Source: Amoebidium appalachense
Lineage: Eukaryota > Protista > Ichthyosporea
DNA: 64,000 nucleotides
Reading direction: 5' to 3'
Assembly: GCA_963693365.1 (NCBI GenBank)
Contig: CAVNZM010000001.1
Span: forward strand, 10,442,161 to 10,506,160
A model generated the notes under the pieces. That model was given only the letters and a program-made list of their open reading frames with translations, had not been told where the DNA came from and ran no database searches. Below, piece by piece: positions 1-64,000 of the stretch (the stretch's first letter is position 1; each line of letters opens with the position of its first letter). Both the position numbers and the translations under genes were made by a program.

Positions 1-282
1 GATAAGACATTGGAGCCGTGAGTGACGGCCATGTTGTTTAAGCCGAATCGATCTGTATGATTCGCCGATAAACGCCGCGTCATTAGAGCACATGTACCAA
101 GTATTTCGTTGTAGTCGATCAGGGGTTTACACACTTTTTATTGCGTGGACACTGCCGGAGGCCCAGCCACATTCGACGGCCTACTGCGTTTTCCAGCACA
201 GCCAATCAAATGCAGCCAGTGACATATGTACATGCTAGGCAACAATGAGCGCCATCGTAGCATATGACACCCCTATTACATA

Positions 283-924
283 TTATGGGTAAGCAGAGGC
301 TAGCATCGGTAGCTCCGAAAGAAAGTTAAGGCACCGGATCACAATATCATACTGTGCAGCATTAATAAGATGATCTAGGATAGTCATCTTAAAACGGATA
401 TATTGAGGAAGAGAGGAAGAAAAGAGAATAAAACCGCCAATAACCTCCGGTTCTAATACGTTAGCTAACAGGTTGCACTTATTGATAGATATGCAGCCGC
501 GAGTAAACCGCCCCCCACACATATCACACATACGAGCAGGAGACACCAGAAACCGATTACACCGCCAATCCATAATCATCTTTGCGTCTTTACACCACAC
601 CACATTACGAATAAACGAATCTATGTATGAACGAGACTCTCTAACCGTATCCGCCATATAGGCTACTAGTAGTTGGTGTTTTTGCGGTCCTAACACCGGA
701 AGGGACTCAACACGTAGAGTAAAAAGATATCTATCAGCCATAGACTTGAAACTATTCATATTCACACTATGATCTAGTAGCCGTACCTCCGGTGGGGTCG
801 CCAGCCATTCCACATAACGCTCGGCAATGGGCAGAGACGATGGGGAAGGGAAGAGGTAGAGGGGCGAGTCCGGCGGGCATGCGTGTAGCCGGAAGAGCGG
901 GTGGTCCGGGGCACAAGCAGACAA
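283..924 (-). pseudogene. C-terminal part of the LINE ORF whose RT lies at 29101-30600
   Basis: Joining 28750 to 924 gives ...LYALTLPSQRLHELAHKFHEHIS / LSACAPDHPLFRL..., with a 1-nt frame offset. Contains a CxxC pair (CDMC). Confidence 0.65.
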
Positions 925-1319
925 GGTTTTATTTGTGGAGTTTTATTGACATAAATATTTTTCTGGGTAAACACGTAGGATGGGTGTCCGATATCAACAT
1001 AACCACTGGCATGTAGGCTTCGTTTCGTGTTTTAGCAGCTCGCGTTCGGCTGCCCGCATACGGGCACCTATTAGCCGATCAAAACATCAGATTCCACAGA
1101 TCACTAGACCGAGTTTTGGTTGGCTCAAGATCAGATTTCAACATAACACTAGATCAATTTTGATTGGCTCAGATCGGGAGCCTTAGGTATATAAGCACGA
1201 CAGTTTTTAGCAGATCAGCAAGCAACAGACACATCTTCTGTGTTTGGCACCTACAGCTTTACAGCTATATTTTCTTTTCACCCACCCACCCACACCCAAC
1301 ACTCAACCCCCATTGATCC
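925..1319 (+). mobile_element. Left part of a solo A-C-B terminal unit of the YR element (A repeat plus first 40 bp of C)
   Basis: Starts GGTTTTATTTGTGG like every copy, matches A2+C at 15732-16107 and stops at CATTGATCC. Confidence 0.92.
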
Positions 1320-1412
1320 GGGGGGGGCACTAGAGATATCTTCACTCAGCCCCCTCTCTCCTCTACTTCCCAGATTATTAACCCAGCTTCGAACTGCTAA
1401 TTATTAACCCAG

Positions 1413-1574
1413 ATGTTGTACGAAGAATGTGATGTTTACTCCTAAGAACATTAATCCGAAGTGTAAGTAACCTAATTTTTCACTAATTGTACTTCCTGTC
1501 ATTACACCACATCAATGGTAAATACCCATGAATACAGCAAATACTGCACCCATTGAAAGTACATAATGGAAATG
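1413..1574 (-). CDS. cox1: cox1 exon 15 (HFHYVLSMGAVF...NITFFVQH), truncated
   Basis: Heme-ligand HFHYVLSMGAVF motif; the preceding intron ends in G at 1575. Confidence 0.95.
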
Positions 1575-2083
1575 CTAGTGCACTAAATTTTTAATGAAAC
1601 TTGCGCATCATTCAATTCATACACTATGGACTATGTCTTCATCTCATTTGAAAAGATGGTTGGCGTGTAGTCTCTGAGAATTCTACTAATAGATGTTTCA
1701 TCTACTTTGGTGTTCTGCTAATTGTACCTCATGTACATCATTGTTACTCCTATCAAACACGTAGTTAGCTTGCGTCCGGCACTTTAACTATTATAGGGCC
1801 TGTTACCACATCTGAACCACGATAGCTACCAATTCAAACTAGAGTCTCAATTGAGTCCCCGCTCGTTTTGTACTCTGTCGTTAAGACCAATAGTCAGCCC
1901 TTTTTAAATTAAAGAGGGCCTTTTAATTTTTAATAGCCTGCTCTTGCCATGAGACTGCAAGTTAAAATAGTACTAATTTTACAAAGATAAGAGTAGATGA
2001 CATTATGCATCCCTAATTGCACCGGTAGTTTCTAGCATATAGCCAACTGCAATGTAAAAGTCATCTCTTACAAGGCCCAATTG
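1575..2083 (-). ncRNA. ORF-less group I intron (cox1-1125)
   Basis: Core motifs GCTATATGCTAGAAAC, TCAGAGACTACA and AAGACATAGTCC; exon U / terminal G rule is met. Confidence 0.85.
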
Positions 2084-2101
2084 AGCTACTACGTAATAAC
2101 T
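2084..2101 (-). CDS. cox1: cox1 exon 14 (18 nt, SYYVVA)
   Basis: Fills the gap between ALHD (12800) and HFHY exactly. Confidence 0.92.
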
Positions 2102-2329
2102 CAAGTAACTCATCTCACGATGAGAATCGGACTATAACTTCTTACTATTAATAGATGTATCCTTAATAATAAGTATCGCATTTAGTCTCTACGGATCCTA
2201 CTAGCAGAAACATAAAAGTTGGAGTCTGCGTTGGTTTCCACGGTATTCTCTTATCTACTACAAATTTATTAAGCCCTTAGTTAATAAAGTAGAAAGACTT
2301 TACCGTTACAGCGATAAGACATCACGACA

Positions 2330-2978
2330 CTATTTGATAGTATTAGCTCATACTTTATAGGAAACAAGTTTGTTACCTAATAAAGGGTATTTAGAGAAAT
2401 GTAGGCTGATAAGAGAGAGACATTTATAACCAGAGATAGAAATTCTATAGTGCGTTGCTTTACTACGTGTATCCTTATGAATACCTATTTTATGATGAGA
2501 TTGGAAATAGGTTTGAATAGCTTTAAGAATATAATAATCATCGTTTTGGGATATGTAGAAAGAATTAGCTTTGTTGTTACGAACTCGGAAACAACATTCA
2601 GCTTCAGCAAACCCAGAAAATCAAGCACTAAAATAAGCGGGTAGCACAAAATCTTTATTAAAGGCAGTAATAATATCTACTTGTGTACTATATTTCTTAT
2701 CTCTAGTCTGCATATGATAATCTCATGTAGAGTTCTCTAAACATTGGAGAAGGTGTTGGAGTTGACAAATTTTATGGCTAGTTAATAAAGGATACTTACG
2801 TAGAATAGTGAGACAACGGTTACCATCCTTAGCTGAAACCATAATTAATTTAACTTTAATAATTATCTTATTTTTCTTCTCATAATAAATTCTACCTCCA
2901 ATATGTTTAGATAATAATGAGAGCATTTCAACATTATGGGGTAAAAATTCTAAAGAGATTTCAAATGATGCGTAAACT
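2330..2978 (-). CDS. LAGLIDADG endonuclease of intron cox1-1107, distal part (proximal part is 12801-12896, +)
   Basis: [29 protein letters not shown] is continuous across the 12896/2978 join. Second motif is WFSGFAEAECCF (TGA=W). Confidence 0.9.
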
Positions 2979-3652
2979 TCTATGAAAACTACTCCGGGAC
3001 GTGTGTTGCCTCTAGGGGGACATCCCCTTGGACGAAAGTGAACCTGCAATGGTTGTAAACCACGGCAAGCCCCCAGTCATCAATTTATTGATCCGTGAGG
3101 TCCTTGTGCCCAAAAAACGGGGGAAGTCTTCGCCCCGTGAAAAAACAGCACGTATGTGGGGATCAATGGGGGTTGAGTGTAGGGTGTAGGTGGGTGGCTG
3201 AAAAAGAAAATATAGCTGTAAAGCTGTAGGTGCTAAACACAGAGGATGTGTTGTTGCTTGCTGATCTGCTAAAAACTGTCGTGCTTATATACCTAAGGCT
3301 GCCGAACTGAGCCAATCAAAACCGATCTAGTGTTATGTGAAATCTTATCCTGAGCCAATCAAACTCGGTCTAGTGATCTGTGGAATCTGATGCTTTGATC
3401 GGCTAATAGGTGCCCGTATGCGGGCAGCCGAACGCGAACTGCTAAAACATGAAACGAAGCCTGTTGATATCGGACACCCATCCTACGTGTTTACCCAGAA
3501 AAATATTTATGTCAATAATTTCCACAAATAAAACCTCTATGAAAACTACTCCGGGACGTGTGTTGCCTCTAGGGGGACATCCCCTTGGACGAAAGTGAAC
3601 CTGCAATGGTTGTAAACCACGGCACGAGAGCAGTATGCTTGCTCCAAAGGTT

Positions 3653-4642
3653 TCACTTAAGAATAGAGGCGAATACACGTGTGGTAGTGGCAGCAATGGA
3701 GGCCGGACGAAGTCGGGTATAGATCAGGAAACAGTCGGAGGGCCACCTGCCGAGTTGTTTGATCCGGGAGTCGTCGACCCCGGCCTCAGCCAGTGCTGTG
3801 GGCCCCCCGATGCGGAGGCTGTGTCCGGCAAACCGGGAGGGTGAGAGGCCTGCCCGGGAGAGGAGGGCACGGAAGTCGGCAGAGAAAGCACTCTTGGTGT
3901 AGGGGATGCCACCGAGACTGAAGAGGGGGTCGTTGGGTTGACCGGACGTTGTATCCAGGAACTGCCGGAGGAGATGGGCTGGGGAGAAGTGGGTGAGGGG
4001 CAGGGCAGCTAGAGTGACGTTGACACCTCGGGCCTGTACATCCGTCTTAGAGGTTGGCAGGTGGAGGGTGGCATGGGACAAAGTACCGGTGGGGGTGTAG
4101 GTGAAGGTCACGTCTTTCCGTTTAACGTGACGGGACGGGTCAAAGGAAGTCAGGGTTTTGGAGGTAAATTCCCCCGAACGGAGGAGACCACAGAAACCGA
4201 CGATGAGGGCCGTCCATAGCCGTAGATTAGCCGAGGAGGCCTTGGTGGGGCACTGGCCATGGAGTAGGCTAAGGTGGGAGGGCAGGAGGGGCTCCCTGGT
4301 GGATGATCGGGGTCGGATGTTGTGAGAAAGCTGCCATCTGCCCACCCCTCGGAAGAACCAGGCCAGAGACTTGTCGTGGGGGTAGGGAGCAGGGAGGCCC
4401 ATGTCGAGGTGGAGTCTGGTGATGGCTGAATTGTAGCCGGCCAAGGAAGAGGCCTGTACCCCTCGTTGGGCACACCAGGCGAGAAAAAGCTGCACGGTGT
4501 GGGGGGAGGCCGGGAGGGAGGACCCGGCGGAGGATTGCAGCCGAGATGCCACACAAAAATCGATGAACACTTTTTTTTTTTTTTTTTTTGTACCCTGGAG
4601 TAAAAGGCCCGAGAGTCGAGGTTGAGACTCAGGGCCTGGCAT
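3653..4642 (-). CDS. Tyrosine recombinase (copy 1)
   Basis: Catalytic set LLRSGEF (R), SKTD (K), GHSLRIG (HxxR), LGRW (W), FLIYTR (Y). Confidence 0.93.
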   Translation of the reverse strand: MPGPESQPRLSGLLLQGTKKKKKKVFIDFCVASRLQSSAGSSLPASPHTVQLFLAWCAQRGVQASSLAGYNSAITRLHLDMGLPAPYPHDKSLAWFFRGVGRWQLSHNIRPRSSTREPLLPSHLSLLHGQCPTKASSANLRLWTALIVGFCGLLRSGEFTSKTLTSFDPSRHVKRKDVTFTYTPTGTLSHATLHLPTSKTDVQARGVNVTLAALPLTHFSPAHLLRQFLDTTSGQPNDPLFSLGGIPYTKSAFSADFRALLSRAGLSPSRFAGHSLRIGGPTALAEAGVDDSRIKQLGRWPSDCFLIYTRLRPASIAATTTRVFASILK

Positions 4643-5023
4643 TCCTGCAGGGTAGTGGTGGCACGAAGCAGCTCGGCCGGAGCAAAGTGGGGGGCCAATC
4701 GGCCAGCGTTGCTCCGGAAGGGGAGATCTGGGGGGGGGGGGGGGGGGGGGGGGGGTGAGCCCAGGGGAAGGGATAGGAACTTGTGGACCCAGAAGGGGAA
4801 GGGGCAGGGCTCCGGTTGCAGGTAAGGTCGGAGTCGTCGGGTCCGGGGAAGTTGGTTACGGAGGAGCTGCGCGGCGAATGATTGGGCTGGGTAGGGGGGC
4901 CAGCAGCTCCCAGAGGCGGGAGGTGTCAACGTGGTGCTGGGGCAGCGGGCGGGCCACCGGGGCTGAGCCTCGGGGGAAGGGGTGGTTAGCAAGGGTGGGG
5001 CACCCTCGGGGAGATCCCGGCAT

Positions 5024-5078
<55 letters not shown>

Positions 5079-5459
5079 CAGGGCCCCGGGGGGTTAGAGT
5101 AGGGCAGCTGGGCCCGAGGGAGGGTTTGCAGGGAGGGCAGCGGGGCCCTGTGCAGGGGATGCCCGAGCACGCGCGGGTGTGGGCGTACACAGAGTTAGAA
5201 GAAGGGGAGGGAGCGCTAGGTGAGTGTAAGGGGGGGAGGCTCGTGGGATGGGGGGGGGGAGTAAATTTATGTGCAGTGGCCAGAATAACGTCTTTGTGTA
5301 GGGACATTTATTCTTGGCGCGCGCGGGCGCCGTAGTTGGCCTGCGAAAAATGTTACTCAGCCCTAGTGCCCCGTTTTTCCCGAGCTCCGTGTCCTTGGAC
5401 CCGTGTAACCTAGCTCCTAGCCCCTATGTTCTATCTGTGGGTGTGGGTGTGCGCGTAGA

Positions 5460-6020
5460 CTAGGCATTGTGCTTGCAGTCTTTGCGGGGGTGTGTGCCAG
5501 AGCAGAGCGGGCACACGTGGGAGAAGGGGCAGGGCTGCTTAGCGCAGGACCGACCGTTGTGGAAATTCCTGCAGTGTGTTGCGGGTAGATCCACGGGTCG
5601 GGCCGGTGGTGCCGGGCCGGGTTGCGGGCCGGGTCGGTTGGGGGGTTGTCCCCCGCCGGGCTTGTGGGGGGGCTCGAAACCATCAAGACCACAGCCGGGC
5701 TTGGGGTACATGGGGCAGGCCGCGCTGGGGTGGTCGGGGAAGCCGCAACGCTGACATGCGTCCGGGATGAGCAGAGTGGGTGGCAGGAGGAGATCCTGGT
5801 GGAGTTGGGCGAGCAGGTTGGGACACTCGATCGGAGCCCGACCCTGTTGGTGGGCAACGGTTCGGGCGTATACGTCATAGTTGTGGATCTGGGTCCACGG
5901 GTATCGGGTGCTGAGGCGAGTGATGGCGTTGGTCAGCCTGTGGCGGAGGTCGCTGCGGGTTAGGCGCTTAGGTGCCGCGGTAGGGGCGGCGGCTGAGGCC
6001 TGGCGCTTTTTCGGCGGCAT
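5460..6020 (-). CDS. Short gag-like zinc-finger protein (186 aa)
   Basis: ITRLSTRYPW...YDVYAR block, CCHC knuckle CQRCGFPDHPSAAC and CRNFHNGRSC..CPFSHVCPLCSGTHPRKDC finger, typical of DIRS/Ngaro ORF1 C-termini. Basic N-terminus PPKKR. Confidence 0.82.
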   Translation of the reverse strand: MPPKKRQASAAAPTAAPKRLTRSDLRHRLTNAITRLSTRYPWTQIHNYDVYARTVAHQQGRAPIECPNLLAQLHQDLLLPPTLLIPDACQRCGFPDHPSAACPMYPKPGCGLDGFEPPHKPGGGQPPNRPGPQPGPAPPARPVDLPATHCRNFHNGRSCAKQPCPFSHVCPLCSGTHPRKDCKHNA

Positions 6021-6499
6021 GCTGACCGGCGTAGGGAAAGATAGGGAGAAGAAAAGAAAAAGAAAATATAGCTGTAAAGCTGTAGGTGCTAAACACAGAG
6101 GATGTGTTGTTGCTTGCTGATCTGCTAAAAACTGTCGTGCTTATATACCTAAGGCTGCCGAACTGAGCCAATCAAAACCGATCTAGTGTTATGTGAAATC
6201 TTATCCTGAGCCAATCAAACTCGGTCTAGTGATCTGTGGAATCTGATGCTTTGATCGGCTAATAGGTGCCCGTATGCGGGCAGCCGAACGCGAACTGCTA
6301 AAACATGAAACGAAGCCTGTTGATATCGGACACCCATCCTACGTGTTTACCCAGAAAAATATTTATGTCAATAATTTCCACAAATAAAACCAAAACCACA
6401 TTTTGGTTTAGTAATAATCTTAAGGATGTTACAATGAACAATAAGCAGGAAACCAACGGTTATAATTCTAATCTATTAGGATCCTCAGAGATCACATGC

Positions 6500-7135
6500 G
6501 AGAAGTATTTCATTAATGAAGTATTAAGATATGATCCACATTTATGTAATAAAGAACTTCAAAGAAGCACACATACTTCTAGTTCTACACTGGATCCTTG
6601 GTGAATAACAGGATTTTCGGATGCTGAAGGGTGTTTTTCTGTTATCATTGAAATATTGGGGCCTTCTAAATGAAGAGTTAGAGTATCTTTTGAAATTAAC
6701 TTACATATAATGGACGAAGAAATTTTAAATAAAATTAAAAAGTTTTTTAATGTAGGTAATGTGTATCCAAGAAAGAATAGACGAATATCTGTGTATCGTG
6801 TCACTAATGTTAAATCCCTAGAAACCGTAATAATACCACATTTTATTAAATATCCACTTAAAAGTCAAAAAGCTAGTGATTTTTTATTATGAGTTCAAGT
6901 AATTAAAATTATTAGTAATCATCAACATTTAACTACACAGGGATTTAATTCTATTCTTTCTGTATATGCATCTATTAATAGAGGTATATCTAACAAAGTA
7001 GCTTTACATTACCCTAATATGCAACCGGTTGAGAGACCTAAAGTTTCTTTACCAAAGTGTTTAAACCCTCACTGAGTTTCAGGATTTGTTGCAGGAGATG
7101 GTGGGTTTTCCATGTATGTTAGATCTTTTAAGGGT
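6500..7135 (+). CDS. LAGLIDADG endonuclease of intron cox1-821, N-terminal part (start approximate)
   Basis: WITGFSDAEGCF and WVSGFVAGDGGF motifs; continues in frame at 10521 (RSFKG|YILGEK). Confidence 0.9.
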
Positions 7136-9177
7136 TCTATGAAAACTACTCCGGGACGTGTGTTGCCTCTAGGGGGACATCCCCTTGGACGAAAGTGAAC
7201 CTGCAATGGTTGTAAACCACGGCAAGCCCCCAGTCATCAATTTATTGATCCGTGAGGTCCTTGTGCCCAAAAAACGGGGGAAGTCTTCGCCCCGTGAAAA
7301 AACAGCACGTATGTGGGGATCAATGGGGGTTGAGTGTAGGGTGTAGGTGGGTGGGTGAAAAAGAAAATATAGCTGTAAAGCTGTAGGTGCTAAACACAGA
7401 GGATGTGTTGTTGCTTGCTGATCTGCTAAAAACTGTCGTGCTTATATACCTAAGGCCGCCGAACTGAGCCAATCAAAACCGATCTAGTGTTATGTGAAAT
7501 CTTATCCTGAGCCAATCAAACTCGGTCTAGTGATCTGTGGAATCTGATGCTTTGATCGGCTAATAGGTGCCCGTATGCGGGCAGCCGAACGCGAACTGCT
7601 AAAACATGAAACGAAGCCTGTTGATATCGGACACCCATCCTACGTGTTTACCCAGAAAAATATTTATGTCAATAATTTCCACAAATAAAACCTCTATGAA
7701 AACTACTCCGGGACGTGTGTTGCCTCTAGGGGGACATCCCCTTGGACGAAAGTGAACCTGCAATGGTTGTAAACCACGGCACGAGAGCAGTATGCTTGCT
7801 CCAAAGGTTTCACTTAAGAATAGAGGCGAATACACGTGTGGTAGTGGCAGCAATGGAGGCCGGACGAAGTCGGGTATAGATCAGGAAACAGTCGGAGGAC
7901 CACCTGCCGAGTTGTTTGATCCGGGAGTCGTCGACCCCGGCCTCAGCCAGTGCTGTGGGCCCCCCGATGCGGAGGCTGTGTCCGGCAAACCGGGAGGGTG
8001 AGAGGCCTGCCCGGGAGAGGAGGGCACGGAAGTCGGCAGAGAAAGCACTCTTGGTGTAGGGGATGCCACCGAGACTGAAGAGGGGGTCGTTGGGTTGACC
8101 GGACGTTGTATCCAGGAACTGCCGGAGGAGATGGGCTGGGGAGAAGTGGGTGAGGGGCAGGGCAGCTAGAGTGACGTTGACACCTCGGGCCTGTACATCC
8201 GTCTTAGAGGTTGGCAGGTGGAGGGTGGCATGGGACAAAGTACCGGTGGGGGTGTAGGTGAAGGTCATGTCTTTCCGTTTAACGTGACGGGACGGGTCAA
8301 AGGAAGTCAGGGTTTTGGAGGTAAATTCCCCCGAACGGAGGAGACCACAGAAACCGACGATGAGGGCCGTCCATAGCCGTAGATTAGCCGAGGAGGCCTT
8401 GGTGGGGCACTGGCCATGGAGTAGGCTAAGGTGGGAGGGCAGGAGGGGCTCCCTGGTGGATGATCGGGGTCGGATGTTGTGAGAAAGCTGCCATCTGCCC
8501 ACCCCTCGGAAGAACCAGGCCAGAGACTTGTCGTGGGGGTAGGGAGCAGGGAGGCCCATGTCGAGGTGGAGTCTGGTGATGGCTGAATTGTAGCCGGCCA
8601 AGGAAGAGGCCTGTACCCCTCGTTGGGCACACCAGGCGAGAAAAAGCTGCACGGTGTGGGGGGAGGCCGGGAGGGAGGACCCGGCGGAGGATTGCAGCCG
8701 AGATGCCACACAAAAATCGATGAACACTTTTTTTTTTTTTTTTTTTTTGTACCCTGGAGTAAAAGGCCCGAGAGTCGAGGTTGAGACTCAGGGCCTGGCA
8801 TTCCTGCAGGGTAGTGGTGGCACGAAGCAGCTCGGCCGGAGCAAAGTGGGGGGCCAATCGGCCAGCGTTGCTCCGGAAGGGGAGATCTGGGGGGGGGGGG
8901 GGGGGGGGTGAGCCCAGGGGAAGGGATAGGAACTTGTGGACCCAGAAGGGGAAGGGGCAGGGCTCCGGTTGCAGGTAAGGTCGGAGTCGTCGGGTCCGGG
9001 GAAGTTGGTTACGGAGGAGCTGCGCGGCGAATGATTGGGCTGGGTAGGGGGGCCAGCAGCTCCCAGAGGCGGGAGGTGTCAACGTGGTGCTGGGGCAGCG
9101 GGCGGGCCACCGGGGCTGAGCCTCGGGGGAAGGGGTGGTTAGCAAGGGTGGGGCACCCTCGGGGAGATCCCGGCATC

Positions 9178-9208
<31 letters not shown>

Positions 9209-10520
9209 CAGGGCCCCGGGGGGTTAGAGTAGGGCAGCTGGGCCCGAGGGAGGGTTTGCAGGGAGGGCAGCGGGGCCCTGTGCAGGGGATGCCCGAGCAC
9301 GCGCGGGTGTGGGCGTACACAGAGTTAGAAGAAGGGAGGGAGCGCTAGGTGAGTGTAAGGGGGGGAGGCTCGTGGGATGGGGGGGGGGAGTAAATTTATG
9401 TGCAGTGGCCAGAATAACGTCTTTGTGTAGGGACATTTATTCTTGGCGCGCGCGGGCGCCGTAGTTGGCCTGCGAAAAATGTTACTCAGCCCTAGTGCCC
9501 CGTTTTTCCCGAGCTCCGTGTCCTTGGACCCGTGTAACCTAGCTCCTAGCCCCTATGTTCTATCTGTGGGTGTGGGTGTGCGCGTAGACTAGGCATTGTG
9601 CTTGCAGTCTTTGCGGGGGTGTGTGCCAGAGCAGAGCGGGCACACGTGGGAGAAGGGGCAGGGCTGCTTAGCGCAGGACCGACCGTTGTGGAAATTCCTG
9701 CAGTGTGTTGCGGGTAGATCCACGGGTCGGGCCGGTGGTGCCGGGCCGGGTTGCGGGCCGGGTCGGTTGGGGGGTTGTCCCCCGCCGGGCTTGTGGGGGG
9801 GCTCGAAACCATCAAGACCACAGCCGGGCTTGGGGTACATGGGGCAGGCCGCGCTGGGGTGGTCGGGGGAAGCCGCAACGCTGACATGCGTCCGGGATGA
9901 GCAGAGTGGGTGGCAGGAGGAGATCCTGGTGGAGTTGGGCGAGCAGGTTGGGACACTCGATCGGAGCCCGACCCTGTTGGTGGGCAACGGTTCGGGCGTA
10001 TACGTCATAGTTGTGGATCTGGGTCCACGGGTATCGGGTGCTGAGGCGAGTGATGCGTTGGTCAGCCTGTGGCGGAGGTCGCTGCGGGTTAGGCGCTTAG
10101 GTGCCGCGGTAGGGGCGGCGGCTGAGGCCTGGCGCTTTTTCGGCGGCATGCTGACCGGCGTAGGGAAAGATAGGGAGAAGAAAAGAAAAAGAAAATATAG
10201 CTGTAAAGCTGTAGGTGCTAAACACAGAGGATGTGTTGTTGCTTGCTGATCTGCTAAAAACTGTCGTGCTTATATACCTAAGGCTGCCGAACTGAGCCAA
10301 TCAAAACCGATCTAGTGTTATGTGAAATCTTATCCTGAGCCAATCAAACTCGGTCTAGTGATCTGTGGAATCTGATGCTTTGATCGGCTAATAGGTGCCC
10401 GTATGCGGGCAGCCGAACGCGAACTGCTAAAACATGAAACGAAGCCTGTTGATATCGGACACCCATCCTACGTGTTTACCCAGAAAAATATTTATGTCAA
10501 TAATTTCCACAAATAAAACC
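7136..10520 (-). mobile_element. RT-less YR element, copy 2
   Basis: Near-identical to copies 1 and 3. Removing it restores the LAGLIDADG frame with no TSD. Confidence 0.93.
7810..8727 (-). CDS. Tyrosine recombinase (copy 2)
   Basis: Same R-K-HxxR-W-Y motifs as copy 1. Confidence 0.9.
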   Translation of the reverse strand: MFIDFCVASRLQSSAGSSLPASPHTVQLFLAWCAQRGVQASSLAGYNSAITRLHLDMGLPAPYPHDKSLAWFFRGVGRWQLSHNIRPRSSTREPLLPSHLSLLHGQCPTKASSANLRLWTALIVGFCGLLRSGEFTSKTLTSFDPSRHVKRKDMTFTYTPTGTLSHATLHLPTSKTDVQARGVNVTLAALPLTHFSPAHLLRQFLDTTSGQPNDPLFSLGGIPYTKSAFSADFRALLSRAGLSPSRFAGHSLRIGGPTALAEAGVDDSRIKQLGRWSSDCFLIYTRLRPASIAATTTRVFASILK

Positions 10521-10859
10521 TATATTTTAGGTGAAAAAGTAGATTGCAGATTTCATATAGCTCAGCATAGTAAAGATATTGAATTAATGCATTTATTTAT
10601 AAAATTCTTTGCGTGTGGTGATGTCTATTTAAGATCTAATACACCTAGATGTGATTATGTAGTTCAGGATTTCACATCCTTAATACATAAGATTATTCCA
10701 CATTTTAAAAAATACCCTCTTGTTAACTTGAAACAAGAAGATTTTTTATGTTTCAAACAAGGTTTACATTTAATACAAGATCAGCTGCATCTAACTCCAA
10801 AAGGTCTACAACAAATAAAAGATTTAAACTCAGAGATGAATTTAAACCGATTAAAGTAA
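10521..10859 (+). CDS. LAGLIDADG endonuclease of intron cox1-821, C-terminal part
   Basis: FHIAQHSKD...IIPHFKKYPL...HLTPKGLQQIKDLNSEMNLNR is a typical LAGLIDADG tail. Confidence 0.9.
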   Translation, partial: YILGEKVDCRFHIAQHSKDIELMHLFIKFFACGDVYLRSNTPRCDYVVQDFTSLIHKIIPHFKKYPLVNLKQEDFLCFKQGLHLIQDQLHLTPKGLQQIKDLNSEMNLNRLK

Positions 10860-10875
10860 TTATTACATAAATTTG

Positions 10876-11593
<718 letters not shown>

Positions 11594-11638
11594 AATGATT
11601 ATTGCAGTACCAACTGGTATTAAAATCTTCTCTTGGTT
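11594..11638 (+). CDS. cox1: cox1 exon 12 (MIIAVPTGIKIFSWL)
   Basis: Conserved Cox1 helix VIII. Confidence 0.95.
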
Positions 11639-12664
11639 GTCAAAGTCCTTAAGCAAGACTTATTATGCGACCAAATCTAATAGAAATAAACATAAACAGC
11701 TATTAAAAACTAATAGAAATCCTCATGTTTATGATAATTGTAACGATACAAGATTAGCGATATATGGAACGAATTTAGGATTCAGTTTAGGTTACCCAAA
11801 AATTACAAAATATTTAAGATTAGGAATTTTCTGTGCTCAAGGGTTCTTTCCTAAAATAGAAGTCGTTAATGGTAAATCCTATTTACAAACTCAGTTTGTA
11901 ACCAGAGCATTACCGTGTTTTACATATTTACATACACTCTTTTATCCCAAGGGGATTAAAAAGTTCCAACTATCGTATATAATTATTTAACATGGGAAAC
12001 CTTGGCACATTGAATTGCTTGTGACGGTACTTATAGTAGTGGTGTTATTTTACAAACTGAAAGCTTTTCCTTACAGGATAAAATATTGCTTATTCATATG
12101 TTAGTATTAAGATTGGATTTTGAATGTACGATTCAAGAACAAGGGAATAAAAAAAGTAATATATAAAAAAGCTAAATCTATTCAAAAGAATTTGTATAAC
12201 ATTATTCCACACCTGCACAAATCGATGCATTACAAAGTGTTAGGACCTAAAGCCAGATAGGTCTGAGGTTTAAGTATTTCTATTAGTGTATTTCTATTAG
12301 TGACGCGGCAAACTCGAGAGACGTCCTAACTCTAAGAATAAGAATTAGAAAGGACTATCGTCGAACTAAGTGCTCAGGTTAAAGCCTGGGTTGAATGATT
12401 AAGAAATTGGCATTCAAGTACGATACTAAGAGCTGTTCTTTATCGTATCTAAAAGCGTAGAGGCCAGATGCTGCGAATATTCCTAAGGGATAGTACCTTA
12501 TTGTATCCTATGGAATATGAAGGAATGGTCCGGGGCGTTAGTAATAAATGGTACCCTAAACCAGTACCGTATAAGAGTATATAATGGTAAGTAATTTGCA
12601 TATCCCTACTCTTATAAGCCAATAAGGCCAGCCTTATCTGAAATGATAGAAGGCCCGAACCCTG
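11639..12664 (+). ncRNA. Group I intron (cox1-971) with a frameshifted LAGLIDADG-like ORF remnant
   Basis: Broken ORF (TRALPCFTYLHTLFY, LAHWIACDG) at 11640-12260; intron ends in G at 12664. Confidence 0.75.
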
Positions 12665-12800
12665 AGCGACTTTATTCGGTGGAAGCATTCGTCTTACTTC
12701 AGCTATGGTATTTGGTATCGGATTCTTATTCTTATTCACAGTAGGTGGATTAACTGGTATCGCATTAGCTAATGGTGGATTAAACGTGGCCCTTCACGAT
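12665..12800 (+). CDS. cox1: cox1 exon 13 (ATLFGGSI...[22 protein letters not shown])
   Basis: FTVGGLTG and LHD motifs. Confidence 0.95.
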
Positions 12801-13072
12801 GAAAACGATAAAAATAAGAGAGTATTTAGAACCATTTTGAGTAGGTCTGTTAGAGGGTGATGGGAGTATTGTTGTGAGAAAAAACAGAAAAAGTAAGGTT
12901 TTATTTGTGGAAATTATTGACATAAATATTTTTCTGGGTAAACACGTAGGATGGGTGTCCGATATCAACAGGCTTCGTTTCATGTTTTAGCAGTTCGCGT
13001 TCGGCTGCCCGCATACGGGCACCTATTAGCCGATCAAAGCATCAGATTCCACAGATCACTAGACCGAGTTTG

Positions 13073-13147
13073 ATTGGCTCAGGATAAGATTTCACATAAC
13101 ACTAGATCGGTTTTGATTGGCTCAGTTCGGCAGCCTTAGGTATATAA
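13073..13147 (+). promoter_or_regulatory. Putative Pol II promoter in repeat A: two reverse CCAAT boxes and a TATA box
   Basis: ATTGG at 13073 and 13116 inside a duplicated CACTAGAYCG..TTTGATTGGCTCAG unit; TATATAA at 13141, about 125 bp before the gag ATG (13268). The TATA and proximal box are present in all A copies. Confidence 0.6.
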
Positions 13148-13267
13148 GCACGACAGTTTTTAGCAGATCAGCAAGCAACAACACATCCTCTGTGTTTAGC
13201 ACCTACAGCTTTACAGCTATATTTTCTTTTTCTTTTCTTCTCCCTATCTTTCCCTACGCCGGTCAGC

Positions 13268-13827
13268 ATGCCGCCGAAAAAGCGCCAGGCCTCAGCCGCC
13301 GCCCCTACCGCGGCACCTAAGCGCCTAACCCGCAGCGACCTCCGCCACAGGCTGACCAACGCATCACTCGCCTCAGCACCCGATACCCGTGGACCCAGAT
13401 CCACAACTATGACGTATACGCCCGAACCGTTGCCCACCAACAGGGTCGGGCTCCGATCGAGTGTCCCAACCTGCTCGCCCAACTCCACCAGGATCTCCTC
13501 CTGCCACCCACTCTGCTCATCCCGGACGCATGTCAGCGTTGCGGCTTCCCCGACCACCCCAGCGCGGCCTGCCCCATGTACCCCAAGCCCGGCTGTGGTC
13601 TTGATGGTTTCGAGCCCCCCCACAAGCCCGGCGGGGGACAACCCCCCAACCGACCCGGCCCGCAACCCGGCCCGGCACCACCGGCCCGACCCGTGGATCT
13701 ACCCGCAACACCCTGCAGGAATTTCCACAACGGTCGGTCCTGCGCTAAGCAGCCCTGCCCCTTCTCCCACGTGTGCCCGCTCTGCTCTGGCACACACCCC
13801 CGCAAAGACTGCAAGCACAATGCCTAG
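13268..13827 (+). pseudogene. gag-ZnF of copy 3, 1-nt frameshift relative to copy 1
   Basis: AACGCATC here versus AACGCCATC in copy 1; copy 2 has the same deletion. Confidence 0.75.
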
Positions 13828-14206
13828 TCTACGCGCACACCCACACCCACAGATAGAACATAGGGGCTAGGAGCTAGGTTACACGGGTCCAAGGACACGG
13901 AGCTCGGGAAAAACGGGGCACTAGGGCTGAGTAACATTTTTCGCAGGCCAACTACGGCGCCCGCGCGCGCCAAGAATAAATGTCCCTACACAAAGACGTT
14001 ATTCTGGCCACTGCACATAAATTTACTCCCCCCCCCATCCCACGAGCCTCCCCCCCTTACACTCACCTAGCGCTCCCTCCCTTCTTCTAACTCTGTGTAC
14101 GCCCACACCCGCGCGTGCTCGGGCATCCCCTGCACAGGGCCCCGCTGCCCTCCCTGCAAACCCTCCCTCGGGCCCAGCTGCCCTACTCTAACCCCCCGGG
14201 GCCCTG

Positions 14207-14245
<39 letters not shown>

Positions 14246-14599
14246 ATGCCGGGATCTCCCCGAGGGTGCCCCACCCTTGCTAACCACCCCTTCCCCCGAG
14301 GCTCAGCCCCGGTGGCCCGCCCGCTGCCCCAGCACCACGTTGACACCTCCCGCCTCTGGGAGCTGCTGGCCCCCCTACCCAGCCCAATCATTCGCCGCGC
14401 AGCTCCTCCGTAACCAACTTCCCCGGACCCGACGACTCCGACCTTACCTGCAACCGGAGCCCTGCCCCTTCCCCTTCTGGGTCCACAAGTTCCTATCCCT
14501 TCCCCTGGGCTCACCCCCCCCCCCCCCCCCCCCCCCCCCAGATCTCCCCTTCCGGAGCAACGCTGGCCGATTGGCCCCCCACTTTGCTCCGGCCGAGCT

Positions 14600-15614
14600 G
14601 CTTCGTGCCACCACTACCCTGCAGGAATGCCAGGCCCTGAGTCTCAACCTCGACTCTCGGGCCTTTTACTCCAGGGTACAAAAAAAAAAAAAAAAAGTGT
14701 TCATCGATTTTTGTGTGGCATCTCGGCTGCAATCCTCCGCCGGGTCCTCCCTCCCGGCCTCCCCCCACACCGTGCAGCTTTTTCTCGCCTGGTGTGCCCA
14801 ACGAGGGGTACAGGCCTCTTCCTTGGCCGGCTACAATTCAGCCATCACCAGACTCCACCTCGACATGGGCCTCCCTGCTCCCTACCCCCACGACAAGTCT
14901 CTGGCCTGGTTCTTCCGAGGGGTGGGCAGATGGCAGCTTTCTCACAACATCCGACCCCGATCATCCACCAGGGAGCCCCTCCTGCCCTCCCACCTTAGCC
15001 TACTCCATGGCCAGTGCCCCACCAAGGCCTCCTCGGCTAATCTACGGCTATGGACGGCCCTCATCGTCGGTTTCTGTGGTCTCCTCCGTTCGGGGGAATT
15101 TACCTCCAAAACCCTGACTTCCTTTGACCCGTCCCGTCACGTTAAACGGAAAGACGTGACCTTCACCTACACCCCCACCGGTACTTTGTCCCATGCCACC
15201 CTCCACCTGCCAACCTCTAAGACGGATGTACAGGCCCGAGGTGTCAACGTCACTCTAGCTGCCCTGCCCCTCACCCACTTCTCCCCAGCCCATCTCCTCC
15301 GGCAGTTCCTGGATACAACGTCCGGTCAACCCAACGACCCCCTCTTCAGTCTCGGTGGCATCCCCTACACCAAGAGTGCTTTCTCTGCCGACTTCCGTGC
15401 CCTCCTCTCCCGGGCAGGCCTCTCACCCTCCCGGTTTGCCGGACACAGCCTCCGCATCGGGGGGCCCACAGCACTGGCTGAGGCCGGGGTCGACGACTCC
15501 CGGATCAAACAACTCGGCAGGTGGTCCTCCGACTGTTTCCTGATCTATACCCGACTTCGTCCGGCCTCCATTGCTGCCACTACCACACGTGTATTCGCCT
15601 CTATTCTTAAGTGA
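14600..15614 (+). CDS. Tyrosine recombinase (copy 3; start uncertain)
   Basis: ALSLNLDSRAFYSRVQK..VFIDFC N-terminal helix is in frame with the full catalytic domain. Confidence 0.92.
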
Positions 15615-16364
15615 AACCTTTGGAGCAAGCATACTGCTCTCGTGCCGTGGTTTACAACCATTGCAGGTTCACTTTCGTCCAAGGGGATGTCCCCCTAGAG
15701 GCAACACACGTCCCGGAGTAGTTTTCATAGAGGTTTTATTTGTGGAAATTATTGACATAAATATTTTTCTGGGTAAACACGTAGGATGGGTGTCCGATAT
15801 CAACAGGCTTCGTTTCATGTTTTAGCAGTTCGCGTTCGGCTGCCCGCATACGGGCACCTATTAGCCGATCAAAGCATCAGATTCCACAGATCACTAGACC
15901 GAGTTTGATTGGCTCAGGATAAGATTTCACATAACACTAGATCGGTTTTGATTGGCTCAGTTCGGCAGCCTTAGGTATATAAGCACGACAGTTTTTAGCA
16001 GATCAGCAAGCAACAACACATCCTCTGTGTTTAGCACCTACAGCTTTACAGCTATATTTTCTTTTTCACCCACCCACCTACACCCTACACTCAACCCCCA
16101 TTGATCCCCACATACGTGCTGTTTTTTCACGGGGCGAAGACTTCCCCCGTTTTTTGGGCACAAGGACCTCACGGATCAATAAATTGATGACTGGGGGCTT
16201 GCCGTGGTTTACAACCATTGCAGGTTCACTTTCGTCCAAGGGGATGTCCCCCTAGAGGCAACACACGTCCCGGAGTAGTTTTCATAGAAGTACTTAAGAC
16301 TTTAGAAGTTTCAAGCATATAGCGAGATTTCGTGTCATTATTAATGAACACAGGCCTATTATTG

Positions 16365-16378
16365 ACCATTCCAAGATA
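16365..16378 (-). CDS. cox1: cox1 exon 10 (14 nt, YLGMV)
   Basis: G|TATCTTGGAATGGT fills IFG-YLGMV-YAM exactly. Confidence 0.9.
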
Positions 16379-16684
16379 CTAACAGTATATACTGTTTGGA
16401 CTATATATTTTATTGAGTAGAATTACTCCTATTTCTGTCATTAAAAATATCTACTATAATAAACAAACGTATAGTCTCTGAAGTTCCTACTAACATACTA
16501 GATGTGTTGGTTACTTGCGGGTTGTTGGCACTTATGTAAATTTTTACTCCTATTCTACCATAAATGGCACTATGAAATTCATAGAGTTAGTATCATATAA
16601 GTTTTTGATCCGTCAATATCAAACCAAGTTCTCGCATACAGTTTGTTGCAATCCCATAATTACTATATGAAAAGGGCCATCTTG

Positions 16685-16760
16685 ACCGAAGATCGATTTA
16701 TGAGAATAGTGTTGTACTACGTGAGAAAGAATACCGAATGCTGGAATAATAAGAATATAA
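16685..16760 (-). CDS. cox1: cox1 exon 9 (YILIIPAFGILSHVVQHYSHKSIFG)
   Basis: Follows HPEV in frame. Confidence 0.95.
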
Positions 16761-17266
16761 CATGGCATCAGATTTATCATACCAATAAATTGACATGGGT
16801 GTAAATTAATAAATACCCAGTTACCTGTCTCTTTAAAGGGTTAGAAAGGACTCTGACTTGATAATTTCTTTCGAAATCCATTAGAGTACACCTTAAACAA
16901 GAGAACTCATCTCTTCTCTTGTCAACTACCGTCTACTCGTTGCTCTTTTACAATATTAAGAGTCTCTAAAGAGCCTTCTCGCTAAGAAACTTTCTTATGC
17001 TTTTTGAAAATTTCTCCTTACTCGTACAAGGTGAATTTTGAATCTGGGGATTCAAAACTTGTTGAGACTCTAGTACGAACTCTAAATACTGACTTAGATC
17101 CGCGATATTCCATTTCTCTTTCGATCATCTTTTGAATTATTACCATACATGATTGATTAGATCATCCACTCTTAACCTTTCGACTAAAGTTTGGTACCAA
17201 AAGCTTTAGGAGGTCCCCGGAATTTGATAGTTGTAGGCACGCGAGTGATGTCCTAAATCACAAAGC

Positions 17267-17277
17267 ACCTCTGGATG
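17267..17277 (-). CDS. cox1: cox1 exon 8 (11 nt, HPEV)
   Basis: G|CATCCAGAGGT; phases match both neighbouring exons. Confidence 0.9.
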
Positions 17278-17808
17278 CATACTTTATTTTTAAAGTACGG
17301 ACCATATCTTTATCTAAGCTTGATAACTATGTCATTTACATAAAAAAATTATTTCATTTATGATGTAAGCGACATCTAATTGAGTTACTACCAGATCTTA
17401 ATTTAACCTTACCACCATAAACATTCTGAATAACGTAAAGACAATCTTCATCTCTTACATCTACGGTAATCTCAAGACTACCGTAACCTTTTTGATAAAT
17501 AAAACCCACCATCTCCATCAATGAGTCCAGCTAATCATTGCTTGAATTTAAAGTTTTTCTTTATCTCCAGTTATATAGTTATCAGTTGATACCGAACGTA
17601 TGGTCTCTGAGATTCCTACTAGCGCACTTTGCGCTTTGGTTATCTGCGGATTGTTGACATCTATTGGAATTTTTACTCCCACGGCTATAGAAAAATAAAC
17701 TTCTGTGATTAGTATTCAATAGATTTTTTAGTTGAACTAAAGTCAAGTTCCCGCATATAGTTCGGTGCGATTCCTTGTACACTAAATACAAAGAAAGGGC
17801 CATGCCTG

Positions 17809-17819
17809 ACCGAAGAATC
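17809..17819 (-). CDS. cox1: cox1 exon 7 (11 nt, WFFG)
   Basis: G|GATTCTTCGGT completes T|GA TTC TTC GGT. Confidence 0.9.
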
Positions 17820-18342
17820 CAATCTTCTAAATCTTAGATTTCATGTCAAACATGTCTCTTTCTAAGATCCCTGTACTATCTCTAGAGCGACATCCTCCCA
17901 TATTTCGGTCTTATGGGTTTCGTTACTCTTTCATTGATAGCCTTGTGTGAGTGTCCTCAAGAAAATCCGACTGTACATTAAGCACCATTTCAGGCACCCA
18001 CAAGTGACCCAGTCTGTAGCGACACCTTAAATTGCCGACGGTCTTTGAGCGAGATACTCATTAACCGTTTTCACTTGCATTGCCAAGAATAGATGGGGTT
18101 AAGTAAACTTTCATATATTCTCCAAGTTAGCGCTGTCACGCTAAGCTTATGCCTCACTCCTATGCTAAGAAAGGAGCATCTTCTTCTCTCTAAGGATTAC
18201 TAAGATACTGGCTATAAGGACTAGAAGAAAGATTTCCATAGAAAGTCTTGTGGAGTATTCTCCTTAAATCTTTAAAACATCTGCTTCCTATTTCTTCTTC
18301 CAATTGCTTGGAAACTTCCTCCTGTTTTCCGTAGGGAGCTTA

Positions 18343-19223
18343 TTATTTAGGATTATTTATTTCTCTGGCTAATACTTTTAAAGAGTCTCTCAACGATAAA
18401 TCAAGATGTTCTTTGTTTAATAGCTTTTCATGCAATGCTTTTCATAATAGATAACTTTTGGCTTTTTGACTACGTAATTGATGTTTGTCAAAATATGGAA
18501 AAACTTTGGTTACATCTTTTAAACCAGATATTCTGTAAGAATAAGTATCAGGATGACCATGCTTAGAGACTGTACCTGCAGAGAATAAGAAATTTAAATG
18601 CTCTAATACATATTTATTCTTACTGTGTTTTTGAGTTACACCATAATAAATAGTAAAGCCTGAAGATTTTTTAATACTCACGCAAAAACAACCTTCACTA
18701 TCTGTAAAGCCACTAATTCAACTATCCTGTAACGTTGGAACTCTTGGTGTTAAAGAAGTCATTATAATTTCAGGATACTTTGAATTACCCTTTTGATTAT
18801 ATCTATTTAATTTATGTATAAACTTGGTAAAACTTTCTATTCTACTTTGAACTACTAAATTCCCATTAAAAAGAAGTCCCATTAAATACAACCCCTTCTT
18901 GTCTTGAACTACAAAACGAGATGCTGTTGCTCCTTGTTTTATAACTTTTCCTATACCTAAATTTTTTTGAATCATATATAGGACGTTTATATCACTAGTC
19001 TGCTGTGTAATAATAAATGAGATGTCTCCTCGGTTTGCCACAGTGAAACATCCATCACCTTCTGTAAACCCTATTAATCAAGTTAAGAATGAGGAATTGG
19101 GTGCTTCTTTACTTAATAGTCGTTTATACTCTTCATTAAATGGAGTAAAATTAAATGAATTTGAAACTTCTTTCTTGTGTGTATCGCCTAGATGATTATC
19201 TAAAGATAAATCTACTCCCTGAG
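18343..19223 (-). CDS. LAGLIDADG endonuclease/maturase of intron cox1-709, in frame with the upstream exon
   Basis: [12 protein letters not shown] and [12 protein letters not shown]; three listed ORFs merge when TGA=W. Confidence 0.9.
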
Positions 19224-19317
19224 AGAAAAGATGTTGGAAAAGAACAGGATCTCCTCCACCAGCTGGATCATAGAATGTTGTGTTAAGGTTTCTATCTGTT
19301 AATAACATTGTAATTCC
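19224..19317 (-). CDS. cox1: cox1 exon 6 ([31 protein letters not shown])
   Basis: Highly conserved Cox1 motif. Confidence 0.97.
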
Positions 19318-19424
19318 CTAATCTTGATTCACGAGAACGAATCCCATGACTATTAAGTCTCAAAAGTTTATATATAAACTTAAGGTGAATACTCATCTGC
19401 TCACACAGATGTTGGGACTATATC

Positions 19425-20474
19425 TTAATCATTTATGCTATAGAAAGAAGATAAATGGTTTCAAGTAAAAGCTTTACGTTTGTTATTCATCCCCGATTTG
19501 ATTCTTATAATAAAATCTTTACTAGTAATATCTTTATGCTCGCCTGTTTTAAAAAGAGCTAACACTTGTAGCCAGTCTAAGTAATCTAAGTATTTACTGC
19601 TGAAAAGAGGATATTGCTGTAAATACTGTTCTAATACAAGATTCCCCGCGAGGCTGGTTGTTCTAATACGGTATTCAGGAAGTTTCTTAGTTTTTCTATT
19701 AGCTATTGAGACCTTAGTCAATAATAGAGCAGCTATAGGCTGAAGAAATTCCAGATGGCTTTCACCGTTAAGTCCAGTCAAGGCCTGAGAAAGCTCAATT
19801 TGACAACCCACACGAATAGTTTTACTATTCTTATTAATAGAAGCTCGAATGGCAAAATGGCCCTCGGCATCTATAAATCCGGATAATCAAGCACTACTAG
19901 TAAAAGAATCAAAGTTTCTTGGTAACGCAATAATGTTAATATCGGGGAATCTATTGTTTAATCATGCTATCAATCGATTTAATGCTGAAACTTTAGGTGT
20001 TTTCATGTTACCGTTTAATAATGCCACCATTAATAATAAACCGTTAAAGTCATTAATAATTAATATGTAAGCTTTTTTCCCTTTTTTCTTTGAGATAGAA
20101 CCACAACCTAATACTTTTTGAATTTGGAAAGCTAAAGGAAGATCTTTAGAATGAAAGCTAATTTGAATTGAGGGATAATTTAATCTTCCTTTTTGGGAAC
20201 AAACGGTTGTGGGTACTACAATGGTACCATCGCCTTCAACTAAACCAGTTAAATACTGAGAGAATAAATTAGAATATTGTTTATGTGAGTTTAGTGAAAA
20301 TGGTATCTCAAAGAATAGGCCATCTACCTTGCGGTGAACCGCGCGAAATAATAATAAGGATCTATAGCTAATGAAGATTGGCGTATAGTCTCTGAGGATC
20401 CTATTTAAGTTCAAACGAAAATAGTTTCCTGCTGATTGTCTCTGAGTATCAGAGAGGTTCCAGCATATAGCCAA
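19425..20474 (-). CDS. LAGLIDADG endonuclease of intron cox1-615 (start approximate)
   Basis: YLTGLVEGDGT and WLSGFIDAEGHF motifs; continuous with TGA=W. Confidence 0.9.
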
Positions 20475-20501
20475 GTTTAAAGCAGGCAGAATTAATGGGT
20501 T

Positions 20502-20623
20502 ACCTGCTAATACTGGTAATGATAATAATAATAAGAATGCTGTAATGAATACTGCTCAAACGAATAATGGTAATTCATGCATTCCCATTTTAGGTGTTCT
20601 CATGTTAATAGTTGTTGTAATGA
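20502..20623 (-). CDS. cox1: cox1 exon 5 (FITTTINMR...LPLFVWAVFITAFLLLLSLPVLAG)
   Basis: Conserved Cox1 sequence. Confidence 0.96.
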
Positions 20624-20864
20624 CATTAAATAGATAGAAATATTATATTCCTACTATTATGGACTATCTCTTCAACATATCAAATACTAGATATGAAGTA
20701 CAACGTATAGTCTCTGAGGATCCTACTAGTGCACAGTAGCACGTTGGTTTCCTGCTGATTGAGCTTAACCAATAGCATTATGACCTTCCGGTATCTATTG
20801 ATACTAAGTTGTTCCAGCATATAGTTATATTTTTATATCAACCCCATTTATATTTTAAATTATG

Positions 20865-22212
<1,348 letters not shown>

Positions 22213-22420
22213 TCATCAAAACATGAAATATGCTTTGTTCCACGTGTAGTCTCTGAGGATCCTACTAATAAATGTTTCATCTACTTTAGTATCCTGCTGG
22301 TTGACCATTGCAATTCGCTATCCTTAAGATTGTTACTCTTACATTATCTAAGAGTACCTAAGGCTTTAGGTGTTTCCAGCATATAGTGGAATTTAAGAAC
22401 TGCCTAACCACTTATAGTAA

Positions 22421-22434
22421 ACAGTTCATCCTGT
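22421..22434 (-). CDS. cox1: cox1 exon 3 (14 nt, TGWTV)
   Basis: G|ACAGGATGAACTGT completes GAG-TGWTV-YPPL. Confidence 0.92.
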
Positions 22435-22902
22435 CCTAATTAGCATCAATGATCCAATTCCACTAAATAACTTCAATCGAATTTAGTACGTTGTGAATTC
22501 ATTGAGTTTTTCAATTCTGTTAGTTGGGTTGTACCCTGTTTCGATCTATACTGGAATCCCTTGTTCAATGCACAAACCTCTGCAAAGCATTGATAATCTA
22601 ATCGTTTAGATGAATATAATACTAACAGTTGAATACTTAATCTTGCTAATCATGGACTATATCTTCATCCTATATCACAGATATACGTGACAGGAGCAAC
22701 ACGTGTAGTCTCTGAGGATCCTACTAATAGATCTTTATCTACTTTGGTTTCCTGCTAATAGTACCTCATGTTTATCATTATTACTCCTACTAGTTATGAA
22801 CTAATCGAAGTAGATAACATTATGCATTCTTCAATGCTGCGGCAGTTTCTAGCATATAGTGTTGTTCGAAGAAAGATTGCTCTTTCGACGGGCACTAATG
22901 GT

Positions 22903-22993
22903 ACCCGCACCTTGTTCTACTAATGCCGATGACACTAATAGAATTAAAGATGGAGGTAATAATCATAAACTAATGTTGTTTAAACGTGGGAAT
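22903..22993 (-). CDS. cox1: cox1 exon 2 ([30 protein letters not shown])
   Basis: FPRLNN motif. Confidence 0.96.
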
Positions 22994-23048
22994 CGATTAA
23001 TCTTCCTATTTTACTAGAAAGTTGGACTATGTCTTCATCCTATCTCAC

Positions 23049-26000
23049 TCTATGAAAACTACTCCGGGACGTGTGTTGCCTCTAGGGGGACATCCCCTTG
23101 GACGAAAGTGAACCTGCAATGGTTGTAAACCACGGCAAGCCCCCAGTCATCAATTTATTGATCCGTGAGGTCCTTGTGCCCAAAAAACGGGGGAAGTCTT
23201 CGCCCCGTGAAAAAACAGCACGCATGTGTGGATCAATGGGGGTGAGTGTGGGTGTAGGTGGGTGGGTGAAAAGAAAATGTATAGCCGTAAGGGCTGTAGG
23301 TGCTCAACACAGAAGATGTGTTTGTAGCTTGCTGATCTGCTGAAAACTGTCTTGCTTATATACCTAAGCCTACCGACCTGAGCCAATTGAAAATCGATCC
23401 AGTGATATGTGAATCTGAATCGAACCAATCAAAATCGGTCTAGCGATATGTGGAATCTGATGTTTTGATTAGCTAATAGGTGCCCGTGTGCGAGCGGCCA
23501 ATCGCGAACTGCTAAAACACGAAACGAAGCCTACATGGTTATGTCAATATCGAACACCCATCCTACGTGTTTACCCAGAAAAATATTTATGTCAATAAAT
23601 TCCACAAATAAAACCTCTATGAAAACTACTCCGGGACGTGTGTTGCCTCTAGGGGGACATCCCCTTGGACGAAAGTGAACCTGCAATGGTTGTAAACCAC
23701 GGCACGAGAGCAGTATGCTTGCTCCAAAGGTTTCACTTAAGGATAGAGGCAAATACACGTTTGTTAGTGGCAGCCATGGGGGCCGGCGAAGTCGAGTATA
23801 GATCAGGGAACAGTCGGAAGATCATCTGCCAAGTTGTTGGATCCTGGAGTCGTCGACCCCGGCCTCGGCCAGGGCTGTGGCCCCCCCAATTCGGAGGCTG
23901 TGGCCGGCAAACCGGGAGGGTGAGAGGCCTGCCCGGGAGAGGAGGGCACGGAAGTCGTCAGAGAAAACACCCTTGGTGTAGGGAATGCCACCGAGACTGA
24001 ACAGGGGGTCGTCAGGTTGACCGGATGTCGTATCCAGGAACTGCCGGAGGAGATGGGCTGGGGAGAAGTGGGTGAGAGGCAGGGCAGCTAGAGTGACGTT
24101 GACACTTAGGGCTGTACATCCATCTTGGAGGTTGGCAGGTGGAGGGTGGCATGGGACAAAGTACTGGTGGGGGTGTAGCTGAAGGTCACGTCCTTCCATT
24201 TCACGTGACGGGACGGGTCGAAGGAAGTCAGGGTCTTGGAGGTAAATTCCCACGAACGGAGGAGACCACAAAAACCGACGATGAGGGCCGTCCAAAGCCG
24301 GCGATTGGCTGAGGAGGCCTGGGTGGGGCACTGGCCATGGAGTAGGCCGAGGTGGGAGGGCAGGAGGGGTTCTCTGGGAGATGATCGGGGTCGGATGTTG
24401 TGAGAAAAGCTGCCATCTGCCCACCCCTTGTAGGAACCAGGCGAGAGACTTGTCGTGGGGGTAGGGAGCCGGAAGTCCCATGTCGAGGTGGAGTCTGGTG
24501 ATAGCCGAATTGTAGCCGGCCAAGGAAGAGGCCTGTACCCCTTGTTGGGCACACCAGGCAAGAAAGAGCTGCACGGTGTGTGGGGAGGCCGGGAGGTAGG
24601 ACCCGGAGGAGGATGGCAGCCGAGATGCCACAAAAATCGATGAACACTTTCTGCACCCGGGAGTAGAAGGCCCGAGAGTCGAGGTTGAGACTCAGGGCCT
24701 GGCACTCCTGCAGGGTAGTGGTGGCTCGAAGCAGCACGGCCGGAGCAAAGTGGGGGGCCAATCTGCCAGCGTTGCTCCGGAAGGGAAGATCGGGGGGGGG
24801 GGGGGAGGGGAGGGGGGGGTTGAGCCCAGGGGAAGGGAGAGGGCATGTGCCGGAAGGCAGCCTGCACGTCTGCCACTGCCATGTAGCAGCCGGGGCCTGC
24901 GTCGAGAATGAGCTGGGGTCCCGGGCTTGTTTTTGTAGTAACGGCGCCGATGGGGGAGGAACGGAGGACCGGAAACTCAGCAAGGAATTGGTCCGGGAAG
25001 AGGGTGGCCGCGCTGGTGGCCGAGGGGGGGCTGGGCCTCCGGGTCTGAGCCTCGGGGGAAGGTGTGGTTAGCAAGGGTGGGGCACCCTCGGGGAGACCCC
25101 GGCAGCCGGGGGGGGGGGGGGGGGGGGGGGGCAGCAGGGCCCCGGGGGGTTTAGAGTAGGGCAGCTGGGCCCGAGAGAGGTTGCAGGCAGGGCAGCGGGG
25201 CCATGTGCAGGGGATGCCCGAGCACGCAGGGATGCGGGCGGACACAGAGTTAGAAGGGGGGGGGAGGGAGTGCTAGGTGAGTGTAAGGGGGGGGGGGGGA
25301 GGCTCGTGGGATGGGTGGGGAGTAAAATTATGTGCAGTGGCCAGAATAACGTCTTTTGTGTAGGGACATGTATTCTGTGGCGCGCGCGGGCGCCGTAGGT
25401 GGCCTGCAAAAAAATTTGTACTCAGCCCTAGTGGCCCGTGCTCCCGAGCTCCGTGTCCCTGTACCCGTGTATCCTAGCTCCTAGCCCCTATGTTCTATCT
25501 TGTGTGTGCGGGCAGCTGGGCCCGAGGGAGGTTGCAGGCAGAACAGCGGGGCCATGTGCAGGGGATGCCCGAGCACGCGGGGATGCGGGCGGACACAGAG
25601 TTAGAAGGGGGGGGGGGGGGGGGGGGGGGGGAGGGAGTGCTAGGTGAGTGTAAGGGGGGGGGAGGCTCGTGGGATGGGTGGGGAGTAAAATTATGTGCAG
25701 TGGCCAGAATAACGTCTTTGTGTAGGGACATGTATTCTGTGGCGCGCGCGGGCGCCGTAGGTGGCCTGCAAAAATTTGTACTCAGCCCTAGTGGCCCGTG
25801 CTCCCGAGCTCCGTGTCCCTGTACCCGTGTATCCTAGCACCTAGCCCCTATGTTCTATCTGTGTGTGCGGGCAGCTGGGCCCGAGGGAGGTTGCAGGCAG
25901 AACAGCGGGGCCATGTGCAGGGGATGCCCGAGCACGCGGGGATGCGGGTGGACACAGAGTTAGAAGGGGGGGGGGGGGGGGGGGGGGGGGGGGCTAGGTG

Positions 26001-27972
26001 AGTGTAAGGGGGGGGGCTCGTGGGATGGGTGGGGAGTAAAATTATGTGCAGTGGCCAGAATAACGTCTTTGTGTAGGGACATGTATTCTGTGGCGCGCGC
26101 GGGCGCCGTAGGTGGCTTGCGAAAATTTGTACTTAGCCCTAGTGACCCGAGCTCCCGAGCTCCGTGTCCCTGTACCCGTGTATCCTAGCTCCTAGCCCCT
26201 ATGTTCTATCTGTGTGTGTGGGTGTGCGCGTAGACTAGGCATTAGGCTTGCAGTCTTTGCGGGGGTGTGTGCCAGAGCAGAGCGGGCACACGTGGGAGAG
26301 GGGGCAGGGCTGCTTAGCGCAGGACCGACCTTAAATGTGGAAATTCATGTAGTGCGTGGCGGGTAGCTCCACCGATCGGGCCGGTGTTGCCAGGCCGGGG
26401 TGCGGGTCGGGGCGGTTGGGGGTTTGTCCCCCGCCGGGCTTGTGGGGCGGTGTGAAGCCATCAAGTCTTAGACCACAGCCGGGCTTGGGGTACTACATGG
26501 GACAGGCCTGAGGGGGGGCTTCAGGGGTAGAGGGGAGAGTGGCTTGGAGGGTCCGTGGTGGTGGGGGCCGCCGGAGGCGCGTCAGTGCCCGCGGGAGCGT
26601 TGGGCAGCTGGTTGCGGAGGTCGCGTAATTTGAAATTCGTTTGGAGGGGCGTCGAGCCTGAGGGTTCTTGCTGCTCGGGGGTTACTGGGAAAGCCGGAAC
26701 AGGGAGGGGAGGAGGGGCTTTGACGGGATTGGTTTTGGGATCAGGCACGACGGAGGCAGGGTCAAAGGCAGGTAAGTCCGGACGGAGAAGGTTAACTGGG
26801 TCGGGCCAGGGGCTTTGGAAACGGGGGCGGGCAGCACGGTAGGCTGGCTGGGCAGAAACGTGGATGGGCAGGCAGCACGGTAGGCTGGCTGGGCAGAAAC
26901 GTGGATGGGAACGACCGGACCTGGCAGCATGTGTAGCTGGCCGGGGTCGGGTGGCAACAGGGGGGGAACAGCTGCAGGGGAACTGGGGCCGTGCAGGGTT
27001 TGGGGTAGCTGAGATCTCGACGAGGCTGGCCTTGTGATCTGAGGAAAAAAAAAAATGCTGCTGGAATGCGGGGCAGACCAATGGAATGTGAGGTATCCAT
27101 CGACAGTGAAGTCATGGTGGGGGGAGACATGGCGGGAAACAGGGTGGGAAAACAGGGAAGGAGGCGGGTTGAACACGGTAAGCTGTTCTGGCAGGGACTT
27201 GGGGTCAGTACTCCTGAACAGTAGGAAAGCACAAGGTGCTTTGACTGGGTTTAACATAAGCGACGCGATTGGAGTACCGTATTTGAATACTCAGAAGGGC
27301 AATCGGGCAAGGACTATGAGCGAGGATAGTCAATGCGGATCGAAGCGGGGTGTGAAATTCTAGGCCATCGGGATTGAAAACGGGGTTTGAAATTAGACGA
27401 GTGGTAGGGACTTAGATCACAGCGGCGCGGCGCGTGAGGGACCATGTCAGGAAATCTTCTTGAAGTGTCGAGGAACTTGTAGGGCGACTAGCCCTAACCG
27501 GGACGGAACTGGCAGGAGTGCAAGCCTAACTTGCGAGGAGGACACGAGGGCAAGCTGAACTTGCAAGGATGGCACGATTGTCAAGGTGTGACAGAAGCTC
27601 GTGTCAAGAGTTGTCACGGAGTGTGAAAAGAAAATGTATAGCCGTAAGGGCTGTAGGTGCTCAACACAGAAGATGTGTTTGTAGCTTGCTGATCTGCTGA
27701 AAACTGTCTTGCTTATATACCTAAGCCTACCGACCTGAGCCAATTGAAAATCGATCCAGTGATATGTGAATCTGAATCGAACCAATCAAAATCGGTCTAG
27801 CGATATGTGGAATCTGATGTTTTGATTAGCTAATAGGTGCCCGTGTGCGAGCGGCCAATCGCGAACTGCTAAAACACGAAACGAAGCCTACATGGTTATG
27901 TCAATATCGAACACCCATCCTACGTGTTTACCCAGAAAAATATTTATGTCAATAAATTCCACAAATAAAACC
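23049..27972 (-). mobile_element. YR element copy 4, divergent subfamily with frameshifted YR, RT remnants and an internal triplication
   Basis: Same A/B/C termini. YR is broken (23730-24720) and RT fragments lie at 24841-24985. Confidence 0.92.
25159..26220. repeat. Three tandem copies of a ~355-bp internal segment of copy 4
   Basis: GGGCAGCTGGGCCCGAG recurs at 25159, 25510 and 25869; the segment is single-copy in elements 1-3. Confidence 0.9.
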
Positions 27973-28437
27973 TAAATAAGATTAGGAGTTTCGCGTGTAG
28001 TCTCTGAGGATCCTACTAGCAGATGTTGCATCTGTTTTGGTTTCCTGCGCATGTGTTCCATGTGTATAAGAGTATTACAGTAAACATACTTACGTGTCCT
28101 TATACCTGTTACTTCGAGTGTCACTCGTCTTTAGAAACTATCCGCGCATATAGCAAAATTATTACAAGAGTATTACTACTCTCTATGGCATTCCCTAAAC
28201 CCTAAATTTATAGAGTATCCAATTGAGCTAAATGATCTCAATTAAATTTGGTACGTGCTCGATTCATACTATTTTTTAATACTTTGATAACCTTCATATA
28301 TTTTTCTATATCGTGAAGAGGAATTAGGAATAAAAATATGTCCATCCCCTTCAAATAAACCAGCTAAATAAGATCCTAATTGGCTAGTACGTTAGTATGA
28401 ACGAGTTGAATACACCCTATTAGAGTTTAATAATTTA

Positions 28438-28583
28438 GCCATATCTGGTGCACCGATTAAGATAGGTAATAATCAGTTACCAAATCCACCTAATAATACA
28501 GGCATTACCATGAAGAAAATCATTAAGAATGCGTGCGCTGTGATGATCACATTATACATATGATTGTCTCCAAGTACCGTATC
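28438..28583 (-). CDS. cox1: cox1 exon 1, 5'-truncated ([28 protein letters not shown]...[18 protein letters not shown])
   Basis: [14 protein letters not shown] and GAPDMA motifs; the first ~45 codons are absent. Confidence 0.96.
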
Positions 28584-28584
28584 G

Positions 28585-28749
28585 CGGGGCGAAGACTTCC
28601 CCCGTTTTTTGGGCACAAGGACCTCACGGATCAATAAATTGATGACTGGGGGCTTGCCGTCACGGTGGTTTACAACCATTGCAGGTTCACTTTCGTCCAA
28701 GGGGACGTCCCCCTAGAGGCAACACACGTCCCGGAGTAGTTTTCATAGA
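28585..28749 (+). mobile_element. Right part of the solo A-C-B unit (rest of C plus B)
   Basis: Resumes C at CGGGGCGAAGAC about 22 bp beyond where 1319 stops; ends TTTTCATAGA. Confidence 0.92.
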
Positions 28750-30800
28750 GCGGGTGATATGTGCTCGTGAAATTTATGGGCTAATTCGTGTAAGCGTTGT
28801 GATGGTAGTGTGAGTGCGTAGAGAGAATCAAAAAGGCGTCTAGGGATAGGTGTGGAAACTTGAAGACCAGTGAGAAACGTACACCAAGTTGTGTAGTGGA
28901 AATCATCTAATGATATGAGGACATAACAGTATCAGGGGGTGCCATAGCTAGTAAGGGCAACCCGTATTCAGACAAAGGGCGAATATATGTGCGAAATATC
29001 CTAAGACGATTGTATAGGTGGACAGTATGAGAAAGAGTAGCAAGATACCCATCCCTAAATAACCAAAGACACCTTCCTGCACTCTCCACCCGACGGTCGA
29101 TCATCCGTTTGAAAAACATATGCCCAATTTGTCCACCGGAATCCCCAAATACTTGTATTCGATTGGGCGAGGGAGGGGACTGCCGAAAATACAAACGTCG
29201 TCCCATGCCGGTATCGATTTTGATAAAAGGGCACACTTTTTGACATTAACCTTCATATCGTTGCGCTGGCACCAATGTTCAACCACACGAATGTATTGCC
29301 GTAGTTCGATAGGATCGGATGACATAAGCAAATTATCGTCGGCAAAAAAGAGGACGGGGGGAGCCTGGGATGGCAACCCCCCGTCAATTTGTGCCGCGGA
29401 AAGAGCGTCGGCTAAATCATCAATAGACAGGTTGAAAAGAAGAGGGCTTAGCAGGGACCCTTGAAGTACCCCGCGCGTGCGGGTAAACCCTGGGGATAGC
29501 CGCCCATTAACCACCCCTCGTCCGCGTGTAAACGTAAACATAGCTTCCAGTAGCCGACCCATTTGGAATGGGACACCGCGAGTGGCCAACTTGGCCCACA
29601 GGCGAGGGAGGTCGACCGTGCCGTACACGTTCTTAAAATCGATAAATACGAGGCGCTCGGTATCACTTTGAGTTGCATTATGTAGAGTGAGGATTTGTGC
29701 GTAACATGAGTGTCGATGCCAAAACGCCGCCTGAAGAGGGCTCAGCTGGGAAGCCTGCTTAAGGGTGAGGTTACGGGAAAGGGCCTGTAAAAGGCCACTT
29801 TCGAATAATCGGCGAAAAACAGACGTAAGGGTGATAGGGCGAAATTCGTGAATGGGACCCCGTGCAACCGTTTTCTTGATGGGAGACACTATGGTGGCTA
29901 GCTGGCACTCCGAGGGCACTTTACCAACATCAGAATACCAGCTAAACAATTCGCTAAGAATACATGTAAGTGGTGGCGGCGGGCCACGCTTTTCGTCTTT
30001 CTCGGGTCGGGGTGGGATGAGCACCTTAAGTAGTGCCATAGGGATGCCGTCCGGCCCGCACGCTTTGCGGGATGGGTAACGGGAGACTAACTGCCATACC
30101 GCATCTGGGGTAAAAAGTCCCCCCAGTTCAGCCCCAAACTCAGCCGGCCCCGCTGGCCACGCCGTGTGTGGGGGTGGTGGTGTGTCGGAGGGTGGAACAA
30201 AAACAGGAGGAGGCGCCTGCCCCAGGTCCGTGGCCGTACATGTCGGGTTACGTTTAAACAGGGTGACACACAGGGTGCCGTAAAAGGAATCGGTTGCAGT
30301 TTCCGGGTCGGATGACGGGTCGGCCGTTATTCGAATCGAATGGTTGCCGCGATCAATCTTCCGAATATTACCCAATAGCATGTGATACGGTAGAGGCTTA
30401 CGTAAGGCAGCCTCCGCTCGAGGGCCGCGAGTGTGTGTAGTTCGTGCTTGAGGGTAAACTTGGGCACCTAAACAGGCATATTCACCTATGTCCCACAAGG
30501 TTTCTCGTACTGTAGACCAGACGCTATCGATGAAGGTCTGGTCGGTGCGTAGCGGGGTTTGGCGCCCATCACGCACAAGCGATAATAGACTCGGTTGCAC
30601 CGTCTGGAAAAAGAAGCGAGTGTCTGCTTGGCCGCGCTGGCTTTTAAGTTCGCGTACGTTAAGTCTGTAAGTGTGTTGTGGTGACGGCGTAGAAAGGCTA
30701 AGTGTAGTGCGAAAGACTATAGGTAGGTGGTCTGACGGTGGTGGGTGTAGGTTGTGGTGTACGTGTAAGGTGCAAGGACCAAAGGCTGCCCCCCAGTCTG
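28750..30800 (-). mobile_element. Degenerate non-LTR retrotransposon (LINE), RT ORF 29101-30600
   Basis: KACGPDGIP, FRPITLTSVFRRLFE, FIDFKNVY, GVLQGSLLSPLLFNL, FFADD, YKYLGI; frameshifted tail IFRTYIRPLSEYG. Confidence 0.92.
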
Positions 30801-32190
30801 TGCGGTGTTCTTGTACTACAGATGGAAGAGTAAGGCGTAAGGCTGTAACAAAAGTGTGAAAGGTTGGCGTGCGTGGGTGGTTGGGTTTAATTGATGTATA
30901 TTACGTGGTCAGGGGGGATCCGCCTATATGGCGCATATACATTACAGTTTACGGTGATTCTACCGAGAGCGGTGTGCCAGATCGGAAAATAATCGGAATA
31001 TATATCGAAAATGTACACGTGCATCCATTCCGCATCGGAATGCCAAGCGATATATTTGCGTAAAATAAATAGCCGTCTTCGGTTACTATAATGCTCCATT
31101 TATGGTTATCTAATGCAAAATTCCATTAGCCGCGTACCCATCCGATCGATCAAAGTCGCCAAACCAAGGCCCAATCAAAACGGCTGAAATCTTCTGACTT
31201 ATTTCACGAGTCAGATCCATTTATATTTGCTTCTTACGGGCGGTTAGTGTTGAAATGGAGAAAAAAGTAAGCTCGGTGCCGGGCGGCCAAGGTAAAATAT
31301 GTCGCTTTGAGGTAGATTACGGGCGTACTTGTAGGCTTCCGCTTTTTCACTTATTTTACCCCCGCGCAACTTACATTTCCATTTCATTATCCCCTTGGGG
31401 GCCCCACTCCCCCCCTTTGCCCTGCCCCCCTCCCTCCCCCCCCCCCCCCCCTTTTTTTTTGGGGCTGGGCGCATGAATTTACCCCAACCCCAACCGACCC
31501 CAACCCCATTCCACCGCTCCCACTAACGCACACATACACATTACCGGTGCGTACATATATGAGTATACACGATTGTGCGTGCCGTCTTTGGTAAGTTAGC
31601 AAGCAGTTACTGTATACATGTGCACCAACTCTCACAAGCACAAAGAAGACGTGATGTCATTTTATCTTCACCGTTTTCCCTATGGCAATAGTATTACGGA
31701 TACATTCATGATATGCGGAGCCAACTTTGTGAGAGAATTTAATATACACAGCCGCAAACTCTTAGTATACATCAATGACATGTCATATTGGCAATATCAG
31801 TAGCCTACATAATATATATAATGATGGGAATAGTATCTGGGGAGAGGGATAATCATCAGTGTGTATACGTAGAGCCTCCCCCTATCACCTGCTTTTGAAC
31901 ACATACAGACTCTTGTCCCCTGTGCGCGTCACGTTCTTCAAGTTGCGTGACCTGTATAGGTTGGGAAAGCTCAAACCTTATTCGATTGAATGTTCCTACC
32001 CATGATGAATAATTTTTTAACGGTTGTGTTGTTAACTTTCAGCCAATCGAAGTCCTTTTTGCTTTGTACGAGGGGGGAACTACTAGTAGATAACATGGCT
32101 TGGCTCCCACACGGATTCGTAAAAGAACGCAGCAACGGCTGAAGTTGTACTTGTACCCACACACACCCCGTACACACACGTGCACACCGT

Positions 32191-32258
<68 letters not shown>

Positions 32259-32364
32259 CACACACACACACAGAGACACACACTGACACACATGTGTACA
32301 CCGTGTGGACACACACACACCGTGACATACACACTGTTTTACACGCACGCACACACAACACACG

Positions 32365-33096
32365 CAATCCGAGGCTTCTCCCTCCGCCTCTACTATACTC
32401 AGGCTCTTTCACTTTCCTTCTCTCTCTCAGATCTCTCTCGATCGCTCCCTCCATTTCAGCTCCGCGGATGTCCCTGATGAGCTGGTTGAAGGACGGGTAA
32501 GCCTTGTTGTTCATCCAGTAGTCGGAGCAGAGACGTTCAATGTCGGTGCAGACCAGGGCGGTGTTCTTGCGGAGGTGAAGGAAGAACTTGCGTACGACAT
32601 CCTTGTGCTGGACGGGCTCGTCGAGGCAGGCAAGTGTCGTAGCCAGACGTTGGAGGCGGGTGAGGTACGCTGTGACGTTGGGGTAGTCCCGTAGTTCAAG
32701 CTCCTCGTAGGTGACTTGAATCTGGGTGACGCGGGCCTCCTTCTCTGCCACATAAGCCGTACGCAGGTTGTGGAAGACTTCTCCACCGTGAACACCGTCT
32801 TGCATCCGGCCGGAGTCGTAGAGCTCTGTCGGATGGACGGACTGGTTGAGGATCTGGTCGAGGACGTCGGAAGCTTTCTTGTAGGAGTCCTTGGTGCCGT
32901 AGCCTAGCCACTGGTTGGCATCAGTGCCGTCAACCCACTGTGGCCTCTTGATAGCGTCAACGAATTTCTCGGCAATGGTGGTTCTGATGAACCGGTGGAT
33001 GAGTGGCTCCCACTCGAAATAGTTGAGACGTTTCTCATCTCTTTTCTCGGACGGGTTCCATATTGGAAGGTTGATGTACGACGGTTTGTCAGTCAT
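32365..33096 (-). pseudogene. Ty1/copia gag, truncated at a CA microsatellite
   Basis: Helical gag-like ORF (VTAYLTRLQRLATTL) downstream of an LTR and PBS; similar to the gag at 52811. Confidence 0.75.
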
Positions 33097-33171
33097 GGTT
33101 GAAGCAGTAAGACGTAGGAATTTCGCGGTTGTAACGAAATTGTGTGTTAGCGTGCAAAGGGGCCGTAAACC

Positions 33172-33969
33172 TGTTGTTTTGTGTGGGTAAACGGGAAAGC
33201 AGAGTGCACAGATGGGTGTTATGTTATACACAACACAGAGACACACGAGAGAAACACAACCGGAGAGGTGGAACGATTACTGGGGCCATAGGAAATGATT
33301 CGACTGCTTCATATTTATTCCAAGATGAAGTTCCTTTTATACTTAGGAATGTGAAATCGATAAACCAATCAAAAGAACGAAAACTCTATTTTCCAATTAG
33401 AAAGACGAAAACTATGAGTGTAAAATAAATCGATCGAAATGCCTGTCGACACATAGACGATAAAACACAATCCTCTAATGAAAGAAATCTTCTAATAAAA
33501 CTACGGAAACATTTAACAAAATGAAACCACTTATAGTAACTATTAGTTCACATCATACATTTATACATGTTCTGAACATAACACGTCTAAATATAAGTAT
33601 TCCTAATAGTTGGAGTACATAGAACAATGCTACGTCGTGAGAAAAGAAGGAAAGGGAATGAGGATAGAAAGGAATGGAATGGGAAAGGAACGGAATAGAA
33701 TTAATGAGGGATGTGAGTTACTATATTTGGGAAAATACAATGAGATCTGATTGGATGACATATTTAGATATTGACACAAACGACAATACGTGTGCGCAGG
33801 CTAAATATCTCGATGTGTACACAGATCTAAGATATCGGTGTACACGGAAACAGAAAGGAAAGAAAGAAAGGAGGAAAGGAAAAGGGAAAAGGAAACAAAC
33901 TACAACAAACTAATAAACATATATAAAACTCAACTTCTAAGTCTTGCCGATAATCATGGGAAGATGACA
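33172..33969 (-). mobile_element. 5' LTR of a copia element
   Basis: TG...CA ends; followed on the minus strand by PBS-like GGTTTACGGCCC; homologous to 37907-38643. Confidence 0.85.
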
Positions 33970-35089
33970 CTCAGCGCTGTCCTCCGGGGCCATGGCCATT
34001 GGACTGTAGTGTACATACCGTCCCAGGTGCAATTTTTGGTGTACAGGGACATGCGGCGGCCGCGGCTGCCAGTTGTTATCCACCCGGAATTTGAGCCGGA
34101 ATTTGTGAAGGAATGCAATGCAAAATTGCCACTTCTGTTCTATATAATAGTCTCGATTTTGAGTTCCCTGGTTCGAACTTTTTTTGCCTCTCCTGAGATT
34201 TCAAAAATCATCAACTTCCTTTCTACCTTACTGGTGACAATTAATCATCCTCCACCCAGGACAAATTTCATTGCGTACCTAAACAACGAGTCTGGCGCTT
34301 TCTTATAAATTTATAGGTCGGCATGCGTTCACTGCGACATAGTTTAACTCTAGAACTCGTTAAGAGCAACACTTTTGATTGGTGAACGATAAATGTGGGT
34401 ATACAGTAGTCGACTTCTGAATAGTGGGTATAGTCGTCTTCTGAATAATAGCGTTGATCGCCTGGTATTAGTCTATCGCATTTCTACACAAATGATTTGT
34501 AAATGTTTTGTGAAAATAGCCTGTTACAATAGTGCATGTTAAGTCAGTGTGATCGTGATGATGGCCATAGTCATTATGTTTTTCTGGCCATTTTATATTA
34601 TATTAAATTTAGTAATTATGTTTTTCAGTGATGTTCTTTAAATCTTCCTATATGTCTCACCGGTATTTGAACTGCGTGACTTTTAATGTTTAGCTCCAAC
34701 CAAAGCGCAGCCATTCCATTTGTTCAAGCTTTGAAATTTTCATGGACTCGCCCGCGTTCACCCGGCGGTCGGGAACAGCTATAGCGCCCCTTGCCAACTA
34801 TGCGTGTACTCTTCACCCGGCGGCCGGCCCAAACCAACACGCTCGGCCAATACAGGTGTACATATCATAATGCACTGGACGCTGCATGCACTGCGCAGGC
34901 CTGCTTGTGTCGTAGAATTGAAACTTGCAATCCAAGGGTACAAGTCGAGGTCTAACTCGGAGCGGATTCAATAGTAGTACATATGCATATTGCAAGACTA
35001 GCACCGTGACCAATCGAGGCGTCGTGGCAACCTGGCACGGCAATACCTACAGCAGAGTACACCAGTGGTGGTATGTGGCAGACATGCAT

Positions 35090-35132
35090 ATTATGTGTGT
35101 GTGTGTGTGTGTGTGTGTCTGTGTGTCTGTCT

Positions 35133-35166
<34 letters not shown>

Positions 35167-35278
35167 CTATGACGTGTGCGTGTGTATGTGTGTGTATGTG
35201 TGCACAGTGTATGTGTGTGTCACGGTGTGTGTGTGTGTGTGTGTGTGCCAGCATACATTGCCTTGTGTAGGAGTGTGT

Positions 35279-35344
<66 letters not shown>

Positions 35345-35895
35345 CTATGACGTGTGCGTTACGATGTGCGTGTATGTGTGCACAGTGTATGCGTGTGTCA
35401 CGGTGTGTGTGTGTGTGTGTGTGTGTGTGCCAGGCTATAAGTTGTTGTTTAGTCCACGTGTACATAATGTGTGGGTGCGCGCCACGTGCAGTGCCACGGT
35501 GTGTGTTCATGGCCATGTGTGTGTGAGTGACGTGTGTGCACATGTAATGACGGTGCCGTTGTGTCAAAGTGAACTTACTAATGTTATGCTCTGTGTGTGT
35601 CATCAACGGATGAGTGTGTATGTCTGCCTTTTTTATAACGCAGTGTCAGACATATATATACAGCACATGCCAAGCTTGAGTGTATGCATGTGAACGTCTG
35701 TGCCGGTGTCACAGTGAGCCTGAATGTACCACAGTGTGCGCTTGTGCATATGCCTGTCTGTGTATGCCATGTATAGATTACTCAACGGTGTGTGTATGTG
35801 TGTGTAATATTGTCAGAGCCACACTGAGTCAGACGGTGCACAGATATTGTGTATGCACTACGTGTCTTGAAGTCGGCCCATGCGCGCGCGAGTGT

Positions 35896-35936
<41 letters not shown>

Positions 35937-35940
35937 CAAG
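35090..35940. repeat. GT-rich microsatellite field with an internal ~200-bp duplication
   Basis: GCGTCTATGACGTGTGCG...CACGGTGTGT..GCCAG occurs twice (about 35160 and 35340). Confidence 0.85.
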
Positions 35941-37906
35941 TGTTTGAGCAGTGCAGAGGAAGTAAGTTGCTATTCAAATGAAATGCAGAGCATTCATCAT
36001 GACTCAGCCCTTCTTCAAATTCCCCTCCCGTTCCTTCCTCCAGGTTTAACGGGTGCGGCAGAGCTCCAGGCATTCAGCCGAGGGTGGCAGGGGCCCGAGC
36101 TTACTATCTCCATGGGGAGGCCGACATAGGCCTTTCGAAGTGGGCACATACCGTCAAAGTCTTGAGCTGTCATTCAAGTGACTGATGACACTTAAACTTG
36201 ATACTTGAAAAGCGGCACCAATCGATCTTTTACTATGGCCTCTAACGGCCATCACTCCACCGGACTGGCGACTCAGCTGTGCAGAGCAGTCCTGGGTCTG
36301 TCTGTGCTGGCCCACCTGTGTACAGCCTCAGGTGAGTTGAGATGTTTGAAACACGAGAATCTGTAAAAAGAATGCACCTTGTTACTGTAATACACCACTC
36401 ATTCTTGAAAATTTGTGTCAGTGTGTTTGGAATTCATCTTAACGGCTTCCCCCACCACTCAGTCTCAGTCTGAGCTCGACACAGTTTTAGGAGTCCCAGT
36501 GCCTCCCCCTCCCCCCCCCCCCCCCCCCCCCCCCGGGTGCTGTTTCTCTATATTTCTCAGCCCTTTCTTCCAACTGCCATTAAGTTTGAACAGAAAAAAA
36601 CAATATTTTGAGCAAAAATTGTCATTGTGCAGATTTAACCTAGCTTGCTACGAAGTCTTGGTGCTTGGATGGGAAGATTGCAGGGTTAAACAATTCTCAC
36701 GTCTGATAATCCAGTTGCACATATTTACTCATTCATTCATTCATTTACTTATTTATTTATTTACTTTTATTTTGATCCGGAGGGGGCGAGGGAAGGGAAG
36801 GGGAGGGGGGGGGGGGGGAGGGGGGAGGGGGGGGGGGAGGGTCCAAAACCCATGTATCTGAACTAAGGCTTACTCACTAACTTGAAACCTGTACGGTGAC
36901 ACAGCTGTGGAGAATACACCTGTTAACATAGTACCTTCCCACCCGGAATTCCATCACCGTGCAAGACGCCAGTTTCTAGGAAATGCAACAACAATTAATC
37001 CAGGCGATCGTAGGTATCCCCATTCAATTATAACCCGCCGGGTGAGTTAGTATCAGAATTCACAGTAACCTTGGAGGAATGGGCGGACAGATTTTGTCGA
37101 GTGCTTTCGAAATGAAGGTGTGTGCCCCCAGTTTTTAAACCTTTGAATTGCGTTAAACAAAAGGGAGTGGCTGCGGCCGTCACAGATACGTAGTGTGTAT
37201 CAGATGCTGGGCTCAGTACTTATTATATGATAGGTTTCAACTCCCAGCGTGCATGGTTGCCTGATTTGTTTAATTCTCAAGGTGTGGGACCCACCACCAG
37301 CTGCCAAAATTTTCACGGTTAAGGTGTGCCGGGTATTTCATGCTCCGGCTCTTGTTAGTGCATCTGATTTTGCGGTGACAGGCAGGGAGTAGGCAGGCTG
37401 AAGCTCCTTGCCTTTGCCCCCCCCTCCCCCTCCTCCCTTCCCTCCCTCCGGAGCCCGGCCCCGAGAATGGGTTCTGCTTGTGTTGCATCTTGGCTAGTTG
37501 CACACATCTCCGTAATGTGCTGCTCTCCCTCTTTTGTTCTGTGTGCATACACTCTGTGTTTTTTGTGTTGCACCATGTCCGTTATGTGTGTTGTAACCGC
37601 ATTCAACCCCCCCCCCCCCCCCCCCCCATCCCCCCCCCCCCCCCCCCCCGGGGGGGGGGGGGGGGGGGGGAGGAGAATCGCACACATATCACACACACAC
37701 ACACACACGGCCACACACACTGTGTGGCACCGTGATGCAAACACACCCATGTGTTTGCCCTTTCTCACCATATATGCCCACGAATACACACTTTTTACAA
37801 CACTCCACCAGCAGCGCTGCTACCGGGCACATATACCCTCAGCATGTGTATTCTGCGCCACGCTCACCCATACTTACATCTCTTTTATCATACGCAATGC
37901 TCTTAC

Positions 37907-38643
37907 TGTTATTTTGTGTGGGTAAACGGAGAAGCAGAGAGCACAGATGGGTGTTATGATATACACAACACAGAGACACACGGGAAAAACACAACCGGAG
38001 AGGTGGAACGATTTCTGGAACCATAGGAAATGAATACGACTGCTTTAGATTTATTCCAAGATGAAGTCCCTTTTATACTTGGGAATGTGAAAACGATAAA
38101 CCAATCAAAAGAACGAAAACTCTATTTTCCAATCAAAAGGACGAAAACTATGAGTGTAAAATATATCGATTAAAATGTCTGTCGACACATAGAATATAAA
38201 ACTCAATCCTCTAATGAAAGAAACTTCTAATAAAAGCACGGAAACATTTAACAAAATGAAACCACTTATGTAACTATTAATTCATAACATACATTTATAC
38301 ATGTTCTTATCATAACACGTCTAAATATAATTATTCCTAATAGTTGGAGAACATAGCACAATGCTATGTCGTGAGAAAGGAATGAGAAAGGAATGTAAGT
38401 TACTATATTTGGGAAAATACAAACGAGATATGATTGGATGACATATATAGATTTTGACACAAACGACAATACGTGTGCGCGAGCTAAGTATGTCGATACG
38501 TACACAGATCTAAGATGTCGTGTACACGGAAACAGAAAGGAAAGAAAGAAATGAAGAAAGGAAAAGGAAACAAACTACAACAACTAATAAACAAATACAA
38601 AACTCAACTTCTAAGTCTTGCTGAGAATCAAGTGAAGATGACA
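37907..38643 (-). mobile_element. 3' LTR of a copia element
   Basis: Preceded on the minus strand by PPT TTGAGTGGGGA, then TGTCATC; ends AACA. Confidence 0.85.
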
Positions 38644-39319
38644 TCCCCACTCAAGGGTTGGAAGTTGGGTTCTCGTGAAGTTTGTTGATGTGACTGTTGA
38701 TGTTAAGACTCTCACACATGTAGAAGCAGGTGCCGTGAAGTCACAGTCAAGTTTCCCCACTCGAGAAGACAATGGAGAAGACTTGAAGGTGCAAGCCGGG
38801 GAAGAAAACCAAAACGGAAGAAGCACACAACGACGGTTGCCTCTGAAGACTCGGAAGATGACGGTATATAAATATATATAGAAGAAAACAACTAGTGTAT
38901 GTGTGACGTGTTGGTGGCTAATGATTTATACTGGGGACCACCCAGATAAATACAAGGCATGAACATCCTGTGGACTGATTTATAAGTCACTGTTGGTCAA
39001 CCAGTTAAGACACGGGGAATGAGCATCCCGAGGACTAGGTTTAGACTGGCAGTCAACCAGCACGCCATGGCTATAGATAATTATTTATACTGGGACGCCA
39101 TCCCAGTTCGACAGATATATAAGTCGAATATAAATGAAAACCAATATATATGATGGTATATAAATAAACGACGGATGGTGGAGAAGAAGTCCCCACTGAA
39201 GATGCACACACTGAAGATCGATGGAGACAGCAGTAGACTTTCGTTGGGAGGTGTCTCTACACGGTGATGTGTAGACCACTGGCCAGTGCCCCAACCTACT
39301 TGAAGACCACTGTAGATGA

Positions 39320-39354
<35 letters not shown>

Positions 39355-39359
39355 GCACA

Positions 39360-40890
39360 CTCAGTCACGAAGACTGAGTGAAGCACGGTGCTGCTCGTGG
39401 GAGGGCCCGGGCAGGGGCTTGGTGAAGATGTCAGCCACGTTGTCTTTGCTGGACACGTAGGTGACGACCACTCATCCCCACTCTTGATGTAGTCCTTCGT
39501 GTTGTGGTACCGGACAGCAATGTGTTTGGTCCGGTGCTTAATGCTGTTGGTGTGCAGGAGGGCAATGGTGGACTGGTTGTCACAGTAGACGGGGGTGGGG
39601 TCGGTCATCGGGTAGCCGAGTTCACGGAGGAGATCACTGTGCCAGATGACGTTTTGAACAGCAGCATTGATGGCCAGAAGCTCAGCCTCGGTGGTGGATG
39701 TTGCCGTGATGGACTGTAGCTTCGAATACCATGTGATGGGTATGCCCTTGAAGAAGATGACGTATCCGGTGGTTGAACGACGGGTGTTGGGGCAGTTGGC
39801 AAAGTCAGCATCAGAATAACACTCCAGCAAGGGGGTGTTGTCGTCGGAAGCAGACTTGTCGTAGTGAAGGCCGAGGTTGGAAGTGCCGATGAGGTACCGA
39901 ACTACACGGAGTAGACATTCCCATGCAAGTTTGGTGGGGTTGGCACTGAATCTACCGAGGTAGCCGATGGCAAAGGAGATGTCGGGCCGGGAACAACCGG
40001 AGCAACCCACAAAAGACGGCCGAGTAGTTCACGGTAGGGAACCTTGATGGGTGGTGAGTCGTTCTCGTTGATGGTGATGACGGTGCCGACGGGAATGGGA
40101 GTAGCCTTGGGGTGAGCATCGTTGAGGTTGAAGTCTCTGACGATGTCGTTGATGTAGGACTGTTGAAGCAGCTTGAGGTGACCGGGGGTGTGGATGAGCT
40201 GGGTGCCAAGGAAGATGTCGGGGAGGTCAACCTTGCAGAGAGCTGACTTCATGATGTGGTCTACTAGATCCTTGGTGTGGGAAGAGTTGGCCGTGCAGAT
40301 GATGATGACGTCGTCCACATAGTTGCCAGTGAGGATGATGTCACCGTTGGGGAAGGTCTTGATGTAGACACATGGATCTGAACGGAGACGTTCAAGACCG
40401 TGAGCAAGGAGGACCTTGTCGAAGTACTCATACCAGGCCAGTGATGCTTGCTTGAGGCCGTAGAGTGCCTTCTTAAGTTTCCAGACCTTGTGCTCGTTGC
40501 CGGGGGTGATGAAGCCAGGTGGTGGCTCAATGTAGATGTCTTCTTGAAGAGGACTGTTGAGGAAGGCAGTTGAGACGTCGAGTTGATGAATCTCATGGTT
40601 GCCGTCCACACCGATGGCAAGGAGGGCACGGACGGAGGAGGACATCACCACGGGGGAAGAGGTGTCACCGTAGTCAACACCGTAGACTTGAGTGAAGCCC
40701 TTTGCAACACCACGAGCTTTGATCTTGGTGTCACCGGCTGAGTTGAGGACTTTCTCAGTCACAATCCACTTGAACTTGATGATGTTGGCACCAGGGGGGG
40801 GATCAACAATGGTGAAGACATCCTTGGTGATGAAGGCTTGGTACTCGGAGGTGAGGGCAGCTATGACGGCATCACCGTTGGGACCGTTTC
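39360..40890 (-). pseudogene. Ty1/copia RT-RNase H, 5'-truncated and frameshifted
   Basis: KARGVAKGFTQ, QLDVSTAFLN, LKKALYGLKQA, YVDD, YSDADFA, STTEAE, YCDNQS. Confidence 0.95.
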
Positions 40891-41087
40891 TACCCACCCA
40901 CCCACCCACCCACCTACCGACCCTCCACCCTCCTCCTATAAACACATTCCCTTGCTCATTTCCATACTCGATCACACATTCGTTGGCACTCAGCCTTTCA
41001 TAGGCTTTGTGCATGACCAAGTTGAACATAATGATTATCGAGAGCGGCCAAAATCTAATTTATGCTGACTAACTGTCGTACCCACAG

Positions 41088-41966
41088 CCTGGTTTGTGGC
41101 CCCCAACACCCCCGCCACAGGCAACACTTTCCTCTACATGGTTAACTTTGACGGCACCGGTACCAGTAATTGGAATGTCTTGCTCAACGACGCAAGCTAC
41201 TTTGGCATCATACCTAACTTCGACAACTGGAACAATCTCTATGCTATGCTCGGAGCTTCTGCTTACAATGGCAACTTCCGTATTGGAACCCGCCAGGCCA
41301 ACGGGACATACACGTAGACACCCAATGTTTCGCAACGATAGAAGATCCGACACATCGCAGCCGACACTCTCTTCCTCTACGGGGTGGATCACACCAACTC
41401 CAATATAGTGCGCTGCACCCTTCCGTGTAGTTTCAACCAAACATGGACTGTTATTCCCCGCTCAGCAGTTCAGGGCGTCCGCAATGTGGTACGGATAGAG
41501 CTTGACGACACAAACGTGTATGTCACGTACAGTGACTATACGATTGGGTACTGCCGGCGGGGCTGCCCAAACGGTCCCGAATTCGACATTCCTTCGCCGC
41601 CGCTTCGCTCTGTATTTTCAGATGGCATGCATCTCTACGGTACAGGCTACGTCCCGAACAACCTCAAATTCTACCAATGCCTAATGCCATGCACCAACGT
41701 GAGCCAGTGGGTTCTGTATACCTCCCTCTGGACTAACATAATTTGGACAGACAACGTTAACGTCTTCCGCACGGGCACATCAGCCGACCAGCGAAACCTC
41801 GATGGTGTATACAACCAGATACGAGTGTACTACACGCCGTCGCCAGTGACGGCTACTAGCGTGTGGACCGACATGGTGTACCCTGCATGGTACCCAGGGT
41901 TTCCGAGTGGTTTCATCACACTGGGACAGAGTGTGCGGAGGGCGAAGCGGATACCGGGCGGTACAG
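41088..41966 (+). pseudogene. Orphan 879-nt spliceosomal exon encoding a Cys/Trp-repeat, propeller-like domain with two in-frame TAG stops
   Basis: Branch point TGACTAAC and CACAG acceptor, CAG|GTAAG donor. ORFs 41096 and 41384 share a frame. Repeats LYG...CxxPC...W. Confidence 0.65.
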
Positions 41967-43194
41967 GTAAGGATTCCAATCACTTGTGTGTGTCTGTCCA
42001 TGAATGTTAACGACTTAGCCGGCCAATCACTAATTAATGTCCAAGTAGGGGCACTAACGAGGGCCCGGAGAAGAAAAAAAGTGGTATGCCAAATTTAGGG
42101 CCTAGATTCGATTGAGACAGCTATCAAACACACTTTTTGTGCACGATCATAAGGCGAACATTGAAAGGTTTTGATTGGTCATTGCGGCATTGTTCAGTTG
42201 ATTCCCACCATCTTTGACGTCATGAAAACGCCTTTCAACCGCTTATTACTGCACACACAGAGCAATTTTTGGCCCCAAAAAATAGATATCAGCGTGTTAG
42301 GGAGTGTTGAATTTGTAGGTTTGGGGGGGGGGGGGGGGGGGAAGCGGTAGGCAGGAACTTGGACCCTTTTGAACCCCTCAGTATCCCCCCCCCCCCCCCC
42401 CCCCCCCTTCTCTTCCCCTCTTTTACATATATAACTGTTAGTAGTAGAAGCGACCATTTTGGAACCTCCAACCCCCCCCCCCCCCCCCCCCGGCCCTGGC
42501 TGGTCCGGTTTTCTAACTTCCATCGGCCCCCCTACTCTTTTCCCGCCTACATAGACCCCCCTTTCCCCCCCCCTCCCCCCTCCCCCTCCTCCCTCTCCCC
42601 CCCCCCCCCCCCCTCCCCGTTTCGAATACAGCGCTATCTAAAGACGGTAACAAAAGGGGCAATCACAAGATAATCACGCAATAAAACAAATGGAAAAAGA
42701 TACCACACGACACTAGACCCGATGAAAGCATACACCTTGAAAAACTAAGCCTTATGTCTCGCTTTATATATACTGACCGCCTCAACCATATTGCCAAATA
42801 TGGCACTCGCAAATGTATAACACCTAAATACATATTACCTTCCTGTAGAACTGGTCTTTCTCTAGCTGATGGTATTATTGATCAATTACCACGCTTTTAC
42901 TGTACACGTGCTATACAGTGGAGATCTAATAAGTATAAGGTGGCATCATTTGCATGCCCAAACAACACACACACACACCAGTTTAACCGGTCATGTATCG
43001 CCAAATATAGTTTGATAGACCACATAATACCGCAACACACACGTCACATTCACAACAGACACCCAGAAAGATAGCCTACCTGTAAATTACAACATCCTTG
43101 ATTTTATACTAAACACACGTAACTACGACCTGTTTATTAGATGTATTGATTGGCTTGAGAAACACATCACTACAAAATTCTAGCGCACGCGCAC

Positions 43195-43305
<111 letters not shown>

Positions 43306-43815
43306 CCAGCTGATACCGAGTGTCCCAGGGGAGCCCCTTTTTTAAAAAAAGAAAAAAAAAAAAAAAAAAACCGGGGAACCCCAACTAATTGATTTCTCCT
43401 TGTAGTCTTTATGGTGTCTCGTAGAGAAAGTAAACCCTGATATATAGTCATCACCCGACATCTATGTACGTGATCATGATATACCGCTGAGGGGATATTC
43501 CGAGCAAAACCCCCCCCATACCTGAGACTGGTTTCTCTTTGCCTCGAGTAAACAGCGTAAACCCCTGTTGCATATCCTATGCATCGATCCTAACCCTATG
43601 CATCGATCCGTGTTTGGAGAGAATATTAAATGCAGCACAGACACATGTGGGCGAGCGTGGGCAAATAGCAAATTTGAGGGCATTTTACTAACTTAGGATA
43701 AAGTCTACGTCGTCCATTGCAACAGCATTGAAGATCTTTATGACGATGAAGCGCATCAGTGTGAGCATGTGCGTACGTGCGTGCTTAACATGTTGCTTGC
43801 GTGCGTACGTGCGTG

Positions 43816-43817
43816 TG

Positions 43818-43897
<80 letters not shown>

Positions 43898-43898
43898 T
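43816..43898. repeat. (GTGC)n tetranucleotide repeat
   Basis: Seen directly. Confidence 0.95.
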
Positions 43899-44046
43899 GT
43901 CTGCATGCGTGTGTGCGTGCGCGCGTGTGTGTGTGCGTCCGTTTGTGTGTGTGTGGAGGGATGTGTGTGTGGAGGGGGGGGGTGGGGGGTGCACGGGATG
44001 GGTGGGTGGTTTGTGGTGGCGGTGGTGGCTGTTACAGTGGCGGGGA

Positions 44047-44084
<38 letters not shown>

Positions 44085-44854
44085 GGGGGGGGGGGGGGGG
44101 GGGGGGCACTGGGGGGTGGGAGGGGCCGGTGGGAGGGGGGAGGACTCCATGTGCTGTTTGTTTTTACTCGATCAAAAAATCAGATGCATTGTGCCATAGT
44201 ATTGCGCTATATATATAGCATTCCAGCGTACACGTGTACTGGCAAGTACAGCTGCAGTATGCGCACACGTCTATTTAGTGCCGGACCGGGTACCAAAACT
44301 AACAATACTCTCCAGAGCGAGATACAGAGGCAAATAAAGGCTCGAATATATATAGTCCATGTGTTTTTTCCTTCCCTTCCCACCCCCCCCCCCCCCCCCC
44401 CCCCTCCCCCTCTCCCCCTCCCCCCCCCCCCCCCCAAAAAAAAAAAAGAAAAAAAAGAAAAAGAAAATAAAGAAAGAAAAGAAGGGGAAAAAAAAGGAAA
44501 AAAAAGAAAACCAGAAGTTCAAGGCTTGCACTTGGGCGCGAGCGCCTGGCAGCGAGCCTCGGTCCATGCATGGGGCCACATTCTGCTGCCAGATCTATCT
44601 CCAGGCTGTGCAATTAGTTAGATTGTGTTGAGGCGACTACTGGCTAAGAAACAATCTTATAAATCATCCTTGGAAGTTTCCCTGGTTATTGACTTTTTTT
44701 AACTATGGTCGCTTATAAATTAACACAATGGGCCTATCAGGTCACATTTATAAAAAATACCCCCTGCGGGTAACGGGCGGTGCTACAGTACTGCATCCAC
44801 CTCTCAGCATCTATAAACATGGTTTCGAACCCTGTAAAGATCGCTTCAAAATGA

Positions 44855-44950
44855 ACCTGATTGGTGCGCCACTCGATCAGTAAGCCAATGGGTTCGCAGA
44901 AAGCAATGCATTTCGACCAATCGCGCGGCTGATTCTATGCGCCAATCATT
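44855..44950. promoter_or_regulatory. Cluster of four CCAAT boxes upstream of the zinc-finger ORF
   Basis: ATTGG near 44860; CCAAT near 44885, 44917 and 44942. Confidence 0.35.
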
Positions 44951-45699
44951 TTCTTCGACCGCACCATTTGCACAAATTCCTCCCGGAATCCTCCGAGCTG
45001 GGAAGTCGGGCAGGAACTTTTACGCTTGGGTCATGCAACCGGGGGAGAATGCAAATACTAAACACGAATCGCCTACATAAATATAATAAAAACTCAAAAT
45101 AAGCATTTGTTTCTTTCATTTGTATCTTCTAGCATTCAGGGCCGTTGTGACAATCCTGCAAAAGCCCGGCACTCAAGGCGATCATCCGGGTCCAATCATC
45201 TTTCACTGTGCGTATCACCTTTGCATTCCTCCTCTGTTAATGTTATGCCGCCACTATTCCGTCCGGGTCTGGGGGAGGAAACATGATCATCAACCGCACA
45301 TACCGTCCCTTTATTCATTCTGAATGTTGCCATGACATGGAACACACTAACTTCTGAGTCAGTCCCTTAGGCGGGCGACTGTGCAGGCCAAGCTTTAGTT
45401 ATCTCACTCACACTTAGTACCCCCATAAGCTGCTAGAAGTGTTGATCGCTCATGCTCATGGAGGTTCACTTGCGACACATGGCAAACAAGCATAGGCTTT
45501 TCAACACCATAGCTCTCTCACGCGCGCGCACACACACACACACACACAGGCACACACACGCACACAACTCAGCAACACCTCCAGCCGATTCCGTAATGTG
45601 TGACACCGGTGTCACCGTTGAGTCCATTATTACACGATAAACCCAGCAAATTCCACCTTTTTGCCGCTTTTGCAATAACCATTACAACCAGCCACGGCC

Positions 45700-47262
45700 A
45701 TGGATGACAATCACGATTTGGGTGAGGGGGAGGATGTGTCCATCCCCTCACTCACAGGACAGACAGCAAGCCCGGGCCACCTTGTCCCATGCCCGGGATG
45801 CAACAAAACGTTTTCCAGTGACGGTTCATTGCGCACACACTTGCGCCGAAAACACACACTGGACAGGAAAATGCTTCCGTTCACACCACGCATACAGCGC
45901 AAACCACGGCAAACAGCCAGCATGCGTGACCCCTCACAGAGCCGGGAGGCAGTGCCCTTGTACGCAGGACGCAACGGTGTGGGCCGGCCAGCATCAGACA
46001 GCACTCACAGTTCCACCCCACCACCCATACAACCAGACACCCCCACCGGTATAAACAGCAGCCCTTTCCCCGCGGGTGCGAAAGACACCAGAATCGCTGG
46101 GGTTTTGCACGAGAACGATTACATGTGTTTGGAGGCCGCTTTGGCCGCAGAAAACAGCGAGGCACCATCAGTTCCTTATGCCTTTGCCAAAAAACGATCA
46201 CAGAGCAACCCAAACATTCTTCACAACAGCACAAACAACACACAACCCGCACGGCTAACGCGCCCCAGGGACAAACAGTTGCAGCATCGTCATTCTCTTC
46301 CGGACGTGTTTTCTCGTTCGCGCTCTCGTGAAAGCATGACCACGTCCAGCAAGTCTAGCGGGAAACTCCCATCCCGCAGTCCAAGCAACCAGCCCCCCCT
46401 CGACCCGTTCGTTCTTGGTCTGGACTCGAGCGCCGGTCTGATTGCTAGCCCCAGCCGTGACGAGTTTCTGTTCCAGGGGTGTGAAGAGGACGCGAGTAAA
46501 GTGGCCCCAGCAGACAGCGGAAAACCAACACAGAACCGCGCGAAACACAAGGAGAATGGGGATGCCTCGTTTATTCTCGAGGACGCAAATCCAAGGCGGC
46601 ATAGAGACCCGAGAGACCAACTCCACCTGCTGACATCTTCCCAAAGTGGCACTAACCACAACCACAACCACAACCACAACAGAACCAACGGTGCATACGG
46701 TGTGCACGACGACCACCACGACACATTGTCCTCACCCGGTTCTCCCGACACCCCACTTCCGGGCCGGGCCGGCATGCGGTTCACGTTCGAGCAGGCGCTC
46801 AACAACGTTTCATCGCCGCTTTTGGCCGACCTGGTGGCATTCCAGTCCATATCAACACCAATGATCGATTTGGATTCGGGTCACGGTGACGTCCAGTCCG
46901 ACTCAACGGGCCAGCCCGCGTGGCAGCCTCGGCCCGTATGGATTCAGTCGGCCCACGGGTCGACCACCGCCGGCTCGAAACTTAGCACCGTCCGTAGGCA
47001 ATCACCAAAACACGACCTGTGGGCTCCTGCAATCGAAGGAATAGAGTGGGAGATAATTGGTTCGCTTGAGGACGCGGCCACAAACGTGGCAGCCATCCAA
47101 TCAAAACTCACAAACAGCCCGGAGGATCGGTCCTTCTCACGCCGATTGAACGCAATAGTGCAGAAAATTCTGGATGGGCCAGGGCCCGGGTCGGACGGAC
47201 GACCATTTTGGAGCGCATCTTTTGAGGCCGTGCTGATGTCATGCAGGGCTGCTGCATGCTGA
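45700..47262 (+). CDS. C2H2 zinc-finger protein with long low-complexity body (520 aa; 3' end uncertain)
   Basis: CPGCNKTFSSDGSLRTHLRRKH fits C-x2-C-x3-F-x5-L-x2-H-x4-H; long open frame in non-repeat DNA. Confidence 0.75.
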   Translation: MDDNHDLGEGEDVSIPSLTGQTASPGHLVPCPGCNKTFSSDGSLRTHLRRKHTLDRKMLPFTPRIQRKPRQTASMRDPSQSREAVPLYAGRNGVGRPASDSTHSSTPPPIQPDTPTGINSSPFPAGAKDTRIAGVLHENDYMCLEAALAAENSEAPSVPYAFAKKRSQSNPNILHNSTNNTQPARLTRPRDKQLQHRHSLPDVFSRSRSRESMTTSSKSSGKLPSRSPSNQPPLDPFVLGLDSSAGLIASPSRDEFLFQGCEEDASKVAPADSGKPTQNRAKHKENGDASFILEDANPRRHRDPRDQLHLLTSSQSGTNHNHNHNHNRTNGAYGVHDDHHDTLSSPGSPDTPLPGRAGMRFTFEQALNNVSSPLLADLVAFQSISTPMIDLDSGHGDVQSDSTGQPAWQPRPVWIQSAHGSTTAGSKLSTVRRQSPKHDLWAPAIEGIEWEIIGSLEDAATNVAAIQSKLTNSPEDRSFSRRLNAIVQKILDGPGPGSDGRPFWSASFEAVLMSCRAAAC

Positions 47263-48353
47263 TTGGATGGTGTACTCTTGCCTTACACGTGCACACACAC
47301 ACACACACAGACACACACACACACACACTCACACACACACACACACACACACACATGCAAACGCCAGCCCACTATACGTGCACGTTCATTACGGGTTTCT
47401 CTTTTTTACTTGATTTTACTAGAGTTCCAGGTATGAATAATGCATCTGTATTAAATGTGAATATATATAGCTATCATTTGCTCTCCACATGGAAACACAT
47501 AGGCACACACAAGGTACACTCGACGCCCGACACACCCACAAACACACACACGCGCGCGCACACACACCCGCACACACGAGATATGCCAACCTAATGATAT
47601 TCTAAGGTATATGGATATATGGCCTCGGCCTCGTGCATTGCATGGCCGTGGTTTTAGTACCATTAATGTTTATAGGAATATATATCCGATAATAATCCTA
47701 AGGAGAGCAATCCATAATAATTCTAAGGAGAGCAAGTTTTGACAGCCGAATACATAAACGATACATCTTTGGTATCAGGCAAGATAGGCGCCTCAGTTCA
47801 TGGACCCTTTTTCAGTAGCTAAACGGTAAATATATCTGATGTTTTCTAGGGTGCTGGTCCCCTCTACATAAGTCATGCGGCAGATTTGCGCCACATATAT
47901 ATCACATAAATACATTTTCTCGAATATCAAGTTTTCATCACAATGCTGTTGTCTGCGATGAGATTTCGTGGAGGCCACTTTTGCGCTCGATCTATGTTTC
48001 CAACGATTCTATACATACCAGTTTGCTAAAAACTTGGAGGGAAACTAAAAAAACGCAATACCACACCGACCCCTCCCCCCTCCTCTTCGTAGTTCCCTTT
48101 GCACATTTTACTGTGTATATGAATGGACCGAATTCGAACCCAATCCAGCAAGACAACCCCCCCCCTCCCCCCCCCCCCCCCCCTCCTTCCCCCACCTCCC
48201 CTCCCTCTTCCCCTTCCCCCGCCCGCCTGTGGGCCACGCATGTGCGCATAGGTACTGGAACCACAGACCCCTAAACAAAACCCCAATTCGAATGCACACG
48301 GCGTTTTGAAAGTGTGCAGCTATCCACCAGCATAGGTGTTGTAGGAAGCACCT

Positions 48354-48405
<52 letters not shown>

Positions 48406-49713
48406 TGCTGTTTATCACCGCCACATGCTTGACTCGGGGGCTGTGCCCGGGCTAAATAGGGAACTGTTCGTCTTGGAATGGTCCGGACATTGTAGACCAG
48501 CCCCCCCCCCCCCCCCCCCCCCCAAACCCCCTCCCCCCCCCCCCCCCTCCTCTTCTCCCCCCCCTCCTCCCCCCCCCCCCCCCCCCCCCGCCCACGCCCC
48601 CTCCCCTCGGAAAAAAGAGACACCTTACTAACGAACTACAAGCTTCCATAGTAATATCAACCGGCTCTGGCCCAGTGCTCTCTTATAATCAATCGCCGTG
48701 CATAGAGGGCATGGGGACGATAGGCTAGCCGGTCTTACAGCCATGTACTCATACGCACGCACACGTGCATGCACGCATGCACACACACACGCACACACGC
48801 ACGCAACACACTCACACACACACACATACACACAGACATACACACACACTCACAAACACAACACACACACACACACACACAATGCGAGAAAGAGGTAAGT
48901 TCAACGGACGAAAGCCCTAGGTATAGGGAGATCACATCACTTAAACCGTTGGACGACAAAATATTTGATCATAGTATTGACCATAAACCCAATAACCATA
49001 ACCCTATGTGTGTCCCACCTAAATGGGGGGGCTGCCGCCCCCCCCAAGCCCCCGCCAGACAGGCCTAACGACCCCTTAATGTTACCTGGGGATCGAATCG
49101 TTCTCCCCTGATTTTACGTCATCAAATCATGTTTTGTCCAATCAGAGGCGAGGGGACTATCACCCAGTGAACATCTGTGACGAACACACACACAAGCTGT
49201 GTACGCACACACAGCTCGCACACACTGGGTCCCCACACAAATTCATGTATCATACAGTAGATACTCGCACACAGGTGTGTTGTTTTACAAACACAGTAGC
49301 CAAATCATTCAGCAGCAAGCATATTTATATCGTTCCGTGAGTAATTCCTGTGGGCCGGGTTTTGACGTCTTGCTGCAGTGTGTGTTTCATCCTTATTTTC
49401 CCCTGAAGACTGCATATGAAAAAGCAATTTAGAAAATTTTGGACGTATTCAGGCTCAAACAGATCTCTAGACACACCTTTTAAAATTTCACGATCAAAGT
49501 TATAGTGGCTCAGTGAATTTGGATTGAATATGTCGGAGAATATATCTCTCAACATAATGTATATAAAAAAAACAGGGTTCACACAACTTTTTGTTCGTGC
49601 TGATGTTCTCCGAGTCTTCGTCTCGGTGAGGATATTGGAGCAAGGGGAGGACCAAAGGGTGGTTGATAGGACGGCATGTAGGAGGTGGTGGTGTATGTGC
49701 AGTGTCTGTGTGT

Positions 49714-49799
<86 letters not shown>

Positions 49800-49863
49800 A
49801 TGCGCACGTGAGCGTGTGGCACACACACAAACACACACAATGTGTGCGCATGTGTGTGTGTGT

Positions 49864-49902
<39 letters not shown>

Positions 49903-49903
49903 C

Positions 49904-49934
<31 letters not shown>

Positions 49935-49946
49935 GGGGGGTGCATG

Positions 49947-49989
<43 letters not shown>

Positions 49990-50734
49990 AACCCTTTTAA
50001 TTGTGCACATGTTTTTTTTTTTGTTGTTATTTTTCCCTGGATGTTTCGCTTTTTTCTTCGTGTGCTAGTGGTTTTTGGGTTTATGTTGGTGGGTATGTGG
50101 GATGTGGATAGTTGTAGGATGGGTGGGTATGTGTGCGTGTTTTTCTTGTGGGAGTTTTTTTTTGTGGTCACTTTTTTTGTGTGTACACAGCTGCAGTGTG
50201 CATGCTTTTACCGTGGCCTTATTGATTTCGTTGCTTATAAACGTGACCGGCTGTCCAGATCATATAGATATTCACCTCTGTCTGTGTGACATTTGGCCAA
50301 TCGGAACAAAGCATCTAACTACAGCCTGCCAATCGAAAACAAACAGAGAAAGTCACGCCACGGCACTCAGTACAGTGCAACGGCCTAAATATACAGTAGT
50401 TAGTGCAACACGTACTTGCAAATGTGCCAATAAAAAAACATACCAAAATTGTATTATGTTTACATGGGGTTACAACATACATCGTTATTCCACTATTAAA
50501 CAAAAGTACACCTGTTGGAAACTGCCAGCAAGGCACAAACAGAACAGAAACGCGATTCAAGGCTACTAGTAGTAGGCTCCCTGGCTAGCTAACAGTGTAA
50601 CCAACAGCCACTCACAGACACGGTGCATGCCCTATATTGGTGAAACAACGGCAAGCTATCAAAGAAAAGAAAAGCGCATACTTCTAGAATAAGCTAACTA
50701 TAACTACTATGAAATCAGCCCGAGCAAACATACA

Positions 50735-50985
50735 CTAGTATATCTAGATATCTAACTAGAAGCATGCATATCTAACTTGCTTAGCTGACATATCTAATCA
50801 CATGCATGCATATCTAACCGCTTACCTAACATATCTAATTACATGCATGTAGTATCCAACTTGCTTATTTAACATATCTCAGAATTACATTCATCATATA
50901 TCTGACTTGCTTATCTAACTGCATCCATGCATATCTAACTTGCTTCAAGATCTAAAATATCTAACTACATGCATGCATACCTATC
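50735..50985. repeat. Degenerate ~40-bp minisatellite (GCATATCTAACTTGCTTATCTAACATATCTAATTACATGCAT-like)
   Basis: About 5-6 imperfect units with a recurring TATCTAA core. Confidence 0.8.
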
Positions 50986-51012
50986 ATATATAGTTTTCGC
51001 AAATGATAAAAA

Positions 51013-51044
<32 letters not shown>

Positions 51045-51667
51045 GACGAACGGGTGCCTGCCAGACACTACAATAATCGTGACCTAACAGGAACCGAAAA
51101 ACTCATAATATAGTCGAGCTGGAAAACAAACGGACGCAAACGAAATACCAATCTGAAAACCAAATCGAAGGGATATAAACAGCAAGAAACATCATACCGG
51201 CGCTTACACGACCATCACCCTCACCGGTTCAATGGACTGGGACGGCCTGGCCGGGCGCAACCTCGGAAGGCCATCACTCAAGCCGGAAGCCAGGTGGATA
51301 CCAGTAGGCATCCCGACGGTGGATATCAGTAGCTTTCCGAACCTGCGCAGTTAGCCATTACTATCTTGTGGTCGTGTGTATGTGTGGGGGATGAAGGCGG
51401 CGGCGGCGGCGGCGGCGGTGGGGGGGGGGGGAGGGGGGGGGGAGAGGGGGGGGGGGGGGGGGGGGGGGCGAGGAATCTTTTGCTTGCAAGCCCACACACA
51501 CACACACACACACACACCCTAGTACAACCTTCCGAGATGTGCGGGATTTCACAGAACCCAAAAATGTTGTTGTGTGTATGTGCATGGTTTGGAATGGAGG
51601 CAGGACGGGAATAAGGGATGCATTTGACGGTGGCAATATAAAAGCTTCGCCCTGCCGGAACAGGAAA

Positions 51668-51711
<44 letters not shown>

Positions 51712-53838
51712 GGGGGGTGTTGTAGTACGTAGTATCTACATAATTTAGGTAAGATCTTTTCAGTTTATGTTATGTTTCAGTTCATGTGCTTAGTATATAT
51801 GTCACACTCCTATTACGAAAAATGTCTCATCGATCTCCAATGTGTCTGTACACACGTAATCGTGATAGATCGGTTATAATTGTGTACTTTATCACTGGTT
51901 AGTGTGTTGATATGTGTGTACACGTTTCCATCCACTCAGGGAGAAACGTGTACATGTTTATGTGTACGTGAATATCTTCTGTTGCAATTGTGTTTTCGTG
52001 TTCGTGTTTTCTGTCCTGTCTTCTTCTCTCTTCCTCCTTCTTCTTCTTTCTTTTCTCTTTCTTTTCTCCCTTGTTTTCTTTCACATGATTATGTTTCTTT
52101 TTCACTAATATACGTTGAGTGGCTTTGTATTACTCCTTATGTTTTGATTGGTCAGAAAACACTTAGGCTATACTTTAGCTTGTCATGTGTGAATCATAGC
52201 TTAGTCCGTCAACCACTTTAGTTTAGTGTGTTGCCGTGCTGTGGCCAATCAGTAGACTTAGTCAGAAAGTGTCTGAGTCTTTGTAGCCAGTGATAGGTTA
52301 GGAACATCACCTCTTTCCTCGTTACTTTTCACCTCAATACTTTCTAGTAGCTGTGACCTATGGTGTTCGTTCCTGTGTCGCCGGATCTATCCGGGAAATA
52401 ATCAGTTAATTGTGATTGGTTATTTTAGACATAGATCTGATTTCCGACTGGTCGGGAATCATGTATGGATTTGACTTAAGGGAATTTCGAGTATACATAC
52501 GAGATCGAAATAAATTTAGTTGAGTCGTGTCTAAACATTGATGTCTGTTGTGTACACTGCTCCGATCGTTCCTTTTGTTGTTGTGTGTCTGTGGTGTTTT
52601 CACACTGCACCACTGTCACGGTGTCTCTGCTTCTGTCCCAAATACTTCTACAATTTAACAGGTTATGCAGCCCTTTTGCACGCTCCCTACACACATCTAG
52701 ACCTAGCGATCGTTTTCAATCATGGATCCAAACAAAACTGGTGTGAACAAAATAACCATGTGGAAAGGTGAAGGGAAGACTGGTCCCGATAGTAAAACTA
52801 CCTATTTTCAATGGGAAATCATCTTTCAGTCGGAATGATGACCGGCACCAAAGGTGTCCGACTCGTGGACGTTGTTCTTGCTGACAACTACGTCACCCCT
52901 ACCACCGTCGCGGTCGACGATGCACTCCCCTTCTACGGCTACGGTACTGCCGTGGAACTCAAGGACGCCCGCAACTGCCTCCTGCTCCATATGATTCAGA
53001 ACATAGACCCTTCCGTGCTCACCACCGTTGCCCAGTACCGCATTGGCATGGACCCTGAACGGGCCATGTGGAAATTCCGTCAACAATACCTCCAAGGCAA
53101 ACCCGATCAGATCCGCATCGTTCACCGTCAGTGGGATGATGCCTGTGCCCTACAGTCCGGTGAATCCTTCACCACCTACCTGAGCCGTCTACAGACCATC
53201 GTGAACCAGCTTCAGTCCCTCCAAGATGAGTCCATTCACTTGAAGTTCACTCGTCTGGCCGAGAAGTTCTTCAATGAACTCACCACCCGTGACGACCTCA
53301 CCCCTGAGTTCAACCGCCTCATCGAAGACTACCACTTCGGTGATAAGACATTCCCCGACTTTGAGTCCCTGCACAACCACATCAAGGGCATCGAGTTACG
53401 TCAAGACCTCAAGATGCAACTCCGGAACAACCGTGAACACCGTCCCTCCAAGTCCAGCATGTCATTGAATGCCAGTGCTCCCCCCCGTGATATTTCCCGC
53501 CGTGACTTACGCCACCATCTTGACCGTATCTCCGGCACGGACCTCCGAACTCGTCTCTCCCGTCAGCACACCCGTTCCCGTTCCCCCCACCGGCCTGCCT
53601 TCCGGTCCACGTCCCGTTCCCCCAGTCGTCCCGTTTCTCGGGTTCCCGTCGTTCTGATTCCCCGGCTCGTTCTAGCCTCCCGTCCCCCAATGAATGCTCC
53701 TACTGCCACGAGCCTGACCACAAGATCATCGATTGCCCCGAACCGAAATGCCGTATTTCCAGACACAACCGTTCCCGTCAAGGCCGTGAGAAATCCGTCT
53801 CCTTTGCCTTCTCTGCATACAATGCTAGCTCCGTCCCC

Positions 53839-55341
53839 GTGTCTTCCGACCCTGCCTGGGATTCCGGGTGCAACATGACTGTCTGCCCCACCCGTGAGTT
53901 CTTCCACGACCTCACTCCCCTCCCGGCAATGACTCCCGTTGCTGCCTTCAACGGGACCCCCGTCTTGGCCACCCACACCGGCCATATCGTCATCGTCACC
54001 ACCACCACCCATGGCACTGCCACCCTTATCATTGAGGCCTACTACACCCCGTCCGGCCAAGCCTTCCTCATCTCAACATCCCAAGCTGCTGCCGAATACA
54101 TCAAGGGTGACTTGAACGATGCCTCCACTCCGTCATTCCTCTTCGACCGACTTACAGGCCGTCACCTCATCAACCTCCGTCTACACAACGGTCTGTTTTA
54201 CTTCACGAACTACACGATTCAACCACGCACTGGTCCTGTGGCTCTGGCTGCCACTACCAGTGTTAACCCGTCCATCTGGCACCATCGTCTGGGGCACCGT
54301 GCCATGACCAGCATCAAGGAGATGGTGAAACACGACCTTGTCATCGGCCTCGCCCCGTCTGTCCTCGACTGTGATGTTCCTGATTGTCATGGCTGCATCA
54401 TGGGTAAAACCACCAAGGCTCCGTTCAAGGGTGACCGTCCTCACTCCACCATCCCTGGCCATGAATGGCATTGGGATTTTTTTGAGCCTACCACGACATC
54501 GTACGGAGGCTCCAAGGTTGCTCTCGTCACCGTCTGCCGTGCCTCTGGACTCGTCAAGATCTACCCGATGGCCGATCGTACCACCACCCTGGACATTATC
54601 ACAGCTCACACCAACCTTGTAGCTACCCATGCCCCCTCCAAAGTTGGTGTCTACCACTTCGACTTCGGCTCTGAGTTCACCTCCCAGGCTACCCGTGCTT
54701 TTTGCACCTCCCAGGGCATCAAGGCCAGGTATGCCCCGGTGGACTGCCCTCAACTGAACGGCTATGTTGAACGTCGTATGCGGTTCCTCCCAGAAGTTGT
54801 TCGTTGCCTACTCCACCAAGTCCGAGATCAGTCTCTGTCCCCCAAACTGTGGGCTGAGGCCCTCCAACATGCTGCCTACATTGTCAACGTCACCCCGTCC
54901 ACGGCTGCCGACGGTCGTACTCCGTTCGAGGTTTTCTACGGTGTCAAGCCCGACACCTCCGAACTCAAAGTGTTTGGTTGCCCTGCCTACACTCATGTTC
55001 CAGCTTCCAAACGGAACAAGCTGGCCCCCACGGTCAAACTCGGCATGTACATTGGGATTGATCTTCAATCACACTGTCATCGGATCATCAACACCACCAC
55101 CCATGATCGTGTCAACCTCTTCCGTGATGTGATTTTTGACGAATCAGCTTATCTCCCGTCCGAGCTCCCGTCCGCACTGCCGACCCCCGACACCTCCGAC
55201 ACCTCGGCCACACCACCCCCCACCGTTGAAAATGATGATGACGTTTGCCTGGTGGACTCCAACTCCCTTCCTGCTGTTGTCGTTCCCCCAACACCCCCCC
55301 CCCACCGACCCCCCTGCTCATGTGCCCGTTCAACCTGCTGA
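53839..55341 (+). CDS. copia protease + integrase segment
   Basis: DSG, HHCC, D..DFGSEF..PQLNGYVER and LKVFGC motifs. Confidence 0.92.
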   Translation: MSSDPAWDSGCNMTVCPTREFFHDLTPLPAMTPVAAFNGTPVLATHTGHIVIVTTTTHGTATLIIEAYYTPSGQAFLISTSQAAAEYIKGDLNDASTPSFLFDRLTGRHLINLRLHNGLFYFTNYTIQPRTGPVALAATTSVNPSIWHHRLGHRAMTSIKEMVKHDLVIGLAPSVLDCDVPDCHGCIMGKTTKAPFKGDRPHSTIPGHEWHWDFFEPTTTSYGGSKVALVTVCRASGLVKIYPMADRTTTLDIITAHTNLVATHAPSKVGVYHFDFGSEFTSQATRAFCTSQGIKARYAPVDCPQLNGYVERRMRFLPEVVRCLLHQVRDQSLSPKLWAEALQHAAYIVNVTPSTAADGRTPFEVFYGVKPDTSELKVFGCPAYTHVPASKRNKLAPTVKLGMYIGIDLQSHCHRIINTTTHDRVNLFRDVIFDESAYLPSELPSALPTPDTSDTSATPPPTVENDDDVCLVDSNSLPAVVVPPTPPPHRPPCSCARSTC

Positions 55342-55452
55342 CATGCATCAAGCCCCTGGCAACGTCACCCCCATCCGACCCGGCTCCCCCGACAATTTCC
55401 ACTCGGCCCCGTCAAGCCCAGAGGTTCACCCCCCTGCTATTCCGAACTTCCA

Positions 55453-55504
<52 letters not shown>

Positions 55505-55619
55505 TCTCCTCCCAGGCCTGTTCCTCCACCCCGTCGTTCTGCCCGTTTGAAAGGCAAGGTTGGCCTTCAAGCCACCTCTACCCTGCCTGTCACGGTTCCC
55601 CCCGGCCCTGCCATCAACA

Positions 55620-57204
55620 TCGACCAGCTACCCAAACTTGTCAGTCAACTGTGCTCCGGCCCCAATGGTGACCAGGTCAAGTCAGCACTTACTGCTGAGT
55701 ATCAAGCCTTCGTGGACAAAGACATCTTTGAACTCGTTGACCCTCCCCCTGGTGCTAACATCGTCGGCTTCAAGTGGATTGTCTCTGAGAAAACTCTCAA
55801 CTCGGCAGGTGAAACCAAGATCAAGGCCCGTGGTGTTGCTCAAGGCTTCAGTCAGCAATACGGTGTTGACTATGAGTTGATTGAGAGCCCTGTCGTCCGT
55901 CCGGCTGCTCTCCGTGCCATCCTTGCCCCTGCCGTTCGTTGTTGAGGGTCATGACATCCATCAACTCGACGTGTCTACGGCCTTTCTCAACAGCCCACTC
56001 ACCGAGACCATCTACATGAAACAGCCCCCAGGACTCATCACCATGGCCACCCTTGGCAAGGTCTGGAGACTCAAGAAAGCTCTATACGGCCTCAACTTGA
56101 AGCAAGCCTCCAAGGCCTGGTACGACTTTCTCGACGGCATCCTTCTTGCCCATGGTCTGACCCGTACTACTAGTAAGACTGACCCGTGCATCTACCTCCG
56201 GTTCTTCCCCAACAACGATGTGGTCCGGGCTGGTAACTACGTCGATGACTCCACTAGCACCAACTCCCGGGGGTCTACTGCTGCCAGTGACCTGGCTGCC
56301 AGTGCCCACATCAGCAAGATGGCCAGCTGTCGTATGAGCCCTTTCGACCGTATGCTCGGTGTTGACTTTAATCACTCCGACCCCCACCACCTACACATGC
56401 ACCAGAGGTCTTACATCATGGATATCATCCACGACTTCAACCTCACCGATGCCAAGTCCAAGTCTACCCCCATCCCTGCAGGCACCACCGTCTCCCTGGC
56501 TGACTGCCCCCCCAACCGTTCACCGTGCCCTACCGTGAGTTACTCGGCCGTCTTCTCTGGGTGGCACGGTGCACACGTCCCGACATTGCCTATGCCATCG
56601 GCTTCCTTGGTCGGTTCAGCAGCAACCCCGGCAAGACTCACTGGGACCTTCTCCGTCGTTGGCCAGGTACCTTCTCGGCACCATTGACCTTGGCATCGAC
56701 TGCAAGTACTCGGCCATCAAGCCTCCCATACTCGAGTGCTACACGGATGCTGACTTTGCTGGTTGTGCTGACAGCAAGAAGTCTACCACCGGCTACATCA
56801 TCGAGTTTGCTGGTATGCCCATCATCTGGTACTCCAAGCTCCAGCCCATCACGGCCACCGGCACCACCGAAGCTGAGCTGATTGCCCTCAATGCCGGCAC
56901 CCAGGAAGTTGCTTGGGTCCGTGACCTCTTCAAGGAACTCGGCTGCCCCATGCTTGTTCCGACTCCGGTGTATTGTGACAACCAGTCGACCATTCCCATC
57001 GTCAACTCCACCGGCATCAAGCACCGTACCAACCACATTGCCGTCCGGTACCATAACACCAAAGACTATAATGCCAGTGGGGATGTTGTCGACCATTACG
57101 TCGAGTCAGCTCACAACTTGGCCGACATCCTCACCAAGCCCCTCCCTGACCCGAGTCACGTCACCCATCGTGCCCGACTTTGTGTGGCGGACATTGTCGA
57201 TTGA
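55620..57204 (+). pseudogene. copia RT-RNase H spread over several frames
   Basis: Motifs are split across ORFs 55136, 55881, 56525 and 56569. Confidence 0.92.
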
Positions 57205-57543
57205 ACTCTTCCTTCACGTGTGACCGGTCTTTTACTACGGCTGGGGTCCTGGACAGCAGATGCATCTACACTGCCTCCCGGCTGGAATGATTACTACTTC
57301 GTCTACCACCATCATTATTTCATATGTATATTGCCTTTGTGGGTATGCCCACCTAGGGTTTTTATATATGGTTTGACCTGTACCGCGATTCTACTCTATC
57401 CGAAAGTTTGACTGGTTTAAAACCCAGTTAGTAACCTCCCGACCACCGTTGTTGTAGGTCTTCGTTGTTTTTGCCCCCCCTTCCCCCCCCCCCCCCCCCC
57501 TGAGGCTCCCCCCCCCCCCCCCCCCCTCCCCCCCCCCCCCCCC

Positions 57544-57586
<43 letters not shown>

Positions 57587-59580
57587 GGGAAAGCACACAC
57601 TTTAATTTTTTTTTTTCTTTTTTTTTTTTCGTTTCTGTTCTCAAGTCAAGAGATTTCACTAGTTCAGTGGGGATATGATAACACAAACTTCAAAGTCGTA
57701 ATTGTGTTATAACAAGTTTGATGTGTGTTAACATTGTCGTGTCAAAGTTGAATTCCAGCAATAAATTACCATACCTGTCCTTGTGCTCATGTGCTGGTGC
57801 TCACCCATTAAATTTACCGAGTGTACAGAAGTGGCAATACAGAGTTTGCCCGTGTTTCGAAACGTGGCACGTGGGTGGACAAAAAGCACTAAGTGACGGT
57901 GAATGCGTATCATATGAGTCGATTCATGGCTGGCGTCGAGGTTTTACGTTTGTTCGGGTCATAAAGCCATGTATGTCAATAACGGATATAAACAGACTGG
58001 TGGTGGAGGAGTCGTGCGCTCTGTGGTAAGATCGTATGGCATACAGTTTCAAATTTCGAATGATGGTTCTGGCTGCAAGTTGCAACACGTGGGAACGGTT
58101 CCTTCAGACCAACCCATTGCCGTGAAAGCAAACATGTTATTGTAGTCCCGTGACTTCTTATTGAAAGCAGGCCTAGAAAATGCGCACAGTTGTGTCAGCT
58201 TCATAAGTTAAGGCAGCTTTTGCAACACCAATTTGCCGTTGCCACACAAATCCCTCTTTGAAATTTTGGTAACCTATATCCTCAACGTTAGCAGCTGGAG
58301 GAGGATTGTTGGGCACTTGAGGAGCACGGGGGGGGGGGGGGGGGGTTGCAGCAGTTGCAGCTGACTGCTTGAGGTTTCTATTATAACGAGGTTCCATTTG
58401 ACCATGGCACACGAGCTAGATCACTAGAAAAGCAGATGCTCTAAAAAAGAGGACAAAGACAGTCAATGCATATATTTATTGACTAACCGTTAGAAAAGAT
58501 GGGATATGCCCCCCCCCCCCCCCCCCCCCCCCCCTGCATATCCCATCTACTAGTCTAAGATCATCTGACCGAAAAATGCACGTACGTGTATATAGGAAAC
58601 CTCACGCTGGTGCTTATTTCTCCCATGCAAAAGATAGATATCTTGCATATCCCGTGCAATCGATGCCTTGAATGCCTTGGCATCTGCAACATCCACCTAT
58701 CTCAATAATAATAATGTGTCTATCCGTGCATAGCTCGTGCGCACATTGGGCCCGACAAAATAGGCTAACTGTCGGATTATCAAGGATATCTGCAACACAC
58801 ATCTATCTTCCATGTTGGATGTCTACATACTACTTCACACGGTCAGACTATCCAAGTGCTCCTAATACATCTCATCCATATTGATTGTTGATGTGTACTT
58901 GGCGACAAGTATACCTGCACAACACCTCGTCAACACAAGTCCCCCCCCCCCCCCCCGTCAACACAACCCCCCCCCCCCCTCTCCCGACCCACCGTAAAAA
59001 ATAGGAAAAAATACAACCAAACGGAAACAGACACAAACATCGTAAATCCTACCCCATATAACACTCATTCAACCACACCACAAACGAATCAGACACCACT
59101 CCCGCCCATACCCACCCACATAGCACTCCCCAAACCCCCTCCCGACACCTTTATTACCACACCACCACATCCCCCCCCCCTCCCCCCCCCCAACCTCCAC
59201 ACACACATCCACTACCACCACACCATCCCCCCCCCCCCCCCCCCCCCCCCTCCCCCTCACACCCACACAAAAGTTCCAACACCACAACCCTTCATTTGCC
59301 TCGTCTATTGATTCCCCCCCGTGTCTGGTCCTGCTCTCTCACTCCCCAACCCAGACTACCCGCACCCACGTGTACACAAGAATAACTACACTACACTGCT
59401 AGCTAACCTTTGTGGACCCCCTCCCCCCTCCCCCCCCCCCCCCCCCAGCGATGTCTTCCAAACCCAACCGCCACAACTTTTGTCGAGGTCATGTCCACCC
59501 CCCCCCCCTCCCCCCAGACACCATTCTGCCCTCAATCTGTCTACTAAATTGCTACCCCCTCCCCCCCTCCTCCCCCCTTC

Positions 59581-59613
<33 letters not shown>

Positions 59614-60640
59614 ACACACACACACCCACCCGTCCCCCTTTTCCTACCATCCCACCCCACCCGCACTTCATCAGTGTGGAAAAAAACCACTCAACATGCA
59701 CAAATACATCAGCACCCATCATGAAGCCACCTACTGTCTGTTTTCAGTTCACTACACCATACCAACCAAAACGCTTCCACTCCCATCAACCCACCCACAC
59801 TCATATACCCCGGCAACCACAAACTCATACCCACACCCACCAGCCCTACCTACCCATCCCCATTCACGTCCCCCCCCCCCCCCCCCCCCCCCCCAAACTC
59901 ACCTCCATCCCCATCTACGCGTGTAAAGTTCTGTTTAAGTGTGGAGTGAATCCATAAATGACTTATGGAAATTCAGAGAGAGTGGGTTCTAAGACAGAAC
60001 TAAACAGGTGGGACAGACACGGGTTCAATTAGTTTAATACAGTGTGAGGGAAAACATGTGTGCCACACCGTACACAACATGGCCCGCGGTACTGGTGGTG
60101 TGGCCTTATATACCACCCAGACCGTCCCGTCACCTGGTCGCCGTGTCCGCCAATAGAAATTGGGCTGTAGCCGGACAACCAATAGGAATACACCACGTAT
60201 TTGCCAATGGTATTGTAAAGCCACGTCCAGCCAATACACCTGCCCCGGTTTTATGTATAGCCAAATAAGGAGTTCACAACAAAGACAATCCTCATTAATT
60301 ACGAGCGAAGTAACGCAAGACCAAAACTATGCATGCAGGTCATGCAAGGCAATAAATCTTGTAGTAAACCGAGAGCACAAAGGTATGCTATCGCAACAAG
60401 CAGGAATGCACGATCTGGGAACAAGCGTACGTGCGCATCTACACGATCAGAGGGAGAGAGGGAGAAAGGGAGAGAGTGGGAGAGAGAGGGGGGGAGAGAG
60501 AGAACCAATCTACGTGCATGGGTGTGTGTGTGTGTGTGTGTGTGTGTCGAGAGGCAAGAGAGAGGACTCAATCTGAAAATTCAGCACACAAGTTTATTTA
60601 TGAAATCAGGCAACACCTTGCGAGTTTACACGCGGCCACC

Positions 60641-60680
<40 letters not shown>

Positions 60681-60743
60681 ACACATCCCTCCCCCCTTTC
60701 CACCCTCCTCACTGCTCCCCCTTCCCCTCCGCTCCCCACCATC

Positions 60744-60784
<41 letters not shown>

Positions 60785-60898
60785 CCCTCACCCTCCCCCC
60801 AACAAAAAAACAAACAAAAAACAAACAAACAAAAAAACACACACCAAACACACACAAACACACACACCCGAACCCCTTTACACACAGACACAGACACA

Positions 60899-61275
60899 TC
60901 TATGAAAACTACTCCGGGACGTGTGTTGCCTCTAGGGGGACATCCCCTTGGACGAAAGTGAACCTGCAATGGTTGTAAACCACGGCAAGCCCCCAGTCAT
61001 CAATTTATTGATCTGTGAGGTCCTTGTGCCCAAAAAACGGGGGAAGTCTTCGCCCCATGAAAAAACAGCACGTATGTGTGGATCAATGGGGGTTGAGTGT
61101 GGGTGTAGGTGGGTGGGTGAAAAGAAAATATAGCTGTAAGGGCTGTAGGTGCTCAACACAGAAGATGTGTTTGTAGCTTGCTGATCTGCTAAAAACTGTC
61201 GTGCTTATATACCTAAGCCTACCGATCCGAGCCAATCAAAAAATATTTATGTCAATAAATTCCACAAATAAAACC
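60899..61275 (-). mobile_element. Solo A-C-B unit of the YR element with an internal deletion in A
   Basis: Both element ends are intact (GGTTTTATTTG ... TTTTCATAGA) and there are no ORFs. Confidence 0.93.
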
Positions 61276-61303
61276 AAGACGCACCCGTGGGTGCCATGCG
61301 CAC

Positions 61304-61405
61304 GTGGCTGTAAGTTCTCTGCACGAGGAAGGTCAGGGCCACCAGGCTGTCGTCTTCGATCACAACATCCTCCGGGCTGACCCCCAAATAGCTCAAGATG
61401 TTCGT
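61304..61405 (-). CDS. Possible 102-nt host exon (TNILSYLGVSPEDVVIEDDSLVALTFLVQRTYSH)
   Basis: TTTTTTTCAG acceptor, GTGCGC donor, open frame and protein-like composition; no family recognised. Confidence 0.3.
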
Positions 61406-61822
61406 CTGAAAAAAAAGGGTGAGATAACATTAATTCTTATAAATTGTTAAACTGGGTTTTGCCAGGGCAGGGCGTTTTTAGTTGTATCTGAGTAGGCTCC
61501 GGGGAATTTTGCACCTTTTGTCGGCAGCGTATTTTCATACTATACTGAATGCCCACTCTGAACGTGTTCACTTTTAATGGTAATTGCTACATACGCTTTT
61601 GGGCGCAATACAACCTATGATTGAAAGGCAACGTCGGCAATGTGCCTCTATACAGCCGCTGATGGCAAGGTGGTTCAACGGTGCTGCATATTAAAGAAGG
61701 GAATCCAGCCGTTAATGTATAAATTGAAATTAGCATGGTGCCGCATTTAAATATGATATCAGTCTAGATCACATAGTTTGGTTCTGAACATCGAAGAGCC
61801 CCCCCCCCCTCCCCCCTCCCCC

Positions 61823-63528
61823 TGTTGGAAGTAGAGTCCGCTGTGACTAGGGTCGTCGTGGCGCGCTTGGGCGCTGACCCGTTTTTTACTGCTTTCAGTG
61901 TGTTAACTCCATGACTGAACTCCATGACTTAACTCCATGACTTAACTCCATGTCTGCACCTGGCAGAGACGTGGCTTATATACCCGTGGGGCAGCAGTCT
62001 GGAATGTAATCCGGATGCCAGGCGCTAATCGGATTGGTTACTTTCATTTAGAGATCTCTGGGACCAGTGAACCAATCGTTTGCAGTCAAAACACAATTGG
62101 CAACATTCCTCAACTATGCAGATGTGCATGTGGTGATCGAGTGTCAGCGTGTGTCTGTGTACACGGAACCAATTGTAAAGCTAACATACACATATTGTGG
62201 AGTGAGCGTAAGTCTGCACTCCAACACCCCTACCCAATTGGAGAAGTGTACACACCACTAGAGAAGAGAGAGTGAGTGTGGCTGCTTGCAGGGTAGACCG
62301 GGGTGTGCATTCCACTGTGGTGCGTGCCCCGCCAATGAAGTGGAATACTTGACGTTGATGTCGCAGGCTGCTGCGGATGGAGTTTGTGGAAGCGAAAGTC
62401 TCTAATGAAGTTAGAGGCCGCGGTGTCGTGTCTGGGCCCATAACCCTGTTGGAAGTAGAGTCCGCTGTGACTAGGGTCGTCGTGGCGCGCTTGGGCGCTG
62501 ACCCGTTTTTTACTGCTTTCAGTGTGTTAACTCCATGACTGAACTCCATGACTGAACTCCATGACTGAACTCCATGACTGAACTCCATGACTTAACTCCA
62601 TGACTTAACTCCATGACTGAACTCCATGTCTGCACCTGGCAGAGACGTGGCTTATATACCCGTGGGGCAGCAGTCTGGAATGTAATCCGGATGCCAGGCG
62701 CTAATCGGATTGGTTACTTTCATTTAGAGATCTCTGGGACCAGTGAACCAATCGTTTGCAGTCAAAACACAATTGGCAACATTCCTCAACTATGCAGATG
62801 TGCATGTGGTGATCGAGTGTCAGCGTGTGTCTGTGTACACGGAACCAATTGTAAAGCTAACATACACATATTGTGGAGTGAGCGTAAGTCTGCACTCCAA
62901 CACCCCTACCCAATTGGAGAAGTGTACACACCACTGTAGAGAAGAGAGAGTGAGTGTGGCTGCTTGCAGGGTAGACCGGGGTGTGCATTCCACTGTGGTG
63001 CGTGCCCCGCCAATGAAGTGGAATACTTGACGTTGATGTCGCAGGCTGCTGCGGATGGAGTTTGTGGAAGCGAAAGTCTCTAATGAAGTTAGAGGCCGCG
63101 GTGTCGTGTCTGGGCCCATAACCCTGTTGGAAGTAGAGTCCGCTGTGACTAGGGTCGTCGTGGCGCGCTTGGGCGCTGACCCGTTTTTTACTGCTTTCAG
63201 TGTGTTAACTCCATGACTGAACTCCATGACTTAACTCCATGACTTAACTCCATGTCTGCACCTGGCAGAGACGTGGCTTATATACCCGTGGGGCAGCAGT
63301 CTGGAATGTAATCCGGATGCCAGGCGCTAATCGGATTGGTTACTTTCATTTAGAGATCTCTGGGACCAGTGAACCAATCGTTTGCAGTCAAAACACAATT
63401 GGCAACATTCCTCAACTATGCAGATGTGCATGTGGTGATCGAGTGTCAGCGTGTGTCTGTGTACACGGAACCAATTGTAAAGCTAACATACACATATTGT
63501 GGAGTGAGCGTAAGTCTGCACTCCAACA
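61823..63528 (-). mobile_element. Tandem TRIM: three LTRs (61823-62226, 62447-62902, 63125-63528) and two ~220-bp internal regions
   Basis: LTRs TGTTGGA...TCCAACA; PBS GGTTATGGGCCCAG; PPT GGGTAGGGG; CCCCC on both flanks. Confidence 0.9.
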
Positions 63529-63608
63529 CCCCCCCCCCCCCCCCCCCCTCCCCCCGCCCCCCCTCCCCCCTCCCCACACACACATGACTGCCCCCCCCCC
63601 CCCCTCCC

Positions 63609-63646
<38 letters not shown>

Positions 63647-64000
63647 CGCCCCGCCCCGTTGTCCCCCTACACACACATGCACACATGCAAACACAACGTG
63701 CACTTTCAGAGACTGCAGAATTTTCTCGGTGATGTTGGCATATTATCACCAGACACTATGCCTACATCCCCCATCCCCCCCCCCCCCCCCCCCCCCCCCC
63801 CTCCCCCCCCCCCCTCCCCCCTTCCCCCCGGTCCCTCCTGTCCTTCCAGTCACCGTGTGTATTGAAATACTCCCCCCCCTCCCCCCTCCCCTCCCCCCCC
63901 CCATACCTCTCCCCTATCCCCTCATTGGAGGCGAAACCCCCACCCCCTCTACAGGCGAAACCCCCCCTGGCTTTCCCACCATATACGCAGCCTCCCCCTC

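What the first reader, a model, noticed from the sequence alone, without database searches (positions are those of the whole stretch)
2979..27972. Main candidate system: recently active RT-less split-direct-repeat element carrying only a mini-gag zinc finger and a tyrosine recombinase
Seen: three ~3.4-kb near-identical copies with A1-gag-YR-B1-A2-C-B2, a complete YR catalytic set and no RT/RNase H. B1|A2 reproduces the end-to-end junction CATAGA|GGTTTT. Established: Ngaro/PAT retrotransposons have split direct repeats, form a circular intermediate and integrate by YR, but encode RT. Inference: this is either a semi-autonomous retroelement that borrows RT but supplies its own integrase, or a lineage moving toward DNA-only circle transposition, since B1xB2 or A1xA2 recombination releases circles that already hold the junction.
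Basis: partly seen in the sequence, partly recalled or inferred. Interest (0 to 1): 0.85.

Follow-up and report, generated by a model that had tools for sequence, protein, structure and literature searches.

The report
Internally deleted Ngaro retrotransposon copies
These are young, internally deleted copies of an abundant Ngaro-type retrotransposon whose longer, reverse-transcriptase-bearing relatives are present in DNA runs that hold the same element, so they most likely move as ordinary passengers on those relatives' enzymes rather than as a new DNA-only element.

Summary
The anatomy is real. Three 3.39-3.41 kb copies (5 substitution columns among them) have A1-gag-YR-B1-A2-C-B2, identical repeat pairs, a Cre-like recombinase with all catalytic residues, and no target duplication. 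But 'RT-less' means 'RT deleted'. A fourth copy keeps RT motif A, and the three keep the start and the RNase H tail of pol. In independent DNA runs a 1,627-nt contig bridges these remnants with canonical RT sequence, at about the depth of the recombinase. The 'mini-gag' is also a deletion product. Selection on the recombinase in the deleted lineage is unresolved: it carries a helix proline (0 of 99 relatives) and a poly-A expansion, and no copy has both gag and YR frames intact as assembled, yet 4 of 7 polarised sites are silent. Copy 4 appears to have moved with a dead YR. Recombination circles cannot rebuild the full repeat layout. Verdict: non-autonomous Ngaro derivative; semi-autonomy about 15%, DNA-only about 3%. 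Side finds: the copies sit in a 27-kb mitochondrial insert that itself splits a solo repeat, and copies 1 and 3 bound an inversion.

The parts
2979..6391 (-). Copy 1: A1 6056-6391, shortened gag 5460-6020 (186 aa, frame intact), pol remnants, YR (frame broken at a 19-nt A run), B1 3536-3624, A2 3200-3535, C 3068-3199, B2 2979-3067
7136..10520 (-). Copy 2: same layout; gag has a -1/+1 pair of shifts, YR frame broken at a 21-nt A run; inserted without target duplication in a LAGLIDADG intron ORF
12897..16288 (+). Copy 3: same layout; gag frameshifted, YR frame open
12897..13232 (+). Repeat A1 of copy 3 (336 bp) with a TATA box at 13141; promoter role inferred
13268..13827 (+). Shortened gag: 31 N-terminal codons joined at 13361|13362 to the 3' half with the C-terminal Cys/His finger
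   Evidence: gag profile of 17 relatives hits positions 312-358 of 371, 35.8 bits, best of 500 shuffles 2.7; loose ends and longer contigs at 13362
13978..14409 (+). 5' remnant of pol; ends at the main deletion junction near 14409
   Evidence: X2 loose end behind 14409 and X16 joint 14371-14409; loose end at 25033 of copy 4 reads into this segment
14410..14512 (+). Likely RNase H tail of pol
   Evidence: weak match to pol profile 531-560
14541..15614 (+). Tyrosine recombinase, catalytic set complete; four extra lysines from a 17-nt A run in helix 37-60; proline at residue 309 (15465) in helix 301-314
15643..16288 (+). B1 15643-15731, A2 15732-16067, C 16068-16199 with AATAAA at 16178, B2 16200-16288
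23049..27972 (-). Copy 4: a different, independently deleted derivative; A1=A2 (350/350), B1=B2 (89/89); YR with one stop, four frame-changing indels and G185W; about 360-bp triplication at 25159-26222
24841..25004 (-). RT remnants of copy 4 (24938-25004 and 24841-24917, motif A)
924..1319 (+). Left part of a solo A-C-B (positions 1-376 of 557)
28582..28749 (+). Right part of the same solo A-C-B (positions 396-557)
60899..61275 (-). Solo A-C-B with an internal deletion in A
1320..28581 (.). Nuclear copy of a mitochondrial cox1 region with intron endonuclease ORFs; host DNA of all four full copies
   Evidence: 23 differences in 530 bp and 33 in about 900 bp from mitochondrial contigs in reads

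Best explanation
Copies 1-3 are a recently inserted, internally deleted subfamily of an abundant Ngaro-type retrotransposon, likely copied through RNA by the reverse transcriptase of full-length relatives and probably integrated mainly by those relatives' recombinase. Shown: the repeat layout, the deletion junctions in gag and pol, the presence of RT-bearing forms in DNA runs, and precise insertion without target duplication. Inferred from the DIRS model: transcription starts after the TATA box in A1 and ends after the AATAAA in C, so the RNA lacks most of A1 and B2. Helper Gag and RT/RNase H package and copy it. The internal B1|A2 block is the template that restores both ends and the CATAGA|GGTTTT joint. 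YR then recombines that joint with the target. The retained gag and YR are likely leftovers, because two deletions (about 1.4 kb of pol, at least about 0.5 kb of gag) happened to spare them and the copies are too young to have decayed.
For: One 1,627-nt contig in run X16 matches three pieces of copy 4's pol remnant in order, with 234 and 122 other letters between them, and runs on for more than 1,000 nt. Loose ends in X1, X2 and X18 at the same places read as canonical RT continuation. A contig of the same depth (12.3) joins 14371 to 14409 in copy 3, which I take to be the same record. Single-contig depths: X16 RT 12.3 against YR 12.8-18.7 and mitochondrial 7.3; X18 RT 14-26 against YR 27.6. 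Summed depth over RT motif A is 36,763 (X1) and 250,958 (X2), against 52,324 and 72,786 over YR and about 2,600 over copy 4's joints. Copies 1-3 and copy 4 lost different parts of pol, so RT loss happened at least twice. 63 of 67 related loci with at least 1.8 kb upstream carry at least 400 of 585 pol profile columns. 6 of 12 loci checked show the same A1...B1A2-spacer-B2 layout. YR oddities of copies 1-3: Pro309 in 0 of 31 and 0 of 68 relatives and in 7.5%, 1.2% and 0% of depth in X1, X2 and X16; an A run of 12 or more in 0 of 68 relatives. Copy 4 has 6 YR lesions yet 0 differences in 439 paired repeat bases (P about 0.007), and its deletion joints are on error-free contigs of depth 1,053 and 328 in X2. 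DIRS-1 RT acts in trans on a truncated element (PMC7192593, passages).
Against: No intact helper copy was seen: only contig coordinates and 30-letter loose ends are visible, and no genome is held. YR dN/dS between copies 3 and 4 is 0.20, though that path runs mostly through RT-bearing ancestors. Of 7 polarised YR sites listed, 4 are silent; with the 2 within-trio changes, 5 of 9 are replacements, which fits neutrality (P 0.26) and constraint (P 0.29) equally (only 40 of 241 variant rows were shown). Copy 1 has an ATG-started frame running from the pol start into YR up to the A run, and homopolymer lengths in an assembly are unreliable. If copy 4's four indels are assembly errors, its test drops to P 0.19. 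Run X17 (RNA is only a guess) has a 706-bp contig 1 letter from copy 3's YR. In PMC7192593 the truncated DIRS-1 was reverse transcribed in trans but did not complete retrotransposition.
Confidence: 0.76

Rival explanations
1. Semi-autonomous element: RT and probably Gag are borrowed, but the deleted subfamily expresses its own YR, possibly as a pol-start/YR fusion, and this helps its integration in cis.
For: Catalytic set complete and model confident (pLDDT 87). Frame open in copy 3; ATG frame into YR in copy 1; the second C run is 26, 20 and 26 nt, the same modulo 3, keeping the pol tail in frame with YR. 4 of 7 polarised sites are silent. 30 of 68 full-length relatives also lack a Met before the first YR helix, so a missing ATG is not diagnostic. 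Near-identical contig in a possibly RNA run.
Against: Helix proline, poly-lysine insert and A runs of 19, 21 and 17 nt that break the frame in 2 of 3 copies as assembled. All 3 coding substitutions within the trio are replacements. Copy 4 appears mobile with a dead YR. A stop follows the pol junction directly in the pol frame.
Confidence: 0.16
2. DNA-only circle transposon in the making: circles released by repeat recombination or by YR excision reintegrate without RNA.
For: Solo A-C-B elements exist (924-1319 plus 28582-28749; 60899-61275) and could be reintegrated B1xB2 circles. The repeats or bodies recombine, judged by the inversion between copies 1 and 3. Cryptons show that YR-only DNA transposons exist (PMC3212892, passages).
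Against: An A1xA2 circle would insert as A-gag-YR-B and a B1xB2 circle as A-C-B. All 4 full copies keep the internal B1-A2-C. Solo A-C-B is also what A1xA2 recombination leaves behind in the chromosome, as reported for Cafeteria Ngaros (PMC8547959, passages). TATA in A and AATAAA in C are conserved in all four copies. Cryptons lack long direct repeats. RT-bearing partners are abundant.
Confidence: 0.03
3. The three copies are not separate transposition events but an assembly artefact or local duplication.
For: They lie within 13.3 kb, and no listed contig bridges an element-flank junction. The flanks of copies 1 and 3 are swapped relative to the mitochondrial order, which a mis-join could cause.
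Against: The three target sites are different places in one mitochondrial gene, and each rejoins to an open intron frame with no duplicated flank. The copies differ at 5 substitution columns. The subfamily's Pro allele is present in two studies' runs. A mis-join could explain the inversion but not the insertions.
Confidence: 0.05

Closest known systems
Ngaro retrotransposons (DIRS order), e.g. Cafeteria burkhardae Ngaros (PMC8547959, passages) and Xenopus DIRS-53_XT (PMC9210276, passages)
   Same: A1-[gag, pol, YR]-B1A2B2 with identical repeat pairs, YR after pol, internal repeats downstream of YR, solo AB products, and mobile internal-deletion variants (Cafeteria type 2b lacks about 2 kb covering ORF1).
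   Different: Here RT/RNase H and part of gag are deleted and YR is kept; in Cafeteria the described deletion removes ORF1 and keeps RT. A 132-bp spacer C lies between A2 and B2.
Non-autonomous YR retroelements: SIRE of Trypanosoma cruzi VIPER (PMC6681497, passages) and TOC1 of Chlamydomonas (recalled, not read; also named in earlier scan notes)
   Same: Depend on an autonomous relative and keep the split repeats needed in cis; SIRE corresponds to A2-B2, like the solo A-C-B here.
   Different: Those are non-coding or nearly so; these copies still carry about 1.6 kb of recognisable gag and YR sequence.
PAT-like elements (PMC4157794, passages)
   Same: Split direct repeats; a Gag zinc finger in Pat1.
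   Different: PAT elements encode a methyltransferase domain. The partner's pol interval here is about 1.6 kb (about 540 codons), like the 576-662-aa MT-less pols of the six related loci scanned. The paper warns that structure alone misclassifies.
Crypton DNA transposons (PMC3212892, passages)
   Same: YR as the only near-complete enzyme; no target duplication of the DDE type.
   Different: Cryptons have no long direct repeats, no gag and no RT remnants; all three are present here.

Membership tests
Ngaro retrotransposon family (as a derivative) | Split direct repeats A1...B1A2B2, identical pairs, internal block downstream of YR | tested here: met
Ngaro retrotransposon family (as a derivative) | Tyrosine recombinase ORF of the YR-retrotransposon type | tested here: met
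   PF00589; Cre fold; nearest loci are gag-pol-YR elements
Ngaro retrotransposon family (as a derivative) | gag-like ORF1 upstream of pol | tested here: met
   C-terminal finger matches relatives' ORF1 profile; shortened by deletion
Autonomous Ngaro element | Intact RT and RNase H in the copy | tested here: not met
   only remnants in all 4 copies; so these are non-autonomous members, not autonomous ones
Ngaro retrotransposon family (as a derivative) | Derivation from an RT/RNase H-bearing element | tested here: met
   1,627-nt contig and loose ends bridging the remnants; RNase H part itself seen only as a weak tail match
Ngaro versus PAT | No methyltransferase domain after RNase H | tested here: inconclusive
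   pol interval length and 6 of 6 scanned relatives without an MT hit; the partner's own pol sequence could not be read
Ngaro versus PAT | RT phylogeny grouping with reference Ngaro sequences | not testable with these tools
YR retrotransposons | Insertion without target-site duplication | tested here: met
   empty sites rejoin to open intron frames for copy 2 and, crosswise, copies 1 and 3
YR retrotransposons | RNA intermediate and circular or linear cDNA intermediate | not testable with these tools
   only assembled contigs were available
Crypton | No long terminal or internal direct repeats; short 4-6-bp direct repeats only | tested here: not met
   336-bp and 89-bp repeats
Crypton | No gag or RT sequence | tested here: not met

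The most novel reading that the evidence does not exclude
The copy 1-3 subfamily is a semi-autonomous Ngaro derivative: after losing RT it regained a continuous pol-start/YR reading frame by homopolymer slippage, makes its own recombinase, and borrows only RT and Gag. It would be a living first step from a YR retrotransposon towards a recombinase-only element, and its A1xA2 circles would carry their own integrase.
Probability: 0.15. Interest if true: 0.6.

Novelty: new member of a known kind. Interest (0 to 1): 0.25.

Why it matters
As the evidence stands it is a clean, young example of a known thing: internally deleted copies of a YR retrotransposon amplified alongside an abundant full-length family. 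It gives exact ends, a precise empty-site record (the targets are mitochondrial-derived ORFs whose frames can be rejoined) and two independent RT losses, useful for defining the cis-acting minimum of Ngaro elements. If the own-integrase reading held, it would bear on how YR retrotransposons and Crypton-like DNA transposons interconvert. My five literature searches (open-access library only) listed no paper describing an RT-less, YR-retaining Ngaro subfamily under selection, but I read only search listings and passages of seven papers, and the main reviews by Poulter and colleagues were not among them.

Tried and rejected
No whole genome is held, so family counts with and without RT and a subfamily-wide dN/dS were not possible. 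Searching the 66-aa RT remnant found nothing among longer proteins (0 of 40 candidates), and the full HMMER scan returned 2 unrelated repeat proteins; the remnant was identified instead by a profile from related loci and by reads. The YR search found no near-identical protein; the best hit was 53% (P0003). A hairpin at the B|A joint, suggested by an earlier scan note, was not found: z 0.43 to 1.62 for 6 of 6 folds, and no inverted pair centred on the joint. No shared trinucleotide core at the targets: six sites read AA|AG, TT|AG, TA|AC, TA|GT, TT|TG, AA|GC (with flanks re-paired as); only A/T at the two left positions is common. No RNA holder was listed; X17 is only guessed to be RNA and is not used as evidence of expression. 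Summed contig depth is no copy number, so none is given. Absence of an ATG before YR was rejected as an argument (30 of 68 relatives lack one). The 8-lesion calculation used an unchecked count and is replaced. The host lineage was not resolved: an intron endonuclease had 45-63% identity hits, the two with an organism name being basidiomycetes, and such genes move between fungi. Earlier-finding look-ups by place and by sequence were blank.
Full report
Observation. Self-comparison finds three copies at 2979-6391 (-), 7136-10520 (-) and 12897-16288 (+), 98.9-99.4% alike, and a fourth at 23049-27972 (-), 85-91% alike in shared parts. Each begins GGTTTT and ends CATAGA, and each holds that end-to-end joint internally. 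In copies 1-3, A is 336 bp, B 89 bp and A2-C-B2 557 bp; A1/A2 differ at 0, 1 and 0 sites and B1/B2 at none. The trio differs at 5 substitution columns and at homopolymer or 1-bp indels. The YR hits PF00589, has R-K-H-R-W-Y aligned with 31 homologues, and its model (pLDDT 87) matches Cre best (E 6e-11).

Setting. All four copies lie in an AT-rich stretch, about 1320-28581, that is a nuclear copy of a mitochondrial cox1 region with LAGLIDADG and GIY-YIG intron ORFs. It differs from mitochondrial contigs in reads by about 4% (23 of 530 and 33 of about 900 letters), so the insertions are much younger than it. Removing copy 2 restores an open LAGLIDADG frame with no duplicated bases. For copies 1 and 3 the frames rejoin only crosswise: copy 3's left flank with copy 1's right flank, and the reverse. 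The segment 6392-12896 is therefore inverted between two oppositely oriented copies, by recombination or by mis-assembly (a loose end at 16289 in X1 shows the mitochondrial order). The mitochondrial insert itself sits inside a solo A-C-B: 924-1319 covers positions 1-376 and 28582-28749 positions 396-557 of the 557-bp unit. The rest of the window has LINE and copia sequence. The host was not identified; the intron content looks fungal.

RT was deleted, not absent by design. Translation of copy 4 shows RT-like motifs. A profile built from 27 pol ORFs of related loci (six checked, all PF00078) places 24 residues of copy 4 on RT motif A at 11.6 bits; the best of 900 shuffles scored -1.7. Copies 1-3 give a weak match to the RNase H tail at the expected position (0.3 bits, best shuffle -0.9). 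Public runs settle it. Twenty listed runs in 6 studies hold the element or part of it. In X16 one 1,627-nt contig matches 25083-25033, 25004-24938 and 24917-24841 in order, with 234 and 122 other letters between, and continues for more than 1,000 nt. Loose ends at these places in X1, X2, X16 and X18 read as the usual continuation of the RT motifs (the motif pattern is my recall, consistent with the profile). The loose end at 25033 reads into the segment that copies 1-3 keep and copy 4 lost, so the two types are different deletions of one design. In one search a contig of the same depth, 12.3, joins 14371 to 14409 of copy 3, and its cover fits both sides. I infer it is the same record, which makes the pol deletion in copies 1-3 about 1.4 kb. 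Gag is cut too: contigs in X16 (1,298 nt, 670 matching) and X17 (668 nt, 243 matching) stop matching at 13362 and run on, and X2 has 10 loose ends there. Relatives' ORF1 frames are 300-514 codons against 186 here, and the finger matches their C-terminus. The full element is thus about 5.3 kb or more (inference).

The partner is abundant. In the two low-depth runs, where variants collapse, RT contigs have depth 12.3 (X16) and 14-26 (X18), against 12.8-18.7 and 27.6 for YR contigs and 7.3 for mitochondrial DNA in X16. In X1 and X2 summed depth over RT motif A is 36,763 and 250,958, over YR 52,324 and 72,786, and over copy 4's joints about 2,600. The tool warns that summed depth is no copy number; I use it only to say that RT-bearing forms are not rare. 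Whether any such copy is fully intact I could not see. Elsewhere, 63 of 67 related loci with at least 1.8 kb upstream carry most of pol, and 6 of 12 checked show the same repeat layout with a spacer.

Is the kept YR working? Against: copies 1-3 share a proline just after the H-x-x-R motif, inside predicted helix 301-314, found in 0 of 31 and 0 of 68 relatives and in 7.5%, 1.2% and 0% of depth in X1, X2 and X16. They carry an A run of 19, 21 or 17 nt inside helix 37-60, in frame only in copy 3; 0 of 68 relatives have such a run, and 61 of 68 have the shorter spacing. Long A runs stall eukaryotic ribosomes (recalled). No copy has both frames intact as assembled. All three coding substitutions within the trio are replacements. 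Copy 4 has a stop, four frame-changing indels and G185W in YR but no difference in 439 paired repeat bases; if those six lesions arose after insertion that has P about 0.007, or 0.19 if only the two substitutions are real. Its joints lie on error-free contigs of depth 1,053 and 328 in X2, which suggests an amplified lineage. For: dN/dS between copies 3 and 4 is 0.20 (49 silent, 30 replacement), but that path runs mostly through RT-bearing ancestors. Of 7 polarised YR sites, 4 are silent; 5 replacements in 9 fits neutrality (P 0.26) and constraint (P 0.29) alike, and only 40 of 241 variant rows were shown. Copy 1 has an ATG frame from the pol start into YR up to the A run, and homopolymer lengths may be wrong. 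X17, only guessed to be RNA, has a 706-bp contig one letter from copy 3's YR. The question stays open at about 15%.

Mechanism. A TATA box in A and an AATAAA in C just before B2 are present in all four copies. An RNA between them would lack most of A1 and B2, and the internal B1|A2 block is the only template that can restore both. This is the logic of the DIRS-1 model, where the internal region is required and RT acts in trans on a truncated element, although that construct did not complete retrotransposition (PMC7192593, passages). The steps are inferred by analogy; no RNA, cDNA or circle was observed. The DNA-only route fails on geometry: an A1xA2 circle would integrate as A-gag-YR-B and a B1xB2 circle as A-C-B, while all four full copies keep B1-A2-C. 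The solo A-C-B elements are compatible with reintegrated small circles but are also the chromosomal product of A1xA2 recombination, as described for Cafeteria (PMC8547959, passages). The joint does not fold better than shuffles.

Comparison. The layout and gene order are those of Ngaro (PMC8547959, PMC9210276, PMC4157794, PMC3783388, PMC13465315; passages). Truncated copies are the majority of fungal YR elements (PMC3783388). Mobile deletion variants are known in Cafeteria, and SIRE is a non-autonomous VIPER derivative (PMC6681497, passages). PMC12477816 (passages) added only family counts. Crypton membership fails on repeats, gag and RT remnants (PMC3212892, passages). Ngaro against PAT rests on pol length and on relatives lacking MT, not on an RT tree. 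No supplements were read. Verdict: a new non-autonomous member of a known kind, interest 0.25.

Noticed in passing
window 924-1319 and 28582-28749: A 27-kb mitochondrial cox1 insert lies inside a solo A-C-B of this family, with about 19 bp of C lost at the break.
   Followed up: yes
window 6392-12896: Segment inverted relative to the mitochondrial gene order, bounded by the oppositely oriented copies 1 and 3; real ectopic recombination or mis-assembly.
   Followed up: partly
window 1320-28581: All 4 full copies lie in the AT-rich mitochondrial insert, 43% of the window, none in the rest. This recalls Cafeteria Ngaros favouring AT-rich virophage inserts (PMC8547959), but local hopping or tolerance of insertions explains it as well.
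   Followed up: no
window 25159-26222: About 360-bp segment between gag and the pol start is triplicated in copy 4.
   Followed up: no
window 26510-27620: Copy 4's 1.1 kb after A1 does not align well with copies 1-3; probably the gag 5' part of another subfamily.
   Followed up: no
window 14209-14245, 14513-14539, 14676-14696: Homopolymer runs in the element vary strongly between near-identical copies (C 28-51, C 20-26, A 17-21), and long C runs are common across the window.
   Followed up: partly
window 29101-30900 (-): LINE-type reverse transcriptase ORF, 599 aa, PF00078; unrelated to the Ngaro pol.
   Followed up: no
window 39081-41059 (-), 52796-57204 (+), 32083-33276 (-): Copia-type sequence: integrase and gag-pre-integrase hits at 53524-55341, a weak gag hit at 32083-33276; 39410-40886 is 67% like 55657-57146.
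   Followed up: no
window 33171-33639 and 37906-38373: 470-bp direct repeat pair, 91% alike, 4.7 kb apart; possibly LTRs.
   Followed up: no
window 61820-63532: Tandem block with a 411-bp unit repeated exactly at 61820-62230 and 63122-63532 and a related middle copy; possibly a tandem miniature LTR element.
   Followed up: no
window 45679-47262 (+): 527-codon frame with a weak C2H2 zinc-finger hit; possibly a host gene exon.
   Followed up: no
P0003: Closest YR, 53% identical over 99%, on a 4.3-kb contig that could not be fetched; all others were at most about 36% over long stretches.
   Followed up: partly
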